Below, in pieces: positions 1-64,000 of a stretch of DNA of 64,000 nucleotides. Source of the stretch: an uncultured delta proteobacterium (GTDB lineage Bacteria > Desulfobacterota > Binatia > UBA9968). How positions within the stretch are numbered: position 1 is the first letter of the stretch; every line of letters starts with the position of its first letter. The DNA lies in contig CAVUZH010000020.1 of the NCBI GenBank assembly GCA_963745835.1, positions 64,001 through 128,000 on the forward strand, given 5' to 3'. The notes under the pieces are model-generated. The model was given only the letters and a program-made list of their open reading frames with translations. It was not told where the DNA came from and did no database searches. A program made the position numbers and the translations under genes.

Positions 1-57
1 CTCTTTCTTGTCGTTTTGATTCTGCGCCCTCAAGGATTGTTCGGAGCGCGCTCATGA
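1..57 (+). CDS. Branched-chain amino acid ABC permease (LivH-like), 3' end only
   Basis: Frame 1 reads LFLVVLILRPQGLFGARS*, the typical LivH C-terminus; the stop overlaps the next start (ATGA). Confidence 0.8.
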   Translation, partial: LFLVVLILRPQGLFGARS

Positions 58-968
58 AACTAGCCGGCGCCGGAATATTACTCGCGGCCGGCTTCGCCGC
101 AATGCCGCTTTTCACCGCGCGCAACGATCTCCTGAATCTCGGCGTACAAATTTTTCTTGCCGTCGCCCTGGCGCAAAGCTGGAACTTGATCGGCGGCTAC
201 GCCGGACAAATTAATCTCGGCCATGCTGCATTTTTTGGCTTGGGCGCGTTGGTGACGCGCATGCTGTGGGTGAGCGGGATGCCGCTGCTTTTGTCGATCG
301 CTGCCGGCGCCGTGGTCGCTACAGCGTTTGGATGCTTGATCGGAGTCCCAGCCTTTCGGTTGCGCGGCGCATACTTTGCCATCGGCACTCTCGGCTTGGC
401 GGAAATTCTTCGCATCACGATCGGCAATGTTCTCCCCGAGATCTCCACGATCCGCGCCGCCGAGCTCGCTTCCTACAACATGCTGCCGCGCTACTATTTG
501 ACTCTCGGATTGGCTGTTCTGTGCGTCGCCGTCGTCGCCTGGATGGTTCCCTCGCGCGTGGGACTAGGCATTCGCGCCGTGCGCGAGGATGAAATTGCCG
601 CCGAAGCTACAGGCGTAAGCGCAGTGCGCCATAAACTTCTCGCTCTCGCCGTCTCCACGGCGATGGCCGGCCTCGCCGGCGGCGCCTTCGCCTACTACCA
701 CGTGAGCTATTACCCGCAGCATACTTTTTCGCCGGTCTGGACTTTCGATGCCGTGCTGATGTCTTTCATCGGTGGCGTTGGCACCGTTCATGGTCCGGTG
801 TTGGGCGCCCTCTTTTATGTGATCCTCAAGGAAGTGCTCGCGCTCCGCTGGGTCGAGTTCCACCTGATCATTTTCGGCGTGTTATTCATCCTGGTCGTGC
901 TGTTCCTGCCCGGTGGCTTGGTCGAAGCGTGGAACCGCGCCCGCCGGCTGATTGCCCGGCCACGCTGA
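54..968 (+). CDS. livM: Branched-chain amino acid ABC permease (LivM-like)
   Basis: WNLIGGYAGQINLGHAAFFGLG, LRGAYFAIGTL, AVREDEIAAEATGV and GGVGTVHGPVLGA motifs. Confidence 0.9.
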   Translation: MKLAGAGILLAAGFAAMPLFTARNDLLNLGVQIFLAVALAQSWNLIGGYAGQINLGHAAFFGLGALVTRMLWVSGMPLLLSIAAGAVVATAFGCLIGVPAFRLRGAYFAIGTLGLAEILRITIGNVLPEISTIRAAELASYNMLPRYYLTLGLAVLCVAVVAWMVPSRVGLGIRAVREDEIAAEATGVSAVRHKLLALAVSTAMAGLAGGAFAYYHVSYYPQHTFSPVWTFDAVLMSFIGGVGTVHGPVLGALFYVILKEVLALRWVEFHLIIFGVLFILVVLFLPGGLVEAWNRARRLIARPR

Positions 969-992
969 GCTTGGTACTGGATGCAACCTCGG

Positions 993-1189
993 TCGGCCAA
1001 TGAATTTTACCGCCGGAAATTCACCGGCGCCGATCCTCGACAAATCGATTCTCTGGACAATTTCATAAGCTGCCGTTAACCACCAAAGACGAGCTGGTTG
1101 AGGATCAACGAAAACATCCGCCGGTCGGCACCGACTTGACCTTTCCGGCAGATCGTTACGGTCCGCATCCACCAAACTTCGCGGGCGAT
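993..1189 (+). pseudogene. Phenylacetate-CoA ligase (PaaK-like) N-terminal fragment, truncated at the RAYT left inverted repeat
   Basis: Manual translation across two frameshifts gives SANEFYRRKF...KLPLTTKDELVEDQRKHPPVGTDLTFPADRY/VRIHQTS; it stops just before the expected GTTG loop. Confidence 0.7.
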
Positions 1190-2243
1190 TAGGGACGCTG
1201 TTGACTAACTGGACAAACTAGAATAGAGAGTGGAGAGAATCGATAAGGGCTACAGCGTATGCCGAGGCAGGCTAGACTGGATAGTCCCGGGACACTGCAC
1301 CATGTAATGATCCGAGGGATTGAAAAGAAGCGGATCGTCCTTGACGAGCAAGACCGAAAAGACTTTGTGCGCCGATTGGGTTTATTGGCCGTGGAAACGA
1401 AGACGGCGATCTATGCATGGGCGTTAATGAGCAACCATGCTCATTTGCTGGTTTGCAGCGGGACTGAGGGATTAGCCAAGTTTATGCGGCGATTTTTGAC
1501 CGGTTACGCGGTGAGTTATAACCTGCGCCATCGCCGGCATGGTCATCTTTTTCAGAACCGTTACAAATCGATGGTGTGCGACGGCGGCAGCTATTTCACC
1601 GAGCTGGTGCGCTACATCCACCTAAACCCGTTAAGAGTGGAGTTGGTAAAGGATTTGAGGCAACTGGAGAGATATCCCTATTGTGGACATGGAACAATCT
1701 TGGGAGCGCAATCAAACGCCTGGCAAGACCGCGACAGCGTGTTGGCCCAGTTTAGCCAACGCGAAGCGGAAGCGAAGGAGGCATACCGGCGCTATATTGC
1801 CGAAGGAGTCGTGCTGGGGCGGCGGCCGGAGCTGGTTGGGGGGAGTGGATCGGTTGGCGAATGGTTTGCGGTGAAATCCCAGCGGCGACGCAGGATTGAA
1901 GAGTCAACTGATGAGCGGATTTTGGGCAGCGGAGCATTTGTAAAGCGTGTTCTAAAAGAAGCAGATGCGCGGACACTCCGGCAAAACGCCTTCAAGAAAA
2001 CCAAACGCTATGCGGAGCGTGTCGTTGCCGCGGCCTGCAAGAAAGACGGCATATCGCTAACAGAACTCCGAAGCGGGAGCCGCCGTGGGAAACTGCCCGC
2101 CGTGAGAGTGAAGATCGTTCAGGGGCTTAGTGGAGGATTATGGCGTGCCCATCGCCGAGGTCGCTCGCCAAGTGGGTATCTCGACATCTGGAGTTTCAAA
2201 GATTCTGACACGAAGTTTGTCCAGCTAGTCAACAGCGTCCCTA
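1190..2243 (+). mobile_element. RAYT-like element with 30-bp terminal inverted repeats
   Basis: 1190-1219 TAGGGACGCTGTTGACTAACTGGACAAACT is the reverse complement of 2214-2243 AGTTTGTCCAGCTAGTCAACAGCGTCCCTA with 1 mismatch; no target duplication seen. Confidence 0.8.
1259..2228 (+). CDS. REP-associated HUH/Y1 transposase (RAYT-like) with C-terminal HTH; frameshift near 2122
   Basis: MPRQAR, HHVMIRG, LMSNHAHLL (HUH), GHLFQNRY and RYIHLNP. The alternative frame gives HTH tail LVEDYGVPIAEVARQVGISTSGVSKILTRSLSS* ending inside the right IR; the ORF track reads to 2266. Confidence 0.88.
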
Positions 2244-2518
2244 GCTGCCGTACTCTTACCCGCTAAATTCACAGGCAAAAACTGGATCTATGCGCTATGC
2301 TTTGGGTCATGGCAGTCATGCGCGAGAGATCCGGCCACCACGAATCAGAACGCTTTTGAACATGGTCTAGCGGGAATCGCGCAACCCCGAGTAAACGGCG
2401 CACTGCCGAACGATTCGTTGCTCCTGAAATGTGAAATTATTGAATCGATTGGAACTGTCCTTTTGAGTGTTCCGACATTGAACCGTTGAACGCTTGAACG
2501 GTTTGAACCGATCGACGC

Positions 2519-2638
2519 GTGTTTGCGTCGGATTTTCCGCACGAAATCGCGATCGAAGACGCACTGCATGAGGTCAATGAAATTCTCGAACGGAAAAATA
2601 GAAACCTAAGCACAAAACCATGATATATCTGACCTACC
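2519..2638 (+). repeat. Amidohydrolase-tail repeat, copy A (short)
   Basis: Encodes VFASDFPHEIAIEDALHEVNEILERKN; nucleotide similarity to copies at 5001, 6152 and 9820. Confidence 0.85.
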
Positions 2639-2800
2639 GTTATGATCGAGAAGCCTCTATGAGCATAGGCCATGGGTTGAAACAATTTTTGCTGGCACTC
2701 CAGCAGAACAAATTACGCAAAACGAGACACGCGCCGACGGTTGAAAACAACGGCCAAGGTTGAGCTGGTTGCCAGTTAGGCGACAAGGAAGGCGATAGTA

Positions 2801-3967
2801 ATGCTTGATGGTTACCAAATATTCGATGCCGATGCGCACACGATGATGAGCCCTAGGATGTGGGCCGACTTGCCTGAAGATTTCGCCGCTCGTCGACCCC
2901 GCGCGGTGCGGATTTCCGACGAAAGCGGACTCGGGTATTGGAACACGGGTTGGTATGTGGATGGTCGATTGGAGCCGCATCCGTTTGGACCAGGAGCCCA
3001 GTCTGCCAATACGCCTGCCATGGTACTGGATGAATTCAAACCGGAACCGGGGAAACCTCGCGCAATGATCGGCTCCACTGATTTCGCGGTACCCGCGGCG
3101 AGCCTCGATCTATCGGACCCGGAAGCACGGTTGCAAAATCTTGAGCGCATGGCGGTGGACATTCAGATGCTTTTCCCATCCACTCTCTATGCTCATATGA
3201 CTTCCGATCCCCGCCTCGATGCGGCTCTCTGTCGTTCGTACAATCGCTATGTCGGCGGTCAATGTCGGTCGGCGCCCAAACGGCTCAAATGGGCCGGGCT
3301 CCTGCCGATGCGCGATCAAGGCGAGGCCATCAAGGCTCTGGACGAGATGCAACATCTAGGGGCGAGCGCCGCGGTGGTATTCGGAACGGTCGGAGAACGG
3401 CTCCTCTCCGACCCGACTTTTACACCCATATGGGACGAATTCGCGCGCAGAACGCTGCCACTTTGCATACACATGGGTATGAGCTATCCGCCGTTTCAGG
3501 ACCTCTGCCATTCAATTCAGGACGCCAATATGATCGCCAAGGCACTGCCCGCGCAGCTCGCCTTTGTCGCCGTTGTCGGTAATAAGATGCTCGACCGCTA
3601 TCCGAGTCTCCGCGTCGCCTTTCTTGAATTCGGCGCCGAATGGATCTTTTACATGTTCGGCCGGATGGAGCATTACCTAAAGGTGAATCGCCGGCGTATG
3701 CCCAGCGCCGCGGCGCTGCCGCAAAAAGATGTCGAGGATTATGCCAAGTGCGGGAGAATTTTCATCGCTCCTGAGTCCGACGACGCCATGCTCGCTCAGG
3801 AGATCGCGCTGCTCGGCGCCAATCAGATTCTTTTCTCTTCGGACTTTCCGCACGGCGAAGGACGGGAAAACGCCGCCCGCGGTATCCTCGATCGCACCGA
3901 TCTCACCGCGGAACAGAAGCGCAAGATTCTTTACGACAATCCGGTCAATTTATTTGGATCGCCATAA
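2801..3967 (+). CDS. Amidohydrolase family protein (Amidohydro_2)
   Basis: DADAH metal motif, CIH, FLEFGAEW, SSDFPH. Confidence 0.9.
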   Translation: MLDGYQIFDADAHTMMSPRMWADLPEDFAARRPRAVRISDESGLGYWNTGWYVDGRLEPHPFGPGAQSANTPAMVLDEFKPEPGKPRAMIGSTDFAVPAASLDLSDPEARLQNLERMAVDIQMLFPSTLYAHMTSDPRLDAALCRSYNRYVGGQCRSAPKRLKWAGLLPMRDQGEAIKALDEMQHLGASAAVVFGTVGERLLSDPTFTPIWDEFARRTLPLCIHMGMSYPPFQDLCHSIQDANMIAKALPAQLAFVAVVGNKMLDRYPSLRVAFLEFGAEWIFYMFGRMEHYLKVNRRRMPSAAALPQKDVEDYAKCGRIFIAPESDDAMLAQEIALLGANQILFSSDFPHGEGRENAARGILDRTDLTAEQKRKILYDNPVNLFGSP

Positions 3968-3972
3968 TCTCG

Positions 3973-4974
3973 ATGAAAACGGCCAAGGAGTCTTCCATGA
4001 AGTGGTTTCGTCGATTTGCCTACTCTGCGGTCGTAACCTTCACGCTTCTTAGCGCGGGGCACACCGCATGGGCACGCACGGTCAAGGTCGGCATTCCTGG
4101 TCACAACGTTACGCAAGCAGCTTTCTATGTCGCCAAGGAGCGGGGCTGGTATCGGGATGAAGGTTTGGATGTCCAGCTGATCATGATGCCCGCGCCGGTG
4201 AGCAATTTGGCGTTGATCGCAGGCAACGTAGATTTCACTTCCGTTCCCACCGCAGCGATTACGGCTGCGTTGCGCGGCGCTCCGCTCCGGGTGCTCTTCA
4301 CAAGCTTCGATAAACCACTTTTCTGGCTCTACGCCAGGCCGGAGATCCGCGAGCTCAAGGAGCTGAAAGGCAGAAAGATCGGGACCAGCGGACTCGGCGC
4401 GGCGGAAACGCTGTTGCGTGAATTCCTTCAAAAGCACGGTTTTGACGTCAGCCGAGATATCACTTTATTGAACACGGGAGCGGATTCAGTTCGTTATGTT
4501 TCTGTTGTGGCGGGCTCGACCGATGCAACTGTGATTACGTTGCCGTGGAATTTTTCCGCCGAGGATGCAGGCCTGCGCAGTCTGGTTTCCTTTACGAAAG
4601 AGGACATGGTGCAGCTCACGGGAAGCGTGGTCGCCCGTGAAGGCATTCTGCGATCCGAACCCAGCGTGGTGGAAAAATTCATCGCCGCTACCATGCGCGG
4701 GCACTTGGCCCTGCGTGAAGATCGTACCGAAGCGATCGCCACGCTGACTCGCAACGTAAAAATTTCCGATGCTCTCGCCGCTAGAAGCTACGATGTGATT
4801 CGCCCGGCTTTGACGCTCGACGGTGGACTCAATGAAGAGTCTCAGCGGAAGGCTCTCGATCTAATTTTACAAGCGCAAAGCATCAAAGATGCGCCCCCGG
4901 CAGAGCGCTTCTTCGATTTTGCGATTCAAAGACGCGTGAGCGCCGATCTTAAGAAAAAAGGCTGGAAACCGTGA
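3973..4974 (+). CDS. ABC transporter substrate-binding protein (NMT1/SsuA-like)
   Basis: Signal peptide; VAKERGWYRDEGLDV and LKGRKIG. Confidence 0.88.
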   Translation: MKTAKESSMKWFRRFAYSAVVTFTLLSAGHTAWARTVKVGIPGHNVTQAAFYVAKERGWYRDEGLDVQLIMMPAPVSNLALIAGNVDFTSVPTAAITAALRGAPLRVLFTSFDKPLFWLYARPEIRELKELKGRKIGTSGLGAAETLLREFLQKHGFDVSRDITLLNTGADSVRYVSVVAGSTDATVITLPWNFSAEDAGLRSLVSFTKEDMVQLTGSVVAREGILRSEPSVVEKFIAATMRGHLALREDRTEAIATLTRNVKISDALAARSYDVIRPALTLDGGLNEESQRKALDLILQAQSIKDAPPAERFFDFAIQRRVSADLKKKGWKP

Positions 4975-5000
4975 AGATACCAACGGTGCAATCGACCGGC

Positions 5001-5214
5001 TCGCGATGGAAGACGCACTGCATGAGATCAATGAAATTCTCGAACGGAAAGATATTCAATGGTAAGCGCAAAGCCATGATACTCGGTGAAAACGCTAAGG
5101 GATTCTACAAACTCTAATGTGAGATTCCCGTTGCTCTGAAGATGCGAGCAGGGTGATTAAGAAAGCGCTATCACGGCCAAATAATTCTGTTGGTGCAACA
5201 CAAGACCCGACGCC
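5001..5214 (+). repeat. Amidohydrolase-tail + RAYT-end repeat, copy B
   Basis: AMEDALHEINEILERK...AMILGENAKGFYKL* followed by a tail ending CAAGACCCGACGCC. Confidence 0.85.
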
Positions 5215-5349
5215 ATGGCTGTTTCCTCTCACTTTTGACCGTGAAAAGTTAGTAGAGTTGGGCAAGTCTGACACGGGGGCGTTCTCCTTCTCGAGGAGTC
5301 TGTTGGAGAACCGTGAATTGATCTAGCGAGCGGGCACGGCATTCACCGA

Positions 5350-5390
5350 TTGACCGAGGGCGAATGCTGCTGTACAGTTAGATGTACAGC
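5350..5390 (+). promoter_or_regulatory. TA promoter with YefM-type operator
   Basis: TTGACC-17-TACAGT; GCTGTACA-GTTAGA-TGTACAGC has two TGTACA cores 12 bp apart, as in the yefM-yoeB operator. Confidence 0.65.
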
Positions 5391-5398
5391 AAAAGGAG

Positions 5399-5704
5399 GT
5401 GGGTTTGAAGCAATTATCGCTAACCGAAGCGCGCGCCAAATTGAGTAGCCTGGTGGCGGAAGTCGACAAGGGAAATGGGCCCATCGCGATTGCGCAGCGG
5501 TCGAAGGTCAAGGCACTGCTCGTCGATCCCGAATGGCATGGCCGGGTAGAGGAAGAACTCGCCCACTACCGAACTCGCTCGAGGCAATCGCCGTTAAAAC
5601 TGCGGGGCAGCATGACATTGACGGGAGACCTGGACGAAGCTCTCCAGGATCTCAAGAAAGAAAGAGAGCAGTCCCTCCAGGGCGTCATTGCCGCGCTCAA
5701 GTGA
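5399..5704 (+). CDS. Phd/YefM family antitoxin
   Basis: LSLTEARAKLSSLVAEV...PIAIAQRSKVKALLV; GGAGG RBS; overlaps the toxin gene. Confidence 0.85.
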   Translation: MGLKQLSLTEARAKLSSLVAEVDKGNGPIAIAQRSKVKALLVDPEWHGRVEEELAHYRTRSRQSPLKLRGSMTLTGDLDEALQDLKKEREQSLQGVIAALK

Positions 5705-6102
5705 TTTACGTTACCGATATGCACCCGCTGGTTTTCTGGTCATCAAATCGTAGACGGCGGTTGGGAAACCGCGCACGGCGTATCTTGCAAGAGACGGAGC
5801 AGGGCAAACACTCCATCATCGTGCCGATTGTCGTTCTGGAAGAAATCAACCGGCTGGTGGAAAGAAAAATCGTTCGCTTGGAGGTTCCGTTTCGTCGCTG
5901 GGCCGAAGAGCTTGAACGCTCGCCCAACTTTCAAGTCCAGGCTTATACGTTGGAAGTTTTGCTGCAATCGGTCTCGCTCGCGGCAATCCGCGACCCGGCG
6001 GATAGAGCCATCGTCGCAACAGCCCGCCAGCTCCGCTGCCCGCTCATCACCGCCGATGACCTTATTCGAGACGGTGAGTGGGTCGATACGGTTTGGGACT
6101 GA
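5701..6102 (+). CDS. VapC/PIN family toxin
   Basis: GTG start at 5701; YVTDMH, VVLEEI, RDPADRAIVATA, LITAD. Confidence 0.88.
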   Translation: MIYVTDMHPLVFWSSNRRRRLGNRARRILQETEQGKHSIIVPIVVLEEINRLVERKIVRLEVPFRRWAEELERSPNFQVQAYTLEVLLQSVSLAAIRDPADRAIVATARQLRCPLITADDLIRDGEWVDTVWD

Positions 6103-6151
6103 CCGCCGCGAGATTATTCTCTTGCATCGATAGAACGGTCCGGAGAGGTCC

Positions 6152-6393
6152 GTGTTTGGGTCCGAGTTCCCGCACGAAACGCGATGGAGACGCATTGCAT
6201 GAGATCAATGAAATTCTCGAACGAAAAAATGTCAAGGATAGGCACAAAGCCATGATACTCAGAGACAACGCCAAGAGATTCTACAACCTCTAGTGTGAGA
6301 TCCTCCCTGTTGCACTGAATATGCGAGCGGAGCGAGTAAGAAACTATTGGGAGGCGTCAAAAGTTCTGTTGTCGTAATGCAAGACCTCACCCT
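6152..6393 (+). repeat. Amidohydrolase-tail + RAYT-end repeat, copy C
   Basis: VFGSEFPHE..DALHEINEILERKNVKDRHKAMILRDNAKRFYNL* followed by a tail ending TAATGCAAGACCTCACCC. Confidence 0.85.
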
Positions 6394-6543
6394 GCGGCTT
6401 GCCCGGCCGCGTGCTGGTAATGCTGCAACAGTTCGCCGGCGTCGCCTATCGCGGTAGTAGTCTCGCGTCTAATCGGGTTCACAATCGTGCATCGGGATCC
6501 CAAGGACCGAGCTTGAGCACCCGGGTCATGCACGGGGCTGAGA

Positions 6544-6908
6544 GAACCCTTAGTCTTTTTCCATCGACCGTTTCCTTGGTAGAAGGATCGTGGCTCAAGC
6601 CCTACGCGCAGTCAGTTAGACTGTCGAGCTTCACGTCGAGCACTTTGCTCCGGACGCTAAAGACGAAGTTTGGCTGACTGAAGTCGGGAGCCGTGGTTGC
6701 AGATCGTATCCGCTACAGAGTCACTGAACGAACGGCGCTCGCATCCGGGAGAGTCAGGGCTTTTGTGCTGACTTCAAGCCAACTGCTAGGGGCCGAAATG
6801 GCTACTGGCTTTGTAAAAGCACTTCCACGGATGAAGCGGCTTATCGCCAACCACACTCCTCCATTCATTGGCCGGGTTTCAAGAAATGGGAAAGTCTCAC
6901 TGTTGTGA
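6544..6908 (+). pseudogene. VapC45-type PIN-like toxin, decayed
   Basis: EPLVFF/IDRFLGRRIVAQALR..*..EHFAPDAKDEVWLTEVGSRG/DRIRYR..RAFVLTS; internal stop and frameshifts. Confidence 0.7.
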
Positions 6909-7031
6909 GCCGTCGCCGAAATCGTCAAGAGGAATACGCTCGTATAAGCACCCGCTGGGACATAAGCGAGAATTTCATACTGCGAGATTGACTTGCCATC
7001 GGTAAGTTTCTCCCCTCTTCGTGCGAATGCC

Positions 7032-7086
7032 TTGACCATAGCCGGCCGGTACAGTACTTTAAGTAGACCAGAATTTTGGTCTACTT
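7032..7086 (+). promoter_or_regulatory. TA promoter with palindromic operator
   Basis: TTGACC-17-TACTTT; perfect 10-bp inverted repeat AAGTAGACCA-N6-TGGTCTACTT at 7061-7086. Confidence 0.6.
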
Positions 7087-7099
7087 GGAGGATGCGAGC

Positions 7100-7393
7100 A
7101 TGTCCAAAACAATGCCCATTTCAGAGGTTAAGACACGGTTGCCTGAGCTCGTCTCCGGCGTCGAGGAGCGGGAAGAAGAGATCGTCGTCACGCGTAACGG
7201 TAAGCCTGCGGCTGTATTGGTGAATTACAACGAGTACGAGCGCTTGAAAGCCACGCTGGATGTTTTGAGCGATCCGGTATCAATGAGGCAGATCGCTCAG
7301 AGTAAGAGCTTCTACGCTAAAGGGCGAGAAGGAGAATCCTTCGAAGCTGTGTTTGGCGATTCTCTGGTTACGCGTAAACGTCTAAAGAAATAA
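7100..7393 (+). CDS. Phd/YefM family antitoxin
   Basis: MPISEVKTRLPELV...IVVTRNGKPAAVLV..YERLKATLDVL. Confidence 0.9.
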   Translation: MSKTMPISEVKTRLPELVSGVEEREEEIVVTRNGKPAAVLVNYNEYERLKATLDVLSDPVSMRQIAQSKSFYAKGREGESFEAVFGDSLVTRKRLKK

Positions 7394-7728
7394 TGGCCGT
7401 CTACCGGCCCGATATCCCACCGCACGTGGCGGAAATCATCCGCCACTTACCTCCGGAATTAAAGCAGCGCATCAAGCGAGCAATCCGATCTTTAAGCGCC
7501 GATCCGTCCGCGGGTGAGCCTCTTATCGCAGAACTATCTGGACTCTGGAGCTTCAAAGTCAGACGATTTCGCATCATTTACGAATTGCATCGTAAAGCGC
7601 GGGTTCTCAGGATCTTCGCCATCGGCCATCGGCGGGAGGTTTATGAGCAACTGGCGGACCGATTGCGCCAGGTCGAGAGAGCGGAAATAGTGTGTTTGCA
7701 ACGAAGAGATAAATTCTTGCGTGTGTGA
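7393..7728 (+). CDS. RelE/ParE family toxin
   Basis: LSADPSAGEPL..LSGLWSFKVRRFRIIY..IFAIGHRREVY. Confidence 0.9.
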   Translation: MAVYRPDIPPHVAEIIRHLPPELKQRIKRAIRSLSADPSAGEPLIAELSGLWSFKVRRFRIIYELHRKARVLRIFAIGHRREVYEQLADRLRQVERAEIVCLQRRDKFLRV

Positions 7729-7874
7729 GAGCGCCCGTGCTTGCCGGGCGCATTTGGATCAACAAAGGCAACTTTTCAACCCAACTCGAGCGAGCCCGCG
7801 ACCACTTGGACTTCGATTCTTTCTCATCGATGTCTTTTAGAATTCATCAACTCCAATTTGACGCTAAGCCCTCC

Positions 7875-8132
7875 TCACACACCTGGCCAGGCTGGACTGA
7901 TTTGACTCGAGAGGCGGTAATCTAGCGCGAGGACTGCAAAGCCTCTGTCCGCCAGCCAGGGTCCCCAACTCTGCTTTTGTGAACCACGCAGCCAAGCGCC
8001 ACCGTGTAAACAAAGCAGTGCCGGATGCATACCGCCACTCGCAGGCAGATAGACGTCGGCGCAAAGATCTCCCTGCGGCCCGCCACCGTAAGGCACATCG
8101 ACGCGGATTTGAACGCTGGTATTGTTGTTCAT
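7875..8132 (-). pseudogene. Alpha/beta hydrolase (HSL-type esterase) N-terminal fragment
   Basis: DVYLP, LHGGAW and LDYRLS are present, but it ends after 85 aa, before the catalytic Ser. Confidence 0.75.
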
Positions 8133-8144
8133 ATCACCGATATC

Positions 8145-9272
8145 TCAGGCGACTTTGTATTCCTTAATCGCATCCTCGTTTAACTCTAGACCGAGTCCAG
8201 GCTTTTCGGTGAGAGTGATCCAACCGTTCACCGGTTCCGGCACCTCCTTGTAGACGACGTTCCAGGTAAGCCAATTGGTGATGTGAACTTCGGCGCGCCA
8301 GCCATTGGGCACCGCGGCGTGCAAATGGACGTCGAAATGGTGACCGTTGCCGATGGGCAGGTTGAAGGCATGGGCCAGGGCGGCGGCTTTCATGCCCATG
8401 GTGAAACCGCCCACCACGAGCACATGGAAATTCAGGAAGTCTACCGAATCTTGCTTCACCAACTCGGCAAGCTTTGAAAGATTATCGTATTGACCGGCGG
8501 CAATCGGAATACTCGTCTGCTTGCGCAGCTGGGCCAGCAGATGTGGATCGTTATACACAATCGGCTCTTCGAACCACATCAGGTTATAGGGCTCGAGGCG
8601 CTTGCACCAGCGCACGGCGGCTTCGAGTTTCATTAGACAGTTGGCGTCTACCATCAACTCCGCCTTGTCGCCGACAGCCTCGCGCACCGCTCTAACTCTT
8701 GCTTCGTCTTCCGCTGGGTCGTCTTCGCGATGCTCGCCGCTGGCACCGGAGGGATCAGTGGCGCCGCGGATGTTCGATCGGCCGACCTGGATTTTGAGGC
8801 GTGTTTCGCCGCGGCCTGCCCAATATCTTGCCGCTTCCACCAATTCCTCGCGGCTGTAGGCGCGCAAACCGAAAGTAATGTAAGCCGGAACTGATTTCTG
8901 TGCGCCGCCGAGAAGACGCCAGACCGGCACTTTGTAAAACTTTCCCTTGATGTCCCAGAGCGCCACGTCGATGGCACTTACCGCGAAGTTCCAGACCCCG
9001 GCATGGGCGCGATTGTTGAATTTCCACAGCATCTGATGCATCAAGCGCTCGTGTTCCAGAGGCGTCTGGCCTTTCAAGAAGGGGACAAGGTCTTTGAGAA
9101 TGAAAGCCGCGGTGGCGGAATACATGGGGCCGGCGATCTGCGATAGGCCAATGATACCGTCATCAGTCGTGATTTTTAGTATGCGCGCTCCGGTTCGCAC
9201 GGGCTGTTTGAAGAGCGGCGGTGTAACTTGGATATTTTGCAGCTCGATAATTTCGATTTCGGCAATCTTCAA
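8145..9272 (-). CDS. Mandelate racemase/muconate lactonizing enzyme family protein
   Basis: SAIDVALWDIKGK, LMVDAN, WFEEP, IPIAAG, KPGLGLE; probable TTG start after GGAGA. Confidence 0.9.
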   Translation of the reverse strand: MKIAEIEIIELQNIQVTPPLFKQPVRTGARILKITTDDGIIGLSQIAGPMYSATAAFILKDLVPFLKGQTPLEHERLMHQMLWKFNNRAHAGVWNFAVSAIDVALWDIKGKFYKVPVWRLLGGAQKSVPAYITFGLRAYSREELVEAARYWAGRGETRLKIQVGRSNIRGATDPSGASGEHREDDPAEDEARVRAVREAVGDKAELMVDANCLMKLEAAVRWCKRLEPYNLMWFEEPIVYNDPHLLAQLRKQTSIPIAAGQYDNLSKLAELVKQDSVDFLNFHVLVVGGFTMGMKAAALAHAFNLPIGNGHHFDVHLHAAVPNGWRAEVHITNWLTWNVVYKEVPEPVNGWITLTEKPGLGLELNEDAIKEYKVA

Positions 9273-9417
9273 GATTAGTCTCCTTCGGTCTTTGGGGGCT
9301 ACCATCGGAATTAACAGGTAGCGCGACGAGTAAGCAACAGGTATAAACGATCTTGATTAAAAGAGGAAAGCAGAGGATCAGGTATTAGAGATTTGACCCC
9401 ATCACCGCATTGCCATC

Positions 9418-9782
9418 ACGCCTTCACGCGTTTCTTCCTGGAAATGTGCATCGACCAGGTGAGATTTATGGGAGGGCTCGTGCAACCGGATCGTTTGGGT
9501 ATCCGCATCCGCATTTGGGCCGAGGAAGAGATTCGACTCGGCCATCTTCCTGCGAAATCAGGAAATATTCTCGAAGCCGTGCTCTATCGCGGTGAGCTGC
9601 CGCGCGGTGAAATGGCGGCAATAGTCGGCACGGGAGACCGCCAAGCGCGCCGGATCATCTCAGCTCTGGTTGACAAGGGTGTATTGCAATCCGAAAGCGC
9701 GCGCGCGCCGCTGCGCCTCGCATTTCCAGCTGCGCTCGCGTCGCGCTGGATGCCGGGACTTTTCCCTGAAAGAATCGAATAA
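9418..9782 (+). pseudogene. Fic family protein, C-terminal fragment
   Basis: FTRFFLEMCIDQVRFM...LYRGELPRGE...RQARRIISALVDKGVL..PLRLAFP..WMPGLFP; no Fic motif or proper start; begins just after ATTTGACCCC. Confidence 0.7.
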
Positions 9783-9819
9783 GACTGGATAACGCCTTCC
9801 CTCGGTTTGCCGCTGCTGC

Positions 9820-10012
9820 GCACGAAATCGCGATGGAAGACGCATTGATTGAGATCGATAAAATTCTCGAACGAAAAGATTTCAACGATAAGCACGAAGC
9901 CATGATACTCGGGTAAAAGCGAAGAGATTCTACAAAGAAGCCAGCGGAGTGATTAAGAAAGCGTTGTCAGGAGGTCAAATAATTCTGATGTCGCAACGCG
10001 TCACCTGACCCC
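9820..10012 (+). repeat. Amidohydrolase-tail + RAYT-end repeat, copy D
   Basis: HEIAMEDALIEIDKILERKDFNDKHEAMILG; the tail reads SGVIKKALSGGQIILMSQRVT* ending ACCTGACCCC. Confidence 0.85.
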
Positions 10013-10213
10013 ATGTCTGCCTCGTCGACAGCGCAGGGCATTTATTTGCTCGGCTCCGGTGCATGGGGCGTCAAAGATATCCTTGCGGCGGAAAACGATC
10101 TGGGTGTTCCCGTGGTTAATCCGGTTGCCGCCCGGGTTTGGTGCGTGCAAAAGCTTTTGAGAGTCAGGAATTTGTTAAAGGGAGCGAGCCGATTACTGGA
10201 GGAATTACCTTAG
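10013..10213 (+). pseudogene. Arylmalonate decarboxylase/maleate isomerase-like C-terminal fragment
   Basis: AQGIYLLGSGAW...ENDLGVPVVNPVAARVW...RLLEELP; begins immediately after TGACCCC. Confidence 0.6.
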
Positions 10214-10352
10214 AGAGCCTTGCAGTACCCGACCGAGCAGGAAACCGTGATCAGTCCGGTGAACAAACGACATGGCTGGTCAGTCAATAGAGCACAACAG
10301 CCGCATTCAACTCTTAGGGGCCTCACCATAACGGATACTGCTTGTTAGCCGA

Positions 10353-10377
10353 ATGTTGCAGTACAAGACCTGGCCCC
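10353..10377 (+). repeat. Isolated RAYT-type end motif
   Basis: ATGTTGCAGTACAAGACCTGGCCCC, matching the ends of repeats B-D. Confidence 0.6.
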
Positions 10378-10560
10378 GCGTGACCTCTCCTAACCCCCGC
10401 TTTCACTGACACCCGACGCCTCTTTGGAACTGAGCGCCAATTCTATCGCAAAGCGGCGCTGCGCGAGGCGGTCACTGCAAAAAGCGTTTCACACACATGC
10501 TAAGTCATAGTACAAAGTATCCATATTATACTATTATTACTACACTGGGGAGGATAAACG

Positions 10561-11172
10561 ATGCTACGTCTATACGGCGCCGCGAGATCTCGTGCCGTGC
10601 GCACCTTGTGGATGCTCGGTGAGCTAGGACTGAACTACGACCACAAGGATTACCTGCCCCGCGCACCGGAGACGCGGACTCCGGAGTTTCGCGCGTTGAA
10701 TCCCAATGGCCGCGTACCGGTGATAGACGACGACGGCTTCGTGCTGTCGGAATCGATGGCGATCAATTTGTATCTCTCGAAGAAGTACGAGAGCCCGCTG
10801 TATCCGTCGGATCCCAGAAACGAGGCGCTTGCCTGGCAGTGGAGCCTATGGGAGACCGACCGGCTCGACCGTCAGATCGTGAACTACGTCAGGCATACCA
10901 CGGAGTTTCCGGAGGCCGAGCGCAAAAAGGAGATCGCCGAGGCCGCATGGCAGCAAGTGACGGAATCGTTCGATGTGCTGGAGGCTGCGCTCGCGAAAGC
11001 GGAGTGGCTTGCCGGCCCTGCATTTTCAGTCGGCGATCTCAACGTCGCCGCAGCGCTTTACCGTGCGTTGGCGATCGATACCAAGAAATGGCCACGCACG
11101 CAGGCCTGGCTCCACCGCTGCTGGGAGCGCCCGGCAGCGAAGCGGGCGCGCGCCATGCGCGAAGGCAAATAG
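10561..11172 (+). CDS. Glutathione S-transferase family protein
   Basis: SRAVRTLWML, LNPNGRVP, LSESMAINLYL, FSVGDLNV. Confidence 0.93.
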   Translation: MLRLYGAARSRAVRTLWMLGELGLNYDHKDYLPRAPETRTPEFRALNPNGRVPVIDDDGFVLSESMAINLYLSKKYESPLYPSDPRNEALAWQWSLWETDRLDRQIVNYVRHTTEFPEAERKKEIAEAAWQQVTESFDVLEAALAKAEWLAGPAFSVGDLNVAAALYRALAIDTKKWPRTQAWLHRCWERPAAKRARAMREGK

Positions 11173-11332
11173 AACTGGGGTAAGAGGCTTTTATATCAGC
11201 CCGGAGAGGGAGGTGCGGGTCGGACCAAGGCAAGTTCTTGATTTAGCGATGTAAGATAGCATAAAAGGCATCGGCTAAGCGCTTAGAAGGCCATTTTTGT
11301 GGCCGAAAGATAGCGCCTAAAGGGAACTTCCG

Positions 11333-12133
11333 ATGCCCCGAGCAAACCGCCACTTTCTTCCCGGTCATGTCTGGCATATAACCCACCGCTGTCATCAAAA
11401 GCAGTTCCTATTAAAGTTTCCCCGCGATCGTCGTTGTTATGTGTATTGGGTCTTTGAAGCCAAGAAGCGATTTGGTCTTTGCGTACTGAATTACATCGTG
11501 ACTTCTAACCACGTTCATCTTTTAGTGAAAGACACAGGTGGAAACGTTATCGCAGCCGAGCATGCAGTTCATCGCCGGTCGAACCGCGCAGGAGTACAAT
11601 CAGCGAAAGGACGCCACGGTGCATTCTGGGAAGACCATTATCATGCCACAGCCATCCAAGCTGACGAGCACCTGCATCGCTGTCTGGTCTAATCGACCTG
11701 AATATGGTTCGCGCAGGGGTAGTGAGCCATCCATGAAATGGGTGCACAGCGGTTACCGAGAGATTCAGAGACCTCCCAAGCGATACGCGATCATCGACCT
11801 CCGGGAATTAACGGGATTGTGCGGCTTTGCCGATTCGGGAGATTTTCAATTAGCGCATCGCCAGTGGGTGGAACAGACGCTTGAGCGCGGGCGCACAGTG
11901 CGTGAGGACCGCTGGTCGGAGGCCATTGCGGTCGGCAGTTTGGCATTTGTTGAGAGCGTCAAAAGTGAGCTAGCGGCAGAGCGATACATCGCGCAGTTGA
12001 GGAGAAAGACGGAGCCTATGCGTTGCGTGAACGGAGTGAGGCTTACAACGGAGATTTCGGCGGTGAAAGTGAGCCGCTAACGCTAGAAAACACGGTCTTA
12101 TGGAACGAAAACGCTGCAGCGGCAGAGACATAA
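11333..12133 (+). pseudogene. RAYT-like HUH/Y1 transposase with multiple frameshifts
   Basis: MPRANR, WHITHRC, TSNHVHLL, FWEDHYHAT, IDLNMVRAG and WVHSGY are spread over several frames. Confidence 0.85.
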
Positions 12134-12363
12134 TTTTTCTCATCGCTGCGTCGCTAGGTACCCTTACCTACCCTTAATTAAATCCTCGCCACATGGCATG
12201 AGCTGCTTGGTATCTCCGAATCGCACGATTGTTGGGAGAATAGCCTATAGTTATCGTCGTGCGAACGATCCTCGCTGAAGAGTATGACAACCCGCGAAGA
12301 TTGACCCAGGTTGAATAACCTGCTCCACAAGACATGTAGAAGCCGTCGCTTACGCTTTGTCCA

Positions 12364-12661
12364 CTAACGCCGGGTGGCCATGATATAGAAGCCCCAACGA
12401 CGAAAAAATCGACTTTGACATGCAGGCATCCATTTCTGCGCAGCTGAACCCATGAATTGGTGGTATAACTCCGCTCTTATGGTATCAATACGCCAACGCT
12501 GATCGCCCTGGTACAATTGACCCGTCCCTGCGCCCAAACATTTCCCCATCAGAGGATACAAAATTAAACGCGTCTTGTTCTTGGTATCGGTAATTCTGAG
12601 CTAAAAGCTGCTCGCTGTTCAGCATCACCCCTACTAACACCAGCACTCGCAGTAAAATCAT
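12364..12661 (-). pseudogene. Small secreted hypothetical protein, probable frameshift near 12563
   Basis: Signal-peptide-like MILLRVLVLVGVML joins LYPLMGKC...RWGFYIMATRR if one T is removed from a run. Confidence 0.4.
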
Positions 12662-12684
12662 TTGTTGCCTCCACACTTTCTGTC

Positions 12685-13317
12685 TCAGCGCCCGTAAGGT
12701 TTAGGTGGAGCGTTAGGTGGAGGAGTAGGTTGAGGACGGGCGTTCGTGTTTTGATCGCGGTGCGTTCCTTTGTCACCATGCGGGGTGCCGTCATATCTAC
12801 CGCAGTCCTGGCCACGCTGAGGTTGACAGTCGGGCGTTATGAACGCGCCTCCGCTACTAGGTGGTATGCCAGGAACGCCTTTATAACCCGGTAGGTTCGG
12901 ATTCCCGCCTTCGACGCCAGGCAAGCCCGGCATGTTAAAGACCGCTCCCCCCCCCTGCTGCCCCTGCTGCTGATTCGCGGCTTGCATTTCCGCAAGAAGT
13001 TGCTTCCCTTGGGGGTGAGTAGCCATCGGGTGCCACCCTTGTTGGGTCAAAATATATAGGACTCCGCCGCGGTCGGCCACCCAGAAGCCGGTTTTCTGAT
13101 CTTGCATAGCCTGCCAAGGCACGTGGTAGTACCAGCTCCGTCCACTGCCGGTGCTGTAGCAGCCGACAAGCTGGTTTGTGCCTTGTTGATATATGCACTC
13201 GCCTTTCCTGTATTGCTGTGGCGTCCGTTGCTGTGGTTGGGCATCAGCACTCTCAGTCAGCGCGATGGCGAAAACAATCGCGAGACAGGCGACAACTACC
13301 CGGACTAATTTTTTCAT
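12685..13317 (-). CDS. Secreted hypothetical protein with Gln/Gly/Pro-rich C-terminus
   Basis: AAGGAG RBS, clear signal peptide, two Cys pairs, low-complexity tail. Confidence 0.7.
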   Translation of the reverse strand: MKKLVRVVVACLAIVFAIALTESADAQPQQRTPQQYRKGECIYQQGTNQLVGCYSTGSGRSWYYHVPWQAMQDQKTGFWVADRGGVLYILTQQGWHPMATHPQGKQLLAEMQAANQQQGQQGGGAVFNMPGLPGVEGGNPNLPGYKGVPGIPPSSGGAFITPDCQPQRGQDCGRYDGTPHGDKGTHRDQNTNARPQPTPPPNAPPKPYGR

Positions 13318-13380
13318 CTACTTTCTCCTTCAAGGTTAAACGCGGTGCTCAACGCTAGTCACATTCTCGAACAGATATCA

Positions 13381-13452
13381 AGAGACTGCCATCATCGGCC
13401 AGAGACTGCCATCATCGGCGAGAGACTGCCATCATCGGCCAGAGACTGCCAG
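13381..13452. repeat. 20-bp tandem repeat x3.5
   Basis: AGAGACTGCCATCATCGGC(C/G) at 13381, 13401 and 13421, partial at 13441. Confidence 0.95.
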
Positions 13453-13492
13453 CAGTTGCCAGTCTTTCATCCCAATGAGAAAGCGCCCGAGG

Positions 13493-14540
13493 GGGTCAAA
13501 TCTTTACGTTTGTAATCCCGCCGTTTCGGTGTATAGGAAGCACCATGGCTCGGCCATTACGGATCGCCTATGCTCACGCCTTCTATCACGTAGGTTGCCG
13601 TGGTAACGATCGGAGAGAGATCTATAAGGACGATATCGATCGGACTGTCTTTTTGGAAAAGCTTCAGAGCTCGTTAGAAATCTATGGAGTTAAGCTTCAC
13701 GCCTACGTGCTCATGAGCAATCATTTTCATCTCATCATCGAGACGCCCAAGGCGAACCTGTCTGAATTCATGAGGCATTTCAATATTGCATACACCGGCG
13801 CCTATAACCGCCGGCATAAGCGAGTAGGGCATCTCTATCAGGGACGCTATAAAGCTATACTCGTGGACAAAGACAGCTATTTGTCGGAGCTGAGCCGTTA
13901 TGTGCACGTCAATCCTGTGAGGGTGGGCACGCAGAAGAGCAAAAGCCCTGATCAACAGCTTCGGCTATTGGAGAAATATCGCTGGAGTAGTTTGGCGGGA
14001 TACCTAGCATCCCATCAGAAACAAGCATGGGTTATTTACTACGCGGTGCTGGGCCAGTTTGGTGGTTCCAGGAGCAAGTACAGAGAGTTTGTCGCTGAGG
14101 CGATCCAGCAGGGATACGCCACGCCGTGGAAGGATCTCAAAGCGCAGGTTGTACTGGGCAGTGCTGAGTTTTTTACCAAAGTGAAAGCACGAGTCAGTCA
14201 TACCGGGTCGCGCCGTGAACAGCCGGCTATGAGGGCCTTTGAAGCAATCGATGCCGACGATGTGGTGAACCGGGTAAGCCGCTATTTGAAGGTCAAGGCG
14301 CAGGAATTAACAAAGAAACGGACACCTTACCGAGACTCCCGGTCGATTGCCATGGAGTTGATGTATCGTTATAGCAAGATCAGTCAGGAAGAGATCGGCA
14401 AGCGATTCGGTGGTCTCGATTACAGCGCGGTGAGTCGGGAGAGAAAGAGGCTAAGAGAGCGAATGCAAGTAGATCGAAACTTACGTGAGTCGGCGCAAGC
14501 AATCGATGCGATGCTTATCACAAAGGTAAAGATTTGACCC
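13493..14540 (+). mobile_element. RAYT-like element with 24-bp terminal inverted repeats
   Basis: GGGTCAAATCTTTACGTTTGTAAT versus ATCACAAAGGTAAAGATTTGACCC (2 mismatches); the right IR contains the stop codon. Confidence 0.8.
13545..14537 (+). CDS. REP-associated HUH/Y1 transposase with C-terminal DnaA-domain-IV-like HTH
   Basis: MARPLR, YHVGCRGN, LMSNHFHL, GHLYQGRY, RYVHVNP, YRWSS; C-terminal RSIAMEL..SQEEIGKRFGGLDYSAV. Confidence 0.92.
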   Translation: MARPLRIAYAHAFYHVGCRGNDRREIYKDDIDRTVFLEKLQSSLEIYGVKLHAYVLMSNHFHLIIETPKANLSEFMRHFNIAYTGAYNRRHKRVGHLYQGRYKAILVDKDSYLSELSRYVHVNPVRVGTQKSKSPDQQLRLLEKYRWSSLAGYLASHQKQAWVIYYAVLGQFGGSRSKYREFVAEAIQQGYATPWKDLKAQVVLGSAEFFTKVKARVSHTGSRREQPAMRAFEAIDADDVVNRVSRYLKVKAQELTKKRTPYRDSRSIAMELMYRYSKISQEEIGKRFGGLDYSAVSRERKRLRERMQVDRNLRESAQAIDAMLITKVKI

Positions 14541-14573
14541 GGCGACGATGTTCGCATGGAAGATCATTGAAGT

Positions 14574-15366
14574 TCACGAGTGTAGTCTCTTTGCGAGCAC
14601 GGGGATGATTTTCTCGATGACGCGCTTTTGGCCTTTTGGCGTTAGGGCAATGTCACCAGTACCAGTGGATCTAATTTCATTTGTCGCAAGAAGGCGCGAT
14701 AGGCCAGTTGCAAGACTGTTGGGAGTGTTATTCTTGGCGTGTTTTGAGCAATTCATCTTTGGGCAGCCGATGGCCCTCCGCATGGTTGAGAAGTAATAGC
14801 ATTTCCTCCGGCGCGCTTATCTTCTGATCGAGCACCAACGGAACGCCATCCATTTCGTGAATCAGCGAGTATTCGAGTTGAACGATCTGGGCGATTGTGT
14901 CGGCTATTATTGCTTTGTCTTTATTCCATGCGAGTCGCAGGAATTCTGCAAAAATCCATTTTGCGGCGTGCACCATGAACATCGAGTCCATGTAGTCGGC
15001 AGTATAGAACGTAGAGATGTGTACCGAGCCGCGATCCGAGCGGAATTTATATAAGAGTCTAATTGCGCGGCAGATGTGATAACGATCCTGTAGGTTTAGA
15101 GCATGCTGTTTCTGCGGGTTGGCATCCTCCATTTTGCCGCACAATTCGGCAGGTAGTTGGCTGTGCGTTACGATGCCGGTATCGAGTTGATAGCAGCCGC
15201 GAGCGATGGCCTCGCAGAGCCGTCCACTGTCTAGCTCGGTAGGTTGCCAGTCGCCAGCCAGGAACCGCTGCTGCATTTGGACGTAACTATCAACAGCGGC
15301 CTTCGCCATATCGGGATCAACAACCTTCCCCAGTTCAGCTGTTAATTGTGCAGAACTCAGCGGCAT
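14574..15366 (-). CDS. Putative HEPN-like domain + winged-helix protein (frameshift near 14743)
   Basis: Helical N-domain with GRLCE and RSDRGSVH; the wHTH-like tail ..LSRLLATNEI..IALTPKGQKRV is in the adjacent frame. Confidence 0.55.
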
Positions 15367-15368
15367 TA

Positions 15369-16229
15369 TTACTTAGTCCCCGTTTTTCGCTTTCGGGTGG
15401 TCTTCTTATCGGGATTCCATTGATCAGGTATCTCTGAATTTAATGCATCATTCAGGTATTTGATAGCCGCCTCGCGCCCTGGCTGCGTAAGTTTCAGGTT
15501 GTCGTCTTCGTCTTGGTTGAAGCCTTTCTTCCTCGCCAACCATCTTCTTGCATTGCCGGAGTTATCCAGAATCTTTGCGGCGTCGAGCATTTTGATCAGA
15601 TCCGCTTTCGGCGTGTTTGTTCTGCCGTGGCATTCATGTGCGTAAAGAAACAAATAAGTAAGCCGCCGTAGGAAGTCCGCGCCGGTCTCTGCCTTTAGTC
15701 GATTGTCCTTCAACTCTAGGGCTGTTCCATTGGCATGAAATAAACGCATGATTCTGGTCTTGTCGACAACGTCAGTATGAACGGCGGCCGCGTCTCCCGT
15801 CTGCGGCGTTTCCGACGCTGGATCAGGTGGTGGAGGTATTGGGAGCGATCCTTGTGCGTCCACTAGGGAATTGGTTGATATAGATCGGGCCAATGACGGC
15901 GGTCGGGTGGCGCCACGCTGGAGGAACACGTCCCCAAGTACGCCGCCTAGACCCTGTATGGCGTTGTCGGTCAGTGATGCTTCGAAACTGCGGCTGTTGC
16001 GATCCTCACGATAGGTGAGAGTATTTCGTTGAAGTGTTGGAGCCAGCGAAGGAGAAGTGGGACCCGGATCGGCATTGGGCCGTTCGCCGACCTTTGCGCC
16101 GCATTCCACGCATGCAAGGGCCTCAGATTCGAGAATCTCATGGCAGTTGAGGCATCGAGCTTGCGTTCCGCAAAATTTACAAAAAGAGCCTCGTTCCGAC
16201 AGCGCCTGAGCGCAGGTTGGACAATTCAT
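15369..16229 (-). CDS. Double zinc-ribbon protein with C-terminal winged-helix-like region
   Basis: Four CxxC motifs at the N-terminus; LKLTQPGREAA near the C-terminus; 2 bp from the next gene. Confidence 0.7.
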   Translation of the reverse strand: MNCPTCAQALSERGSFCKFCGTQARCLNCHEILESEALACVECGAKVGERPNADPGPTSPSLAPTLQRNTLTYREDRNSRSFEASLTDNAIQGLGGVLGDVFLQRGATRPPSLARSISTNSLVDAQGSLPIPPPPDPASETPQTGDAAAVHTDVVDKTRIMRLFHANGTALELKDNRLKAETGADFLRRLTYLFLYAHECHGRTNTPKADLIKMLDAAKILDNSGNARRWLARKKGFNQDEDDNLKLTQPGREAAIKYLNDALNSEIPDQWNPDKKTTRKRKTGTK

Positions 16230-16703
16230 GCTGGTTCTCCTGAGACTGTCTCTGGAAACTGAATGGGACGCTCGAGGCCACCACACTGACATCAAGTATT
16301 GCTTGCGCGTGCGGCGCGGCTTCTGGTTCTATTACTATTACGGGGGGCCACCCTCCCGTTCCCCATGTCGAGTTATATAATCACAGGCGTTCGAAACCAC
16401 CGGCCGCGTACTTGATAATCTCCGGTTTTATTCGTTTTTCAGTGCCGTAATCTAGCTTGAAGCATAGTCGGCGAGTTGACGAAGAGCAGCAACGGGCACA
16501 AGCGCAGAAGCAACATCCGGAATTCGTTAGGGACCGTAGCGGCGAGTCGGCCATCGGGAGAGCTAAAAGGGCAAATTTAATCGATAGCGATGCATTTGAG
16601 CGTTCACTACTTTTGACATCGCCGCAAGGGGAAATTCACGGCTCGAAGTTGTCGTTTCCTTCATCCGCATAGGCAGTCAGAGAACAAAACTTGTTCTTTT
16701 GCT

Positions 16704-16823
16704 TCACCGCGACGGCAACGGATCGGCGCCGGTGAGCTTTTTAACAGCTCGATCACCTCGGCGTCGCGCGGCATTTCCCTGATCACTTTCTCCATCTCTT
16801 CCGGCATGATCGGGCGGAGTTCT
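16704..16823 (-). pseudogene. TctC/Bug binding-protein C-terminal tail, copy 1
   Basis: PIMPEEMEKVIREMPRDAEVIEL/KKLTGADPLPSR*; similar to 17972-18101. Confidence 0.6.
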
Positions 16824-16856
16824 AGTCCTAAATGTCGAGGCAGGAGACCTGACGGT

Positions 16857-17806
16857 CTAATCGATACAGCCTAGAATCCAACCCTCTTCGCTGCGGATGA
16901 TATTATCGTCCCTGATCCGCTGATGATGCCCGGCGGGATGGCGAACTCGTGGATAAGCGAGTCCTTTGCGTCGAGGTCGCGCGCCCAGTGCCACATGGCG
17001 CACACTTGGCCGCGGTCTTTGATGGTGTCGGTGAGCGGCGCGCGGACGCTGGGATAGATCTCGGCATGCATAATTCGCATGGCCGGGTCGAGCCATGTTC
17101 CATCTTTGGGCGCCCATCCGGTCTCGAAAGGCCAGACGGCGGAGCATTCGGCAAACGATGCATCGAAGCGGATAGCGTTGAGACGCGGGATGCCGGTGAG
17201 TATCTGGCTGCCGACGCTGCCATTACCGAAGAGACGGAACGGAGTATTACTCTTGGCCTTCGTATCCGTGATACGAAGCGGAGCAACCGGTCCGCAAGCA
17301 CAGGAAAAAGGCTGCGAGGGCTGTTCCTGTGGAATGCAAGTGTAGACATCCGCTTTGAACTGACACCAGAATGGACCCGCGGAAGCGGGACCCGATACTA
17401 TGGAGTTGATGGCGCTTGCGACCTCGAAGCGATTGCTGCGATTGGTCGGTCGGTGGCCCGGTTTCGTCCCGAGGTCATCCTGCAAGTGCCGGCTCAAATA
17501 CTGCCAGACGGTGCGCCATGGCGGCAGCGGACCGCAATCCACGCCCGGCAGCAGCGACGCGAAGCCGGCCGGATAGCCATACCCGAAGTCGGCGCAGAGC
17601 AGCACGCGGCCTTTGTACGCCGAGACAATCGACTGAAGCTGCGCGCGGATGATCTGGTCCGCTTCCGTCCTTGACGGTGGGCTTTCGGTAACCGGTTTGC
17701 CGGCTGTGACCGGACCATGCGCAATCCAAATGCAATCGACTGTTCCCGCGCGACGCCGATTGGTCGCAGACCAATCGACCATCACATATTCGTCGAAAAG
17801 CGGCAT
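16857..17806 (-). CDS. RNase H-fold DUF429-like protein (frameshift near 16910)
   Basis: VMVDWSA, CADFGYGYP, GSVGSQ..GIP, VWPFETG, AEIYPS; terminal EEGWILG in the alternative frame. Confidence 0.65.
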
Positions 17807-17971
17807 TTTGTTTCACCCGGCGAGTGCCACGAAGGTTAGGTCGTTACCTTTGCAACCGCCATCAACTTGTCGAGTTGCATCGGGCCGGACCAAAACCTCG
17901 ATGAAGCTACCGAGAGAAAATCGCAAGAATCTTACTCATGCTGTTACGCGCAGCCATACTGGCCCTTGCCG

Positions 17972-18101
17972 TTATCGCGCGGGAAGCGGGCCGTCGCCGG
18001 AAATTTTCTTAGCAGATCGATCACCTCGTGTCACGCGGCATTTCCCTGAACGCTTTCCCCATCTCTTCGGGCACGAGCGGATCGGGATCTCCCCGGTGAG
18101 T
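17972..18101 (-). pseudogene. TctC/Bug binding-protein C-terminal tail, copy 2
   Basis: LTG/DPDPLVPEEMGKAFREMPRD/EVIDL/KKISGDGPLPAR* with several indels. Confidence 0.6.
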
Positions 18102-18312
18102 CATCTGCCATGGACCACGCTCACTGCGGCGAGTTTTTGAATCAGCTTTTTTCTGAGTGCTTCTCTGCCGCCATCAGGCTCAGGTCTGTGGCGGGGCAGA
18201 TTTCTCTCGCGTTGATGAAACCAACTTTCTTGAAGGTCGACAAATGCTCTTCGACCGTCATGAAATGGGCGGCTCGATGACCGGAAGGCGACGAAGATTG
18301 ACGTCCAGCCAG

Positions 18313-18600
18313 TTCCAGGGTCAGGTCTATCATCGCTGCACAAACACATGCGCCGGTTAACCATGCTCGCTTCCGAATCCCAATCTCAAACTCGATGATG
18401 CCGCGACCGCTGGTAATGCTGGCGCAGCAGATCTCTGCCGTAATCGTTGCCGTTGGGCGTCCGCACGATGACGTGAATATGATCTTTGTAATGCTCTTTG
18501 TATTGGGGAAAGGCCTGGCCGGCTTGATGATCGAACTCGACCAACAACACCGGGCTATGGATGCGGTAATAGAAAACGCTGTCTTCTTCCACGCCGCCGA
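18313..18600 (-). repeat. 288-bp direct repeat, copy 2 (DUF3500 3' end + end motif)
   Basis: Matches 20878-21165 with 2 mismatches seen; on the minus strand it ends AGACCTGACCCTGGAA. Confidence 0.95.
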
Positions 18601-18719
18601 CCTTGCTTATGGTTCGAAGCGGTCTGTCGGCCGCCGCGTCAGGCGAAAAATTTAATGTCCTGGACTTTACCGTGCTGTCTGAGAGAAAGTGCGAAAGTAA
18701 AGCCGAGGAGGGTAGATCG

Positions 18720-19724
18720 ATGAGATTCGTCTTTCGCCCAATGACGATCCTGACGGCGGTGGTGCTGTTGGGGACAGTGTCCAGTGATCTGTTTTCCCAG
18801 ACGAAGGCATTGAAGGAACTCAATACCTCGTACCCTCTCGGCGGCTCGAGCAGTTTTTTTTGGGTTGCCTATCGTTCAGGTTCCTTCGAAAGACAGGGTT
18901 TGAGACTTAAACCGATCTTCATCCCGGGAGGTGTCACCGCGCTCCAGTCTCTGCTGGCGAAGGAAGTATCGATTCAGTTGACCGCCGGTCCCGCCGCCAT
19001 TCGCGCCTGGGCTAGAGGCGCCAGAGAGGTCACCTTTATTGGAGCAGTCGGTAACCGGCTCGATTACATTATCGTTGCCCATCCCTCGGTGCGTAACGTC
19101 AATGATTTGAAAGGTAAGCGAATCGGCGTGAGTCAACTCGGCGCCAGCCCCGATTTCATCGCCCGGATGGGACTGCGGCGCTTGGGGCTGAATCCGGAAA
19201 AGGACGTTACCATCGTGCCGATTGGCTCGCCCGGAGAACGGTGGTCGGCACTGACAGCCGGTCATGTCCAGGCCTCGCTCTTCCAGGCGCCGTTCACCCT
19301 GCGGGCCCGCAAAGCCGGGTATGTGTCCCTGCTAGATTTTGCCACGCAAGATTTTGAGTACATCCTCTCCGGCGTTCTGACCACGCGCTCCTTCATTAAC
19401 TCGGACAGAGACACGGTAATGAATTTCATGCGTGGGTTGGCGGACGGGATGGACTTTTATCGCGACGAGAGAAATCGCGAGAAGACAATGAGCTATCTTC
19501 GTGAATATTATCGATCCAACGCCAACGAAGAGCTGGAAGAGACGATCAACATGTACAGCCGGGTCACTCCCGGCCTTCCGGCGGTGACAGCGAAGTCCAT
19601 CGAAAACGTCATCGTCAGCGACGGCGATCTTTCCGGCATGGGCCTCAAAGCGGCCGATATGCTCGATCTGTCATTCTTGCAGAAGCTTGCGGAAGAAAGA
19701 AAAGCCAAAGGCAAAGAGTCCTAA
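18720..19724 (+). CDS. ABC transporter substrate-binding protein (NMT1/SsuA-like)
   Basis: Signal peptide, DLKGKRIGVSQLG, GLNPEKDVTIV; GAGGAG RBS before ATG 18720. Confidence 0.88.
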   Translation: MRFVFRPMTILTAVVLLGTVSSDLFSQTKALKELNTSYPLGGSSSFFWVAYRSGSFERQGLRLKPIFIPGGVTALQSLLAKEVSIQLTAGPAAIRAWARGAREVTFIGAVGNRLDYIIVAHPSVRNVNDLKGKRIGVSQLGASPDFIARMGLRRLGLNPEKDVTIVPIGSPGERWSALTAGHVQASLFQAPFTLRARKAGYVSLLDFATQDFEYILSGVLTTRSFINSDRDTVMNFMRGLADGMDFYRDERNREKTMSYLREYYRSNANEELEETINMYSRVTPGLPAVTAKSIENVIVSDGDLSGMGLKAADMLDLSFLQKLAEERKAKGKES

Positions 19725-19789
19725 AGTAGCCAGGCCGCTGAAGCCGTCCATTCGAGAAGAGACATCGGTGGCCTCGACCCGTGAGCCGC

Positions 19790-20929
19790 TCACTGGGCTT
19801 TCTTCAGTCGATCGAACTGGGACTTGAACTTTTCACAAGGGTCTTCGTCGTCGATCCGTGGCGTGAACCAAACGTAATCAAAAGGCAATCGGCCATCGGA
19901 GTACGGCAGCGCGTAACTCTGCGGCGTGGTCTTCTGTTTATCGACTTCGACGAAAGATATGCTGATCACCCGCTTGTCCGGCGCCTTTGCTCTGATGTAA
20001 ACGGGTATGCCGTAATCGTCGCGGACATGACCGGCTCCGGCTACCAGGATCGCACCGCCGGGATCTCCCGCTGCAATCAAGCTCTGCGCCATCTGAGCGT
20101 CCCTGGCCCGCTGTACATCAACCATCGGTTTCAGGCTTTTCTCCGGTGCATAGCCGCAATGAGCGTCGCGTATATCAGCCGCCATGCTAGCGAACACAGG
20201 TTCGGGCGGCGGCCTGTCGAGACCCAATTCGCGCATCACCCGCGGATCGAGAGCGGCCAAGCCATCCCTGCTCATCTTCCTCGCAGTCGCAAGCGGCAAA
20301 TTCGTCGCGACGATTCTTAACTTTGCTTGAAGCGCGGCCTCGGCGATCGGCTGATACATCGCCCAATCCGGCCATCCACGTTGGTTCCAATTCACTGCCC
20401 TGCCAAGCCCGGCAGCATCGTTCGGAGCGGCGGCGAGATGTCCGGCGATAATGCTGGCGTCGTCAAGGCCGAGCATTTCAAATGCCACTGCGGGATGTCG
20501 TCCAACGGCGATCAGGCTCCGAAGCACTTCGGCCTGCAGCATGTGATGGTCGGGGTTGTCATGCCGCTCGCCGAGAAGGACGAAATCAGCGCGAGCCAAA
20601 CGCTCGACCAGAGTCTCGCGATCGATGAATCGGTCGGAGGAGACGTCCCAAATACGTCCGGCGAGAGGATGATTTCGACCTAGTGGTGATTTCCACGAGG
20701 TGGCCGAGCATCCTGCCAGGACACACGCTACGTAGCCCACGAGCAGTGCAAGTAAAGTCGTCGCGTGATGTCTTACTTGAAACCCAGCGGGCGATATCCC
20801 TCGTGCATCTGCAAGTGAAAAGTCGATTCCTTCACGGAATAACCGCGCCGTCTGTTGATTTTCAGCAGCAGTAAAATTTCCAGGGTCAGGTCTATCATCG
20901 CAGCGCAAACACATGCGCCGGTTAACCAT
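19790..20929 (-). CDS. ChaN (heme-uptake, Tiki-like) family lipoprotein; true start probably near 20780
   Basis: LAGC lipobox, VLLGERHDNPDHH, VAFEM, QRARDAQMA, AGAGHVR. Confidence 0.85.
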   Translation of the reverse strand: MVNRRMCLRCDDRPDPGNFTAAENQQTARLFREGIDFSLADARGISPAGFQVRHHATTLLALLVGYVACVLAGCSATSWKSPLGRNHPLAGRIWDVSSDRFIDRETLVERLARADFVLLGERHDNPDHHMLQAEVLRSLIAVGRHPAVAFEMLGLDDASIIAGHLAAAPNDAAGLGRAVNWNQRGWPDWAMYQPIAEAALQAKLRIVATNLPLATARKMSRDGLAALDPRVMRELGLDRPPPEPVFASMAADIRDAHCGYAPEKSLKPMVDVQRARDAQMAQSLIAAGDPGGAILVAGAGHVRDDYGIPVYIRAKAPDKRVISISFVEVDKQKTTPQSYALPYSDGRLPFDYVWFTPRIDDEDPCEKFKSQFDRLKKAQ

Positions 20930-21165
20930 GCTCGCTTCCGAATCCCAATCTCAAACTCGATGATGCCGCGACCGCTGGTAATGCTGGCGCAGCAGATCTC
21001 TGCCGTAATCGTTGCCGTTGGGCGTCCGCACGATGACGTGAATATGATCTTTGTAATGCTCTTTGTATTGGGGAAAGGCCTGGCCGGCTTGATGATCGAA
21101 CTCGACCAACAACACCGGGCTATGGATGCGGTAATAGAAAACGCTGTCTTCTTCCACGCCGCCGA
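20878..21165 (-). repeat. 288-bp direct repeat, copy 1 (within and after the intact DUF3500 gene)
   Basis: Matches 18313-18600 with 2 mismatches seen. Confidence 0.95.
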
Positions 21166-22138
21166 TCCAGGCAAAATAAGTGTCTTTGAAGTGCGAATGG
21201 GTTTCGGCCAATTTGATCGCCGCGTGACCGGGCCGCAGTTTGCCGACGTGAATCTCGACCAGCTGCGCCAGCAAATCATGCTGGGCGCCGTTTAACTGGT
21301 CATAGCGGATGCCTTGATACCCGAGTTCCAGGTTATCGCGGAAAGCCGTGGTGAATAGGTCCTTGGGCAGGCTCGCGCCGATCACCGCTTTGCCGCGCTG
21401 TTCGCCGGTCAGGCTGCGCATTAGCGCGAGGCCGCGCGCTTCTTCGGCCTGAAAGACCCGTGTGCCGGCGTATTTGCCGCTCAAGGCATGCACGGGCTCG
21501 GAGCCGAGAAATGCCGGCGTCATGGTTACCTGATCGCCGAGCACAAAAAAGTTGACGTTCAAATGATGACCGTCGATCTGCCAGCCCCAGGGCTCTTTTT
21601 CGGAGGGTGTGCCCATGATGCTGAGCCAATACAGATCCTCGCCGAACTCGTCGAGCTTGCCGGTCATTTCCATGACGGTCTCGTTAAGTCGCATGATGTC
21701 CCGCGCAGTTTGAAATCCTTGGGCGCTGAGGCTTTCTTGGAGCAGAGCCAACGCGTGATCGATCTGGCGGTCGGTCATGGCAAACAACGGCATACCATGG
21801 CGCATGATCGTGCGGTGGATATTGCTCCACAAGCGCCATTCGGGCGCGTCGACGGGGAAGAGCGTGTGGCGGCGCTGCTCGGCATCGAGCGAGGCGAGAA
21901 ACGCTTCAGCGGCTTCGCGGATGGGCTCCGTCGAAACTCCGGTCTTCTGAATGGGAAATAGTCCCTGAAGCGGCGCGCCGTCGGTAGTAACGCCTTTCCA
22001 GTTTTCGCCGAGCGCCTTGGCGGCGTTGTCGGCATAGTTCGGCGGACCGCCGCCGATGCGCAACGGCCGGCCGTTGCGCCGCGCCGCGGCGATGGCCGCA
22101 GGTTGATTGGTCGGTTTGGCTTCGCTGATGCTCATCAC
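20951..22138 (-). CDS. DUF3500 domain protein
   Basis: WGWQIDGHHL, TPAFLGSEP, YYRIHSPVLLVEFD, HIHVIVRTPNGNDYG. Confidence 0.88.
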   Translation of the reverse strand: MMSISEAKPTNQPAAIAAARRNGRPLRIGGGPPNYADNAAKALGENWKGVTTDGAPLQGLFPIQKTGVSTEPIREAAEAFLASLDAEQRRHTLFPVDAPEWRLWSNIHRTIMRHGMPLFAMTDRQIDHALALLQESLSAQGFQTARDIMRLNETVMEMTGKLDEFGEDLYWLSIMGTPSEKEPWGWQIDGHHLNVNFFVLGDQVTMTPAFLGSEPVHALSGKYAGTRVFQAEEARGLALMRSLTGEQRGKAVIGASLPKDLFTTAFRDNLELGYQGIRYDQLNGAQHDLLAQLVEIHVGKLRPGHAAIKLAETHSHFKDTYFAWIGGVEEDSVFYYRIHSPVLLVEFDHQAGQAFPQYKEHYKDHIHVIVRTPNGNDYGRDLLRQHYQRSRHHRV

Positions 22139-22303
22139 GGTTCTCCTGATCTGATAACAGTAAAATTACGCGCTCGCCTTTACCCATGTCAAACCGCGCC
22201 GGCGGATTTTCGCATTGACTGGTTTCGGCTCCGGTGTTACCTAAGCTTGACCGCGCGGGCCACGGCGGTCCGAACGGCTGTTCGGTCTGGCGGATTTTCG
22301 GCT

Positions 22304-23299
22304 ATGCGATTGATCATGAAATCACTGCGAATCATTTTTATTGGGTTGGCATGTTTGCTGACTCCGACTTCAAAGCTTTGGAGTGCGCAGGTCGTGCGCG
22401 TGGGCTATCCTTCGCTCGCCACAGGGTTTGCCGCCTCATGGGTGACGGTGGACAAGGGCATATGGAAAAAACACGGCCTCGATGTCGAGTTGATTTTCCT
22501 GCGCGGCGGCTCGCGCACGGTTTCCGCCTTGATCAGCGGCAGTGTCGATTTCATTCTCGGTTCGGATTTGGGGATCACGACGGCGATCATCCAGGGGGCA
22601 AGTTTGACCCGGGTCGGCGTGACGACCAACACGTTGGGCTATTCCATGGTCACGCAGCCGGGGATCAAAACCGTGCGCGATCTCAAGGGTAAGGTCATCG
22701 GCATTACACCCGGCCGTGACGCCGCCTATGCGCGCGTGGTCAAGCTGTTGCGCGACAACGGCATGGACTCGGCGAAGGATGTAACCTTTCTTTCGGTCGG
22801 CGACGGCGGCCCGGCGGCGCGCGTAGCGGCGCTGTCGAGCGGCGTGATTCAGGCGACCATGTTCACGCCGCCATCGGACAAGATCTCCGAGAAGGCGGGC
22901 ATGAGCATTCTTACCCGGCTGGATGTCGCCAACGTCGGCGGCGGCATCAATACGACGCCGGCATTTATCCAGAAAAACCGGCCCCAAGCGCTGGCCTTTC
23001 TGCGCGGTTATGTGGAGGGGATCCACTACTTGAAGGCGAACAAAGACGAGAGCCTGAAAATTTTTTCCAAGTATGTGCGCAACCCCGACCTCGGTATCAT
23101 GGCCTATCTCTATGAAGAGATTTCCACGCGGGCGGAAAAAGATCTGCGGCCGCAAGGCGAAGCTGTCCGCGCGCTGCTTGATCTCGCCGCCCTGGATTTT
23201 CCCCAGGCGAAGAAATTATCTGAGAAAGACAATTGGGATCTGAGCCTCCTCGACGAAATTCAGCGCTCGGGCTTTGTCGATCAGCTGTATCGGAAGTAA
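22304..23299 (+). CDS. ABC transporter substrate-binding protein (NMT1/SsuA-like)
   Basis: KGIWKKHGLDVELI, DLKGKVIG, RVAALSSG. Confidence 0.88.
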   Translation: MRLIMKSLRIIFIGLACLLTPTSKLWSAQVVRVGYPSLATGFAASWVTVDKGIWKKHGLDVELIFLRGGSRTVSALISGSVDFILGSDLGITTAIIQGASLTRVGVTTNTLGYSMVTQPGIKTVRDLKGKVIGITPGRDAAYARVVKLLRDNGMDSAKDVTFLSVGDGGPAARVAALSSGVIQATMFTPPSDKISEKAGMSILTRLDVANVGGGINTTPAFIQKNRPQALAFLRGYVEGIHYLKANKDESLKIFSKYVRNPDLGIMAYLYEEISTRAEKDLRPQGEAVRALLDLAALDFPQAKKLSEKDNWDLSLLDEIQRSGFVDQLYRK

Positions 23300-23786
23300 A
23301 CGGGAAGCTGTCAGGAGTGAAGGGTAAATAGTAAGGACTCAACCCGGGTCAAATTTGTGTCCGTCTCCTGGACCTAATTCCGTTCACTCGTCACATTTTG
23401 CTCCTGACTCTTCACTGTTCCGATGGGTTCGCAGCAGATCCCATCGAAGTTTATCCTCAAGCACTCCGGCTTGAATCCCGACAAAGACGTGATCGATCGC
23501 GTCCATCGATACCATAATCGCAGCGGTGCAGTCTCGGGCTACATTGACAGCTCCCGGATATATTAAGTGAGGCGTTTTGGTGGATGTCACCTTTGCTCCA
23601 ATAAGCGCCTAACGAGCATTGCGGTAGAAATTAAACGTGCAACACCGCTGGGCTCGTTTCTTTTGACACCGATCCAGAGACGGCGAAATCTCCGATGCGA
23701 CAGCATCGCTACTAAGTCGTTTGCCAGTCTCGTTCCGTCCATATATGAGCTAGAGATCATTTCGTTGACAAAAGCGAGGAGTCCCC

Positions 23787-25508
23787 ATGGAATCCAACAA
23801 GACCGTAACTCTACCCGTCGAGACCGTCGGCCAGGCTTATTTAGAAGTCCTGCGCGCGCGGGGGATAAAATATTTTTTCGGCAACAGCGGAACTGACTTC
23901 GGCCCGATCATCGATGCGTTGGCCAAGCTGGCGGCGGATAAGAAAGAATTTCCAAGGCCGATCACGGTTGCCCACGAGTTCGTCGCGGTGAGCATGGCGC
24001 AGGGCTATGCAATGATCACCGGTGAGCCGCAGGTCGTCATGGTTCACGTGATCGTCGGCACGGGAAACGCTTCGGCGGCGGTGATGAATGCGTCGCGGCT
24101 GAATGTGCCGATGATTTTTTCCGCGGGACGGACACCGCTCACCGAAGAGGGGCTGACCGGCAGCCGGAGCAATTTCATCCACTGGGGCCAGGAATCCTTC
24201 GATCAGGGCAGTTTGCTGCGCGAGTTCACCCGCTGGGATTACGAGCTGCGCAACGGTCAGCAAGTGGAGACAGTGGTCGATCGCGCGCTAGAAATGACGC
24301 TGGGCACGCCGCAAGGGCCGGTGTACTTGACCTTGCCCCGCGAAGTCCTGGCGCAGAAGATGGACTCGATTACAATCCATCCGTATCGGAAAAACAGAGA
24401 AGAGCCTTTGCAGCCGAGTGCGGAATCGATCAGGCGTACCGCGGAAATCCTCCGCAGGGCGACCAATCCGTTGATCATCACCGGCCGGCTGGGTTCAGAT
24501 CCGACGGCGGTCAGCGCAATGGTTTCCTTTGCGGAAGCGTTGGTTGCGCCCGTGGTCGCGCCGGCAAGTCCGTTCGTGAGCATGCCCAACACGCACGACT
24601 ATCACCTTGGCGTGAGCTCAGCCCCTTACATCAAAGATGCGGATGTCGTGGTGGTCGTCGAAAGCGATGTGCCCTGGTATCCAGCTCAGGGAAAGCCGCC
24701 GGAAACTGCCAAGGTCATTCAGATCGCGCGCGATCCGAACTACAGCGGCGTGCCGATCCGCAGCTTTCCGAAAGATATTTCCATCGGCGGCGATCCCAAG
24801 CTCTCGCTCCAATTGCTGGCTGAAGAATTACGAAAAGGACCACGCGATGAGAAGGCTCTTTCGGAGCGCGCCGAGCACATCCGCGCTAGGCATAAGAAAT
24901 ATCGTGAGGACGTGAAGCAAAAAGCGGAGAAGGCGAGCGGCTACCGGCCGATCAGTCACGCTTGGCTGGCGTGTTGCGTCGATCAGGTGCGCGATCGCGA
25001 CACGGTTGTGTTGAGCGATCATGGCATCGGCAACGAAGTGCTCAACTTGAGCGAACCGGAAACTTATTTCGGCGGCTCGCCCGCGGGAGGATTGGGTTGG
25101 GGCATCGGCGGCGGTTTGGGCATGAAGCTCGCGCGTCCGGAAAAAACTTTCATCGTCACCGTCGGTGACGGGACCTACATGTTCAACAATCCGACCGCCT
25201 GCCATCTGGTGTCGCAATCTTACGGTCTGCCGATGCTGACGATCATCTGTAACAACGCGATCTGGCATGCCAGCAAAGCGGCGACACAGCAGGTGATGCC
25301 GGACGGGTGGGCGGTCAGCACGGGCAATTTCCCGTTGTGCGATCTCACACCGTCACCGCGCTACGAAAAGATCGTCGAAGCGCACGACGGTTACGGCGAA
25401 ATGGTCGAAGATCCTCAGCAACTGCTATCGGCGCTGCAGCGGGCGCTCAAAGTTGTCAAAGAGGAAAAACGCCAGGCGGTGCTGAACGTGATTTGCGGCA
25501 GTCACTGA
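23787..25508 (+). CDS. Thiamine pyrophosphate-dependent enzyme (acetolactate synthase-like family)
   Basis: HE..AVSMAQGYA, GPVYLTLP, GGLGWG, GDG...CNN TPP motif. Confidence 0.9.
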   Translation: MESNKTVTLPVETVGQAYLEVLRARGIKYFFGNSGTDFGPIIDALAKLAADKKEFPRPITVAHEFVAVSMAQGYAMITGEPQVVMVHVIVGTGNASAAVMNASRLNVPMIFSAGRTPLTEEGLTGSRSNFIHWGQESFDQGSLLREFTRWDYELRNGQQVETVVDRALEMTLGTPQGPVYLTLPREVLAQKMDSITIHPYRKNREEPLQPSAESIRRTAEILRRATNPLIITGRLGSDPTAVSAMVSFAEALVAPVVAPASPFVSMPNTHDYHLGVSSAPYIKDADVVVVVESDVPWYPAQGKPPETAKVIQIARDPNYSGVPIRSFPKDISIGGDPKLSLQLLAEELRKGPRDEKALSERAEHIRARHKKYREDVKQKAEKASGYRPISHAWLACCVDQVRDRDTVVLSDHGIGNEVLNLSEPETYFGGSPAGGLGWGIGGGLGMKLARPEKTFIVTVGDGTYMFNNPTACHLVSQSYGLPMLTIICNNAIWHASKAATQQVMPDGWAVSTGNFPLCDLTPSPRYEKIVEAHDGYGEMVEDPQQLLSALQRALKVVKEEKRQAVLNVICGSH

Positions 25509-25683
25509 GGCGGCGGGTTTCTTCCTGGGTCGCCCGTTGAAAGGATCCGGCGCTACGCGTCAAGGTTGCGCCAGTGCGGAGATCGATGTCCTTACCCCGC
25601 AGCACCGATCATTCGCTCCTGGCGAACGGATCTTTGATCGACGCCCCGCTTGTCGCGGTGTGCCCGTGCCGGCGCTCCGATAA

Positions 25684-26265
25684 TCAGCGAGCTAACGACG
25701 TACTTGGCTTGCCTCTTTGCAGCACCGACCCGACGATTGCCCCGCCGACCGCCGCGCTCAGGATTGTCCTCCATGGCCGGGGACGTTGCACGAGTTCGAA
25801 CTCGACGCTTCGAATATGATCATCCTTCTTGAGCATGACAGACGCGCTCTGTGGCTCGATGCTGCGAGAGCCAATTAATACAACCGCAACCGGATTGGCC
25901 CGGCTCCATATGCCTCTTAGAGTCGGCGTGATTCGATACTGCCCGTCGGGAAAAGCATTCAGATGGATGCCTTGCCCCCAGATTTGAAAACTAAGCTGGT
26001 GGTAATCGCCTTCATCCGGTAAGTCCCAACAAGAAACAGAATCAACCACATCTTTCCAGATGCCGGTGCCGGGAATCGGCTCGTACTTTCCACCGCCGAC
26101 AGCGCGGAACTGAGTTGCCGTATGCTCTTCCACGCGAATGTTGAAACCGCTGCACAGATCGCCCAGAGGTCTACCGATGTATTTCTTCCAACGGATGGTG
26201 CCAAAGATCGTCGGTGGTAATGCCACGAGATCGTCGATCGAAACTGTGTCAAACGCTTGCATCAT
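25684..26265 (-). CDS. Hypothetical protein
   Basis: 193-aa ORF with GGAGAG RBS and a C-terminal hydrophobic segment; no family recognised. Confidence 0.55.
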   Translation of the reverse strand: MMQAFDTVSIDDLVALPPTIFGTIRWKKYIGRPLGDLCSGFNIRVEEHTATQFRAVGGGKYEPIPGTGIWKDVVDSVSCWDLPDEGDYHQLSFQIWGQGIHLNAFPDGQYRITPTLRGIWSRANPVAVVLIGSRSIEPQSASVMLKKDDHIRSVEFELVQRPRPWRTILSAAVGGAIVGSVLQRGKPSTSLAR

Positions 26266-26430
26266 CTTCTCTCCCCATGCGGACTAGAATATTCACGTCT
26301 TCTTCAAACAGTGGCAGTAGTAGGGTCGATCTCTATCTTTGACATTGCTCCAGGTGTTTGACTCAGACTTTGACTTCTCGGCGCGGGTCAGGATTTCAAA
26401 ATACCTGTTCCTTGTCCCGTCGTAAGTCGC

Positions 26431-27438
26431 TTACCTATAAATTTGCTCGATGAAACCACTCTTTTCCAGTTCCCGGACGACGCTGTCATCAATCAGGTCG
26501 TCAATCTTGAGTGTGGCGCCCGGTCTGCGACTCAGCGCTTCATTGATCTGAACTTGGGTCCCTTCGCGGGTTACCAATGGAACCCGATCATGCAACTTGA
26601 CCATGGCGTTGTAGGAGGCTTCTAAGAACTGTGGATTGTACTGCCGGGCGTACTTGCCGATTAATTTCTTGCTTTCTTCCTTTCGAGTTTTGAGAAAATG
26701 TGTCGTCTCAATCAGCGCCATGGTAATTCGTTTAACCGTATCTCGACGGGTCAGCAGAAAGTTCTTGGTCATTACGGAACAAATGAACGGGAAATCGTAG
26801 CGCTTTTTAAAATCCGCTGTGCTGATGAGTATGCGATGCGGCATCCCCTGAGCAAGATGAATAATGCCCGGAGGCGATGGGAACCCTGCGATTCTTCCGG
26901 TTCGAAATGCGCTGGCGCGTTCAGAGCTGCCCCCGACTTGAAGAATCGGCACGTCTTTCACTGGTTCAAGACCCAGCCCGCGAACCAAAACCCGGGCGGC
27001 CACATCTGAGGAGCTGCCGAGCCGGCTGATACCGATGTTTTTTCCGCGTAGGTCTTCAGCCGACTTGATCGATTCGTTAACTACGAGTTCGTAGGGTAAG
27101 GTGTTGATGTAGCAAGCCGTCAGCACTAGGTTTGCCCCGCCGACCGCCGCGCTTGCCACCACGCCTCCGGAGGTGTTTGCAACCTGAATGTCGCCCGCTA
27201 CCACGCTCAGAACAGTGGTCGTTGAGCTGGGGATGAAAATCAACTCGACATCGAGCCCGTATTTTTTATAGATGCCGGTGTCGAGGGCGGAATACCAGAT
27301 TACGTTGGTGGAGTTGTCGGCGCTATAGGCAATCTTTATTCGCTCCTGAGCCGCACTTTGCTCGGCCATCGCAAACTGGCCACAAGCCGACAATGCCATA
27401 GCGACAATAATTAATTGGCTTCTCACTTTTAGCTTCAT
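26431..27438 (-). CDS. ABC transporter substrate-binding protein (NMT1/SsuA-like)
   Basis: GIYKKYGLDVELI, DLRGKNIGISRLGSSSD, GLEPVKDV. Confidence 0.88.
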   Translation of the reverse strand: MKLKVRSQLIIVAMALSACGQFAMAEQSAAQERIKIAYSADNSTNVIWYSALDTGIYKKYGLDVELIFIPSSTTTVLSVVAGDIQVANTSGGVVASAAVGGANLVLTACYINTLPYELVVNESIKSAEDLRGKNIGISRLGSSSDVAARVLVRGLGLEPVKDVPILQVGGSSERASAFRTGRIAGFPSPPGIIHLAQGMPHRILISTADFKKRYDFPFICSVMTKNFLLTRRDTVKRITMALIETTHFLKTRKEESKKLIGKYARQYNPQFLEASYNAMVKLHDRVPLVTREGTQVQINEALSRRPGATLKIDDLIDDSVVRELEKSGFIEQIYR

Positions 27439-27665
27439 GTGTATCTGCTAACTGAGATTGTCATCGTACTAACGATGGAGATATCAGGATTACAGACGAA
27501 TGTTCAACAGTTTTTAGGTGTTGGAGAAAATGAGTAGAATCATTCTTACATAAAAAATTCTGTTGGCAGAATTTCGAATTGACTATTGTCTGGCCGTGCT
27601 TCCAAGCTCGGATCGCAGTTTACAGTCTGATGAGCAATGCTAGTCCACTTAGTCATCCATGTCCG

Positions 27666-28055
27666 TTATTTTTCCTTATTGGCTGACATGTTCATTCGCC
27701 CTACCCAGATGAAGGCAACGGCGAAAAGCAGATGAATGACAGCGAACAGCTTGGTCAACGGCCGCGCCCCACTGAACAATCCCCATAAGTCCAAGGCCGC
27801 TATGGCAGCAAATCCGATAAGATTGCCGAGTATGATAGCGTTCCGTGCCCTGGACGGCTCAGCGTTTCGCGCCATCCAGTTAAGGACCGCAATTCCCAGT
27901 AAAGGGCTGCCGAAAAACCGCAGATAGGCAATTAGCGCGGCGGAGGCGTCGTTGGGAACAGCGTCAACGCCGAAGCGCTGCGGGGCAAAGATTAATCCGA
28001 GGCCGACAAAAGCCAGGTAGATAGAGGCGACGCTGAGCAGGATCCTGAGTTTCAT
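27666..28055 (-). CDS. Small four-TM membrane protein
   Basis: Four hydrophobic segments; AAGGAAG RBS. Confidence 0.7.
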   Translation of the reverse strand: MKLRILLSVASIYLAFVGLGLIFAPQRFGVDAVPNDASAALIAYLRFFGSPLLGIAVLNWMARNAEPSRARNAIILGNLIGFAAIAALDLWGLFSGARPLTKLFAVIHLLFAVAFIWVGRMNMSANKEK

Positions 28056-28323
28056 GGGAAAAGCTTCCTTTCGGTAATTGAGTTGTCTGAATTACCCCTA
28101 GGCACAGGAGGGCTTTCCGGTAAGTGATGGATGAAGAGATGGGGGATATAGTTTGACTAGCTGGATAAACTCCACTGCTTGCAAGGTCGAAATTTACAGT
28201 CTCGCTATTCGTTCTATTAACAGCGTTATCATTTAAAAGTCGCGAGAGCGTCTGGTGGGCTCTGACCGCAAATCACCTGAAGGACGTTCGGAGCGTTTTT
28301 GCCTGACAGAGATAGTGGCGAAT

Positions 28324-28740
28324 TCACCGGTCAAAGTCTTCCGCTCTTAATTGGATCGGTTTTCCATGCGGCGTTCGGCGCGTCGCGCGCTCCCACGCTT
28401 GGTAATGTTGCGCCAGAGCTTGGGCCGAGGTCGCGCTTTTTTCGGCGACCATGCGCTCGAGGGTTGCGAGCCAATGAAGATAATAAGTTTCGCCTGTGTC
28501 GGGGTCGCCGGCAGCCTGCGCCTTTTTGATCTCCTCGCCAAGCATCGCCGACCACTCGCTCCAGGCGAACAGACCTTTTTGATAGAGCGCCAGCGCCATG
28601 GCAAACGCGTGGGCTTCCCAGGGCGCGCTAAAGACCGGGCCGTTATCATCGCGCGGCATGCCTGGAACAGCTTCGGCGACGCGCCGGGCGGCTTCCGGTT
28701 CGATGGATGACGATTCAGACACGTTCGAGATAAGGTTCAA
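28324..28740 (-). CDS. Nitrile hydratase accessory/activator protein (P14K-like)
   Basis: PVFSAPWEAHAFAM, WSEWS, YYLHWLATLE, RTPHGKPI. Confidence 0.88.
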   Translation of the reverse strand: MNLISNVSESSSIEPEAARRVAEAVPGMPRDDNGPVFSAPWEAHAFAMALALYQKGLFAWSEWSAMLGEEIKKAQAAGDPDTGETYYLHWLATLERMVAEKSATSAQALAQHYQAWERATRRTPHGKPIQLRAEDFDR

Positions 28741-29374
28741 AGGCTTCGATGGAGACTTTCAATTTCGGGTCGGTGTCCGGGCCCCAAAGCTCTTGGGCGT
28801 CGAAGCGAACGGTGTAAAGCCACTGCGGATCCTCGCCCTTGCCGGAAGCTACGGAGTCCGGAAAGATGTGCGAGCCATGCAATCGCTCCACCACGCCGAC
28901 ACGGCCTCGCGCGTAGCGCGGCAGACGCGTGTGCGTCGTTGGATGAATGTTTTTCGTGCGCACCCGGTCGCCGACTTTGAATTGCGCGGGCGCCGGCGCG
29001 GGACGGCTGTACGATCCACGTTTCGTGACCTTTTCCACATCGGCCAGCGTGAATGGGCCTCGGGTTAAATTTTTAGCCGGACGCAGCGCCCGCCCGGCGG
29101 CGACTTCGTCGGCGTCGATGAGGCCGCGCTCGATGAGCAGATTTTGATTGCGCAGAAACCATTTCTCGTAGTAGGAGCGGGTCAAATAGAACGAGGGCGC
29201 CATCAATTCAATGGCATAACGGCTGGTGTCGATGGTCCAGGCGCGGAATACGCCGATGGCACGGCTCATCGCCAGCACGCGTCCTTCCCAACGATGATGA
29301 AATACCGGCTCGTTGGGCTCGGGCTCGACTTTGCCAAACCCGTCCATTCCGCCCATATCGTGAACGCCGTCCAT
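28715..29374 (-). CDS. nthB: Nitrile hydratase beta subunit
   Basis: MDGVHDMGG start, SYYEKW, HTRLPRYARG, FEPYLE. Confidence 0.95.
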   Translation of the reverse strand: MDGVHDMGGMDGFGKVEPEPNEPVFHHRWEGRVLAMSRAIGVFRAWTIDTSRYAIELMAPSFYLTRSYYEKWFLRNQNLLIERGLIDADEVAAGRALRPAKNLTRGPFTLADVEKVTKRGSYSRPAPAPAQFKVGDRVRTKNIHPTTHTRLPRYARGRVGVVERLHGSHIFPDSVASGKGEDPQWLYTVRFDAQELWGPDTDPKLKVSIEAFEPYLERV

Positions 29375-30000
29375 CAGGCCACCTCGCTTGGTTTCTTCGC
29401 CAGGCCGGCGCCGATCATGCTGTCGCGCGTGACCAATGCGGCGAGCTGAGCTTCGCTCCAGCCCTCGGTTCCCGCCGGCCGCATCGGCACGACCAGGTAG
29501 CGTGTCTCGGCGGTGGAGTCCCAAACTCGTATCTCGGTTTCGACCGGCAGCGCAACGCCGAAATCCGCCAGTACCGCGCGCGGCTCCTTGACGGCGCGCG
29601 AGCGATACGCAAACGACTTGTACCAGGCCGGCGGCAGGCCGAGCACGTCCGTCGGATAACAGGAGCACAAGGTGCACACGACCATATTGTGCAGCTGCGG
29701 CGTATTCTCGACAGCGATAAGATGCTCGCCGACGTTTCCTACTTGGTGCGCAAGCGTAGCAACTGCCTTGCTTGCGTCCTCGAGCAGCGCTTTGCGAAAC
29801 CCGGGATCGCTCCACGCTTTGGCGACCACCTGGGCGCCGATATGCGGCCCGATCTTGGTTTCATAGAGCTCGACGATGCGATCGAGCGCAGCGCTTTCGA
29901 TATAGCCCTTCTCGACGAGAATCGTCTCGAGGGCGCGCACCCGCAGCTCCATCTCTGAAAGATTGGAGCCTCCGCTTTGATCGTGATCATGTTTGGCCAT
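29374..30000 (-). CDS. nthA: Nitrile hydratase alpha subunit, cobalt type
   Basis: VCTLCSCY metal motif (Thr/Tyr indicates Co type), WYKS..YRSR, VWDSTAE. Confidence 0.95.
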   Translation of the reverse strand: MAKHDHDQSGGSNLSEMELRVRALETILVEKGYIESAALDRIVELYETKIGPHIGAQVVAKAWSDPGFRKALLEDASKAVATLAHQVGNVGEHLIAVENTPQLHNMVVCTLCSCYPTDVLGLPPAWYKSFAYRSRAVKEPRAVLADFGVALPVETEIRVWDSTAETRYLVVPMRPAGTEGWSEAQLAALVTRDSMIGAGLAKKPSEVA

Positions 30001-30339
30001 AGGCGAAATATAGCCAAGAAAGCTGACGTTGTGCAATCCGAATTGAAAGGCTACCCGCTATAATACTATCAGCGCAATCTGGCAGGTAGCAGAAGCCCGC
30101 CGCGCGTGTGCCGTAGGCATTGACGCTCTCGCCTAAATGGCCGCGCGGTTTTTCTGGCTGGCCTACGATCTGCGCGACAACATCGCCGAGCTGGATCTAA
30201 ATCCCGTGATGGTTCTGTCACAAGGCCAAGGCGCATTCGCCGTCGATGCGTTGGTGGTAATGCGCTAAGCCGTCGGCGTAGTACAAAAGTGAACCCAGAT
30301 TGCACCCGGGTTCGCTTTGATAAAGCAAATCTCAAGCTA

Positions 30340-31365
30340 TCAATTCTTGGGAACCATAACTTCCTTCAATCTGGTAAGCAGCGTAGGAGGAATTTTTGCA
30401 AAGCTCGAAATGATGGCGGTAGCTTCGTCGGTGCTAACTGGATCAATTTCCACTCGCGACTTTTGCGCTTCAGCAAGAAAGTCCGGATCTTTCATGGTTT
30501 CAGAAAACGCTTTCCTCAATACTGCAACGTTCTGTTTCGGTGTTCCGGGTGGAGCGGTAAAAATGGTGCTCACGGCGGCGGGATCCTGAATTCCGACCTC
30601 CAAGAGCTGTCGGGCCTCGTTTGTCTTCGCAATATTTACCGCCAAAGGGACACTAGATAGATCCTTATGTGGCTTCGCAACTACCTGCAGAAGGACGTTC
30701 ATGTTGGGCAACAATTTCTGCCACGTGGCTTTTGCGACTTCCCAGGGGACCCCACACATACCGTCCGCCTCGCCCGACTCGATTGCGAGCCTCGCCTCCG
30801 GACCTCCTTTGTAACCATCGATTAGCTGAAGCGGCAAGCCGGTTGCTGCGGAAAGAACCCTTGGCACATCGCTCGCCGGCGAGCCCGGTGCTAACCCGGT
30901 TAACTTTACCGGCCGCTTAGAGTTCATCCACGCGTCGAGAGTGGTGACGCCGGTTGATTTGTTTACAACACATACTTGAGTATTCCCTACGGGTACGCCG
31001 ATGACCTCGAACTTTGTCGGATCAAACTGTGTTCCTCCTGATCCCAGATATTGCTGAAGAGCAAGCCCGCCTTGCCAGCTGCCGATAGTCAGACCGTCGG
31101 GCTTAGCCTGGTGGTATAAATAAGTCACCCCGACCAGCCCGCCGGCGCCTGGCTTGTTCTCCACCAACGTACCCGGATTGCCGCTGATGTGCTTGCCAAT
31201 ATGCCTGGCCACAATACGTGTATAGGTATCCCAACCTCCACCTGGTGAAGAGGCAACTACAAAGCGAAGCGTTTGTCCTTCATAGAATCGTTCCGCCGCG
31301 CGGGCATATGGCATCTGTTGAAAGAAGAGCAACAGACTCACCACCAAGAGCAAAACTTTTTTCAT
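30340..31365 (-). CDS. Tripartite tricarboxylate transporter substrate-binding protein (TctC/Bug)
   Basis: SPGGGWDTYTR, VENKPGAGG, AKPDGLT, GYKGG. Confidence 0.88.
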   Translation of the reverse strand: MKKVLLLVVSLLLFFQQMPYARAAERFYEGQTLRFVVASSPGGGWDTYTRIVARHIGKHISGNPGTLVENKPGAGGLVGVTYLYHQAKPDGLTIGSWQGGLALQQYLGSGGTQFDPTKFEVIGVPVGNTQVCVVNKSTGVTTLDAWMNSKRPVKLTGLAPGSPASDVPRVLSAATGLPLQLIDGYKGGPEARLAIESGEADGMCGVPWEVAKATWQKLLPNMNVLLQVVAKPHKDLSSVPLAVNIAKTNEARQLLEVGIQDPAAVSTIFTAPPGTPKQNVAVLRKAFSETMKDPDFLAEAQKSRVEIDPVSTDEATAIISSFAKIPPTLLTRLKEVMVPKN

Positions 31366-31393
31366 GGTTGTCTCCTGTAACGCAGGTTGGCAA

Positions 31394-32242
31394 TTACTGC
31401 CTGCATAGCTCACTCCACCAATTTGCCACTTCGGAACAAGTTGCCGGCCACACGCCCGGTTGATTCAAAGCGCGCCTCAAGAAATTCTCGAGTTCCGCAA
31501 GCGGCGCAGGCCTCCCAACGAGGAACGGATGACAAGCTAAGGTTATCAACTTGGGCTGCGCGAGTGATTCTTCATAGAGTACATCGAATTCGTCAGTCCA
31601 AACTTCAAACAACTCTCGAGCCGATCCTCGTGGGCTGGGAAGGTAGTACATATGTTTGTCGTAGGTCCACATGGACGCCGGTATTTCGACGATTTTGCGG
31701 CCTGCGACGTCAAGAATGTACGGCACCTCGCTATTGAGAAGATCGCTGTCCCAAGCAAAGCCGCGTTCCGCCAGCAGGCGAAGGGTATTATCGCTTATTT
31801 TAAAATCCGGACAGCGCCAGCCTGTGGGCCGTTTTCCGGTAGCCTTTTCGATAGCAGCGATTGACCGGTCGATGACATCAGCTTCTTGCTCGGCAGAAAG
31901 TGCCCAGAGGTTCTCATAGCTATAGGTAAAACCAGCTATGTCGTGACCGCGATCGCCAATCTCCTTGATTGTCTGACCGTACTTTTCGGCCGTCACACCA
32001 CAGACAAAAAAAGTCGCGCGGATGTGAGTCCGATCCAAGACATCAAGTAAGTTCCACACGCCGCGCCGGGCGCCGTATTGGTGTGTCGTCATGTAGAGGT
32101 AATTTGGGTTTCCGCCAGGATTGACAGGGGCCGCCTCGCCGGACTCGAAGTTAAAGGTCAGGCACAATGCAAGCCTCTCCTTCTGAGGCCAACGCGGCGA
32201 CCCGGCGAGGATTTCAGATATTTCCGAATCCATTATTTGCAT
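31394..32242 (-). CDS. Polysaccharide deacetylase-fold hydrolase (PuuE/HP0310-like)
   Basis: YGARRGVWNLL, ATFFV, GWRCP, HPFLVGRP. Confidence 0.82.
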   Translation of the reverse strand: MQIMDSEISEILAGSPRWPQKERLALCLTFNFESGEAAPVNPGGNPNYLYMTTHQYGARRGVWNLLDVLDRTHIRATFFVCGVTAEKYGQTIKEIGDRGHDIAGFTYSYENLWALSAEQEADVIDRSIAAIEKATGKRPTGWRCPDFKISDNTLRLLAERGFAWDSDLLNSEVPYILDVAGRKIVEIPASMWTYDKHMYYLPSPRGSARELFEVWTDEFDVLYEESLAQPKLITLACHPFLVGRPAPLAELENFLRRALNQPGVWPATCSEVANWWSELCRQ

Positions 32243-32252
32243 GGGAACTCTC

Positions 32253-33158
32253 CTAATAGCTGGGCAGAGCGTCGGTCTGCAGGCAGAAGTCATCTGACAT
32301 TCGGGTCGAATCCGCACAAAGCGTCTTCCACCAGGCAGCCAACTCGCTGTAAGTAGCGAACCACACTCGATCGTCCTGTTGCGCGTATTCGAGAAAGTCG
32401 TCGAAGGCTTTGGCGTTCGCGGGATGTCCGGTCAGGTAATCATGCATGCAAAAGGTCATCATTCGCGGTTTTCCGGAGGGATGATTCAGACAAGCATCAA
32501 GCTCGGCCTTCCAGGAGTCCAGCGCGTTCTTCGGTGATCTGAACTTACCCAAGATGTAAGAAGGAGCGGTGATTCCGCCCCCGATAAAATTGACATCGTT
32601 GTTGATACTGAAAGGAATTTCTACCAGAGTTTTACCGTTGTCGAAGCTTAGCAAATAAGGATAATCGTCGTTCCACATACTGCTGTCCCACTCCAAGCCC
32701 ATTTTGGCGGCAATATGAAGGGTGCGACGACTGGCCGCGCAGCTTCGCGAGCCACGCGGGCGTGTGCCCGATGATCTTTCCAAGGTCCCAAGTGTTTTTT
32801 GGAATACTTCTTCTTCGCCTTCGTCGCTCAGCGTCCATAACACTTCATGAAAAAAACCATGGCCCGCAATGTCGTGCCCGCCGTCCACGATCGCTTTAGA
32901 CGCCTCCGGGTATCTCTCGCCCGAGTTGCCGCAGACAAAGAACGTGGCTTTAATGCGCCGCTTCTCCAATATTTTCAGCAGCCGCCATATCCCTATCTTG
33001 GCTCCGTACTGACGGTTGCTCTGATCTTGCGAATCCTTGGTCCCGTCGGAATTCTTATAACAGATCGCATCGCCTTCTTGGTGAATCGTCGGCAGAAGAG
33101 CAACCATCTTGTTTCCGGGCCAGGTGATCGGTCTATCCGGCAATATTTCTCTGATCAT
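32253..33158 (-). CDS. Polysaccharide deacetylase-fold hydrolase (PuuE-like)
   Basis: YGAKIGIWRLL, GHDIAGHGFFH, DDYPY, MHDYLTGHP. Confidence 0.85.
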   Translation of the reverse strand: MIREILPDRPITWPGNKMVALLPTIHQEGDAICYKNSDGTKDSQDQSNRQYGAKIGIWRLLKILEKRRIKATFFVCGNSGERYPEASKAIVDGGHDIAGHGFFHEVLWTLSDEGEEEVFQKTLGTLERSSGTRPRGSRSCAASRRTLHIAAKMGLEWDSSMWNDDYPYLLSFDNGKTLVEIPFSINNDVNFIGGGITAPSYILGKFRSPKNALDSWKAELDACLNHPSGKPRMMTFCMHDYLTGHPANAKAFDDFLEYAQQDDRVWFATYSELAAWWKTLCADSTRMSDDFCLQTDALPSY

Positions 33159-33231
33159 AGGTTTCCTCCAATTCGCTGCTAGATGTTCTCAACTTGTGCG
33201 AATAAATGTATCGTGGCCAGTTCTGATATTT

Positions 33232-33810
33232 TTACTGGCGCTTTCGCTTGCCGCGCGTGCCACCGAAAGATTTCGGATCGCGTTTCGCCACAGAGGTTTC
33301 AATACGCCGCTCGTCCTGTGACAATTTAATGATGATGTCTGTGGCGGACGCTATATGCCGCCTGGCTAGCCGCTCCGCTGCGTTCGGATCGTGAGACCGA
33401 ATGGCATGGAAAATTTCGTCATGCTCTTGAAAAGCCTTTTTGAGCCTGTCTTGTGTGCTCAGCAATAACGGGTGAAATCTCTGAATCGAAAGCCGGATAT
33501 TTGCCATCAATCCGATGAGTCGGCTGTTTCGACTTGCCTTGAAGATCTCCTCGTGAAATGCACCGTGATGAACCAACCAGCCATCAGCATCGTGCTGCCG
33601 CACGCATTTCTCCATTTTGTTGATCAAAGCAGCCAGGACTTCCAAGACATCATTCGCCGCTCGCTCTGCCGCAAGCCGTGCGGCTAGTCCGTCTAACATT
33701 TCGCGCAGTCATAGAGCTCGATGGCCTGTTCTAACTTGAGATCGACGACCCTGAATCCGCGGCGCGGCAGCACCGCGATTAGGCCCTCCTGTTCGAGTTT
33801 CATTAAGGAA
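33232..33810 (-). pseudogene. GntR/FCD transcriptional regulator, frameshifted and apparently 5'-truncated
   Basis: KLEQEGLIAVLPRRGFRV..ELYD/REMLDGLAARLAA..FHEEI..EHDEI..HI. Confidence 0.75.
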
Positions 33811-34451
33811 CTGCACGCGAATTGCGAAGACCTTCCGTTGCACGCACATACATGAATGCACCCATCTCTTCTATGTTGCTAAAGCAGCATCTGGAGAATG
33901 ACAGGCGAGTAGGGTTGGGTGGGCTCGCTATCCGATGGACCTATCCCAAACCTGCACACCTGTTCTGTTCCATATCAGGGGTGGTGCCAATGAACAACGG
34001 CTGGCGTAGGCATCAGCACTGCCGGTGTTAAGATCCATTCATCAGTCTTGTTCTACGATTTTCTGTTGTCGCGAATATGCATGGATATCATGAGGGCGCG
34101 ACACAGCATTCTCCTCCGGCCCGATGTCACCGTTCCCTATTGAAGTCATACAAGCTGCTGCCGTTAGATGCGCAGACAGTTAAAACTTTAATCGTTACGT
34201 CGCGCAGTTCCGCGAGCTTCTCAGGCCGCGCTCGTGAATCGCTGGAAAGAAATTTATTGATAAGGCTTGTAACTATCGGCCGATGAACTTCGCATCACTT
34301 TCGCGCCCTCGCTGAACTGATCGCCAGCGTATTCTCCCATCTCTCCACTTCCACGAACTGAATTCGCTATGCTGTTTCTACTGTTAGACTGACCGTCAAC
34401 CCCTTACCACAGCGACTTCATCGGAGAGAATGATGAGGCGGGCTACAAGCT

Positions 34452-35816
34452 TTAGAGTTTGCTGGTCGCAAGCACTTCCTCGGCGGCGCGCAGGCCGCTC
34501 TCGACCGCGCCGTTCATGTAGCCCTGCCAGGTCGTGCTCGTGTGCTCGCCGGCAAAGAACACGCGTTTCCATGGGAGCGCGAGCAAGCGGCGAGCCGACG
34601 GTGGAAATGAGGAGTCGAAGAACGCGTAAGCGCCGCGCGCCCACGGATCGTCTTCCCAGCTAATGCTATGTGAAGCGATGAGCCGGGCGCGACCGATGCC
34701 GAAGAATCCCTGTTGTCTTGCAATTCCTTCGGCGCCTTCGGCTGCCAGCAGCGCTTTGGTCGCATTGCTGGCGCTGCCGCCGGCGAGCAGGGTCAGAATG
34801 CCGCGTGGTCCGCGCTGGTCTTCGCTGCTGTCCCACACCGCGCCGATATCAAGGTCGGTCGCGCACGCGCGCGGCCGTCCGGACCCGCGCCATGCATGAC
34901 GATCGAACTGAAGCAGGGTTTTTGTGGCACGCCCGTAGCGAAGCCTGGTGAAGGCGTTCAGTTGCGCAGCCGGCAGAGCCGGCGCGTATTCAATCTCGGC
35001 CGCAAGCGGCGCGGGGACCGCGACGATAGCATAGTCACCGGTGATCTCCGTTCGCCGCCCGCGCATGTTCTCGACCGTGACACGAACCGAGCTTTTGTTC
35101 TGGACGATGCGCCGGGCGGCCTGCTGAAGGCGCACCGGGGCGTGCAGCGCGCGCGCCATGCGCTCCGGCAGACGATCGTTGCCGCCGCGGAGCCGGTACA
35201 TGGTGCGTTTGGCGGGATCATCCCCCGCGGCGAACTGCTCGACGTATACCAGCAACGACAGCTCGTCCGGGTCGGCGAGAAAAAACCCGCGCATCGTAGT
35301 CGCGGTGGCGCGCAGATCGGCCATCGCGGCAGTCATTGCCTTTCGATCGCCTCCTGCGAAACTCTTATCAGCGGCCTGATCCAGCCAATCTGTGATCGAT
35401 TGCTTTGCGATCGCACCCGCGATCGGCCCGCTCCATTCTTCTCCGTTAAGCTTGTAAGCGCGCGCCAGCGGTTCGAGCGCCCGTGCCGTCCGGCGCCAGC
35501 CGCTGGAAGACGAGCGCATGCGCCGGCGGCCGTCACTGCCGAGGCGATAATGTGAGAAGCCGCTCCGGAGAATCCGCGTCTCTTGGATACCCAGCTCGGC
35601 TGCGAGCTTGCGGATCTCCTCCTGGTCGTCGTCGATCAGATCGCCGCCCGCTTCCGCGTGCATGCCGCCGAAGCCATCACGCAACGTCCACACGCGGCCG
35701 CCGACACGGTCGCGCGCCTCGACGACAATGACGCCGCAGCCGCGCCGCTCGAGCTCGCGCGCCGCGGCCAGCCCCGCGAGCCCGGCGCCGACGATCAGAA
35801 CGAATGGTCTTGCCAC
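34452..35816 (-). CDS. Flavin-dependent amine oxidase family protein
   Basis: GAGLAGLAAA, EARDRVGGR, WARGAY, FAGEHT..GYMNGAVESG. Confidence 0.92.
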   Translation of the reverse strand: MARPFVLIVGAGLAGLAAARELERRGCGVIVVEARDRVGGRVWTLRDGFGGMHAEAGGDLIDDDQEEIRKLAAELGIQETRILRSGFSHYRLGSDGRRRMRSSSSGWRRTARALEPLARAYKLNGEEWSGPIAGAIAKQSITDWLDQAADKSFAGGDRKAMTAAMADLRATATTMRGFFLADPDELSLLVYVEQFAAGDDPAKRTMYRLRGGNDRLPERMARALHAPVRLQQAARRIVQNKSSVRVTVENMRGRRTEITGDYAIVAVPAPLAAEIEYAPALPAAQLNAFTRLRYGRATKTLLQFDRHAWRGSGRPRACATDLDIGAVWDSSEDQRGPRGILTLLAGGSASNATKALLAAEGAEGIARQQGFFGIGRARLIASHSISWEDDPWARGAYAFFDSSFPPSARRLLALPWKRVFFAGEHTSTTWQGYMNGAVESGLRAAEEVLATSKL

Positions 35817-35949
35817 AGTGTCACTTCCTGCGGTGTGGTTGCGGGCACGCGTTTACCGATTTGGTGCCGGGCGCTCGTGTTGACTTGGTTGGATGCGCTG
35901 CAATCGATTCACAGATCCTTGATTAGTATCCCTCTGTAACAATGAGCCA

Positions 35950-36471
35950 TCACTTTCCAAGTTGGATCTTGATTTTACCGGCCAATTCTTCCGGCAATTG
36001 GTCGCGGTTCTTTCGCGTCACCTCGATAATCTCGAGATCGCTTCTACGCTTGATCTGCTCTATAAGCCCATTGCCTTTTTTGCTGATCGTTGCAAGGAGA
36101 TTTGTCGGTTGAGCGAGGAGTTCGATGATCCTGATTCTGAATTGACTAGATAAAAGCTCCATCTTGCCGATCTCGTCGATTACATAAAGATCAACCAGCG
36201 TGGTAACCGGGTCAAGATAGCGCAAGACAAGCTTCTCGAATTCTTCAACGTGGATCGAATATTTTCCGACTGTGGGCTGTTGTTTCCCTGAGGACGCCAG
36301 GGTTGCCGTGTGGCCGTCCAGAGTAGCAATTCGAAAGCCTGTTCTTTGTCCGCTTTGCCTTATTTCCTCGGTATAAAAACCAGCGGACGTGATTCCTTCC
36401 AGCCGCTCTACAACCGCGCGAATCAGCGTGGTCTTTCCCACGCCCGGATTTCCGGTCAGGAACAATCTCAT
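35950..36471 (-). CDS. Nucleoside-triphosphatase (NTPase_1/THEP1 family)
   Basis: LTGNPGVGKTT, GFYTEEIR, VGKY, IDEIGKME. Confidence 0.9.
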   Translation of the reverse strand: MRLFLTGNPGVGKTTLIRAVVERLEGITSAGFYTEEIRQSGQRTGFRIATLDGHTATLASSGKQQPTVGKYSIHVEEFEKLVLRYLDPVTTLVDLYVIDEIGKMELLSSQFRIRIIELLAQPTNLLATISKKGNGLIEQIKRRSDLEIIEVTRKNRDQLPEELAGKIKIQLGK

Positions 36472-36762
36472 CCCTCGCTCCGCTTGGTGTGCACGCACGC
36501 ATGATGCTTGAAGACGGACGTACAGGTTTACAGCTATTTTATGCCGGCGATCAAGCTTAGCTCCGGTGGACAACTTTTTTTGATTGCGATAAATCAGTTG
36601 GTATCGATTGGTCATTCCGGCGATAGTCGGACGAGCCGGACTCCGGGAGTCTTTGTAGGGCGTATAGCATCCGTTCTGCTGATTGCCGGTCCCGCGCGGA
36701 ATGACGAGAATAGCCTTGCAGCTAGGTCGATAATGCTCTAACGGCAGCTGCTCATACCCATA

Positions 36763-37944
36763 ATGATTTCTGGAGCGCTCGAAGATTTTGTTTGCATCGA
36801 CGTTAGCGGACACGTCGCGGGGCCTTATGCGGGAAGCCTCTTGGGCGATCTCGGCTGTGATGTGATCAAAGTCGAACTGCCTGGCGGCGGCGATACCCAC
36901 CGCGGGCGCAATCCAAAATACGAAGGTTATGGGCCGAGCTTTCGCGCGCTTAATCGCAATAAGAAAAGCGTCACACTGGATTTGCGACAGAGAAGAGGAC
37001 GCGAGATTCTGTCACAACTGCTAACCACGGCCGACATCTTTCTGGAAAACTTCCGCCCGCCGACAAGGAACAAACTAGGGCTCGACTATGAAGAGCTGGC
37101 GAAGATAAATCCCAAGATGGTTCACTGTTCGATTTCCGGCTATGGCCAGAGCGGGCCTTATCGCGACAAGCCCGGGTTCGACACAATCGGTCAGGCGCTC
37201 AGCGGCATGATGAGCCTGGTCACCGATCTCGATGATCCGAAAGTCGCCGGCATCTCGTTCGTGGATCACTGCGCCGGGATCTTCGCCGCTCACGGGATTA
37301 TGGCCGCTCTCTTGGCGCGCGTGAAAACCGGAATTGGCCAGTTCATCGACGTTTCGCTTCTGCAGGTCGCGACCGCTTTCATTGAATCTCACGTGGCGGA
37401 TTATTTAAACGGCGGGGAGGCGGTCTCACGCGAGAATTTCCCCAAGGGTCGGATCTATAGTCTGCTCGGCTCCGACAAGAAGCCCTTCATGGTTCACCTG
37501 TCGGGGCACAACCAGGCTTGGGAAGGATTGCTCCAGGCGGCGGAACTGGATTCTTTGATCGGCGATTCGCGCTTTGCTTCCCGCAAGCAGCGCACGGACA
37601 GGCACGAGGAGATCGTCAGGATTCTCCGCCAGCAGTTTGCCGGGAAACCGCGCGACTACTGGTTGCGCCGATTGGACGCCAACAGTATTCCCAATGCGCC
37701 GATCAACACGATCGCCGAAGTGTTCGAGAATCCGCAGATCAAGCACCTGGGAATTCCACGACAGATCGCGCATCCGCAAATGGGCCTGACCAATCTGGTC
37801 GGCAGCCCGATTAACTTATCCGGTACGCCGGCGCAGTTTTATCGACCGGCGCCGCTGCTCGGCGAACACACCGAAGAAGTGCTGGGACAATTGGGATATG
37901 ACAGCGCAGCTCTCAAAGAGCTGCGTGATGAAGGCATAATATAG
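36763..37944 (+). CDS. CoA transferase family III (CaiB/BaiF)
   Basis: AGPYA..LGDLG.DVIKVE, NRNKKS, ENFRP, SGYGQSGP, APLLGEHT. Confidence 0.93.
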   Translation: MISGALEDFVCIDVSGHVAGPYAGSLLGDLGCDVIKVELPGGGDTHRGRNPKYEGYGPSFRALNRNKKSVTLDLRQRRGREILSQLLTTADIFLENFRPPTRNKLGLDYEELAKINPKMVHCSISGYGQSGPYRDKPGFDTIGQALSGMMSLVTDLDDPKVAGISFVDHCAGIFAAHGIMAALLARVKTGIGQFIDVSLLQVATAFIESHVADYLNGGEAVSRENFPKGRIYSLLGSDKKPFMVHLSGHNQAWEGLLQAAELDSLIGDSRFASRKQRTDRHEEIVRILRQQFAGKPRDYWLRRLDANSIPNAPINTIAEVFENPQIKHLGIPRQIAHPQMGLTNLVGSPINLSGTPAQFYRPAPLLGEHTEEVLGQLGYDSAALKELRDEGII

Positions 37945-37958
37945 TTGAGATATTTGTG

Positions 37959-38084
37959 CAGACCGTTCAAAGAGACCCAGATACGAGGCGCGCGAAGCTC
38001 GATGAGCTGAGACGTACGTTTGAGTACGTTGAAGCGAGTCGAGCAAGCGCAACGAAGTAGATGAAGCTTTTTTTCAACGGTCTG
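37959..38084. mobile_element. MITE-like element
   Basis: 126 bp, non-coding; ends CAGACCGTTCAAAGA and TTTTTCAACGGTCTG form an imperfect inverted repeat. Confidence 0.6.
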
Positions 38085-38097
38085 AAAGGAGAAACAA

Positions 38098-39312
38098 ATG
38101 GATTTTAATGTGTCAGGAGACCCGCCCCACGTAGTCGAATTCAGAAAGGAAGTCGCGGCCTGGATGGCCGAACAGTTTGCCGGTCACGAGCACCTGCGCT
38201 GGTCGGCCTCATGGTCGACCCGCGAGGACCAAGACGAATATAAGTTTCGCCGCGGGCTGGCCGAGAAGCTCGGCGCCAAAGGCTGGCTGTTTCCGATCTA
38301 TCCTAAAAAGTACGGCGGCGCAGACTTGACCATCGACCATCAGATGGTGCTCGAGACCGAGCTGTTCAAGTACGGGCTCAATCTTTCACACGTATTCTAC
38401 ACCCTGGCTCGTATCGTGGCGCCGGTGCTAATTCGCTGGGGAACCGAAGAACAGAAAAGCGAATTTCTCGAGCCGATTACGCGAGCGCAGATCTGCGTCT
38501 GGCAGGTGCTCACCGAGCCGCACGGCGGCAGCGACATCGCCAATTGTCAGACCAAGGCGATCCGCGACGGCGATGATTATGTCGTCAATGGGCAGAAAGT
38601 CATGGTCGGCCATCATCTGCCGCCGGATTATCTCTGGACACTGGTCTGCACCACGCCCGGCGGCAAGCGCCATGAGAACCTTGCCTGGCTGCACGTCCCG
38701 GCAAATCTTCCGGGTATTACGATCCAGCACATGCATATGATGATGGGCATCAAGAACTCCGTCTTTTTCGACAATGTCCGCGTGCCGGCAAAATACTTGA
38801 TCGGTGGCGAGAACAACGGTTGGAAAGTCGCCAGCACCCACATGGAGCTCGAACATGGGGGCGACGGCCGTATCGCGGCGGATCCTCTGATTGAAAGAGT
38901 GGTCGAATACTGCCGCAATACGCATATCGACGGCAAACCGATCATGGAAGATCCGCGAGTGCGCGATCTGATCGCCGAAATGACGATCGAGTTGAATACG
39001 CTGAGGCGCTTCAACCAGCTCATCTACTGGCGGCGTTTCGCGAAGAAGCCGCATCCCTACGGCGGGCCGCAGCAGCGCTACTATCAGCGCATGCTGCGCC
39101 TGCGTAACGGCGAACGCTTGCAAGCGATCATGGGCGCCGATGCTCTCGAGCAGAATTTGTCGGTGCATGAAGTCGTCGATTTCGAATACGCCGTGCGCAC
39201 GGGTCCCGGACAGCTGCACGGCGGCGGCACATTGGATACCGATCGATTGATCTTCGCCCGCCGTCTCGGCCTGGGCCGGCCGACGACGGAGAAGGCGCCG
39301 GAGACGGATTAG
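38098..39312 (+). CDS. Acyl-CoA dehydrogenase family protein
   Basis: LTEPHGGSD, NGQK, FFDNVRVP, GENNGW, GGGT. Confidence 0.9.
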   Translation: MDFNVSGDPPHVVEFRKEVAAWMAEQFAGHEHLRWSASWSTREDQDEYKFRRGLAEKLGAKGWLFPIYPKKYGGADLTIDHQMVLETELFKYGLNLSHVFYTLARIVAPVLIRWGTEEQKSEFLEPITRAQICVWQVLTEPHGGSDIANCQTKAIRDGDDYVVNGQKVMVGHHLPPDYLWTLVCTTPGGKRHENLAWLHVPANLPGITIQHMHMMMGIKNSVFFDNVRVPAKYLIGGENNGWKVASTHMELEHGGDGRIAADPLIERVVEYCRNTHIDGKPIMEDPRVRDLIAEMTIELNTLRRFNQLIYWRRFAKKPHPYGGPQQRYYQRMLRLRNGERLQAIMGADALEQNLSVHEVVDFEYAVRTGPGQLHGGGTLDTDRLIFARRLGLGRPTTEKAPETD

Positions 39313-39439
39313 ACGACATGCAAAACTGTTCGTCCTCACGTGTGAAACTTTTGAGACGACTGGAACGGCTGGAACAAACAGCAACTTTTCGTTCCAAAAG
39401 TTCCAATCGTTCCAGTTGTTCCAATACTAGGAGAAGCTG

Positions 39440-40561
39440 ATGGACTTATCATTGACCGAAGATCAAGAGATGTTGAAAAAGGTCGCGGCGGATTTTGTCA
39501 AAGCCGAAGTGCCGGCGCACCAGATGACCCAATGGTACAAGAACAAACAAACTTTTCAGCCGCAGCTGATAAAAAAAGCCGCGGAGATGGGCTGGCTGGG
39601 CATGATGCTGCCGGAAGAGCATGGCGGCGCCGGCTTGTCGGTGATGGACTGCGCTGTGGTTTTCGAAGAGCTTGGACGCGGCCCTGTGCCGGGCCCGCTT
39701 TTCACATCCGGTATTCTCAGCGCGCAGATGATTTTCGAGGCGTGCACCGAAGAACAAAGAAAATCTTTATTGCCGCCGCTTTGTAAAGGCGAAGCGATCG
39801 TCGTGCCGGCGATCACGGATAAAGCGGCTTACTGGGGACCGGAAGCGGTGGAAACCCGCCTTACTAAGCTTTCCGACCGCTACATCATGAGCGGGACCAA
39901 ACGCTTTGTCTTCGATGCCGAAGCCGCAACGTCATTTCTTTGCGCCGCCCGAACTGAGGAAGGAAAAGTCGTTTTCCTGCTGGTCGACGCCAAGAGCCCC
40001 GGAATCACGATCACACCTCACGTAGGCTTTTTCATTTCGGTCGCCGAAGTGCGTTTCGATAGAGTCATCGTATCGCCGAGCCATCTGCTGGGATCGAGCG
40101 GCGCGAGTTGGGTTACCTTGGAAGCCGCTCTGGAAAAATCGTTGCCGGTCCTATCCGCCTATCAAGTGGGCGCGACACAAGAAGTTTTCGACATGACCTG
40201 CGAGTATACCCGCACCCGGGTCGTTTTCGGTCAACCGATCGGACGCTTCCAGCGGGTGCAGGACCACTGCGTCGATATTTCAATTCATCTCGATCAGGCG
40301 CGCTGGGCGACCTACGAAGCGATTTGGCGCATCGATAGCGGCATGGCGGCCCGAGGCGCGGTTCACGAAGCAAAAGCAGTGGCCAGCGATGGCTATTATC
40401 ACGGCACCAACTACGCGCACATGGTGTGGGCCGGCCCGGGAACCGATTACGGTCACCCGATGATGGCGCACAGCGTGCTTGCCCACACGTTGTACCAATA
40501 TCTTGGCACTCCCGGGCACCACAAACGATTGATGATGGATGCGCTATATCCAAGGGGCTAA
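39440..40561 (+). CDS. Acyl-CoA dehydrogenase family protein (probable partner subunit)
   Basis: MDLSLTEDQEML, EELGR, GTKRFV, RVVFGQPIGRFQRVQ. Confidence 0.88.
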   Translation: MDLSLTEDQEMLKKVAADFVKAEVPAHQMTQWYKNKQTFQPQLIKKAAEMGWLGMMLPEEHGGAGLSVMDCAVVFEELGRGPVPGPLFTSGILSAQMIFEACTEEQRKSLLPPLCKGEAIVVPAITDKAAYWGPEAVETRLTKLSDRYIMSGTKRFVFDAEAATSFLCAARTEEGKVVFLLVDAKSPGITITPHVGFFISVAEVRFDRVIVSPSHLLGSSGASWVTLEAALEKSLPVLSAYQVGATQEVFDMTCEYTRTRVVFGQPIGRFQRVQDHCVDISIHLDQARWATYEAIWRIDSGMAARGAVHEAKAVASDGYYHGTNYAHMVWAGPGTDYGHPMMAHSVLAHTLYQYLGTPGHHKRLMMDALYPRG

Positions 40562-40846
40562 AGCCGCCTACGGTTGTGTGCGAGCGACCCTGGAGGGCAG
40601 GAATTAATCGAGGCGTACGACTTTCAGAAGCAGGCAAATAATGGTCGCCGATCCATCACTGCGCCGGAACTGCGCCGCACAAAAGAGATAGACAATCCAA
40701 AGGCAGTTGAGGTAGTAATGCGGCCAAGAAAGATCAAGAGATAGCCGCGGCGTTACCAGTACCACGCAGCTATAGAGCCGATAGCATTGTTTGTGAACCT
40801 TTTCATGAGAGGTCTTTCGATCAACTCATCAATGAAAGGAATCATA

Positions 40847-41941
40847 ATGAGTACGAGTAAATTGCGACCCATGTCGTGGCTAATCGGTTGCTCTCTTTTG
40901 ATTGCGGGATGGACGCAAGGATTGGCGGCTGAGAAGGCGCCCTATTACCAGGGAAAGACTTTAACCATCGTCATCAACTTTGCCGCCGGCGGTCCCACCG
41001 ATATCGAAGGACGAGTCTTCGGTAAGCATCTCGGCAAACATATCCCGGGGCAGCCTTCTGTAGTGGTTCAGAACATGGGCGGTGGCGGAGGCATCACAGG
41101 AGTGAACTATATCGGCGAAGTCGCCAAGCCGGATGGGCTCACCGCCGGCTACTTCACTGGCAGCCTATTTCACCATCAAACCAAAGACCCGGGACTGCGT
41201 GTGGATCTCGGGAAATTCGGGTTTATCACCGGTGTGCACGGCGTCACAATTTCGTATATCCGATCGGACACACCGCCGGGCATCAAGAAAGCGGCAGACT
41301 TCGTGAAGGCGGAACGGTTTAGGGCCGCAGGGTTAAGCGCGAGCAGTTCCAAAGACGTGCGCTTCCGGCTCTCGTTCGATTTGCTCGGCCTGAAATATGA
41401 CTATGTGACCGGTTACAGCTCCAGCTCCACCGCTCGATTGGCAGTTCAGCGCAACGAGGCTCAATATCACGACGAAACTCTCCCCGCTTACCGGGCCGCC
41501 GTCGAACCGCAGATGGTAAAAACCGGTGAAGTGACCGCGCTCTACTATACCGATTTGGTTTCACCCGATGGAGAAATTATTGTCAGCCCGGACGTGCCGG
41601 AGTTGTTGCCGTTCACACATTATTACAGGCAGGTGTTTGGCAAGATGCCCTCGGGTATAAAGTATGAAGCGCTCAAGGCAGCCAACATGTCGAGCACCAA
41701 CATGACGCGGCTGATCATGCTGCCGCCAAACTCGCCCGCCGAAGCCATCGCAACGCTCCGGCAGGCTATTGTCTCCCTATCGAAAGATTCCGACTTCAAT
41801 GCCGAGGCGATGAAGGCGATGCGTTTTCAACCTCGCTTCGAAGTCGGCGAACAGGGCGAACAGTTGTTTCAGAAAGTTTCACAAACGCCACCTGAGATCG
41901 TAACTTTCATACGACAGTACATCGACCAGGTGAACAAGTAA
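40847..41941 (+). CDS. TctC/Bug family binding protein
   Basis: YYQGKT, AGGPTDIEGR, VQNMGGGGG, AKPDGLT. Confidence 0.85.
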   Translation: MSTSKLRPMSWLIGCSLLIAGWTQGLAAEKAPYYQGKTLTIVINFAAGGPTDIEGRVFGKHLGKHIPGQPSVVVQNMGGGGGITGVNYIGEVAKPDGLTAGYFTGSLFHHQTKDPGLRVDLGKFGFITGVHGVTISYIRSDTPPGIKKAADFVKAERFRAAGLSASSSKDVRFRLSFDLLGLKYDYVTGYSSSSTARLAVQRNEAQYHDETLPAYRAAVEPQMVKTGEVTALYYTDLVSPDGEIIVSPDVPELLPFTHYYRQVFGKMPSGIKYEALKAANMSSTNMTRLIMLPPNSPAEAIATLRQAIVSLSKDSDFNAEAMKAMRFQPRFEVGEQGEQLFQKVSQTPPEIVTFIRQYIDQVNK

Positions 41942-42256
41942 TCTTCATTCCTCGCCACCAGGCGCAATTTCGGCCGATGCCCGGTGAAGCCCAATTCTTC
42001 GTCGAGCATCGGTTAGTGAGCGACGCCCTTGCGACGATTTCCTCGGCTTTGTCGACCAGTCTTGATTCACCGTTCACGGCCGCAGATGGGCTCGGGAAGA
42101 CCGCGCAGCTTCTTTGGCGCGGTTGGAACCACGCTGCTCGTTTAGGGAGTTAGACGCAACATAGCGAGGTTACTGACGATTTCACTAGACGCAGCGGATA
42201 ACGCTTGTCAGTTGATTGAGTCAGAGGTAAGAACCCTAAGGAGGCAAGTAGATTTG

Positions 42257-43303
42257 ATGATAATACTTGGTGTTTTGCTGTTAGCTTTTTCGCTATGGCC
42301 CGCGCACCTGCAGGCACAGGCCCGCAAAGCGGCGACGATCTCGGAGCTGGTGACTTACAACGGCGCGGATCGTGAACAGGTTCTGTACGCCGGCGCTAAA
42401 AACGAAGGCAAGCTAACTTGGTATACCTCACTGGCGGGTGACTCTTATAAAGCGATGGTCAAAGCATTCGAAACCAAGTACCCCGGCGTGAAAATCGAAG
42501 CCTATCGAGTCTCGGGCTCAGACATCACTACAAGAATGTTCGAAGAATCCAAGGCGAAAAGATATATAGCCGACACGGTGGAAACCACCGAAGGCAACCT
42601 GATGTTCATGCGCGATGCTTTTCTCCTGCGTCCCTATCATTCCCCCCATTTTTCCTCCTATCCGGAGGAAGCCAAAGAGAAAGGCGAGAGGGGCCTGTAT
42701 TTTTGGGCGATCGCGCGTGAATCCTATATCGGCTTTGCTTACAACAAGAATCTGCTCTCCAAGGGCGCAGTGCCAAAAAATTTCGAAGGGCTGCTTCATC
42801 CCGAGCTCAAGGGGCGCATGGGTGTATCGCTCAGCGATCCAATCTACAAAGTGATCGGCGCCATGTTGAAGACCAAGGGCCCGGAGTTTGTCAAGAAACT
42901 CAAGGTCCAGGAGATCGCGCTTCATACAATCATTCCGCCCGCTTTGCTCGACCTGATCGCCTCGGGTGAAGTGCTGGCCTCGCCCGGAATCTTTCGTAAT
43001 CACGTACTGGTTGCCGTCGACAAAGGTGCGCCGGTGGAGTGGTTGCCATTGGATCTCGTGCCGACCAATGTGGGCGGCGCCGCAATTGCCGCGCAACCGC
43101 CGCATCCTCATGCCGCGCTATTAATGGCGGATTACCTCCTGGGACCCGAAGGACAAGCGCTTCTGGCAAATTACCAGTATGGCAGCGCCACCAAGGATCT
43201 CGGTTTCAAACGCTGGCGACCGGACCATGGAATCAGCACCGATAAGTACGAAAAGGACCTGGAACGTTGGGAGAAACTACTCAAAGAAATCAGCCGCAGG
43301 TGA
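42257..43303 (+). CDS. ABC extracellular solute-binding protein (Fe3+/thiamine family)
   Basis: GAKNEGKLTWYTS, AYNKNL, KGAPVEW, PHPHAALL. Confidence 0.85.
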   Translation: MIILGVLLLAFSLWPAHLQAQARKAATISELVTYNGADREQVLYAGAKNEGKLTWYTSLAGDSYKAMVKAFETKYPGVKIEAYRVSGSDITTRMFEESKAKRYIADTVETTEGNLMFMRDAFLLRPYHSPHFSSYPEEAKEKGERGLYFWAIARESYIGFAYNKNLLSKGAVPKNFEGLLHPELKGRMGVSLSDPIYKVIGAMLKTKGPEFVKKLKVQEIALHTIIPPALLDLIASGEVLASPGIFRNHVLVAVDKGAPVEWLPLDLVPTNVGGAAIAAQPPHPHAALLMADYLLGPEGQALLANYQYGSATKDLGFKRWRPDHGISTDKYEKDLERWEKLLKEISRR

Positions 43304-43420
43304 TGCAGCGAATCGACACAGCTTTCTACGAGACGCAAGGAGTTGCCTTTTGACCAAGTTGTTTCTTCTCAACCATTGTCATAGGAACAAGAAAATTCTA
43401 AAGCCTAAGAGGGCCTGCCT

Positions 43421-45115
43421 ATGTATGCCATGATGATGCGCAATCCAGCCCAGTGGTTGTTTCTTTTAACCAGTGTGACCTTGGCCTACCTGGTGCTGCC
43501 GCCGTTCTTTTTCATTCTGCACACCAGCCTGGTGACGGACCGCGGTCTGCAAGCCGGTAGTTTCACCATCCAACATTTTGCCAACATCATCGAATCCTTA
43601 GGGGACGTCAAAACTCTCTTGAGCAATTCCATGATCTTCTCGATCGGCAGCGCCGGAATCGCTTTGGTTTATGGAACATTATTGGCTTGGCTGGCGGAGC
43701 GCAGCAATGCGCCGTTTCGCAAACTCGCCTACGTTTCCGCTTACGTATCGTTCGCTATTCCGGGCATCATCAAAGTGGTCGGCTGGATCATGCTCCTGGG
43801 CCCCAAGGCGGGAATTCTCAATGCTCCGGCAGTTGCTTGGACCGGCCAACCCTTTTTCAACATATTCTCCATGAGTGGAATGATCCTGGTGGAAAGCTTT
43901 CTGTGGATTCCGATCGTATTCCTGCTCATGTCGACGCCGTTTCGTTCTATGGATCCGTCGCTGGAAGAAGCCGCAACCACCGCGGGTAGCAGCGGCTGGC
44001 AAGTTTTCCGCCGGGTGACTTTTCCGCTGGCCTTGCCCAGCGTGTTGGCAGTTTTGATACTGACTTTCATCCGCTCGCTCGAAGCTTTCGAGATCCCGGC
44101 GCTGATCGGCATCCCCGCCGGGGTCGAAGTGCTCACCACCAAAATCTATTTGCAAATAAAAGGCGGGCTAATTCCCAAGTATGGCGAAGCTAGTGCCTAT
44201 TCCATCATTCTGATCATTCTAGTCGGCCTGGGACTGATCCCGTACTATCGCATCACCAGCAAGACCTATAAATTCACCACTATCAGCGGCAAAAACTTTC
44301 GCCCCAACCGGATCGAACTCGGCAAGTGGCGCTGGTTCGGCGGCTTCTTGATGCTCGCGTTACCCTTGCTCCAGTTCGTGCCCATCGCGGCCATCGCATG
44401 GTCCTCGTTCCTACCGTTCGCTCAAGTGCCGTCGCGCAAAGCCCTGTCGATGTTGACCTTCAACAATTACGCCACCGCGTTCGCCGACAGCAGCATCATT
44501 CGCTCCGTGCTGAACAGCTTGACCGTGAGCATCAGCTCGGCAACGGTTGCCGTACTCATTACCTTCTTTGCCGCCTGGTTGATCGTTCGAGCATCGATCA
44601 AATCGCGTTGGCTGCTCGATCAAATGGCGATGCTGCCTCTGGTTTTTCCGGGCATTGTCATGGGCATAGCGATTCTTAAGATGTATCTGATTCTGCCGGT
44701 GCCGGTTTATGGCACGATCTGGATCCTGGTGCTGGCATTCATCGCGCGCTATCTACCCTATGGTATTCGCTTCAGCCATTCGGCGCTTTTAAGCCTGCAT
44801 AAAGAACTCGAGGAGGGCGCCACCACCAGCGGCGCCAGCTGGTTCCAGATGGTCCGTCATGTGGTCGTGCCGCTGATTATGCCCGCGCTGCTCGCCGGTT
44901 GGATTTATATCTTTCTAATTACCTTTAAGGAATTATCCATTGCTCTTTTGCTCTACTCGCCGGGATCGCAAGTGGTCGCGGTCACGATCTGGGAGCTATG
45001 GGACAACGGCCATGTCGGCGAGTTGGCGGCCTTCAGCCTGATCATCACCATCGGCACTGTGATCGTCGGTTCGATCTTTCTCAACATCGCGCATCGCTAT
45101 GGGCTACAGGATTAA
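43421..45115 (+). CDS. ABC transporter permease (FbpB-like, duplicated domain)
   Basis: Two EAA loops (MDPSLEEAA, LHKELEEGA) and many TM segments. Confidence 0.9.
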   Translation: MYAMMMRNPAQWLFLLTSVTLAYLVLPPFFFILHTSLVTDRGLQAGSFTIQHFANIIESLGDVKTLLSNSMIFSIGSAGIALVYGTLLAWLAERSNAPFRKLAYVSAYVSFAIPGIIKVVGWIMLLGPKAGILNAPAVAWTGQPFFNIFSMSGMILVESFLWIPIVFLLMSTPFRSMDPSLEEAATTAGSSGWQVFRRVTFPLALPSVLAVLILTFIRSLEAFEIPALIGIPAGVEVLTTKIYLQIKGGLIPKYGEASAYSIILIILVGLGLIPYYRITSKTYKFTTISGKNFRPNRIELGKWRWFGGFLMLALPLLQFVPIAAIAWSSFLPFAQVPSRKALSMLTFNNYATAFADSSIIRSVLNSLTVSISSATVAVLITFFAAWLIVRASIKSRWLLDQMAMLPLVFPGIVMGIAILKMYLILPVPVYGTIWILVLAFIARYLPYGIRFSHSALLSLHKELEEGATTSGASWFQMVRHVVVPLIMPALLAGWIYIFLITFKELSIALLLYSPGSQVVAVTIWELWDNGHVGELAAFSLIITIGTVIVGSIFLNIAHRYGLQD

Positions 45116-45237
45116 AAGATAGGGCGGTTCAAGAGTTCAATAGTTCAACGGTTCAATGTCAGAGAGTTCAAGCTGCCTTAAAGCTCGTCCCAACGTTTTG
45201 AACGGCTTGAACAGCCGTTATTTTTGGAGGTTAATTC

Positions 45238-46245
45238 GTGGAATTTACTGTCATCGACGCGGATGCGCATCACCTCGATGGGCCCGCTTATAAGAACTAT
45301 TTGCCGGAACGTTTTCGCAAAAGAAGCGGGCCGTACTTTCCTGCGTTCGGCTGGGACATCTTTCTGAACGACACGACTGGCAGGAAGCCGGCCACCCCTC
45401 AGGAGTACTGCAAGGATCTTGACGTCGAAAACATCGGCGATGCCGTAGCCTATCCTAGTAACGCGCTTTCCATCGGCCTGGTACGCGAGCTCGATCTCGT
45501 CGTTGAGCTGGCCAAGGCATACAACAACTGGGCTTGCGACTTCTGCAAGAGCAGCGGCAATCGAGTTAAATACGCCGCGGTGATCGCGCCGCAAGTGGTG
45601 CCTGAAGCGGTGAAGGAGATCCGCCGCAGCATCCAAGAACTCGGCGCGGTGGCCGTGATGGTGCCGACTTATGTGCAGTCCGGCATGGACCTGGGCCAAC
45701 CGGAATTCGATCCTATCTATGCGGAAGCTCAGGAGCTCGGCGTGCCGATCGGATTTCACGCCACCGCGCAGGTCTCGCAAGGCAACTGGCGCTTTCACAA
45801 ATATCTTGGCGTGCACATGACGTCCCATCCATTCGAGCAGATGCTGACCATCGTGGCGATTATTTCCAATGGCGTGCTCGACCGCTTTCCGAAACTGAAA
45901 GTCGCCTTCCTCGAAGCCGGGGTCGGCTGGCTGCCCTACTGGATGGAGCGCTTCGATGAAAAATATCTCAGACGCAAATCCGAGATGGAGCCACTGAAGA
46001 TGCTGCCCAGCGAATATGTAAAGAGTAATCGGTGCTACTTCACCTGCGAAGGCGAGGAGTCGGCGTTGCCGTTGGTGATCGAGCAATTCGGCGATCAGTG
46101 CATGATGTATGCCTCGGACTACCCGCACTGGGACATGGAATGGCCGCACAGCGTCAGCCAGGTGGTGCGGCGTAAAGACATCTCGGACCAAACCAAACAA
46201 AGAATTCTTGCCGACAACGCTAAGAATTTCTACCGTTTCGCATGA
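45238..46245 (+). CDS. Amidohydrolase family protein
   Basis: IDADAH, GFH, FLEAGVGW, ASDYPH. Confidence 0.9.
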   Translation: MEFTVIDADAHHLDGPAYKNYLPERFRKRSGPYFPAFGWDIFLNDTTGRKPATPQEYCKDLDVENIGDAVAYPSNALSIGLVRELDLVVELAKAYNNWACDFCKSSGNRVKYAAVIAPQVVPEAVKEIRRSIQELGAVAVMVPTYVQSGMDLGQPEFDPIYAEAQELGVPIGFHATAQVSQGNWRFHKYLGVHMTSHPFEQMLTIVAIISNGVLDRFPKLKVAFLEAGVGWLPYWMERFDEKYLRRKSEMEPLKMLPSEYVKSNRCYFTCEGEESALPLVIEQFGDQCMMYASDYPHWDMEWPHSVSQVVRRKDISDQTKQRILADNAKNFYRFA

Positions 46246-46356
46246 CCAGCTCGAGTCATCTACAGTGGACCAGCCAAAGTTGTGATCCCTGTAACCGCTT
46301 GAATCCGCTGACGTCGAACCTTGAACTTTTGAACCGTTGAACCATAGGAGAAGAAC

Positions 46357-47169
46357 ATGTCCGACAACAAACTGATTATCGCCGACATCAACGAATCCGA
46401 TGGCATCGCCTGGTTGACGCTTAACCGGCCGGAGAAAAAGAACGCTCTTAGCCTTGTGCTACTGAGCGAACTGGCCGGCATTCTTCGCTCTCTCGCCGAC
46501 AACGACAAGATACGCTGCATCGTCACCAGCGGCGCCGGTGGTACGTACTCTTCGGGTCGCGATCTTTACGATATGAGAGGCCAGGAAAACCGTCGCCGTA
46601 CCCGCGGCATCGGTGGCGTCGCGGAAATTGTCGACATCATGCGCAAGTTGCCTCAAGTGACGATTGCGAAAGTGAGCGGCTGGTGTCTCGGCGGCGGTCT
46701 GGCGATGATCAACGGCCACGATATCGTTATCGCCACCGACACCGCCATGTTCGGTATGCCGGAAGTCATCCGCGGCAGCTATGGCGCCACTGCCACCCCA
46801 ACATTATTTCACGCTGGCATTCCATTTAAGAAAGCCTTTTTCATTTCTCTCACCGGGCGAAATCTAAGCGGAGTCGAAGCCGAACGGGTTGGCTTGATAT
46901 CTCAGGTCGTGCCGGAGAAAGAACTCGAAGGATATGTCGAGACTCTCGCAAAGGAAATCGGTAGCCGCAATGGCGCAACTTTAGAAAACGCCAAGATCGC
47001 CGCTTACATGCAAAAAGATCTTTCTTTTGAAATGGCTTTGAAAGCGGATGATTTGGTGTCACACCGCATGCGCTACTACACCAATCCATTGAGCGATGTC
47101 GAAGGCTATCTGCATTCGCAAAAAGGCGGCGGTACCGTGAAATACGTCAAGCCGGAAGAACGAAAATAA
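46357..47169 (+). CDS. Enoyl-CoA hydratase/isomerase family protein
   Basis: TLNRPEKKNAL, SSGRDL, GWCLGGG, FGMPE. Confidence 0.9.
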   Translation: MSDNKLIIADINESDGIAWLTLNRPEKKNALSLVLLSELAGILRSLADNDKIRCIVTSGAGGTYSSGRDLYDMRGQENRRRTRGIGGVAEIVDIMRKLPQVTIAKVSGWCLGGGLAMINGHDIVIATDTAMFGMPEVIRGSYGATATPTLFHAGIPFKKAFFISLTGRNLSGVEAERVGLISQVVPEKELEGYVETLAKEIGSRNGATLENAKIAAYMQKDLSFEMALKADDLVSHRMRYYTNPLSDVEGYLHSQKGGGTVKYVKPEERK

Positions 47170-47261
47170 GTCGCGGAGATTTCAACTCGTCGCTCAGCTC
47201 ACCTGATGTTAGCCGGCGTGGACGTCTTATGTTTAGACGTCAGAAACGTCACAAGTATCAT

Positions 47262-47735
47262 TCATGGATACTCCAAGCCGCTAACCGTTTTTAGCGTGAG
47301 CGGCGCGGCTTTGCGCGTCCGGCTGTACGCTTTGGTTGGGCCGTAAGTTTCTCCCCACAATTCTCGCGGAGAAAGAATCGCCATCTTCTCAGCTTGCCGT
47401 GTACCAAGGATTTCCTTATCACCTGTTACAAACACATCGGCCTTAGCAGATATCGCGGCGGACAGGATAGGCAAATCGGATTCATCTTTGATTTCGACCG
47501 TGGGAACCGCGCCGGGCTTGGCAAGTACTATGTCTTGGCTGAGTAGCGAGATGAAGTCAGCGATTAAGTCCTGAGGGATGCCGAACTTGCTGCGAAAGAC
47601 ACGCTCGAGTTCGTTCAGCACTTGTGCAGAAGTCAGTAGCTCGTGTGAAGTGAGAACCTCACGCAGGACGTCTGCGCATAATCCGCGAGTTGCCGCTGCG
47701 CTGGCCAAGACATTGGTATCGAGGAAAACCCTCAC
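47262..47735 (-). CDS. PIN-family toxin
   Basis: RVFLDTNVL, LNELE, DESDLPILSAA, VTGDKE. Confidence 0.88.
   Translation of the reverse strand: MRVFLDTNVLASAAATRGLCADVLREVLTSHELLTSAQVLNELERVFRSKFGIPQDLIADFISLLSQDIVLAKPGAVPTVEIKDESDLPILSAAISAKADVFVTGDKEILGTRQAEKMAILSPRELWGETYGPTKAYSRTRKAAPLTLKTVSGLEYP
47279..47341 (-). other. attC-like integron cassette recombination site
   Basis: Minus strand GCCCAAC-caaa-GCGTACAGCCGGACGCGCAAAGCCGCGCCGCTCACGC-taaaaacg-GTTAGCG: RYYYAAC...GTT imperfect hairpin, then GGAG-ATG. Confidence 0.6.
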
Positions 47736-47953
47736 GAGACATCTGCGAACACATCTTCGTCCGTGTGGTAGCCGCGCGCCTCCGCAAAAGGCATAATCTT
47801 GCGGCGCAAAGCTTCAAACTGGCTGATACGAAGCTGGCGGCGCAGCGCCTCCCGGGCGACTTCGCTCCGGTTCTTTCCTGAACGACGGCTCGCCTTCGTC
47901 AGTAGTTCGTTGAGATCTTTGTCGAGTCTGATGGTGAGGGTGCTTGTCTTCAT
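47732..47953 (-). CDS. Ribbon-helix-helix (CopG) antitoxin
   Basis: TLTIRLD...GKNRSEVAREALRR; GTGA overlap with the toxin gene. Confidence 0.85.
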   Translation of the reverse strand: MKTSTLTIRLDKDLNELLTKASRRSGKNRSEVAREALRRQLRISQFEALRRKIMPFAEARGYHTDEDVFADVS

Positions 47954-47989
47954 GTCCAACAATGTAAGACACGTAGGTTCCACCGTCAA
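47954..47989 (-). promoter_or_regulatory. Sigma70 promoter, likely leaderless, for the RHH-PIN operon
   Basis: TTGACG-17-TACATT-7-ATG, overlapping the imperfect palindrome TGTCTTACA-T-TGTTGGACA. Confidence 0.55.
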
Positions 47990-48548
47990 ATCTGAGCTTT
48001 CGGGCCAACGTACCAGGCCGAAGGGACGAGACAGCGAGCGAAGCGACCGGGGTTCGAGGATACGTTTCGAGCCGCTTGTCGAACCGAGACACAAAGTTAC
48101 TAACAATCAACAATGCCCGGCGCATCCGTTACACATTCGCCGACCGATTTTACTCCTGGAAAGGTACGAATTTTGGGGCACCCGCTCACGGCGCAACTCT
48201 GATGCGCTCCAGAAACTCTCGTAGTGATTCAAGATCACTGACCGATTCAGTAGCGATCTGTTCTGCTCCAAGGAACCGAAGTCGATACATAGTCGATCAA
48301 CGGACGAAGACGCTCGAAGTCTGTGATCATACTAAAATCAATAACGTATTCGGCTGCCGATGCCATGCGGACCATCAGCATCCACGAAACACAAACAACA
48401 GAAGTTTCTTCATGAGCAAGTGTTCTCATTAGCGTCGGCTACATACGTAGCGTCATTGACCGACTGGCGCGCTAAACTGGACGCCTTACCCAAGGAGTGA
48501 TAAGCCTGCGGCTTGTGGGAGACCCGATTACCAGGAGGTCGCGGCCCT

Positions 48549-49559
48549 ATGATGGATAGTCGCTTGAAGATTCTTGTTGCTGCCAGCTTGGCTTTACTCA
48601 TTGCGTTTGGCTTGACCTTCAGTTCAGCTATCGCCGCCGATCGCCTGCGCATCGGCTTGAGCTCGTTTACTCCAATCAACGCTGCGGTGTGGATCGCCGA
48701 GGACAAAGGTCTATTCAAGAAGTACGGCATTGACCCGGAGGTGATTGTGGTTGGCGGGGCTTCCGCCGGCGGGGTCAGCTCATTACTCGCCGGCGACATT
48801 CAATTTCTGACCGGTGGCGGTGGCGCTGTGATCAATGCCGCGCTCAGTGGAGCCGATGTCGTGATGGTGGCATCGATCGTTAATAAAGGCGTCCAGAGAG
48901 TGATGGCTCGAGCTGACCTCAAGCGCCCTGAAGATCTCAAGGGCAAACGGATCGGCGTCACCCGCTTAGGCGCATCGTCACATATGGTCCTGCTGCTGAT
49001 GCTGCGCGCCTGGAAGATGAATCCCACTGATGTGCAAGCCATTCAGGTTGGCTCCTCGCCGGCGATGATGGCGGCTCTGGAGAAGGGCGGCATCGATGCT
49101 GCTGTTCTGACAGAGCCGACGTTTTTTATCGCCGAAGACCTTGGCTATCGAGTGCTCGCCGACCTGGCCGATATGGATATCTATTACCTGCACAGCATGA
49201 TCGACACGACCCGCTCCTACTTGCGTTCACACCGGGATCTCGCCACTCGCTTCATCAAAGCGTATGTCGAGGGGATTGCCTACTTCAAGAAGAATCGGGC
49301 CGAATCGGTGGAGGTCATGAAGAAAAAACTTCGCACTGCGCCGGCACAGACAAAATATCTGGAGCGGTCGCACACACTTTATGCTTCCGGGTACTTCGAG
49401 AATGCGCCGTACCCCTCGCTTAAAGGCGCCAGTAGCGTGCTCGAATTTCTATCCAGGGACAATCCGCGCGCCCGAACCGCCGATCCGAAATCAGTCATCG
49501 ACGCCAGCATCGTCAAGGAACTGGACGATACCGGATTTATCAAGAAGCTCTACGAATAG
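48549..49559 (+). CDS. ABC transporter substrate-binding protein (NMT1/SsuA-like)
   Basis: KGLFKKYGID, DLKGKRIGVTRLG. Confidence 0.88.
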   Translation: MMDSRLKILVAASLALLIAFGLTFSSAIAADRLRIGLSSFTPINAAVWIAEDKGLFKKYGIDPEVIVVGGASAGGVSSLLAGDIQFLTGGGGAVINAALSGADVVMVASIVNKGVQRVMARADLKRPEDLKGKRIGVTRLGASSHMVLLLMLRAWKMNPTDVQAIQVGSSPAMMAALEKGGIDAAVLTEPTFFIAEDLGYRVLADLADMDIYYLHSMIDTTRSYLRSHRDLATRFIKAYVEGIAYFKKNRAESVEVMKKKLRTAPAQTKYLERSHTLYASGYFENAPYPSLKGASSVLEFLSRDNPRARTADPKSVIDASIVKELDDTGFIKKLYE

Positions 49560-49568
49560 GAGGTCGAA

Positions 49569-50216
49569 ATGGCACTGTCTCTCGAAGAGCGCGCCGATCC
49601 AAGTCACGGCATGCTGATTGTCGTCGATATGCAGAATGACTTCTGTCATCGGCAAGGCGCCGCCTGCAAACGGGGCCGCGACATGGATTTCGTACAAAAA
49701 ATGATTCCCAGGCTGATTCGACTGTTGGAGCAAGCCCGCGAGCACAACTTCCCGATTTGTTTCGTGCGCACATCCGGCAATCAATGGACCAACTCACCGG
49801 TATGGACAGAATTTAAAAATCCCGAGTTGCTCGCCTGCGCCGACGGTAGCTGGGGGGCCGAATTTCACGCCGGTTTAGAACCGCGACGGGGTGAGATGAT
49901 CGTGACTAAACATCGATACAGCGCCTTTATCGGCACTGATCTGGACATGCTACTGCGCGCTCGCGGTGTCAAAAGTTTGTTGGTGACCGGAGTTGGCACC
50001 GGCATGTGCGTCTTTCATACTTTGACGGTTGGCTTCATGCTGGATTATTACATCACCCTGGTTGAAGACTGCGCCGCCACGACGTACGGACCCGCGGCGC
50101 ACAATGAGGCGGTCGCGCTGGTGCGGAAGCACTATGGGCGTGTCGCTTCATCCGACGAGATCATCGCGCATTGGAACGGTTCATCGCGAAGCCTCGAGAG
50201 CCGTCGGATAGGTTGA
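49569..50216 (+). CDS. Isochorismatase-family cysteine hydrolase (RutB-like)
   Basis: VVDMQNDF, KHRYSAF, GVGTGMCV (D-K-C triad). Confidence 0.9.
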   Translation: MALSLEERADPSHGMLIVVDMQNDFCHRQGAACKRGRDMDFVQKMIPRLIRLLEQAREHNFPICFVRTSGNQWTNSPVWTEFKNPELLACADGSWGAEFHAGLEPRRGEMIVTKHRYSAFIGTDLDMLLRARGVKSLLVTGVGTGMCVFHTLTVGFMLDYYITLVEDCAATTYGPAAHNEAVALVRKHYGRVASSDEIIAHWNGSSRSLESRRIG

Positions 50217-50365
50217 TCACAGTGTCTCTTCATGCCTTCTTTACGGGTGAAGACCCGCTGTGATAAATCAGCCGCGCACAAACCGCGCGGTGAGCTTTCA
50301 CGCAGCACACATAAAATCTCTTGCGTCAGCGCCTCTGCTTAAGTATAGCAAGCAGGGATCGTCCT

Positions 50366-51358
50366 ATGTATCGATGTTGGCTTTTTCGGATCCTTGTCCT
50401 GATAGCATTCCATCAGCAACTCGCTTTGATCGCACCGGTCTCGGCGCAAGAACTGCGGCGCATGCGCGTCGCAGTCACTTCGCCGGGGATGACCAATCTA
50501 AGTCTGTATATCGCGGATCGGCGCGGCTTTTTCAAAGAACAACATATTTTCAACGAGATTATCGTCATGCGTTCGGCGGCGCGGCAGATTCAAGCTTTGG
50601 TCGCCGGTTCTATCGAACTGAGCGCGCAGGCTCCTGATCCGCTGATTCGCGCAGTCGAGCGCGGCGCTGATTTGACAATGCTGTCCGGCTTAGCCAATTC
50701 GGCAGCGTACGATCTGGTTGCCGATAAGAAATTTCTCTCGATCGAAGAGCTGCGCGGCACGACCTTGGGCGTATCCGGAATTAATTCATCGAGCACACTC
50801 CTGCTGCAGAAGATGCTCAGCGCACATAGCCTGAGTTATCCGCGCGACTACACACTCGTAGAAGTCGGCGGCACGAGCGATCGCCTGGCAGCCATTAAAA
50901 CAGGAGCAACGTCCGCAGGAGTACTGAACCCGCCGATTAGTTATGTGGCGGCCGAGCAGGGCTTTAAAATCCTGGGTGAGCTGAGAAACTATATCCCAGC
51001 CGTGCAGTTCACCGCACTGTCGGTTCGACGCGCGTGGGCTTATCAAAATCCGAAACTCACCGAGGACTACTTGGTTGCTCTGCTGCGCGCCAATCGTTAT
51101 GTGTACGAAAACCGCTCCGGAACGTTGGCGATTATCCGCGATTTTTTTAAAGTTCAGTCTGATCATGCAGAACGGGTTTATGAGTATTGGGTGCGTGATA
51201 AAGTGATTCCGCCGGATGGCGCAATGACTGTTCCTGGGACCGAAGTAGTGCTCGACATCCTCGAACAGTTAGGTGATTTCAAAGGCAAGACCAGGCCCAA
51301 AGCCGAGAAATACATCGATGCCGAGCTACTCAACCGAGCACGCAAGCGGATGCAGTAG
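50366..51358 (+). CDS. ABC transporter substrate-binding protein (NMT1/SsuA-like)
   Basis: IADRRGFFKE, ELRGTTLGVS, GGTSDRLAA. Confidence 0.85.
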   Translation: MYRCWLFRILVLIAFHQQLALIAPVSAQELRRMRVAVTSPGMTNLSLYIADRRGFFKEQHIFNEIIVMRSAARQIQALVAGSIELSAQAPDPLIRAVERGADLTMLSGLANSAAYDLVADKKFLSIEELRGTTLGVSGINSSSTLLLQKMLSAHSLSYPRDYTLVEVGGTSDRLAAIKTGATSAGVLNPPISYVAAEQGFKILGELRNYIPAVQFTALSVRRAWAYQNPKLTEDYLVALLRANRYVYENRSGTLAIIRDFFKVQSDHAERVYEYWVRDKVIPPDGAMTVPGTEVVLDILEQLGDFKGKTRPKAEKYIDAELLNRARKRMQ

Positions 51359-51367
51359 GAGGAAGAT

Positions 51368-51868
51368 ATGAAACGAGAAGTGGCGGCTGAAATCGTCGAT
51401 TCTCTAAAAGAAGCCGGCATCGATTTCGTCGCAACCTTAACCGAAGCAAATTTGCATGACCTGGTAATGGCTTTGGGCGAAGATACCGATATCCACCATG
51501 TGCCGGTCACTCGCGAGGAGGAAGGGATCGGTATCTGCGCCGGCGCTTATCTGGGCGGCAAAAACCCGGCGATGGTGATGATGAACGCCGGGTTCCTGTT
51601 GTCCGCCAATGCCTTGGCGACCGTCTGTATTCATCCGGGCATCCCGGTACTGATGCTGATCGGTCACAGCGGCGGGGTCGGCGAGGAAAACGCCGGTCAC
51701 GCGACTGTCGGTAGTTTGACCGAGCCAGTGTTACAAGCAATGCATATCGTCTACGAAAAAGTCGGCCGCTTTGGCGATATCCGTCCGACCATTCGCGATA
51801 GTCAGATACTGGCGCGCTCCTCACGGCGGCCCACGGCCATTGTGCTCAACAAACAAGCTCTGAGGTAG
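51368..51868 (+). CDS. Sulfopyruvate/phosphonopyruvate decarboxylase alpha-like subunit
   Basis: VPVTREEEGIGICAGAYLGG, MMNAG, IPVLMLIG (ComD-like). Confidence 0.8.
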   Translation: MKREVAAEIVDSLKEAGIDFVATLTEANLHDLVMALGEDTDIHHVPVTREEEGIGICAGAYLGGKNPAMVMMNAGFLLSANALATVCIHPGIPVLMLIGHSGGVGEENAGHATVGSLTEPVLQAMHIVYEKVGRFGDIRPTIRDSQILARSSRRPTAIVLNKQALR

Positions 51869-51872
51869 TCTG

Positions 51873-52496
51873 ATGAAACGATACGATTGTCTTCGCGCCA
51901 TCGCGCCGCAATTCGGCGAAGAACTGGTGGTCACCAATATCGGCGCTGTGCGCCACGAATGGCAAGCGCTGAGGCCCCATCCGGGCAACTATCATCTACA
52001 AAACCTCGGACTCACCTCCTCGATGGCACTCGGTCTGGCTTTGGCGCTGCCGCACCGCAAGGTCATCGCCTTCGATGGTGACGGCTCTTTGCTGCTAAAC
52101 CTTGGCGGCCTGGCAACCATAGCAAATCAGCATCCGAAGAATTTGATTCACGTGGTCTTCGACAATGAATGTTACGAGTCTTCCCGTGGCGCGCCGACCG
52201 CAACAGCCGGGCAGGCCGACCTGGCGGCAATTGCGCGCGGGGCGGGCTTTGCCAACGTGATCACCACAAAAACCATCGCCGAATTTGAACAAGGATTCTC
52301 TCGTGCCTTGAAGAGCAACGATCTTTACTTCGTCCTGGCAAAAGTCGAAGCGGGCGCAGGCGACGTCCCGGCGGCGGCTTTGGATTCGCAGGAAAATAAA
52401 TACATTTTCGTGCGCTACATCGAGAAGAGCGAGAACCTAAAAATTCTCACTTCCACACTGTCGCGTGCCAGTGACCCGGTCCCGAAGTCAAAATAA
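51873..52496 (+). CDS. Sulfopyruvate/phosphonopyruvate decarboxylase beta-like subunit
   Basis: DGDGSLLLNLG...VFDN TPP motif (ComE-like). Confidence 0.8.
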   Translation: MKRYDCLRAIAPQFGEELVVTNIGAVRHEWQALRPHPGNYHLQNLGLTSSMALGLALALPHRKVIAFDGDGSLLLNLGGLATIANQHPKNLIHVVFDNECYESSRGAPTATAGQADLAAIARGAGFANVITTKTIAEFEQGFSRALKSNDLYFVLAKVEAGAGDVPAAALDSQENKYIFVRYIEKSENLKILTSTLSRASDPVPKSK

Positions 52497-52752
52497 TTTG
52501 CCGATACTGAGCTTTCCGCCGTCGCGAGTTTTCAACCTGCCGGACGACATGACTACACCCGGATCGCTGCGTGCTCAGTACCTTTCCGGGGCACTCGCTT
52601 GGTGTCTTCCGGTGCGCAAAAAACTCGCTTGACTCCCATACCCCCAATCAAATAGCCTTGCGGCGGTTAAAGGCAGGGTAGGAATTTTGAATCCTGAGGC
52701 TGCGCACCTTGAAAAGTTACCGGGGAGAAAGGAAACCGTTGGAGGAAACTCT

Positions 52753-53766
52753 ATGAAATACCATAAGGCATTGAGAGCTCTCGCTTGTTTGACTTGGTTA
52801 GTGGTCTGCGTCGCGCCCGCATGGGGTCAAGCCAACTTCTACGAGGGAAAAACAGTTAATGTTGTGATTGGCGCCAAGAGCGGCAGTCTTGCCATCGCCG
52901 CCCAGATCGTCGCACACCACCTGGGCAAGCATCTTCCCGGCAATCCGGCCGTGATTGTTCAACAGATGCCCGGCGCGGCGCACCTGCTGGCCACCAACAG
53001 CGTCTTCAACAGCGCCAAGCCCGACGGATTGACGATCCTTGCCGCCAATCCCAACGTGGCGATCGCCCAACTGTCGAAAGTGGAACAGGTTCGCTTTGAT
53101 GTGCGAAAGTTTCAATGGCTCGGTTCTTCCGGGGCGGACGGGGTCGCGCTATCGATCCGGTCGGATCTCCCTTACAAGACTTTTGATGAGTTGAAAAAGG
53201 CTGACCGAGAATTAGTTGCCGGCACCACCGGACCCGGATCCAACGCTCACGATTTTCCCCTGCTGCTCAAAGAGTTCGCCGGCCTCAAGCTGAAACTCGT
53301 CTCCGGCTATCCGGCGAACAGCGATGTTTTATTAGCCATTGAACGCAAGGAAGTCGACTCATGGTCGGCGTTGGCGACAACTATCAAACTTGCCGCCGAT
53401 CGCGGCGCTGTGCGGCCGCTGGTGCGCGGCCGGGTAGCGGTTAAGGGTTTTGAGAATCTGCCCGTGGACGAAGATTTGGCTACCAACCCGCTGGGGAAAT
53501 CCTTAATGGCGATCAAATCGATACCCCAGTCCATCGGTCGCGCCTTTGCCGCAGCTCCCGGTACTCCGGCCGATCGGGTGGCGATGTTGCGCAGCGCTTT
53601 GGAGAAGGCAATCAAAGATCCGGAACTTATCGCTGAAGCGCAGAAGGCCAAGATCGACGTCAACTTCATATCGCACGAGCAAGTGATGAAAGATTTCACC
53701 GCGCTACTCAACCAAACGCCTGAAACCTTGAAAGAAATGGGCAAGTATATCAAGGCGGAGAGTTGA
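52753..53766 (+). CDS. TctC/Bug family binding protein
   Basis: FYEGKT, QQMPGA, AKPDGLT, VSGYP, AIERKEVD. Confidence 0.85.
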   Translation: MKYHKALRALACLTWLVVCVAPAWGQANFYEGKTVNVVIGAKSGSLAIAAQIVAHHLGKHLPGNPAVIVQQMPGAAHLLATNSVFNSAKPDGLTILAANPNVAIAQLSKVEQVRFDVRKFQWLGSSGADGVALSIRSDLPYKTFDELKKADRELVAGTTGPGSNAHDFPLLLKEFAGLKLKLVSGYPANSDVLLAIERKEVDSWSALATTIKLAADRGAVRPLVRGRVAVKGFENLPVDEDLATNPLGKSLMAIKSIPQSIGRAFAAAPGTPADRVAMLRSALEKAIKDPELIAEAQKAKIDVNFISHEQVMKDFTALLNQTPETLKEMGKYIKAES

Positions 53767-53887
53767 GGATACAGTCGACCTGGCCATTCCGAGCCGATTA
53801 TTGAACGGCTTGAACTTTTTGAACGCAAACTTTCTTATGTGCTCTCAGCGTTCGCGAGTTCAGGCCGTTCAGGCAAGCTATGAGCAC

Positions 53888-54211
53888 TCAATCTTGTTTT
53901 GTGATGAAACGCTGCACCGGCATGTTGCCCAGCTCGAAGCGTGGATCGTAGGGCATGCCTTCGCGGATGCGTTCTAGATAATTGTCGCGGTTGACCCCGA
54001 AAAGCTGATAGCGATACAGATGATTGAGGAGAAAAGTATGAACCCCCATCTGGTAAAGTTTCCCCACCGCGCCTGAAGTCAACGCATCGCGCTCCTCCGA
54101 GGTCAATCGGAACTCGCCCAGCACGGCTTCGGGATGCGCTAACATGCGTTTGCGAAACTCCGGATCGTTGTCGGTCAGATATAAAAGTTTGTTGACTTGA
54201 TAGACGCTCAT
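53888..54211 (-). CDS. LigA-like small subunit of extradiol ring-cleavage dioxygenase
   Basis: MSVYQVNKLLY, FRLTSEERDAL, LYQMGVHTFLL; downstream of the ligB-like gene. Confidence 0.7.
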   Translation of the reverse strand: MSVYQVNKLLYLTDNDPEFRKRMLAHPEAVLGEFRLTSEERDALTSGAVGKLYQMGVHTFLLNHLYRYQLFGVNRDNYLERIREGMPYDPRFELGNMPVQRFITKQD

Positions 54212-54393
54212 CGAAATTCTCTTTCTTAAGTCTGGGACTCTGCTGCTGGCTTCGTCTGACACCGCTGTTCGGGCGCGTAGGTTAACATGACAAGTGTATC
54301 TTTACCCACAGCTCATCCTCCCGCTGCCGCGCGAGAAATCGAGTGCTCGAGAAGTTCGAAGTCATCGGCGGCGAAATTAACAAATCATCAACA

Positions 54394-55197
54394 TCACTCG
54401 AACTTCCACACCGCGTAACCGTTGCCCTCGTCGCCTTCCAAGAATAGCGGCCGGGTCTTGCCGACCGCGCCGCTTACGGTGATCCAGTTCAGCAACTCGC
54501 CGCTGTTGTTGCCGGCGGCGTTAATTCGATCTTCGGTGGCGCGTCGGGCCAATGTCCGGTAACGTCCTTTGACCAACAGCGATGAGATCGTTTCGGCCCA
54601 CTCTGTATCGGTCCAGCCGCGCAGCGGTCCGCCAACGTCCATAGCGAAACAGCCGCTGGCGATGAGCGCGATCCGCTCTTTGCCTTCCCACGCTTCGATA
54701 AACTTCCGCAGCATGCGGCCCAGAGCCAAGCATCGACTCGCCAGCGGCAAGGGCGATGCAAAGCCGTTGGTATAGATCGGCACCACTGGGAGCTCCATTC
54801 CAGGATTGAGAAAGTGCAGCGGCACCACCAACGAGTGATCCAAACGCAGCTCATGGGCGGCGGCAAGATCGAATCTGTTATGGACGCCGTACCTGAACAG
54901 TGCCTTGGCCAGAGGCACGTTGCCACGCACCGTATAACGAGGCATTGGGCACCAAGTCTCCTGCGGGCCTTCGGCTTCCTCGGCCATGCCGACGCAAAAC
55001 GATGGTAGGTTGTTATAGAAAAAGTTCACGAAATGATCGCTGTCAACCTCGATGATCAAATCGGGCTCGGCCTTTTCCACCTGTTCGCGAACCTGCTTCA
55101 TGAGCGCTTCTCCGCGCGTTTTTCCCGGCGCTTGCGCCATCTCGTAGACTAGCCTGGGCGGATGTGGAACTCCCGCTGCTAAAACCAGTTTTGCCAT
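54394..55197 (-). CDS. LigB-like (class III) extradiol dioxygenase subunit
   Basis: GVPHPP, SDHFVNFF, LDHSLVVPL, GELLNW. Confidence 0.82.
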   Translation of the reverse strand: MAKLVLAAGVPHPPRLVYEMAQAPGKTRGEALMKQVREQVEKAEPDLIIEVDSDHFVNFFYNNLPSFCVGMAEEAEGPQETWCPMPRYTVRGNVPLAKALFRYGVHNRFDLAAAHELRLDHSLVVPLHFLNPGMELPVVPIYTNGFASPLPLASRCLALGRMLRKFIEAWEGKERIALIASGCFAMDVGGPLRGWTDTEWAETISSLLVKGRYRTLARRATEDRINAAGNNSGELLNWITVSGAVGKTRPLFLEGDEGNGYAVWKFE

Positions 55198-55463
55198 GGT
55201 GTGCTCCTCGCTAGGTTCGCCTCGCCGATTTCTTCCGAGTCTTAACATTCGTGCCAGATTCGCGTCAATAATTTCGAGATAACTCCGGGTCTGATTTTGG
55301 CTGACACGTATATCGATTGTACCCTGAGCGACTTCGCCTGCTTGAACCGTTCAAACTTAGGTTTTGTTTGACGTGTCGTTGGTCATTCACTATAGTCGCG
55401 CCGGTCCGACGCAAGTTAGGGTAGTGAGTGCGCTCTGGTAAGAGAATTGGAGTAGCTGAAACT

Positions 55464-56970
55464 ATGTTCGAGGCTCTCATCGACGGTCTGTCCCTCGTGC
55501 TGCAGTGGAAAGCTTTCAGCTTGATGCTCCTCGGTATGGGCCTGGGATTTTGCGTCGGCCTGCTGCCGGGTATTGGCGGTGCGGCGACTCTGGCTTTGAT
55601 GATTCCGTTCGTGTTTAAAATGAGCCCGGCCGAGGCGTTCGCATTTTTGCTTGGCATGCATTCTGTCGCTGCCACGACCGGCGATATCACCTCGATTCTT
55701 TTCGGCGTGCCCGGTGAAGGACTGTCGGCGGCCACTGTAGTCGATGGTTACCCGATGGCCAAGAACGGCGAGGCCGGCCGCGCGCTGGGCGCCGCGCTGA
55801 TGAGCTCTCTGGTGGGCGCGCTGATCGGCGCCGTTGCTCTGGCCTTAGCCATCCCGGTCGTTCGCCCGCTGGTTCTGACATTTGGTTCTCCGGAGCTGTT
55901 TTTCCTTTCGATGATCGGCATCGCCTGCATCACATCGCTTAGCGGCTTGGGTTTGCGCGGTCAGATTCGCGGTTTCGCAATGGGGCTCTTCGGTCTTTTG
56001 CTTTCCACCATAGGTCAGGAGCGACAGTCGGGTTCGCTCCGTTTTGATATGGGATTGATGTATCTGTGGGAAGGTCTCGATCTGGTGCCGGTCCTAGTCG
56101 GAATTTTTGCGATTCCGGAGCTCGTGGATTTGGCCGTGCGCGGCACTTCTATCGCCGGAGATCGGCCTGCGGAAAACCTGGGCCGTGGGGTCATGGAAGG
56201 CATCAAAGATACCTTCCGCCATTTTTGGCTGGTCGTTCGTTGTTCCGCGGTGGGAGTTTTCGTCGGTGTCATGCCCGGAGCGGGCGGCGGTGTGGCGCAG
56301 TGGATGGCCTACGCTCACGCAGTGCAGAGCGCGAAAGATTCCAAGGATCGGGAACGCTTCGGCAAAGGCGATGTGCGCGGGGTGCTCGGGCCGGGAGCGG
56401 CGAACAACTCGAAGGAAGGCGGCGATCTAGTGCCGACCATCGCCTTCGGCGTGCCGGGAAGCGGAGCTATGGCAATCCTTCTCGGGGCATTTATGATCAT
56501 GGGTCTAGTGCCCGGGCCTGATATGTTGAGCAAGCATTTAGCGGTGACTTACTCGATGGTCTGGACATTAGTCATCGCCAATATTATCACCGTGGCGCTC
56601 TCGCTTGCTGGTTCTCAACCAGCTCGCCAAGGTAACTTACATACGAGGCGGTGTCATCATTCCGTTTGTGTTGTTACTGGTGTTCGTTGGCAGCTACACC
56701 GCCAACGGACAGCTTTCGGATCTGATCGTGACTTTCTGCTTCGGCGTGCTCGGCTATCTGATGGTCATCTGGGGCTGGCCGCGCCCGCCACTGGTGTTGG
56801 GGCTTGTTCTCGGCAAGCTTGTTGAAACTTATCTATTCATTTCCGTAGCGCGCTATGGCTTTGCCTGGCTGACGCATCCGCTTGTGATAGTTTTGATGGC
56901 GCTCATGGTGCTCGTGATCGTTTATCCATTTCTACGCGAGAAGCCTGCGTGGGCCGGCGGCGGCGACTGA
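55464..56970 (+). CDS. tctA: Tripartite tricarboxylate transporter permease TctA (frameshift near 56605)
   Basis: GLLPGIG, SILFGVPG, DGYPMAKNG, AANNSKEGG, GLVPGP; continues in ORF 56605-56970. Confidence 0.85.
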
Positions 56971-57449
56971 TGAAATCCAAAGGTCATCTTTATTTTGGCA
57001 CTTTCCTTATTGTGATCTCGGGCTACGCCATCTTTGCCGGATCTCAGTGGTCGTTTAAGACTGGTTTCTTCCCCTTAGCCGTAGCCATCCCCCTCCTCGG
57101 CTTAACCCTCCTTCATTTCTATTTGGAACTGTTTGGCGCTCCTGAAAAGCGCAAAGGCCCCACTGTGGAGGCCGAGTTTTCTAATCAAGTCCCGCCCGAA
57201 GTTGCGCGCCGGCGGGTCATCACGATGTTCTCGTGGATGGCCGCGTTTATCCTGGCGGTCTATCTAGTGGGATTCCCGGTAACTGTTCCATTATTCGTTT
57301 TTCTCTTCTTAAAAATCCAAAGCCAGGTGAGCTGGACGAAATCGATCGCCCTGACGGCAATCGCCTGGCTTTTCTTTTACGGTCTGTTTCAAAGACTAGT
57401 GCGAATACAGTTTGAAACCGGCGCACTTCAGAGCTGGCTCGGAATGTGA
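56970..57449 (+). CDS. tctB: TctB family small membrane subunit
   Basis: Four TM segments, FFP motif, directly after tctA. Confidence 0.78.
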   Translation: MKSKGHLYFGTFLIVISGYAIFAGSQWSFKTGFFPLAVAIPLLGLTLLHFYLELFGAPEKRKGPTVEAEFSNQVPPEVARRRVITMFSWMAAFILAVYLVGFPVTVPLFVFLFLKIQSQVSWTKSIALTAIAWLFFYGLFQRLVRIQFETGALQSWLGM

Positions 57450-57646
57450 TGCATTACTGCGGCGCAAATGCCGGTGACAAGATGAGCCAGATCCATGTTT
57501 GGGCAGGACATTCGGCAACGATCTGGCCCGCCGGCGAGCTTTTGCTAATCTGTGATCAGCGGAATCGTTGATCGATCCGTGCGGGCGAGTTTCAATGAAC
57601 TGACGCGGCAGAGTAGCACACCAGATAATCTTCGGGAGGATCAGGG

Positions 57647-58690
57647 ATGCGATTTGGGACATTTAGTTACAATCAGGCACGGCCATGGGTTTCAGAGAAA
57701 CAAGCCTTTGAAGAACTGCTCGAACAAATTCTCTTGACCGAACGGCTTGGCTTTGACGAGGCATGGTTTGCCGAACACCATCACTCGGACTACGGCCTGA
57801 TTGCGTCACCCAACCTGATGATCGCCTCTTTGGCGCATCGGACCAAACGCCTGCGGCTCGGCAATCTGGTCAATGTCCTGCCGCTGTACGATCCAATGCG
57901 CCTTGCCGAAGAGTGCGGCATGTTGGATATCCTCACCGGCGGAAGGTTGAATGTCGGATTGGGACGCGGCGTCCCGCGCGACGATTTAAAGCATGGGCTC
58001 GACCGTGACACGGCACAGGCGCGCTTCGAAGAAGGGATCGAGATCATGATGCGCTCCTGGACCGAAGAGACTTTCAGTTACAACGGTAAAGCTTGGAATT
58101 ATGTTGATATCGTTTGCCGCCCCCGCCCTCTGCAGCGTCCGCACCCGCCGATCTATTACGGCGCTACTTCGCCCGACAGCCCTGCCATGGTGGCGCGACG
58201 CGGTTGGAACCTAGCGCTCTCGCGCCAACCACTCGCAAACTGCGCCCAGGCGATCCGATCCTATCGGGACGAGCGGGCCAAACACAAAAACTTAGCCGGC
58301 AATGGCGATGCCATCATGGTCCGCGATATCTACGTCGCAGAAACCGACGAACAGGCGTGGAAAGAAGCGGTGCCGCAACTCGTTCGTTTTTGGCAGCTGG
58401 CCACCGATAATGTCTGGCGCGGTGATTCGGTTTCAGCGGACGACTTACCGAAGTTTACCGAACGGTTTGCGTATTTTCCCGGCGGGCTGACGGTCAAGCG
58501 TCTCGATGAATGGGGCACTTCACTGATCGGCAGTCCGGAAACGGTGATAGCCAAGGCCCGGCCGATGATCGAAACGGCAAAGCCCGACAGCTTAGTGGGC
58601 ATGTTCAGTTTCGGCGGCTTAAGCCATGACCAGGTGACACGCTCCATCGAGCTGTTCGCGACCAAGGTGAGACCAGCGTTGGGATTGTAA
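57647..58690 (+). CDS. LLM-class flavin-dependent oxidoreductase
   Basis: GFDEAWFAEHH, RLRLG, PMRLAEE..LD, GRLNVGLGRG, PLQRPHPP. Confidence 0.92.
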   Translation: MRFGTFSYNQARPWVSEKQAFEELLEQILLTERLGFDEAWFAEHHHSDYGLIASPNLMIASLAHRTKRLRLGNLVNVLPLYDPMRLAEECGMLDILTGGRLNVGLGRGVPRDDLKHGLDRDTAQARFEEGIEIMMRSWTEETFSYNGKAWNYVDIVCRPRPLQRPHPPIYYGATSPDSPAMVARRGWNLALSRQPLANCAQAIRSYRDERAKHKNLAGNGDAIMVRDIYVAETDEQAWKEAVPQLVRFWQLATDNVWRGDSVSADDLPKFTERFAYFPGGLTVKRLDEWGTSLIGSPETVIAKARPMIETAKPDSLVGMFSFGGLSHDQVTRSIELFATKVRPALGL

Positions 58691-58712
58691 CGCGAAACCG
58701 CGAGTTGCTGGA

Positions 58713-60452
58713 TCAGGTAAACGCTCGCTCCAACTGGCGCAAAATGCCATCGGGTTCCCGCAAAGCAAACTCTCGGATTTCTTCGGCCCGTGCTTGGGAA
58801 TCGCTGTTGGCGTAGAGCCGGAGCTGTGGCGCGTTCCCGGATGGTCGCACGTGCGCAACATCGCCGTTGCGGAAGTAGATGCGCACGCCATCAAGCACAT
58901 TAATTCGAGCGATGTCATCGAAACCCTGAGCAGGCCTGAAGACACTCTTCAAGCTACTTTTAACTTGCTGCCAATCTCTTGCCATGGACCGGGCAAGCGG
59001 TGCAGCCGTGTTGCCGGCAACACTGCGATCGAAGACGTCTCCCGCGAGATCGAACTCCACTTCAATCAGTCCGCCCGGCGGGATCAGTTTAGCGAGAATC
59101 GCCTGGCTCGCCGTCACGGGAAAATTGTCGAGCAAACCGGCGCAGCCGAACCGAGCCGGCAGCAGGTTCCACAATTCGGCGAGGCTGATGTTTCGCTCGG
59201 CTGCGGCGAATAAATTTGCCAGGATCGGTAGTGTCGAATCGCGCGTCGGCAGCGCGCTTAGTGTGCCCGCGGCTAATCTAATATCGCTGCCGGTTAAAAA
59301 CCCGCCATTGGCTTCCCATCCGACAACTCGTTCCCATCTTCCTGCTACTCGTATCTCGTCAAGGGCGGCAACGACGTAGGGTGAGCCGATCTTTGTCTTA
59401 CGCAGCAGAATACCGCGCTCGTGCATTCTTCGCTCGACCGCATCGTTGGCGCTAACCGGCACCGCTGCCGCATTGGCGCCGAGGTACTCGGCAGTGATGA
59501 TGCCTAGAAGATCGCCGGGCAAAAACCGCACGCGCCGGGCGCCCGGATGAACTTGGGCGGCAGGCAGAACGGCGACCACCAACGGCCGGTCCGAATCACC
59601 GTCAGTGGATAAAATAGCATCAAACGACTGGCCATCGGCTTCGGCGCCCGAGATCATTTTTTCCAGATCATCCAACTGTGCGCCGGTGATATTCTCAGTA
59701 TCTATGGGTATGAACCGATCGCTGCGTCCGGCGGCGATCACGGCGGCGCCCAGGTCAGTGAGAATACGAGCCAAAATGTCACGGCCGACGGCAGAGTGCT
59801 GATAGATGAGAACGCGCAAGCCTCGGAGGCCATTGTTGGTAAAGCTCTCGGTGTAACGCTGAACGTAGGCTTCTTCGGCGCGGTGATCGAGCGGTGGTAA
59901 ATTTGGCGCTTGCTTGAGCATCCCGGCCGCATTGAATGCTGATATGGCCCCGGTCCGGCTATACTCTTCATCCCGGACGCGCTTTACCTCGCGGAGAATG
60001 CCGGGCTCGTCCGCCTTGAGTATTTCACCGATGCTCTTATTGATTTTGATACCGTTACGATCGAAAGGAATATGGCTGCCGCTAACCATCACCCCCGCTC
60101 CGCCGGTTGCCATCGCGCGTGCGATCAAGGCCGGCGTCGGAATCTTGCCGGCATTCTCCACGGAACAACCGCATTCGAGTATCGCCTGCATGCACGCTCT
60201 CATTATCCGTTGGGTGCTCGGCCGCAGATCACCGGCAAGAACGACTTTGCTCGACGCCGCTATGTCGCCGATGCTCAGCAGATATCGCAGCGCGCCTTTG
60301 ACATTGATGTAAGCCTCGAGATCGGTAATGTCCTTGACCAGACCCCGCAAACCACTCGTGCCAAAGGCCAGCGGCACCGGCGTATAATTGAGAAACTTAA
60401 CTGCGGAAGTTTGCTCTACCGACATAAGAAATACATCTCGCTTACCCGGCAT
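58713..60452 (-). CDS. Phosphomannomutase/phosphoglucomutase
   Basis: FGTSGLRG, SGSHIP..RNGIK, DGDSDR, WEANGG, RPSGNAP. Confidence 0.92.
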   Translation of the reverse strand: MPGKRDVFLMSVEQTSAVKFLNYTPVPLAFGTSGLRGLVKDITDLEAYINVKGALRYLLSIGDIAASSKVVLAGDLRPSTQRIMRACMQAILECGCSVENAGKIPTPALIARAMATGGAGVMVSGSHIPFDRNGIKINKSIGEILKADEPGILREVKRVRDEEYSRTGAISAFNAAGMLKQAPNLPPLDHRAEEAYVQRYTESFTNNGLRGLRVLIYQHSAVGRDILARILTDLGAAVIAAGRSDRFIPIDTENITGAQLDDLEKMISGAEADGQSFDAILSTDGDSDRPLVVAVLPAAQVHPGARRVRFLPGDLLGIITAEYLGANAAAVPVSANDAVERRMHERGILLRKTKIGSPYVVAALDEIRVAGRWERVVGWEANGGFLTGSDIRLAAGTLSALPTRDSTLPILANLFAAAERNISLAELWNLLPARFGCAGLLDNFPVTASQAILAKLIPPGGLIEVEFDLAGDVFDRSVAGNTAAPLARSMARDWQQVKSSLKSVFRPAQGFDDIARINVLDGVRIYFRNGDVAHVRPSGNAPQLRLYANSDSQARAEEIREFALREPDGILRQLERAFT

Positions 60453-61201
60453 ATCCGTTCAACACGTCGGTTTTTGGAATGATGCGTCAAGTATATAGAT
60501 AAACCTTTTTATAGATAAGGTGAATCGAGCGGGACCGGCCATCCAAGTTCTTTGGATGGCCAGTCCCTATCCGCCTACATCAGTGGAAACAGAATATCTT
60601 CAGCGGAACGAAAGATGGATTAAGAGCAGGATTCAGAGTGGAGCGAGACTGGATGCTTTCTTCTTGCCTCGGCTGGATAATGTCATGATCTGCCTGGCTA
60701 AGCCCGAGGGATGGTCAAGCGCGTTTCTTTCCAATCAAGGCGAAAAACCGCCGTGTCCGTTCGCCACCGGTGCTGTTTGGCTGTTTGGATTTGGGCGGAT
60801 ACGAGATTGTGAGATAGATGACAACCAGCGCAAGAAGTAAAAATTCGTTCATAAGTCACAACCTTTTTTCGTTCGTCTCGGGATCGTGCAGTTGCATTGA
60901 CAATCGCTTGCCAAAGCAACGCATGTGCCAGCGCCTGCAGGAAACACGGCTGCGAATTAGCCGCATGAAATTTAGGATTTATGATTGTGGCGTCCCACCA
61001 GAACGGAACGAAAGGTGCCGTTTGTAGAAAAAGTTTACGACGACTGCACAAAAAGGTTCACGGAAATCCGCACTGTGTCGGTTCATCCCGCGGGAGCGTC
61101 GCTCATATTGTCGGTGGGTTCGAATCAAGAATCAGCAGTATGCTGAAGCTCCCCGACGTATGCGTCGTAACTTCCTGCGAGCTTTGCTACTATCGCGGTC
61201 A

Positions 61202-62002
61202 ATGAAAACTCAAATCTACAAAGCTTTAACTATCGCCGGCTCCGACTCGGGAGCGGGAGCCGGAATCCAAGCTGATTTGAAGACGTTTGCCGCGCTGGGG
61301 GTTTATGGAACTTCGGCGATTACCGCTATCACGGCGCAAAATACCCTCGGAGTGACCGGCATTGTTGAGCTCAGCCCGAAAATTGTCGGGGCGCAAATCG
61401 ACGCGGTAATCGATGACATCGGCGCACAGGCGGTAAAGACCGGGATGCTAGCCAACGCGGCGATTATCGAAATCGTCGCGGAAAAACTTCGCGCGCATAA
61501 GCTAGCAAACGTAGTTGTCGATCCGGTGATGGTGGCGACTTCGGGAGACCTGCTGCTTGAGAAAAATGCCGTCAGCGCGCTTCGTTCGCAACTGCTCCCG
61601 CTGGCGGCGGTGGTGACGCCCAATATTCTTGAGGCAAACCAACTGGCCGGCTTGACGATTGCCAATGCGAGAGACATGCGCCGTGCGGCCCAACGAATTG
61701 TCGATTTGGGAGCCCAGAGTGTGGTGGTTAAGGGCGGCCACCGGCGCGGGCCGGCGACGGATCTTTTCTTCGATGGCAAAAGGTTTCGCCAGCTTCGCAC
61801 TCCGCGCATCCACACGATTCATACGCATGGCACCGGCTGCACACTATCCGCGGCTATTGCAGCCTATTTAGCCAGGGGTGAGAAGCTAGAGAGCGCAATC
61901 ATGCATGCCAAAACCTACATTACCGCCGCGATCCGAAAAGGTTTCCCGGTCGGAAGCGGCCATGGCCCGGTGCATCACTTCTTTCGTTATTGGGGTAAAT
62001 AG
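61202..62002 (+). CDS. thiD: Hydroxymethylpyrimidine/phosphomethylpyrimidine kinase
   Basis: IAGSDSGAGAGIQADLKT, VDPVM, KGGH, HGTGCTLS. Confidence 0.95.
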   Translation: MKTQIYKALTIAGSDSGAGAGIQADLKTFAALGVYGTSAITAITAQNTLGVTGIVELSPKIVGAQIDAVIDDIGAQAVKTGMLANAAIIEIVAEKLRAHKLANVVVDPVMVATSGDLLLEKNAVSALRSQLLPLAAVVTPNILEANQLAGLTIANARDMRRAAQRIVDLGAQSVVVKGGHRRGPATDLFFDGKRFRQLRTPRIHTIHTHGTGCTLSAAIAAYLARGEKLESAIMHAKTYITAAIRKGFPVGSGHGPVHHFFRYWGK

Positions 62003-62050
62003 CGTCCGTGTAATTCGATCCGCAGACACGAACCAGGGAAGCGATTCGGA

Positions 62051-62824
62051 TCAACTGACGCCGACAGGTTCCTTACTGGAGGATCTCATTTCAGCGACGA
62101 TAGAGCGGGCGGCAGCAACCGGATCTTTGGCCTCGAGAATGGGACGTCCAACAACAATAAAGTCGACGCTGGCCTTGACGGCTGCCCCGGGGGTCATGAT
62201 GCGTTGCTGATCATTGCGGTTACTGTCCACCGGACGGATGCCGGGGGTCACGATGATAAAGCGTCGGCCGCAACACTCCCGAATAGCTCGGACCTCATGA
62301 GGCGACGCAACCACGCCATCCATTCCCGCTTCGTAAGTCAGCAGCGCCAAGCGCACCACTTGCGCAGCCACCCGCCCGTCGATGCCGACCCGTTTGAGAT
62401 CGTCTTGATTCAAACTGGTCAGCACGGTGACAGCCAGCATGATCGGCCTGCGCCGTTTTTCTTGCCGGCATACGCGCCGCACTTCTTTGACAGTCATACG
62501 CATCATTTCAAGACTGCCAGAAGCATGAACGTTGAACATTTTGACCCCCATGCGAGTAGCCTCGACCGCCGCTTTGGCTACCGTATTGGGAATGTCATGA
62601 AATTTAAGATCGAGAAAAACCTCGCCGCCGAGTTCTTGAATCAGGCGCACCGCCTGCGGCCCAGCGTGAGTGAACAACTGCTTGCCGATCTTGAACATGC
62701 CCACTTCGTTGGCAAGCGCCTGCACCAAGTCTTTGGCCTGATTGAGATCGTCGACATCGAGAGCGACAATCAGACGCTCGCGGGTAGGGCGCCGCGCCCG
62801 GAGCAGTTCCAGCTTGGAGGTCAT
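62051..62824 (-). CDS. pyrF: Orotidine-5'-phosphate decarboxylase
   Basis: VALD, FLDLKFHDIPNT, VTVLTS, TPGIR, VGRPI. Confidence 0.97.
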   Translation of the reverse strand: MTSKLELLRARRPTRERLIVALDVDDLNQAKDLVQALANEVGMFKIGKQLFTHAGPQAVRLIQELGGEVFLDLKFHDIPNTVAKAAVEATRMGVKMFNVHASGSLEMMRMTVKEVRRVCRQEKRRRPIMLAVTVLTSLNQDDLKRVGIDGRVAAQVVRLALLTYEAGMDGVVASPHEVRAIRECCGRRFIIVTPGIRPVDSNRNDQQRIMTPGAAVKASVDFIVVGRPILEAKDPVAAARSIVAEMRSSSKEPVGVS

Positions 62825-62832
62825 GTCTTTGG

Positions 62833-64000
62833 TTAGGCTGACTTGCTGAAATGGCTGTAAATCGTTTGCGCGGCTCCAGTAATTGGTATGTCTATCGATT
62901 TGCTTTCACGACGCCAGCGCAACTCGAGACTGCCCTTCTGCAATCCTTTGGCGCCGATGGTGATGCGCAAAGGAATTCCGATCAGATCGCCGTCTTTGAA
63001 TTTGACTCCGGGCCGTTCATCCCGGTCGTCTAGAAGCACTTCGAGGCCACGCTGGCGCAATTCCCCATACAAGAGGTCGGCCGCTTCTCTGGTCGCCTGG
63101 TCGGTATAGTTAATCGGCAACAGCAGTACTTGGAATGGCGCAATCGATGACGGCCAAATAATGCCGTTGTCGTCATGATTTTGCTCAACCGCGGCGGCGA
63201 CCAAACGGCTAATGCCAATGCCATAGCAACCCATCTCGATGGGGCGCTCGCGCCCTTCTGCATCTAGATAGGTAGCACCCATCAATTCGCTATATTTTCT
63301 TCCAAGATAAAACACCTGTCCCACTTCGATGCCGCGGTGGGCTTCGAGCCGACCTTGATCGCAACGTGGGCAGTGGTCTCCGGCCAACACCAGCCTGATG
63401 TCGGCAAAGGCCGTCGGGGTAAAATCACGCTCTTGATCGACTTCGATATAGTGGGCGTTCGCTTCGTTGGCTCCCGTGACCGCGCCGCGCATCGACTGAA
63501 CGGAAAGATCGGCAATGGTTCGCAGTTTCAAACCGATCGGTCCTAGATAGCCCGGCGCGACCCCGGTAGCAGCGACAACGGCCGCTTCATTGGCAAGCGT
63601 AATTTCACGGCAGCCTAGGGCCGTTTGTAATTTGACCTCGTTGATCTCATGGTCACCGCGCACCAGAGCAGCTACCAGCTCATCACCGTTGACTTGGTAG
63701 ACCATTGTCTTGATAAACTTCTCTGGCGCAAGCTTGAGAAATCCGGCGACCTCGGCAACACTCTTTTTTCCGGGGGTGAAGACCTTCTCAAAACCGGGTG
63801 CCTCTGCAGTAAGATCGCGCGCTGCCGGTTGGTAGGCCTTGACTGCCGCCTTCTCGAGATTAGCTGCGTAGTCGCAGCTGTTACAGCTGACGATGGCATC
63901 TTCCCCTGATTCTGCCAGAACTTGGAATTCATGCGACAAGCTGCCGCCGATAGCGCCGGTATCGGCTTCCACGCGCCGGTACTTTAGGCCGCAGCGATCG
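62833..64000 (-). CDS. proS: Proline--tRNA ligase, 5' end outside the window
   Basis: ADTGAIGG.SHEF, INS domain, GIEVGQVF, MGCYGIG, DDRDERPGVKF. Confidence 0.96.
   Translation of the reverse strand, partial: DRCGLKYRRVEADTGAIGGSLSHEFQVLAESGEDAIVSCNSCDYAANLEKAAVKAYQPAARDLTAEAPGFEKVFTPGKKSVAEVAGFLKLAPEKFIKTMVYQVNGDELVAALVRGDHEINEVKLQTALGCREITLANEAAVVAATGVAPGYLGPIGLKLRTIADLSVQSMRGAVTGANEANAHYIEVDQERDFTPTAFADIRLVLAGDHCPRCDQGRLEAHRGIEVGQVFYLGRKYSELMGATYLDAEGRERPIEMGCYGIGISRLVAAAVEQNHDDNGIIWPSSIAPFQVLLLPINYTDQATREAADLLYGELRQRGLEVLLDDRDERPGVKFKDGDLIGIPLRITIGAKGLQKGSLELRWRRESKSIDIPITGAAQTIYSHFSKSA

Follow-up and report, generated by a model that had tools for sequence, protein, structure and literature searches.

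Solo ends of TIRYT elements as candidate rearrangement anchors in a plastic region of a soil bacterium's chromosome

The window (the whole stretch of 64,000 nucleotides analysed here) contains three Y1_Tnp genes; only the one at 13545-14537 is intact. The original prediction of three RAYT-like HUH genes was thereby confirmed with Pfam and NCBIfam profiles. They lie in the following elements.

1190 to 2243, plus strand: TIRtron y1a, IS-like, 1054 bp, with Y1 gene 1259-2266 inside
11183 to 12396, plus strand: RAYT-like element y1c, broken by frameshifts and stops, boundaries tentative
13493 to 14540, plus strand: TIRtron y1b, intact TIRYT gene 13545-14537 between inverted repeats

The y1b protein matches Pfam Y1_Tnp (E 8.9e-14) and Bac_DnaA_C (E 1.5e-8), its residues 237-316 match the DnaA domain IV structure 1j1v, and it carries HUH (HFH) and YVHVNP motifs; source names among its 6558 homologues include 'REP-associated tyrosine transposase'. 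Its gene is framed by perfect 15-bp inverted repeats (13493-13507 and 14526-14540), the right one of which contains the stop codon. The y1a gene (Y1_Tnp, E 2.3e-8; HAH as the HUH motif, and YIHLNP) lies with separate 30-bp inverted repeats (1190-1219 and 2214-2243, 97% complementary) that are distinct from the AAGAYYTGACCC motif considered below. Copies of y1a with 98% identity are found at C13:630821-631885 and C5:164086-165134, along with fragments, and the copy in the window is probably frameshifted near 2127, since the +1 frame leads to an HTH-like end and contigs from four sequencing runs are one base shorter there. In y1c, gene 11333-11692 gives a weak Y1_Tnp match (E 1.4e-3) and 39.6 bits with the NCBIfam model REP_Tyr_transpos, its relatives are 72-77% identical, and candidate inverted repeats at 11183 and 12396 match at 13 of 16 positions. 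By the criteria of sequence, namely Y1_Tnp combined with Bac_DnaA_C, the 1j1v match, the HUH and tyrosine motifs, the 15-bp and 30-bp inverted repeats and the description in the literature, the Y1 genes of the window belong to the class TIRYT or 'TIRtron'. The sections of the literature drawn on here describe this class as Y1 transposases with a DnaA-C-like HTH and flanking terminal inverted repeats (Di Nocera, De Gregorio & Rocco 2013, PMC3733652), equate it with subclass 2.1 of Quentin et al. 2018 (PMC6006769), and report a repeat start GGGGWSAS and solo, dimeric and clustered repeat copies (PMC3733652, PMC6006769). The gene class with its flanking repeats is thus already published, at least in those sections, and the claim that the architecture was undescribed falls to that extent.

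From its position in these repeats the AAGAYYTGACCC motif is identified as the outer tip of the TIRYT terminal inverted repeat. The sites named in the original prediction, and one abutting partner, are as follows.

13493 (minus) and 14529 (plus): exact motif
6381, 9388 and 10365 (plus), 18318 and 20883 (minus): one mismatch
5202 (plus): two mismatches
About 10005 (plus): three mismatches
About 12300 (plus): indel variant
9375 to 9399, no strand assigned: abutting end-like pair in inverted orientation (GGATCAGGTATT / GAGATTTGACCC; sites 9375 minus and 9388 plus)
23346 to 23357, minus strand: weak end-like site, two mismatches, status uncertain
26385 to 26396, minus strand: weak end-like site with two mismatches, lying 35 nt past the stop codon of NMT1 gene 26431-27438 (same strand)

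All 12 places named for the motif hold a variant of it, and its enrichment was upheld by a scan of the window: exact matches number 2 against 0.01 expected, matches with at most one mismatch 7 against 0.77, and matches with at most two mismatches 28 against 12.65, and 0 of 100 shuffles reached 7 or 28 in the latter two cases. By motif alone the weak variants cannot be told from chance; sites 5202 and 10005 were validated through homology with other amidohydrolase tail copies, and the 12300 site probably lies within the broken y1c. Solo ends are about 26 nt long and lie roughly 35-110 nt downstream of host genes, with the gene on the inner side, and a search for a conserved hairpin in them found none (z from -2.2 to +1.2). 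The genome of 7.3 Mb has 17 exact sites, clustered in a few plastic regions. The exact motif occurs 156 times in 21 genomes across the order, and its reversed control 17 times (140 and 16 when the unpublished genome G012 is left out); many sites form (-,+) pairs with a spacing of 886-1050 nt. About one third of exact 11-mer sites fall inside long open frames and look like chance matches. The y1b repeat is a TT variant and most solo ends are of the CC variant, whose cognate element lies on a different contig (C2:18694-19590). An IS1182-like DDE element abuts the motif by either end in two sister-family genomes, so the end sites attract another mobile element too.

Duplicated gene 3' tails that end at the motif, and genes truncated beside it, were likewise found as predicted.

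2249 to 2625, plus strand: copy of a composite unit (amidohydrolase 3' tail preceded by a non-coding leader that contains TTGAAC 8-mers) that stops short of the end motif
5001 to 5228, plus strand: amidohydrolase 3'-tail pseudogene fragment, 3' UTR and degenerate solo end (5202-5213)
5294 to 6395, plus strand: toxin-antitoxin block with PIN gene 5533-6102 (Pfam), and with an amidohydrolase tail (6151-6392) and a solo end (6381-6392) of its own
9819 to 10026, plus strand: amidohydrolase tail copy, UTR and solo end (about 10005-10016), after small gene 9393-9782
10026 to 10384, plus strand: Amdase/racemase-like gene tail, 5'-truncated, with UTR and solo end (10365-10376)
18130 to 18304, minus strand: methyltransferase 3' tail, 5' part missing, joined 13 nt outside the end at 18318
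18313 to 18600, minus strand: recent copy (99%) of 20878-21165, comprising DUF3500 gene tail, intergenic DNA and solo end 18318-18329
20878 to 21165, minus strand: parent of this 288-bp repeat, behind the intact DUF3500 gene 20951-22138, with solo end 20883-20894

The amidohydrolase tail is present at 2518-2625 (cut short), 5001-5228, 6151-6392 and 9819-10026, and once more 16 kb to the left of the window; the composite unit that holds the first of these has 78-90% homology to C20:48018-48289. In nine of nine tail copies, drawn from four genomes, homology stops immediately past the ..AAGACCTGAC tip, and their 5' ends differ, with at least five cut-off points. Alignment of these copies demonstrates that inner-side DNA (gene tail plus UTR) stays joined to the end, in several copies with varied 5' cut-offs. 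The copies are 77-89% identical and form a star-like tree, so they, and hence most of the events, are old. Tails follow other genes' stop codons without an intervening end, so deletion on the outer side of an end does not explain their left edges; the 5001-5228 tail, for example, begins 26 nt past the stop of NMT1 gene 3973-4974, with junctions spanned by a contig from run X8, and a contig from run X1 spans 9825-10207 with 0 differences. A 48-nt vestige of an SDR gene 5' end lies at 5292-5339, and the PIN block has a 91% copy at G005:C140:2033-3134 that adjoins an intact SDR gene.

On the outer side of the ends, the Amdase-like fragment (Pfam Amdase on L013:15-704) is joined about 6-10 nt past the preceding end (tip 10016), and the gene is intact in the copies on C21, C2, G004:C496, G005:C140 and G007:C4. 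The four copies that keep the UTR lose homology at most 8 nt past the motif, and the G007:C4 copy diverges directly past the stop codon. The truncated methyltransferase gene is intact in G005:C337 (L010:5759-6433, Methyltransf Pfam). The 18313-18600 copy of the 288-bp repeat loses homology 5 nt outside the tip and is absent from G005, where the orthologue of the 20883-20894 solo-end site is L010:9764-9774; this 99% duplication is consistent with a tandem duplication of 2565 bp and a later end-anchored deletion, and the tandem join (18600/18601) lies away from the motif. G005:C140 lacks window positions 6396-10147, with 6395 joined to 10148, 11 nt past the tip. A block of two genes begins 12 nt past a tip in G004:C496, and in G001:C46 that block (98.4% over 2925 nt) stands beside another left neighbour; G001 also has an amidohydrolase tail with another gene tail behind it that carries an end of its own. 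Elsewhere in the genome, tip-bounded tails occur as a family of four copies on C13 and as a fragment beside an intact gene on C18. The boundaries lie at +3, +5, +6-10, +12 and +13 nt beyond the tip and so are not base-precise. As judged from these comparisons, outer-side DNA has been deleted or has given way to other sequence from a point 3-13 nt outside the tip.

The coincidence of repeat endings with the motif exceeds that found for controls. A repeat ends within -3 to +25 nt at 9 of 27 exact 11-mer sites versus 0 of 38 sites of four control motifs; when up to one mismatch is allowed the counts are 19 of 329 versus 19 of 1472. Merged synteny breakpoints lie within 20 nt of a tip in 3 of 18 cases versus 0.22 expected (P about 0.001), in a test that is biased because its loci were hand-picked from matches, and the other 15 of 18 are away from the motif. 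The prediction that breakpoints between relatives fall at the motif was therefore right for a minority of them, and the identification of the motif as the end site of a Y1/HUH element, where repeat units and some inter-species breakpoints end above chance, is sustained. These sequence comparisons establish the solo-end tip as a preferred rearrangement boundary.

We lean toward the view that the window is a plastic part of the chromosome of a soil bacterium, colonised by TIRYT elements, a hot spot of rearrangement rather than an ordered capture array, where TIRYT cleaves and rejoins DNA at solo ends in trans. Each element is about 1.05 kb long and has short terminal inverted repeats around a single gene, for a Y1 HUH tyrosine transposase with a DnaA-C-like DNA-binding tail. 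[quoted passage not shown] The element class is a known one, and its putative role as a rearrangement anchor would be new.

The strongest competitor, which we consider unlikely though worth serious attention, is that the ends are passive bystanders in a gene graveyard left by tandem duplication, illegitimate or homologous recombination and decay of amidohydrolase/NMT1 paralogue operons. The solo ends would then be REP-like 3' UTR passengers with no enzymatic role, and boundaries would coincide with them only as the ends of whole gene-plus-UTR units or through stalling of replication at short repeats. The tandem origin of the 288-bp duplication with its join off the motif, the 15 of 18 breakpoints elsewhere and the old, star-like tails all suit this reading, as does the C-terminus shared by many paralogous Amidohydro_2 genes. 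Contigs from the sequencing runs also point to joins between tails at homologous positions (6318>9943 and 5158>9958); these contigs are short, and their 'joints' mostly reflect paralogous tail copies. Passive ends leave unexplained, however, the stop of homology at the tip in all nine tail copies and in four further families, the deletions 3-13 nt outside the tip in different genomes, and the excess over control motifs. Mis-assembly, or a chimera of strains in this metagenome-assembled genome, is highly improbable despite an estimated contamination of 9.33% and one region present in identical copies on contigs C2 and C21: contigs from runs of different studies span the five junctions at 4974/5001, 5228, 6392, 10026 and 18600 with 0-8 differences, so these are not assembly artefacts, and the same tail series and blocks recur in four other genomes.

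In the original prediction, RAYT ends served as recombination or priming points at which cassettes were added sequentially, in the manner of integrons or ISCR elements, with the upstream tail copied each time. Tail-plus-end units are indeed stacked head to tail (9819-10026 then 10026-10384, and the G001 example), the 3' end is common to the tail copies and the 5' end varies, blocks have been shuffled from species to species (in G000 the left neighbour of the PIN block is not the one it has in G005), and the cargo includes toxin-antitoxin genes. However, cargo lies on both strands, multi-gene blocks included, with neither an ordered array nor a common insertion point; most tails have no preceding end; and apart from the one tandem duplication no recent addition was found. 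Deletion from a tip into the next gene explains the stacked fragments at least equally well, because G005 has a second cut, at a different point, in the same Amdase-like fragment. The best-resolved events are outer-side deletions or replacements and that one ordinary duplication, joined off the motif. With most breakpoints off the motif and the tails old, sequential integron-like capture is not supported, and we regard it as improbable. Repeated integration of tyrosine-integrase islands into an amidohydrolase 3' end, each bringing a replacement tail as at tRNA genes, would account for direct repeats of one gene's 3' end (71-89%) between unrelated cargo. It is very improbable: as predicted, the integrase is missing (0 of 13 Phage_integrase matches in the genome are on this contig), the upstream end of the series has an opposite-strand SDR gene and no intact amidohydrolase gene, the 5' cut-offs vary, and tails of four other gene families behave alike. 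Even less credible is a degenerate classical integron, an attC cluster without its integrase; small toxin-antitoxin cassettes and a repeated element behind open reading frames resemble one, but that element consists of a gene tail plus a transposon end and has no conserved imperfect hairpin, searches of RNA and structure families gave no matches, and cargo orientation is mixed. The observation behind the original prediction is thus partly confirmed and overall largely holds, and its interpretation is partly supported.

Among known systems, integrons and integrase-less attC clusters share with the window unrelated small blocks, including toxin-antitoxin genes, with a related repeat behind each; the window differs in having no tyrosine integrase, attC-like structure or single insertion point, and in using both strands. 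IS91/ISCR one-ended rolling-circle transposition and Helitron end bypass (Helraiser, PMC4778049), so far as the sections used here describe them, also involve HUH enzymes, movement of flanking host DNA with one fixed end and gene fragments with one common terminus, but their proteins are Y2/Rep-helicases and captured DNA travels with the transposase gene; units in the window have no transposase, a solo repeat serves as their fixed end, and capture is putative. RAYT/REP/REPIN systems (REPtrons) have a related Y1 enzyme, inverted short repeats flanking its gene and solo copies behind genes. REPs are known to be targeted by some insertion sequences and to serve as points where duplications join. 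In contrast to REPs, the ends in the window form no hairpin palindromes and number in tens, not hundreds, all three proteins fall below the REP_Tyr_transpos cut-off, and y1a is multicopy like an insertion sequence. The closest likeness is to TIRYT/TIRtrons, with a RAYT-like Y1 HUH protein of ~330 aa, a C-terminal Bac_DnaA_C-type HTH, terminal inverted repeats starting GGGG/GGGTCA.., no REP hairpins and moderately abundant repeat copies of the published solo, dimeric and clustered kinds; the published descriptions, in the sections used, do not link solo ends to duplicated tails, deletions or synteny breaks, and the family here is small. IS200/IS605 elements (IS608, ISDra2), with their 'peel and paste' transposition, differ in having subterminal hairpins, no inverted repeats and transposases of ~150 aa that lack an HTH (with the NCBIfam model for IS200 the score is 16.4, below its cut-off of 55), but they share the Y1 HUH catalytic domain, and cleavage some nucleotides off a recognised end, as in these elements, would suit the +3 to +13 nt boundaries.

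The tips of the TIRYT inverted repeats, that is, their outer ends, are over-represented as boundaries of repeats and as boundaries of deletions or replacements between species, the latter on the outer side (beyond the tip; the inner side is the one that faces the host gene or element). The source genome (G000; other G numbers are relatives) comprises 7.28 Mb in 25 contigs at 54% G+C, and DNA nearly identical to the window was found in soil and rhizosphere metagenome runs. Metabolic and transport genes make up the bulk of the ORFs at 1-27 kb. The features referred to below are as follows (window positions unless a contig is named).

1-27 kb, both strands: ORFs for a BPD_transp_2 permease; Amidohydro_2; NMT1 binding proteins; an MR_MLE enolase-superfamily enzyme; GST; ChaN; DUF3500; a TPP enzyme; toxin-antitoxin pairs PIN and Phd/ParE
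1190-2243: TIRtron y1a, with Y1 gene 1259-2266
5294-6395: PIN block
10026-10384: Amdase-like tail
11183-12396 (tentative bounds): broken element y1c, with a third, broken Y1 gene at 11333-12100
13493-14540: TIRtron y1b, with intact Y1 gene 13545-14537
18313-18600: DUF3500 tail

All three of the RAYT-like genes named in the original prediction carry a Y1_Tnp domain, but only one is intact, the others being apparently frameshifted (y1a) and broken (y1c). The intact protein matches Pfam Y1_Tnp and Bac_DnaA_C (residues 238-299) and has HFH and YVHVNP motifs, and its C-terminus resembles the structure of DnaA domain IV (PDB 1j1v, E 1.7e-4). The Y1_Tnp domain of 1259-2266 has HAH and YIHLNP motifs; this copy looks frameshifted, because its HTH-like end (recognized without Pfam scoring) is seen only in the +1 frame, which at 2120-2245 reads ..VEDYGVPIAEVARQVGISTSGVSKILTRSLSS and stops inside the right inverted repeat, and because one base, at 2127 or 2129, is missing from contigs of four runs. 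Both y1b and y1a are flanked by terminal inverted repeats and not by REP hairpins; that of y1b is perfect over 15 bp (13493-13507 and 14526-14540), and that of y1a (30 bp, 1190-1219 and 2214-2243) differs from the end motif and is multicopy at 98% identity with conserved ends. No target-site duplication was seen for y1a or y1b. A 20-nt tandem repeat, AGAGACTGCCATCATCGGCC, of about 3.7 copies lies at 13381-13454, 38 nt outside the left y1b inverted repeat.

RAYT-like genes with terminal inverted repeats have been named TIRYTs and their units TIRtrons; excerpts of the paper that did so report that many TIRtron repeats begin GGGGWSAS and that solo, dimeric and clustered copies are "moderately abundant" (Di Nocera et al. 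2013, PMC3733652). TIRYTs constitute subclass 2.1, with a C-terminal extension resembling Bac_DnaA_C or HTH_23/28, in excerpts of a later classification (Quentin et al. 2018, PMC6006769). Judged from sequence, the Y1 genes of the window are to be placed in this class, and the claim that the architecture was undescribed falls, at least for the class, on the excerpted parts of these two papers. The repeat of a TIRtron on contig C2 starts GGGGTCAG, which fits GGGGWSAS, while that of y1b starts GGGGTCAA on the left (7/8 against GGGGWSAS) and CGGGTCAA on the right and those of the y1a copies start GGGGACGC or AGGGACGC, the consensus being one for "the majority" of repeats and not for all. The three window proteins score 66.5, 56.2 and 39.6 bits against REP_Tyr_transpos, all below its curated cut-off of 80, and the transpos_IS200 score is 16.4 bits against a cut-off of 55. 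With E <= 0.001 as the limit, one search returned 6558 homologues, which their sources call "REP-associated tyrosine transposase" or "putative transposase"; some at 57-58% identity are named Candidatus Binatia. To our knowledge this very large family has no known function or mechanism.

The end motif proposed from the sequence is enriched. AAGAYYTGACCC occurs exactly twice in the window, at 13493(-) and 14529(+), both within the y1b inverted repeat, and with at most one mismatch at 7 window sites (0.77 expected); the whole source genome has 17 exact sites, clustered at C20:48-85 kb, C2:6-20 kb, C13:560-690 kb, C3:240 kb, C10 and C22. Exact sites number 156 across 21 genomes of the order, versus 17 for the reversed control (140 versus 16 without the unpublished G012); many form (-,+) pairs with a spacing of 886-1050 nt and are whole elements. 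About one third of exact 11-mer matches fall within long open frames and probably arose by chance. A site with 2 mismatches in the methyltransferase tail (18177-18188) is coding sequence and was likewise taken as chance. Read on the other strand, GGGTCARRTCTT, the motif is the tip of the TIRYT inverted repeat. Solo ends, that is, copies without a gene, match the repeat of the C2 element (..TGTnGCAnnnCAAGACCTGACCC) over about 26 nt and sit behind host genes.

Gene 3' tails duplicated up to the motif were also part of the original prediction, and they are well borne out. Amidohydrolase tails, which comprise the last 30-45 codons of a gene and about 100 nt of 3' UTR, occur four times in the window and once 16 kb to its left, and the same series is present in G001:C46, G004:C552, G004:C496 and G005:C140, with about 100 codons kept in some. 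The copies that are complete on the 3' side lose homology right after ..AAGACCTGAC in 9/9 cases, but their 5' cut-offs fall at five or more different points. No intact parent was found at the nucleotide level, and the 91-aa translated tail matches no Pfam family at E <= 0.001; by tblastn, however, the tail peptide matches the C-termini of intact 364-388-aa genes, one of them Amidohydro_2 (E 2.3e-27), and by BLASTP it matches the window's own Amidohydro_2 (E 4e-4). These matches show, at the level of sequence, descent from the C-terminus of an Amidohydro_2-type gene. The copies are 77-89% alike and form a star-like tree; even those in orthologous blocks are just 80-88% alike, so most tail events are old. 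That the series is one contiguous array was considered and rejected, the copy at C20:48181 being set apart by about 16 kb colinear with G004:C66.

Four other kinds of tail end at the motif. The other copies of the Amdase-like tail are intact genes; in the four that keep the UTR homology ends no more than 8 nt past the motif, and in G007:C4 it is lost right after the stop codon. Like shapes are seen in the DUF3500 tail, a C13 family with four copies, and a C18 fragment beside its intact parent. Genome-wide, a repeat ends at 9/27 exact sites versus 0/38 control sites. We found no convincing shared short sequence at the 5' cut-offs or outer junctions; there is a 4-nt CGAC overlap at 10022-10026, and an extra TGACCC lies 8-11 nt outside the tip at three loci. 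Eight-nt units, TTGAACNN, form runs at 2478-2499, 45127-45156 and 46321-46342 (8 matches versus 1.36 expected), and comparable ones closely precede amidohydrolase tails and a cassette start in G001:C46.

Rearrangements also begin at the tips. G005:C140 carries the PIN block and its tail (91%) and, 11 nt past the tip, resumes at position 10148 in the Amdase-like fragment; since that fragment is contiguous in G000, 6396-10147 was lost in G005, from the tip onward. The genes reported as truncated beside the motif are indeed so in G000: what is left of the Amdase-like gene begins at 10026, just beyond the tip of the tail in front of it, and on the minus strand a methyltransferase gene, of which G005 has an intact copy, breaks off at 18304, 13 nt beyond the tip at 18318. 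A 288-bp repeat with a period of 2565 bp has its inner join (18600/18601) away from the motif; most simply, 18601-21165 was first duplicated in tandem, and a deletion that starts 5 nt outside the tip then removed DNA as far as a point within the methyltransferase gene. In G004:C496 a block of MmgE/PrpD and solute-binding protein genes begins 12 nt past the tip behind an Amdase-like gene; in G001:C46 the same two genes (98.4% over 2925 nt) follow an amidohydrolase tail, a gene-tail fragment (HAD-like, judged by eye) with an end of the TT variant of the motif, and about 160 nt. Hand-picked contigs of relatives gave 18 merged breakpoints, one of them the window edge; 3/18 are no more than 20 nt from a tip, where 0.22 would be expected (P about 0.001), and 15/18 lie elsewhere.

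Other differences between the genomes were noted along the way. Where the window has a 6.7-kb stretch (30053-36757), G004:C599 and G001:C519 have about 190 nt instead, and no end motif is near either breakpoint; another 372 nt (23394-23765), on the inner side of a weak site at 23346, are absent from G005:C5, which joins 23393 to 23766. In G004:C66 (L015 1-1735, beside the orthologue of 1-985) a TIRYT gene that has lost its 5' part stands next to the permease, and after it comes DNA with 96% identity to G000:C2:19973-20600, which flanks the C2 TIRtron in G000; the position behind the permease is thus occupied by TIRYT remnants in both genomes.

A second kind of element meets the same ends. In G017 and G013, of the sister family, an IS1182-like DDE element (DUF772 and DDE_Tnp_1_6; 487 aa, copies 99.9% alike) abuts the motif, in its CC or TT variant, by either of its ends, a 16-nt inverted repeat and then AAGAYYTGACCCC standing at the end that faces it (L031, G017:C7:1413000-1432999; L033 and L034, G013:C1). 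This arrangement suggests target-specific insertion next to TIRYT-type ends, which would make the ends a target for another element as well; G000 has no homologue of it. Insertion sequences that target REPs, and REPs at the join points of duplications, are familiar. A 134-nt repeat in G013 also ends at the motif. The repeat of about 125 nt at 37954-38084, whose inverted ends are CAGACCGTTCAAAG .. TTTCAACGGTCTG and which closely precedes a ribosome-binding site and start codon, is a separate and far more abundant MITE-like family (up to 29 partners in the genome self-comparison, >100 matches in five relatives).

Sequential capture of cassettes as in an integron, the mechanism first proposed, is a weak explanation of these mosaics. 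The absence of a tyrosine integrase, itself part of the original prediction, extends to the whole contig: none of the genome's 13 PF00589 matches, and hence no IntI-type integrase, is on C20. Rfam gave no match at E <= 0.1 in 1-30000. Nine aligned tail copies hold no conserved hairpin in their last 95 columns (alifold -7.88, single-sequence z -2.16 to +1.22), which lends no support to a REP-like structure or to one like attC, an imperfect palindrome with R''/L''/L'/R' boxes. The genes are moreover not co-oriented, minus-strand genes standing among the supposed cassettes (e.g. 8145-9305(-), 12685-13317(-) and 19790-20929(-)), and there is no single insertion point.

Some contig joints depart from the window: 2300>2446, 2500>9822 and 5339>2278 are a paralogous locus at C20:48 kb, and 6318>9943 and 5158>9958, which have short sides (44 and 23 letters), connect two tails at homologous positions, and other copies or strains may be their source. 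Two identical copies of the Amdase-like gene end with flanks (C2:6126-6476 and C21:2147-2497) may be duplicate or strain-variant assemblies of one locus (contamination estimate 9.33%). For the region itself mis-assembly is unlikely, since its key junctions are bridged by contigs from runs of different studies and four other genomes have the same architecture. Reads were checked as Logan contigs of 4 runs, of which the covered parts alone were interpreted; these contigs contain no circle junction. What had been observed in the sequence was mostly right, and the capture-array mechanism is mostly unsupported.

We favor the view that the element class is a known one and that the new role proposed for it is plausible but unproven. 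A TIRYT acting in trans would cleave and rejoin DNA at solo ends; Y1 enzymes of IS200/IS605 cleave a few bases from the sequence they recognize. It is conceivable, although we think it improbable, that TIRYTs, as a bacterial counterpart of Helitron/ISCR-type capture, act in trans on solo ends, cutting single-stranded DNA a few bases beyond the tip and rejoining it, so that tails or end-attached blocks are copied to other ends, DNA beyond the end is deleted, and cassette-like mosaics are built without an integrase. The left edges of the amidohydrolase tails find no explanation here: these tails come directly after the stop codons of unrelated genes, and no end separates the two. The portions of the literature searched describe neither duplicated gene tails nor end-anchored deletions at the ends of TIRYTs. 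If solo ends anchor deletions and one-ended copies, so large a family would have a role in genome plasticity, a Y1 enzyme would be added to the few HUH systems known to move host DNA, and an end with 20 nt of flank would be a concrete substrate for biochemistry; if the ends are passengers only, the region is an ordinary decaying island of local interest.

With TIRYTs and TIRtrons the window elements have in common the Y1 HUH domain with HUH and catalytic Tyr, the C-terminal HTH and the terminal inverted repeats. They differ from RAYTs and REPINs, where hairpin-forming palindromes in large numbers are the REP feature, in the lack of a conserved hairpin and in having 17 exact sites, and from IS200/IS605, with its short TnpA and subterminal hairpins, in having inverted repeats. 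IS91 and ISCR use a Y2 transposase with oriIS and terIS ends, whereas the enzymes here are Y1, Y1_Tnp being the only transposase domain in 30 ORFs scanned with Pfam, so that no IS91-type Y2 enzyme is among them. For copies with a shared 3' end and variable 5' ends, the closest analogue is nevertheless one-ended movement by HUH enzymes, as in IS91/ISCR and in Helitron end bypass.

Follow-up and report, generated by a model that had tools for sequence, protein, structure and literature searches.

The closest described systems are the TIRtrons, TIRYTs and TIR families, in which inverted repeats (TIRs) of consensus GGGGWSAS flank RAYT-related Y1/HUH genes and occur alone, in pairs or in groups (Di Nocera et al. 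2013, PMC3733652; Quentin et al. 2018, PMC6006769). TIRYTs of subclass 2.1 have a Bac_DnaA_C, HTH_23 or HTH_28 C-terminus (Quentin et al. 2018, PMC6006769). The portions of these descriptions considered here contain neither 5'-truncated families in which a TIR has carried along 200-500 nt of the gene upstream nor deletions that begin at a TIR (PMC3733652, PMC6006769). As far as those portions go, TIRtrons resemble the elements studied here in that the 3' end of the gene overlaps the repeat and that solo and paired TIRs are scattered in the genome, and they share Y1_Tnp plus Bac_DnaA_C with a gene at 13545-14537 of our sequence. By sequence, and as compared with the text consensus in the same portions, the repeat described below and the Y1 genes that it flanks match the TIRYT/TIRtron class. 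To our knowledge, nothing is known experimentally about TIRYTs. One-ended rolling-circle transposition by an HUH enzyme, with one constant and one variable end, is known from IS91/ISCR elements and complex class 1 integrons, where variably truncated repeats of a neighbouring gene segment lie in direct orientation around foreign genes.

The window analyzed here is a 64,000-nt stretch of a 201-kb contig (C20) from the 7.3-Mb, 97% complete genome of an uncultured delta proteobacterium (GCA_963745835.1, CAVUZH010000020.1:64001-128000). A preliminary description had reported four degenerate, co-oriented amidohydrolase 3' tails at 2519, 5001, 6152 and 9820. All four are present there on the + strand and delimit gene blocks, as it had stated (units A to D, Table 1). 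Their likeness is far above chance, with pairwise BLASTN identities of 83% over 108 nt for A and C (E 3e-23), 84% over 166 nt for B and C (E 2e-42), 86% over 118 nt for C and D (E 2e-29) and 71% over 223 nt for B and D (E 3e-28). The genome-wide search that had been proposed revealed a fifth copy, X, at C20:48182-48435, 16 kb upstream of the window (85% identity to C over 236 nt); no copy beyond these five was found in the genome by BLASTN or profile search. Logan contigs from public soil and rhizosphere runs, perhaps including the source sample, span several unit junctions with 0-1 differences (for example 2217-4360, 4721-5173, 6147-6443, 9825-10207 and 9432-9936); these junctions are thus genuine and not products of assembly.

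Table 1. Features of the window, with positions counted from its first nucleotide
Feature	Position	Strand	Description
Y1 element R1	1190-2243	+	Distinct type, 29-bp inverted repeats, frameshifted here
Unit A	2517-2740	+	Amidohydrolase tail 2517-2625, then 3' part of strong divergence (nhmmer E 1.4e-5)
A-B block	2801-4974	+	Intact Amidohydro_2 gene, NMT1-type binding-protein gene
Unit B	5001-5214	+	Tail from parent position 417, foreign 85 nt, degenerate solo TIR 5191-5214
B-C block	5399-6102	+	Phd/YefM antitoxin and PIN toxin pair
Unit C	6125-6392	+	Tail begins ~20 nt past PIN toxin stop codon; solo TIR 6370-6392
C-D block	7076-9305	mixed	Phd/ParE pair 7076-7728 (+); enolase-superfamily gene 8145-9305 (-)
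Solo TIR, AGATTTGACCCC type	9387-9400	+	Immediately precedes 129-aa ORF without family match
Unit D	9819-10012	+	Tail, solo TIR 9989-10012; racemase-type 3' remnant starts 14 nt further
Racemase-type tail (fourth family)	10026-10377	+	Last ~188 nt of gene, spacer, solo TIR 'E' 10354-10377
TIRtron	13491-14540	+	Y1 transposase gene with Bac_DnaA_C (13545-14537) between inverted repeats
D1a	18313-18600	-	Recent 99% copy: last ~230 nt of DUF3500-type gene plus 58 nt
D1b	20878-21165	-	Original of D1a, at end of intact gene 20951-22138

Each unit opens with the last 200-500 nt of one amidohydrolase gene, a 3' tail truncated on its 5' side, continues with ~25-30 nt of the native spacer of that gene and closes with ~85 foreign nt, the end of which is a solo terminal inverted repeat (...GCAAGACCTGACCC). 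The 5' half had correctly been read as a dead amidohydrolase tail, and correctly said to be missing from the intact amidohydrolases of the window: the gene at 2801-3967 ends differently, and on C20 the tail profile gave no further strong match. An intact parent-type gene was found in another genus (G095), in a binding-protein / amidohydrolase / MetE-like operon, with 93% amino-acid identity over the tail; G064 and G104 also retain the parent gene. Likeness to the parent spacer is limited to the first 30 nt past the stop codon (score 30 vs 17 ± 2.3 for shuffles, maximum 27). In five genomes holding 15 tails, a search with the first 649 nt of the parent gene gave nothing close, only paralog-level matches (65-74%) and two short ones (85 and 37 nt).

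The copies were aligned, as had been proposed, using 17 copies of 13 lineages from four genomes of two genera and two metagenome contigs. The right end of these copies is fixed, and the left ends, ~10 in number, are unrelated. The left junction is visible in 11 of the 13 lineages, at parent positions 222, 258, 329, 358, 361, 384-387, 391, 408, 412 and 417, and these ~10 junctions have no flanking tetranucleotide in common, whether in the donor or in the recipient. The tree of copies is star-like, and core identity is mostly 75-88% within and across genomes alike; A, M24 and the truncated G1_c and G4_c fall outside this range. Bearing on the distinction between motif and coding conservation that the preliminary description had raised, minor alleles in the tail occur at 0.089, 0.054 and 0.129 for codon positions 1, 2 and 3, a bias indicating that part of the tail divergence arose under coding constraint. 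Divergence of this kind is not predicted by a pure burst of dead copies.

The copies had been taken to be either old or the product of error-prone copying. Only the first of these holds, because sister species carry orthologous copies and the tree of copies is star-like, so that divergence reflects age. The copies show that a single fusion of gene tail and TIR was multiplied in an old burst.

The extreme 3' end of the units had been likened to the right inverted repeat of a RAYT-like gene, and this likeness is real: the last 23-25 nt are identical at ~20 of 23 positions to the TIRs of an element at C2:18694-19591 (GGGGTCAGGTCTTG... at both ends). The same repeat borders the RAYT-like Y1 genes at window position 13545 and at C2:18.7-19.6 kb, and outside the units, the genome's best matches to the unit-end profile are C15:25587, C2:8641-8665 and C2:19565-19592. 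No inverted partner of the unit-end TIR was found at window positions 1-13000. The last ~25 nt of each unit are a solo TIR of the resident TIRtron type; a true back-to-back TIR pair occurs in another genus (L035). The TIRtron of the window is bounded by GGGGGTCAAATCTTTAC (13491-13507) and GTAAAGATTTGACCC (14526-14540), which are inverted copies (GGGGGTCAAATC...).

Pfam Y1_Tnp matches the genes at 13545-14537 (E 8.9e-14) and 1259-2266 (E 2.3e-8), among 12 such matches in the genome, and the translated Y1 gene shows HFH and GRYKA motifs. Bac_DnaA_C was located at residues 238-299 of the former (E 1.5e-8) and was not detected by Pfam in the frameshifted 1259-2266 copy. By homology, inverted repeats and, for 13545-14537, C-terminal HTH, the Y1 genes and the repeat belong to the TIRtrons/TIRYTs. 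R1, which immediately precedes unit A, exists in multiple genomic copies (96-98% amino-acid identity). The ORF that follows the TIR at 9387-9400 is read as a putative truncated gene.

Other identities of the units were rejected. The preliminary description had seen the C-terminal HTH end of a RAYT gene before the repeat, and these 60 nt are not recognizable as such: 28 local alignments (four units against seven TIR-adjacent sequences, namely both ends of two Y1 genes and three other motif sites) gave z from -0.8 to +2.2, mostly ~0, and none of five pre-repeat peptides had a Pfam match at E ≤ 10. Against 90 family genomes the same 60 nt had no match at E ≤ 0.1 except the TIR itself, and the SGVIKKAL frame differs from the one in which the C2 gene runs through its own repeat. 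An attC-like role, also suggested there with single-stranded folding as a check, fared no better: ssDNA and RNA folds are no stabler than shuffles (seven folds, five of top and two of bottom strands, z -0.40 to +1.24), the consensus structure of 13 sequences has -6.5 kcal/mol with an unfavourable covariation term of +0.28, and the 13 Phage_integrase matches in the genome, searched for an IntI-type tyrosine recombinase, include none on C20. The units are not MITEs with TIRs and target-site duplications, as their left ends vary among lineages and carry neither an inverted copy of the right end nor a duplication. A REP or REPIN identity was rejected for want of a palindrome, the pattern AGAYYTGACCC having 27 matches vs 14.8 expected by chance, and IS200/IS605-type ends for want of a hairpin and of a common left-junction tetranucleotide.

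Three further gene-tail families in this genome terminate at the same motif. The racemase-type tail has an intact counterpart with E at C2:5628-6472, and five binding-protein tails on C13 have staggered left ends and end at the motif. The third is the D1 pair (288 nt, 99% identical), from a gene whose DUF3500 type was assigned by reading of the sequence. D1a ends 5 nt past AGACCTGACCC, is missing at the corresponding place in the sister species G005, and is no simple insertion but takes the place of ~1.5 kb; in D1b, the motif is located within the start of the following gene. Four unrelated gene tails end within ~5-16 nt of a common 11-nt motif, a pattern pointing to the motif and not to the gene. 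Upstream repeats ending at the motif were found at 11 of 166 motif sites vs 16 of 1028 for eight permuted versions of it, an enrichment of only ~4-fold, and the ends of Y1 elements account for several of the 11. On the other side, truncated sequences start 8-17 nt past the TIR end in four cases: a binding-protein remnant after X, a racemase remnant after D, a shorter one after G5_a, and a truncated C2-like sequence after D1a. The D1 copies lie on the strand opposite to the units, and co-orientation is not absolute.

No clean empty site was found, and orthologous regions lose synteny at the unit. Unit C has an ortholog in G005 (L023), with which it has common lineage-specific substitutions up to near the right end, and the downstream flanks differ directly past it, so that the break falls where the unit stops and not within it. 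A PrpD-type / binding-protein block (names read from translations) follows a TIR in two species in differing contexts, 16 nt after E in G004 and ~150 nt after AAGATTTGACCC in G001.

We regard repeat-anchored, one-ended copying by TIRYT enzymes, with the units as three-part fossils, as the best reading, at about an even chance of being right. The repeat common to the units and the Y1 genes suggests that this transposase family, which has been little studied, uses one fixed end to copy the DNA next to it. A TIRYT enzyme acting in trans would cut ssDNA at the outer TIR boundary, and the fixed TIR end would be joined elsewhere with upstream DNA of variable length carried or copied along, a one-endedness like IS91/ISCR read-through. 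The copies would be 5'-truncated, co-oriented and locally clustered, and deletions would begin at the TIR edge. Gene blocks between units would be DNA trapped between such insertions and deletions, rather than cassettes with their own recombination site. The constant right and variable left ends fit one-ended HUH/rolling-circle mobilization, the catalysis being a proposal from sequence. Speaking against one-ended copying by TIRYTs are a TIR without the hairpin of the substrates of studied Y1 enzymes, the lack of a clean empty site, the ~1.5 kb replaced by D1a, the modest motif enrichment, the opposite strand of D1 and the codon-position bias in the tail.

Ordinary processes might also have left tail-plus-TIR sequences as passive relics, spread through a plastic region with few genes by segmental duplication, Campbell-type circle integration and recombination, whether homologous or illegitimate, with TIRs at junctions as recombination hot spots and no transposase needed. 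We think this unlikely on balance. Repeats in that role have a precedent in the REPs located at Salmonella duplication joins, and other direct repeats flank segments here: copies of a 47-nt 'seg1', one from 5293, preceding the Phd/YefM-PIN pair, and one at C20:47973, enclose ~21 kb missing from G005. Tandem duplication plus one deletion can yield D1, units lie at synteny breaks on either side, and control motifs too have some repeat ends. Passive relics nevertheless predict 5' and middle fragments and TIR-less copies, of which none were found vs 15 tails in five genomes; the common motif behind four unrelated tails and the C/G005 break at the unit end also count against them.

That units and blocks form integron-like cassettes, with the unit or its TIR as the recombination site and movement by site-specific TIR-to-TIR recombination, seems improbable. 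Units do delimit small blocks, two toxin-antitoxin pairs among them, the PrpD-type block recurs after a TIR in two species, and a comparable binding-protein tail array exists on C13. Yet the contig has no integrase and the units neither fold nor covary, blocks vary from a single gene to several, oriented either way, and include gene remnants, X and A lie 18 kb apart with ordinary metabolic genes between, left junctions of the units are randomly placed, and the shared block has its left edge at no constant distance from a TIR. Small integrative elements targeting the amidohydrolase 3' end and bringing a replacement tail could, by tandem integration, leave a ladder of attL/attR relics. Direct repeats of a gene 3' end around foreign blocks, a codon-position bias suiting tails that formerly encoded a working C-terminus, and the order in G005 (intact racemase-type gene, block, second diverged tail copy) agree with this very improbable alternative, but no integrase is nearby, the array ends without an intact target gene in G000, G001, G004, G005 and G089, left ends are of ~10 kinds, and the common motif on unrelated tails points away from the gene as target. 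Scarcely credible, finally, is reverse transcription of motif-ended transcripts from the 3' end with random stops and integration, like processed pseudogenes. It would yield a fixed 3' end, random 5' truncation, a star-like tree and sense-strand tails in all four families, but despite the recent D1 no RVT_1 reverse transcriptase (nor a Tn3 transposase) was matched in this 97% complete genome, units have no terminator-like site on the + strand, and the D1b motif inside a coding start is no obvious transcript end.

For one-ended copying by TIRYTs, a stronger form is possible but doubtful: solo TIRs may be one-ended launch sites that copy upstream gene tails and excise downstream DNA, building cassette-like arrays, and TIRYTs would then not be inert domesticated relics. 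On this form, the 99% identity of D1, missing in the sister species, suggests that copying continues today in this soil lineage. If true, the footprints would be the first natural read-out of the TIRYT cut position, 5-16 nt outside GACCC.

Among known systems, REP/REPIN-RAYT loci are similar in having a single-copy Y1 gene between inverted short repeats that also occur downstream of genes, and NCBIfam REP_Tyr_transpos matches all three window Y1 genes, each below the cut-off of 80 (66.5 bits for 13545-14537, 56.2 for 1259-2266, and 39.6). Unlike theirs, the repeat here lacks palindrome, hairpin and GTAG tag, and its copies number tens, not hundreds. With attC sites the units share a repeat 3' of each gene block in one orientation and toxin-antitoxin pairs among the blocks, but not the imperfect-palindrome fold or R''/R' core sites in attC arrangement, and unlike an integron the locus has no IntI and has multi-gene blocks of mixed orientation. 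From IS91/ISCR they differ in that the candidate enzyme class is Y1 and the copies lack a transposase gene; a search for Y2 transposases gave no match, as did its control. Like IS91/ISCR, the units have a constant end, a variable other end, repeated truncated segments in direct orientation and an HUH enzyme, and the launch-site form of one-ended copying, if true, would be an HUH-based counterpart of ISCR/integron shuffling for toxin-antitoxin and metabolic genes.

The four co-oriented copies claimed in the preliminary description were all recovered at their sites on the + strand (units A-D), and a genome-wide search for more revealed a fifth, unit X, upstream on the same contig (C20, of which the window is 64001-128000), and no others in the 7.3-Mb genome (G000). 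Each unit consists of the tail of an amidohydrolase gene, a spacer, ~85 nt of foreign sequence and a solo terminal inverted repeat (TIR). Units A-D were 71-86% identical to one another over 108-223 nt (BLASTN, E 3e-23 to 2e-42). The junctions of all four were spanned by contigs of publicly available soil and rhizosphere runs with 0-1 differences, and one of these bridging runs may be the source sample. Apparent joints between units in public contigs were accounted for by other unit copies or by related strains mapping chimerically; at a joint from 2500 to 9822, the letters between both sides were those of copy X.

Units, other gene tails and Y1 elements in G000 (C2, C13 and C20, contigs)
Feature	Location	Strand	Description
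Unit A	window 2517-2740	+	amidohydrolase-tail unit
Unit B	window 5001-5214	+	amidohydrolase-tail unit
Unit C	window 6125-6392	+	amidohydrolase-tail unit
Unit D	window 9819-10012	+	amidohydrolase-tail unit
Unit X	C20:48182-48435		fifth copy, outside the window
Racemase-type tail with solo TIR E	window 10026-10377		intact gene on C2
Binding-protein tails	C13 ~562.3, 564.5, 566.7, 571.8, 628.8 kb		five copies, left ends staggered
D1a	window 18313-18600	-	288 nt, 99% identical to D1b
D1b	window 20878-21165	-	288 nt, direct repeat of D1a
Y1 element	C2:18694-19591		inverted repeats GGGGTCAGGTCTTG... and ...CAAGACCTGACCC
TIRtron	window 13491-14540		inverted repeats GGGGGTCAAATCTTTAC and GTAAAGATTTGACCC

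Full units were found with unit C as query in three of 61 relatives, all sister species: G001 (three copies, all inside 5.2 kb), G004 (three) and G005 (one). A search of 90 family genomes with the unit 3' part added three copies in another genus (G089), and scanning metagenomes with a degenerate pattern of 35 nt gave only two short contigs (M24, M25). The multiple alignment of these copies (n=17) comprised 13 lineages: X, A, B, C (= G5_a of G005), D, G1_a (= G4_a), G1_b (= G4_b), G1_c (= G4_c), G89_1, G89_2, G89_3, M24 and M25. The longest copy, G89_3, served as reference; M24 begins at a contig end, and the left junction was visible in 11 of the 13 lineages. The assemblies of the relatives are mostly fragmented. 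Four unpublished genomes (G012, G018, G067 and G086) entered the tallies alone and support none of the claims. Part of contig C2 recurs on C21 at 100% identity (e.g., C2:6209-6508 = C21:2115-2414), and the G000 assembly contains some redundancy or a second strain, given an estimated contamination of 9.3%. GC skew was too noisy for orienting the contig of the window relative to replication.

The unit 5' part is, as first described, an amidohydrolase 3' tail: it encodes the C-terminus of a single Amidohydro_2 gene product. An intact gene of this parent type (340 aa, 93% identity over 124 aa) lies in G095, of another genus, in an operon of binding-protein, amidohydrolase and MetE-like genes; further intact parent-like genes were more distant (80% and 76%). 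Among the gene names used in the analysis, Fic-like, HAD-like, PrpD-type, DUF3500-type, ChaN-like, MetE-like and PaaK-like are tentative readings of translations. After the stop codon, the match to the parent spacer was limited to the first ~30 nt (score 30 vs. 17.2 +/- 2.3 for shuffles). The start of the next gene of the parent operon, MetE-like, was rejected as the source of the unit 3' part (score 18 vs. 15.9 +/- 2.0), and in the 90 family genomes the ~85 nt after the spacer were related only to other units. G89_3 retains ~170 tail codons and an extra ~100 nt of spacer; its branch is the shortest in the tree of copies and it is therefore nearest the ancestral state.

The unit terminates in ...TTGTCGCAACGCAAGACCTGACCCC, and its terminal ~25 nt reappear as the inverted repeats flanking two Y1 genes, one on C2 and one in the window, so that the likeness of the extreme 3' end to a Y1 gene repeat was borne out. 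The window gene carries Y1_Tnp and Bac_DnaA_C domains, scores below the cut-off of the NCBI REP-transposase model and has 6405 homologs at E<=1e-20; sources name these REP-associated tyrosine transposase or RayT, and both source names that include an organism read 'Candidatus Binatia bacterium'. TIRYTs are described as RAYT-like genes between inverted repeats with a common GGGGWSAS, of which copies occur solo, paired or grouped in some genomes (PMC3733652, PMC6006769), and subclass 2.1 as having DnaA_C/HTH at the C-terminus (PMC6006769). The two Y1 genes and their repeats belong to this published TIRYT/TIRtron class, and the units thus end in a TIRYT repeat. The preceding 60 nt had also been read as the coding end of a RAYT helix-turn-helix, a reading that failed: DNA similarity was absent in 28 alignments (z -0.8 to +2.2), none of five peptides matched Pfam at E<=10, and the SGVIKKAL frame differs from the read-through frame of the C2 gene across its repeat.

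G000 has 12 Y1 matches in all. A third Y1 remnant (REP_Tyr_transpos-like, 39.6 bits) occupies window 11333-12080 in two frames, and a 20-nt tandem repeat, AGAGACTGCCATCATCGGCC (~3.7 copies, window 13381-13454), directly precedes the TIRtron's left inverted repeat. Two GCAAGACCTGACCCC repeats, inverted, back to back and ~30 nt apart, form a MITE-like empty TIRtron in another genus (locus L035, G100:C36, ~1500-1565). Two solo AAGATTTGACCC repeats (C20:48667-48693 and C20:54200-54226), each preceded by a small palindrome, CTTAAGTACTTAAG, are a separate mini-family of TIR-bearing sequences.

The right end of the units is constant, with similarity ceasing 0-16 nt past GACCC. Exceptions were A (decayed), G89_2 (mutated), G4_c (cut by a later event) and M24, a shorter variant likewise ending ...GTCTGACCCC. 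The left end is variable: junctions fell at ~10 parent positions (222, 258, 329, 358, 361, 384-387, 391, 408, 412 and 417), and the aligned copies had no common tetranucleotide on either side of them. The 5' gene part is absent: in the five genomes holding 15 of the tails, nothing matched the parent's first 649 nt closely. In four cases the sequence beyond the repeat was truncated and started 8-17 nt past the TIR end: X was followed by the final ~206 nt of a gene for a binding protein (complete in G001 and G004), D by the final ~188 nt of the racemase-type gene, G5_a, the ortholog of C, by no more than ~70 nt from the end of that same racemase-type gene, and D1a by a truncated C2-like sequence. 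Lineage-specific substitutions near the right end are common to C and G5_a, whose flanks nonetheless differ directly downstream of that end. No clean empty site was found when a G089 copy was checked against the closest relative, G093, which was collinear with G089 only as far as the stop codon preceding the unit; its sequence past that codon was unmatched in G089, G095 and G090.

The tree of copies was star-like, with core identity mostly 75-88% whatever the genome, and orthologous pairs (C/G5_a 79%, G1_a/G4_a 83%) were no closer than paralogs, indicating an old burst with copies that have decayed since. The suggestion that the copies are old thus held. Substitutions in the tails were biased towards third codon positions (0.129 vs. 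0.054 at second positions), which speaks against a pure dead-copy history.

Sense-strand gene tails ending at the motif (the TIR end with GACCC) recur in three more G000 families, and thus in four gene families together with the amidohydrolase. The binding-protein tails on C13 form a second array; their stop codon lies ~5 nt ahead of AAAGACCTGACCCC, and they neighbor toxin-antitoxin-like and TIR-domain genes (read from translations), with adjoining R1 remnants. One event was recent. The D1 repeat comprises the tail of gene 20951-22138 and 58 nt of downstream sequence, its similarity ceases 5 nt past AGACCTGACCC, and the pair encloses two genes, one for a binding protein and one ChaN-like; G005 has D1b only, with ~1.5 kb of other DNA in place of D1a. 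The D1b motif falls within the beginning of the following gene and is thus a fortuitous site. Across G000, an upstream repeat ended at 11 of 166 motif sites vs. 16 of 1028 sites of eight permuted motifs, several of the 11 being ends of Y1 elements themselves.

The region holds many gene remnants, one being the start of a phenylacetate-CoA-ligase-type gene (window 1000-1190, read from translation) broken by R1. R1 (window 1190-2243) is a different Y1 element, whose terminal inverted repeats (29 bp) bear no relation to the GACCC motif, and is probably an active insertion sequence, since several genome copies share 96-98% amino-acid identity; the window copy is frameshifted near 2127-2129, where public contigs include variants one base shorter. 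The direct repeat seg1 (47 nt, 94% identity, window 5293-5339 and C20:47973-48020), surrounds ~21 kb in G000, and in G005 its flanks are joined as SDR-type gene, seg1, toxin-antitoxin pair and unit; the arrangement arose by insertion or else by deletion between short repeats. Tandem intergenic 9-nt repeats, (T/G)(T/G)GAACNNN, occur at window 2437-2510 and C20:48095-48165 and often face in pairs around genes. Those upstream of X and A were considered as the end of an element or as an array of protein-binding sites, and rejected: with 119 intergenic sites genome-wide, they are not unit-specific.

We hypothesize that a TIRYT acting in trans would nick the TIR edge and that this end would be joined elsewhere, a variable upstream stretch being copied along and downstream DNA sometimes lost. 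Such TIRYT-driven one-ended copying from the TIR edge, by putative nicking, seems to us an even prospect. Its main rival, passive duplication with recombination at repeat hot spots, we regard as unlikely. An integron-like reading, in which the units would play an attC-like role, is highly improbable: seven single-strand folds were no better than shuffles, the 13-sequence consensus structure was weak and without covariation, and none of the 13 tyrosine-recombinase matches of G000 lies on C20. The same folds and consensus gave no signal of REP-like folding. We give very little credence to att-site relics, and retro-copies are most improbable, RVT_1 reverse transcriptase having no match in G000. 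One-ended transposition of the Tn3 type, considered because the repeat begins GGGG, was rejected as Tn3 transposase is absent from G000. An Rfam scan of window 1-16000 (E<=1) gave no matches, and no + strand terminators fell inside units (8 found by the scan vs. 9.8 expected).

The units bear on how REP-type repeats and Y1 transposases (RAYTs, TIRYTs) spread and how they affect genomes; in the literature searched, TIRYTs appear in just two works. The units can be seen as natural footprints, sharply bounded at the repeat, randomly on the opposite side, and accompanied by deletions next to them; with four unrelated genes showing this pattern and a recent event among them, they yield a testable prediction of the cut site and of one-ended strand transfer. 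If true, one-ended copying would explain gene-tail pseudogenes and mosaic islands made by short repeats in large soil genomes; if not, the units are ordinary pseudogene debris, of value mainly as an annotation caveat. For the proposed copying, the working analogy that comes closest is one-ended transposition of IS91/ISCR elements together with complex class 1 integrons, in which truncated 3'-conserved segments are repeated. A search for Y2 (IS91) transposases gave no match, but control genomes gave none either.

Follow-up and report, generated by a model that had tools for sequence, protein, structure and literature searches.

The 64,000-nt stretch of DNA analysed here (the window) contains a 288-nt direct repeat, and we propose that its secondary copy, R_A, is a microhomology-mediated duplication scar formed by illegitimate recombination in a gene-turnover hotspot (probability about 0.6). 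The parental copy, R_B, is the 3′ end of an intact DUF3500 gene together with its downstream flank. Table 1 gives the positions of the features described below.

Table 1. Features of the window in and around the 288-nt repeat, by position.
Feature	Position (strand)	Details
Second TIRtron	1192..2241 (+)	27-nt inverted repeats GGGACGCTGTTGACTA.CTGGACAAAC; gene 1259-2266 has PF01797
Nearest TIRtron	13493..14540 (+)	Y1_Tnp + Bac_DnaA_C gene (13545-14537; PF01797, PF08299) between inverted repeats GGGTCAAATCTTTAC...
3′ fragment of another gene family ('...PEEMGKAFREMPRD')	17976..18100 (-)	second copy at 16608-16813
Class I SAM methyltransferase, 3′ fragment	18142..18304 (-)	about 52 codons; abuts R_A
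R_A, secondary copy	18313..18600 (-)	last 215 nt of DUF3500 + 73-nt tail; repeat search, alignment, genome search
Terminus of solo TIRtron inverted repeat, AGACCTGACCC	18318..18328 (-)	second at 20883-20893 (-)
Right-junction microhomology, CCACGCCGCCGA	18589..18600 (.)	same 12 nt at 21154-21165 in DUF3500
SBP, NMT1/THI5-type periplasmic binding protein	18720..19724 (+)	ORF 18603-19724, probable start 18720
ChaN/Cofac_haem_bdg (haem-binding, Tiki superfamily) lipoprotein gene	19790..~20800 (-)	LAGC lipobox
R_B, parental copy	20878..21165 (-)	3′ end of intact DUF3500 + 73-nt downstream flank; collinear with G005, L019 and L039
DUF3500 gene, intact	20951..22138 (-)	395 aa; Pfam PF12006, E 3.9e-101, profile 2-297 of 297

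The repeat and its right junction

Repeat search and pairwise alignment placed the two copies 2565 nt apart with two mismatches, which a hand count on the sequence located at 18337 (T/A) and 18340 (A/G). A whole-genome search returned exactly two copies, both in the window (G000:C20:64001-128000). The 215-nt coding part of the repeat includes the DUF3500 stop codon. This is the geometry that the original prediction had described: a 288-bp duplication with two mismatches, made of about 215 bp of DUF3500 end and about 73 bp downstream, with the parent gene still in place and a ChaN lipoprotein and a binding protein between the copies. Each of these points was confirmed, by the DUF3500 ORF and its near end-to-end profile match and by the domain matches between the copies, as was a boundary 5 bp past a motif, since AGACCTGACCC lies 5 nt inside the repeat end. 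The start codon that ChaN has in the related genome G005 reads ACG in the window, where the frame is open up to an ATG at 20929, inside R_B. A scan of 18100-21300 for promoters and terminators gave nothing above shuffles.

We considered whether a repeat collapsed or misjoined during assembly could account for the pair, a failure that the original prediction had itself named. The genome is metagenome-derived with an estimated contamination of 9.3%, and short-read k-mers are shorter than a 288-nt repeat. Against this, the metagenome contig L040 carries R_A with a right junction identical to that of the window, the independent contig L018 also has an R copy, and a Logan contig of run X8 covers 18247-18600, that is, across the left junction of R_A. 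With the junctions recurring in this way, an artefact is hardly credible. For read-derived contigs, bridging was defined as 31 letters on each side of a junction; Logan contigs of runs X1 and X6 start exactly 30 nt within the repeat and extend into the SBP gene, just short of this threshold. The join ChaN-5′/R/SBP was absent from the Logan contigs of four runs, in one of which (X5) most of the SBP gene had no cover. The depth of Logan contigs gives no copy number.

The right junction of R_A is a short homology. In L062, the record closest to the window in the region upstream of the SBP gene, the native sequence at this site is CCACGCCGTCGA, which matches the 12 nt at the end of R_A at 11 positions (CCACGCCGyCGA). 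One such site precedes the SBP start by about 120 nt, and another precedes the DUF3500 stop by 215 nt. Aligned across the junction, L062 reads ...CCCACGCCGTCGACCTCGCTTATGG..., the window ...CCACGCCGCCGACCTTGCTTATGG... and DUF3500 ...CCACGCCGCCGATCCAGG. The group with TauE upstream of the SBP gene has CCCGCGGTCTGA at the same site, a poorer match than L062. Short homology is thus present at both parental sites, in DUF3500 and upstream of SBP in L062, and the unit equals the spacing of 2565, as in a duplication join. The 11-of-12 microhomology argues for illegitimate recombination and against a site-specific cut. L062 is not a direct ancestor of the window, and other lineages fit the microhomology less well.

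Gene order in relatives and age of the duplication

Relatives carry the genes between the copies without the duplication. The order TauE-SBP-ChaN-DUF3500 with no second R copy was found in G005 and L019, and TauE-SBP-ChaN, likewise with no second copy, in L020, L027 and L029. Contig C337 of G005 is collinear with window positions 18658-23081 at 94% identity and has a single R copy; its identity to the window is even over SBP, ChaN and DUF3500. Among 17 related records (SBP at least 92% identical in amino acids), TauE lies directly upstream of SBP in five (L015, L019, L020, L027, L029) and an R copy in two (L018, L040), while nine have other flanks and one lacks the region. The five relatives with TauE-SBP-ChaN(-DUF3500) and no second copy indicate that SBP-ChaN is ancestral and 18313-18600 secondary. 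The original prediction had seen the two genes as enclosed cargo; that part, read as a capture, is contradicted by G005, L019, L020, L027 and L029, which hold SBP-ChaN unduplicated, the very observation that it had named as counting against it. The motif and a downstream ChaN gene were both absent from the distant DUF3500 orthologues L010, L011, L012 and L014 (62-67% amino acid identity over the last 120 residues), which are therefore uninformative on the polarity of the event.

Some integrative elements, with att sites of the tRNA or icd type, rebuild the 3′ terminus of the gene into which they insert. The locus resembles them in its intact gene, its cargo and a displaced 3′ fragment of that gene; unlike them, it has no integrase, its cargo is ancestral and its junction is a microhomology. 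A circle or element of 2565 bp that bore a copied DUF3500 tail together with SBP and ChaN, and integrated into the DUF3500 3′ end by a Campbell-type or site-specific route, would agree with the R-cargo-R topology, and contig L018 is readable as a circle junction. We regard this as highly improbable, because SBP-ChaN adjoins DUF3500 in relatives without R_A at a divergence equal to that of DUF3500 itself, because the only domains found between the copies are NMT1 and ChaN, with no recombinase among them, and because the join of R to the SBP upstream region is a microhomology inside the conserved SBP leader. A diversity-generating retroelement finds no match here either: none of the 30 ORFs scanned (54 to 29815) has an RT domain, and the two mismatches are not confined to adenine.

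Over this stretch, L040 differs from the window by 2.1% and L018 by 3.8%, and both have the same right junction. The R_A of L040 shows 7 mismatches and 4 gap columns against the R_A of the window, compared with the 2 mismatches between the window's own copies. Because strains 2-4% diverged share the junction and the L040 copy is decayed, the duplication is, judged by sequence, not fresh, and the recent event originally predicted did not hold. It would predate the split of at least three strains. Decay of one strain's copy beside near-identity of the window pair suggests gene conversion over 2.3 kb; the case consists of the one pair in the window and of unpaired copies in other strains.

The left end and TIRtron termini

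The left end of R_A lies 3-5 nt past the terminus of a terminal inverted repeat (TIR), and the DNA to which it is joined differs between two strains. Beyond R, the window and L040 have 7 nt in common (CTGGCTG, 18306-18312) and then continue into the interior of a methyltransferase gene and of IstB, respectively. Different gene interiors after 7 nt imply at least two joins within 0-7 nt of each other. Two joins so close together are not predicted by random breakage, and the spot lies 3-12 nt past a transposon terminus. The methyltransferase gene is whole in G005 and on contig C2 of the window's own genome, and only its last 52 codons are present in the window. The left flank of L062 has no counterpart left of R_A, and the flanks of the window and L040 differ from each other, which does not fit an insertion of the IS200/IS605 'peel and paste' type; R_A evidently took the place of the left flank rather than being simply inserted.

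Several other accounts of the flanks were rejected. The flank of R_B towards ChaN is not a decayed IstB related to the L040 flank, as local alignments were no better than shuffles. L062 is not an R_A allele with an internal deletion, since neither R nor the R flanks are significantly similar to its left flank. An element splitting the methyltransferase gene was excluded by the lack of a 5′ half in the genome, where the gene is represented only by a full-length paralogue on C2 and by the 3′ fragment beside R_A. IstB is not the source of the 7 shared nt: native istB from three genomes fits L040 only from CTTCCC onward, with 5 of 12 nt matching before it, and istB is absent from the window's genome. 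The gene family of the fragment at 17976..18100 has further copies on contigs C2, C4 and C24, and 115 local direct-repeat pairs within 15 kb were counted in the genome. In this soil bacterium many gene-tail fragments and TIRYT/TIRtron ends are scattered through the genome.

TIRtrons, or TIRYT elements, are described as having Y1 HUH transposases with a C-terminal HTH and TIRs of consensus GGGGWSAS (Di Nocera et al. 2013, PMC3733652), and TIRYT is listed as subclass 2.1 (Quentin et al. 2018, PMC6006769). The source elements here have these traits. The genome gave 12 PF01797 matches, and both Y1_Tnp+Bac_DnaA_C genes of the window are flanked by 24-27-nt inverted repeats that start GGG(T/A)C and have termini related to the motif (1192/2241; 13493/14540). 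A Y1+HTH gene on contig C2 has inverted repeats (18694/19590) that carry the motif itself as termini, GGGGTCAG on one side. The second TIRtron type of the window has 98% identical copies on contigs C13 and C5, three full copies in all plus truncated ones; this type is recently mobile. The reverse complement of the motif, GGGTCAG, fits GGGGWSAS at 7 of 8 positions, and the 73-nt tail of R matches the final ~75 nt of Y1+HTH elements in alignment and is, on this basis, a decayed TIRtron end. R itself is unlike a TIRtron, since it lacks a transposase gene and a partner repeat. One of its ends is decayed, and the other is a host-type join in DUF3500 coding sequence with no GGGGWSAS-like repeat.

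The original prediction had linked the motif to RAYT. The link to a transposase stands, the motif being a TIR of Y1+HTH (TIRYT/TIRtron) elements; no high-copy REP family was found, the exact 11-mer occurring 10 times in 7.3 Mb and the top 11-mers being GC-rich coding words of at most 133 copies. REP/REPIN-RAYT systems combine a Y1 transposase relative with short repeats that are dispersed in the intergenic DNA 3′ of genes (Bertels and Rainey 2011, PMC3116915). The locus is similar in having a Y1 relative and short repeats in intergenic DNA 3′ of genes, but its repeats are terminal inverted repeats and not hairpin doublets, and there is no high-copy palindromic family. Likeness to older amidohydrolase repeats had also been claimed. 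In both, a decayed element end follows the 3′ end of a gene, and all four amidohydrolase units end at the motif.

Origin of R_A

Spontaneous tandem duplications and deletions in bacteria have short-homology joins and arise by template switching or by illegitimate recombination independent of RecA; one copy is then partly lost. R_A resembles these in its join at a 12-nt microhomology, in a unit that equals the distance between the sites, and in an intact parent beside a truncated copy. It differs in a left unit reduced to 288 nt and in a left end that lies beside a transposon terminus and was rejoined at least twice. Starting from the order variable left flank-SBP-ChaN-DUF3500, CCACGCCGyCGA would be the join point. 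Unequal exchange or slippage would give a 2565-bp tandem duplication, SBP-ChaN-R, from which the left SBP-ChaN would later be deleted, the deletion stopping where the decayed transposon remnant downstream of DUF3500 ends and leaving R alone of the left tandem unit, as the window has it. A single replication template switch copying about 300 nt would yield the same product. Contig L018 has the order ChaN-5′/R/SBP/ChaN-3′, which fits a tandem intermediate or may reflect an assembler's route across the 288-nt repeat. Host replication and repair would suffice with no other enzyme, and that the left end lies near a TIRtron terminus may be a coincidence or reflect a site prone to nicking.

Alternatively, the left end may have been set by a Y1+HTH (TIRYT) transposase that nicked the solo TIR terminus and left a fork break or free end, which the host joined and closed by microhomology; repeated nicking of the repeat in R_A would later have swapped the left flank, and the R pair and the amidohydrolase units would be products of one process. 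The motif is a true element end, the tail of R matches element ends, and one TIRtron type is recently mobile. R_A and R_B part 5 nt past GACCC, the flanks of the window and L040 differ at the same end, and at a second terminus (6392), a synteny break against G005, the window and G005:C140 part 3 nt past the motif. The right junction, however, is plain microhomology without an inverted partner repeat, and the motif spot at the DUF3500 tail varies among relatives (GATCC in G005, GCCTC in L019, deleted in L039). GACCC was also not enriched at repeat boundaries: among 562 direct pairs it lay near an outward-facing boundary in terminus orientation in 4, where a rough chance estimate gives about 20. 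The opposite orientation gave 69 (probably a single repeat family), and 11 lay mid-repeat. To judge from Di Nocera et al. (2013, PMC3733652), these enzymes have no known cleavage site. We consider the full scenario somewhat unlikely; transposase involvement at the left end is possible. Its extension, in which decayed TIRtron termini are still Y1+HTH substrates whose nicks repeatedly make and rejoin blocks of gene tail plus TIR, with the DUF3500 pair as a young example and the five-copy amidohydrolase unit as one that is old and has spread, strikes us as quite unlikely.

Taken alone, R_A is a duplication scar of a textbook type. It carries two cautions: near-identical copies that lie close together cannot date an event where gene conversion may act, and genes between repeats were not necessarily inserted there. 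The surroundings may outweigh the scar, as the genome is rich in gene-tail fragments and TIRYT ends, one type with 98% identical copies. We know of no demonstration that TIRYT/TIRtron transposases are active. If transposon ends are recurrent break points, the locus gives a concrete, testable substrate for TIRYT enzymes. If TIR nicking did set these boundaries, cassette-like arrays bounded by transposon ends would have been built over time, and the locus would be the first in situ evidence of TIRYT action on host DNA.

The repeat pair and the gene order of relatives

Repeat search and pairwise alignment confirmed a 288-nt direct repeat, R, with coordinates and content exactly as claimed in the original prediction: R_A (18313-18600) and R_B (20878-21165) are spaced 2565 nt apart and differ by 2 mismatches. 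No third copy was found in the whole source genome (G000; 7.28 Mb, 25 contigs). R_B consists of the final 215 nt of the DUF3500 gene and 73 nt of its downstream flank, and this parent gene is, as predicted, still present. All relevant genes at the locus are on the minus strand, and the NMT1/THI5-type binding protein gene (SBP) alone is on the plus strand. In the open reading frame holding R_A (18386-18823, 145 codons), only the last 71 codons are DUF3500 and the remainder is antisense to the SBP leader; it is therefore a fragment, not a gene. The ChaN start codon is ATG in the same-genus genome G005 (before ...TLLALLAGYVACVLAGCS) and ACG in the window (region 20790-20930), where the open frame extends upstream into R_B, with ATGs there at 20914 and 20929; the start may therefore be lost or changed.

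SBP and ChaN had been taken for cargo enclosed by the duplication, but relatives hold both genes at this site without it, a result that the original prediction had itself named as grounds for rejection. In G005, contig C337 has the gene order of window 18658-23081 (SBP, ChaN, DUF3500, next SBP) at 94% identity, and has R once only. Because this identity varies little from gene to gene (SBP ~97%, ChaN ~91%, DUF3500 ~96%), SBP-ChaN is not a later arrival. The left flank of SBP in G005 holds an intact SAM methyltransferase gene and a gene of the TauE family. We surveyed 31 related records and sorted the 17 with SBP at ≥92% amino acid identity by their SBP upstream flank. TauE was upstream in five (L015, which is G005 C337, L019, L020, L027 and L029); in each of these, ChaN is next after SBP, and the contigs of L015 and L019, which are long enough to show it, have DUF3500 beyond ChaN. 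Two metagenome contigs (L018, L040) have an R copy upstream, nine records have other flanks and one (L039) begins inside SBP. Since relatives carry SBP-ChaN without a second R, R_A, which lies ~120 nt before the start of SBP, is the derived copy. None of these conclusions draws on the unpublished genome G012.

Segments of G005 C337 have their counterparts on six separate contigs of G000. A count of local direct repeats (within 15 kb) in the source genome gave 115 pairs, and in many of these a fragment of a gene's tail lies downstream of the intact gene. Gene order in this region is extremely fluid. C337 also has a methyltransferase 3' fragment of its own in addition to the intact gene (L015 270-377 and 5759-6433); the fragment lies 5.4 kb downstream, beyond four unrelated genes. 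This layout of intact gene, cargo and tail fragment has the topology of the window's DUF3500 repeat.

The R junctions are not an assembly artefact, as they were found in three independent sources. In L040, R_A has the right junction seen in the window and lies at an unchanged distance from the SBP start, and L018 agrees on both points. Read-derived contigs of four runs from four studies were compared with the window, and one from run X8 spans 18247-18600, across the methyltransferase-fragment/R_A junction, with 3 differences. Contigs of runs X1 and X6 are of two kinds: some start exactly 30 nt inside R and run into SBP, and others start 30 nt before 21166 and run into DUF3500. This is the pattern a 31-mer graph gives if R has both exits, and these contigs were not counted as bridging.

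Features at the locus and related copies (window positions unless a contig is named)
Feature	Location	Strand	Remarks
SAM methyltransferase 3' fragment	18142-18304	-	last ~52 codons only; directly abuts R_A
SBP	probable start 18720	+	periplasmic; between R_A and R_B
ChaN-family lipoprotein gene	between R_A and R_B	-	domain match
DUF3500 gene	20951-22138	-	intact; PF12006, E 3.9e-101, full profile
TIRtron with 27-nt inverted termini	1180-2246; G000:C13:630821-631885; G000:C5:164086-165134		three copies, 98% identity
Internally deleted copy of 1180-2246 TIRtron	C5:162438-163100
5'-truncated copies of 1180-2246 TIRtron	C13:573102-573519; C18:509049-509403		3' terminus kept
Amidohydrolase_2-tail unit	2530-2760; 4985-5260; 6160-6440; 9810-10060; G000:C20:~48340-48430		fifth copy outside window
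'...PEEMEKAFRERPRD...' 3'-fragment family	16608-16813; 17976-18100; G000:C2:8683-8778; C2:19905-20110; C24:374243; C4:23020
~355-nt dispersed repeat	10026-10384; G000:C21:2147-2497; G000:C2:6126-6476		also in G004, G005, G007

TIRtron ends in and around the repeat

The motif near R's left end, an 11-mer with GACCC, had been correctly identified as transposase-related. It occurs 10 times in the source genome; eight of these sites are outside R, and five of the eight are alike over ~25 further nt. A 308-codon Y1+HTH gene on contig C2 lies between two copies that point towards each other and form its terminal inverted repeats (TIRs). Both Y1_Tnp(+Bac_DnaA_C) genes in the window also lie between inverted repeats, of 24-27 nt, which begin with GGG(T/A)C. 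In this arrangement, the Y1+HTH genes of the window and C2 match the published TIRYT/TIRtron class, for which the TIR consensus is GGGGWSAS (Di Nocera et al. 2013, PMC3733652); Y1 proteins whose tail is Bac_DnaA_C-like are placed in subclass 2.1 (Quentin et al. 2018, PMC6006769). The two further copies of the 1180-2246 element at 98% identity, together with its truncated copies, suggest that it was recently mobile.

The 73-nt tail of R aligns over its whole length with the last ~75 nt of TIRtron elements, so DUF3500 is followed by a decayed solo element end. This end is ancestral at the site without its details being conserved; the motif site reads GATCC in G005 and GCCTC in L019, and the stretch is missing in L039.

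Other units end in similar motifs. A ~270-nt unit consists of a frameshifted amidohydrolase_2 C-terminus and a TIRtron's final ~90 nt, with ...AAGACCTGACCC at its end. It recurs 4-5 times with different genes between (amidohydrolase+SBP, PIN, a PhD/ParE pair, MR_MLE), and same-genus contigs G001:C46 and G004:C552 have 2-3 copies, 1.6-3.3 kb apart. The array looks cassette-like. Dispersed 3' fragments of one gene family ('...PEEMEKAFRERPRD...') are followed in C2 by the TIR motif, and a 311-codon ORF between two of them (16871-17806) had no Pfam match. The ~355-nt repeat (85-89% identity) starts 13 nt after the previous unit's terminus and ends in the TIR-like motif AGACCTGGCCC at 10366-10376. 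Window 5294-6395 and G005:C140 (L107 1501-2602) have a 1.1-kb block in common at 91% identity, with differing flanks on both sides. The block holds a PIN gene, an amidohydrolase tail and a TIR, its left end (AGGAGTCTGTTGGAGAAC) is like the TIR of the other TIRtron type at 12/18 positions, and it may be a TIR-bounded passenger cassette.

Junctions and origin of R_A

At the right junction, the window reads ...TTCCACGCCGCCGACCTTGCTTATGG..., DUF3500 ...TTCCACGCCGCCGATCCAGGC and L062, the closest record in the SBP leader and one without R_A, ...GGTCGCCCACGCCGTCGACCTCGCTTATGG.... The join point is inside CCACGCCGyCGA, where the parental sites agree at 11/12 nt, and the distance between these two sites equals the 2565-nt period. 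Such a join bears the hallmark of short-homology illegitimate recombination. A clean insertion of R_A was rejected; the L062 left flank is unrelated to R and its flanks, so R_A arrived with left-flank replacement.

At the left end, R_A and R_B diverge from 5 nt past AGACCTGACCC. Beyond R, the window and L040 have 7 more nt in common (CTGGCTG) and then enter different gene interiors, so at least two joins fell within a few nt of each other. The window flank leads into the methyltransferase, where homology to native copies (C2, G004, G005) begins at ACGTCAAT. The L040 flank continues as an IS21-type IstB (PF01695), of which the final ~80 codons are present; native istB DNA matches L040 well only from CTTCCC onward. 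In L018, R is preceded by the 5' end of ChaN, an order expected from a tandem SBP-ChaN-R array or circle, which an assembler walk through the 288-nt repeat might also give.

We favor, at a probability of about 0.6, the reading that R_A is the scar of a microhomology-mediated duplication in a hotspot of gene turnover strewn with TIRtron remnants; the scar would be older than its appearance suggests, with conversion preserving the similarity of the copies. A short-homology join between DUF3500 and the SBP leader would have placed R_A upstream of SBP, replacing the left flank of SBP as it arrived, and gene conversion would later have kept R_A and R_B alike. It is rather unlikely that a TIRYT transposase accounts for the duplication. 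R's left end does lie 3-5 nt from a true element terminus and was rejoined more than once, and at a second terminus (window 6392) the homology to G005:C140 ends 3 nt past the motif. The amidohydrolase repeats, four in the window and a fifth 15 kb upstream, also have the R-like build and terminal motif. However, R's other end is host-type microhomology without a partner repeat, and of the 562 direct repeat pairs genome-wide, just 4 have GACCC in terminus orientation near a boundary, not above a rough chance estimate. TIRYT enzymes have no known cleavage site (Di Nocera et al. 2013, PMC3733652). GACCC/GGGTC in the opposite orientation is near the boundary in 69 of the 562 G000 pairs, probably one repeat family.

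The microhomology scar would also be old. L040 and L018, at 2.1% and 3.8% divergence from the window across the stretch in common, have the same junction, so the duplication predates their split from the window strain. The L040 R_A differs from that of the window by 7 substitutions, a 1-nt insertion and a 3-nt deletion. At both sites that differ between the window's R_A and R_B, the derived state is in R_B, and a substitution at alignment column 74 is common to the L018 and L040 copies only. The simplest reading of these few sequences is that the window's pair was homogenised by gene conversion. The main points of a fresh RAYT capture of two cargo genes are thus unsupported, with SBP-ChaN ancestral, the event old and the right junction microhomology. 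In conclusion, the 99% identity of the R copies is no sign of freshness here.
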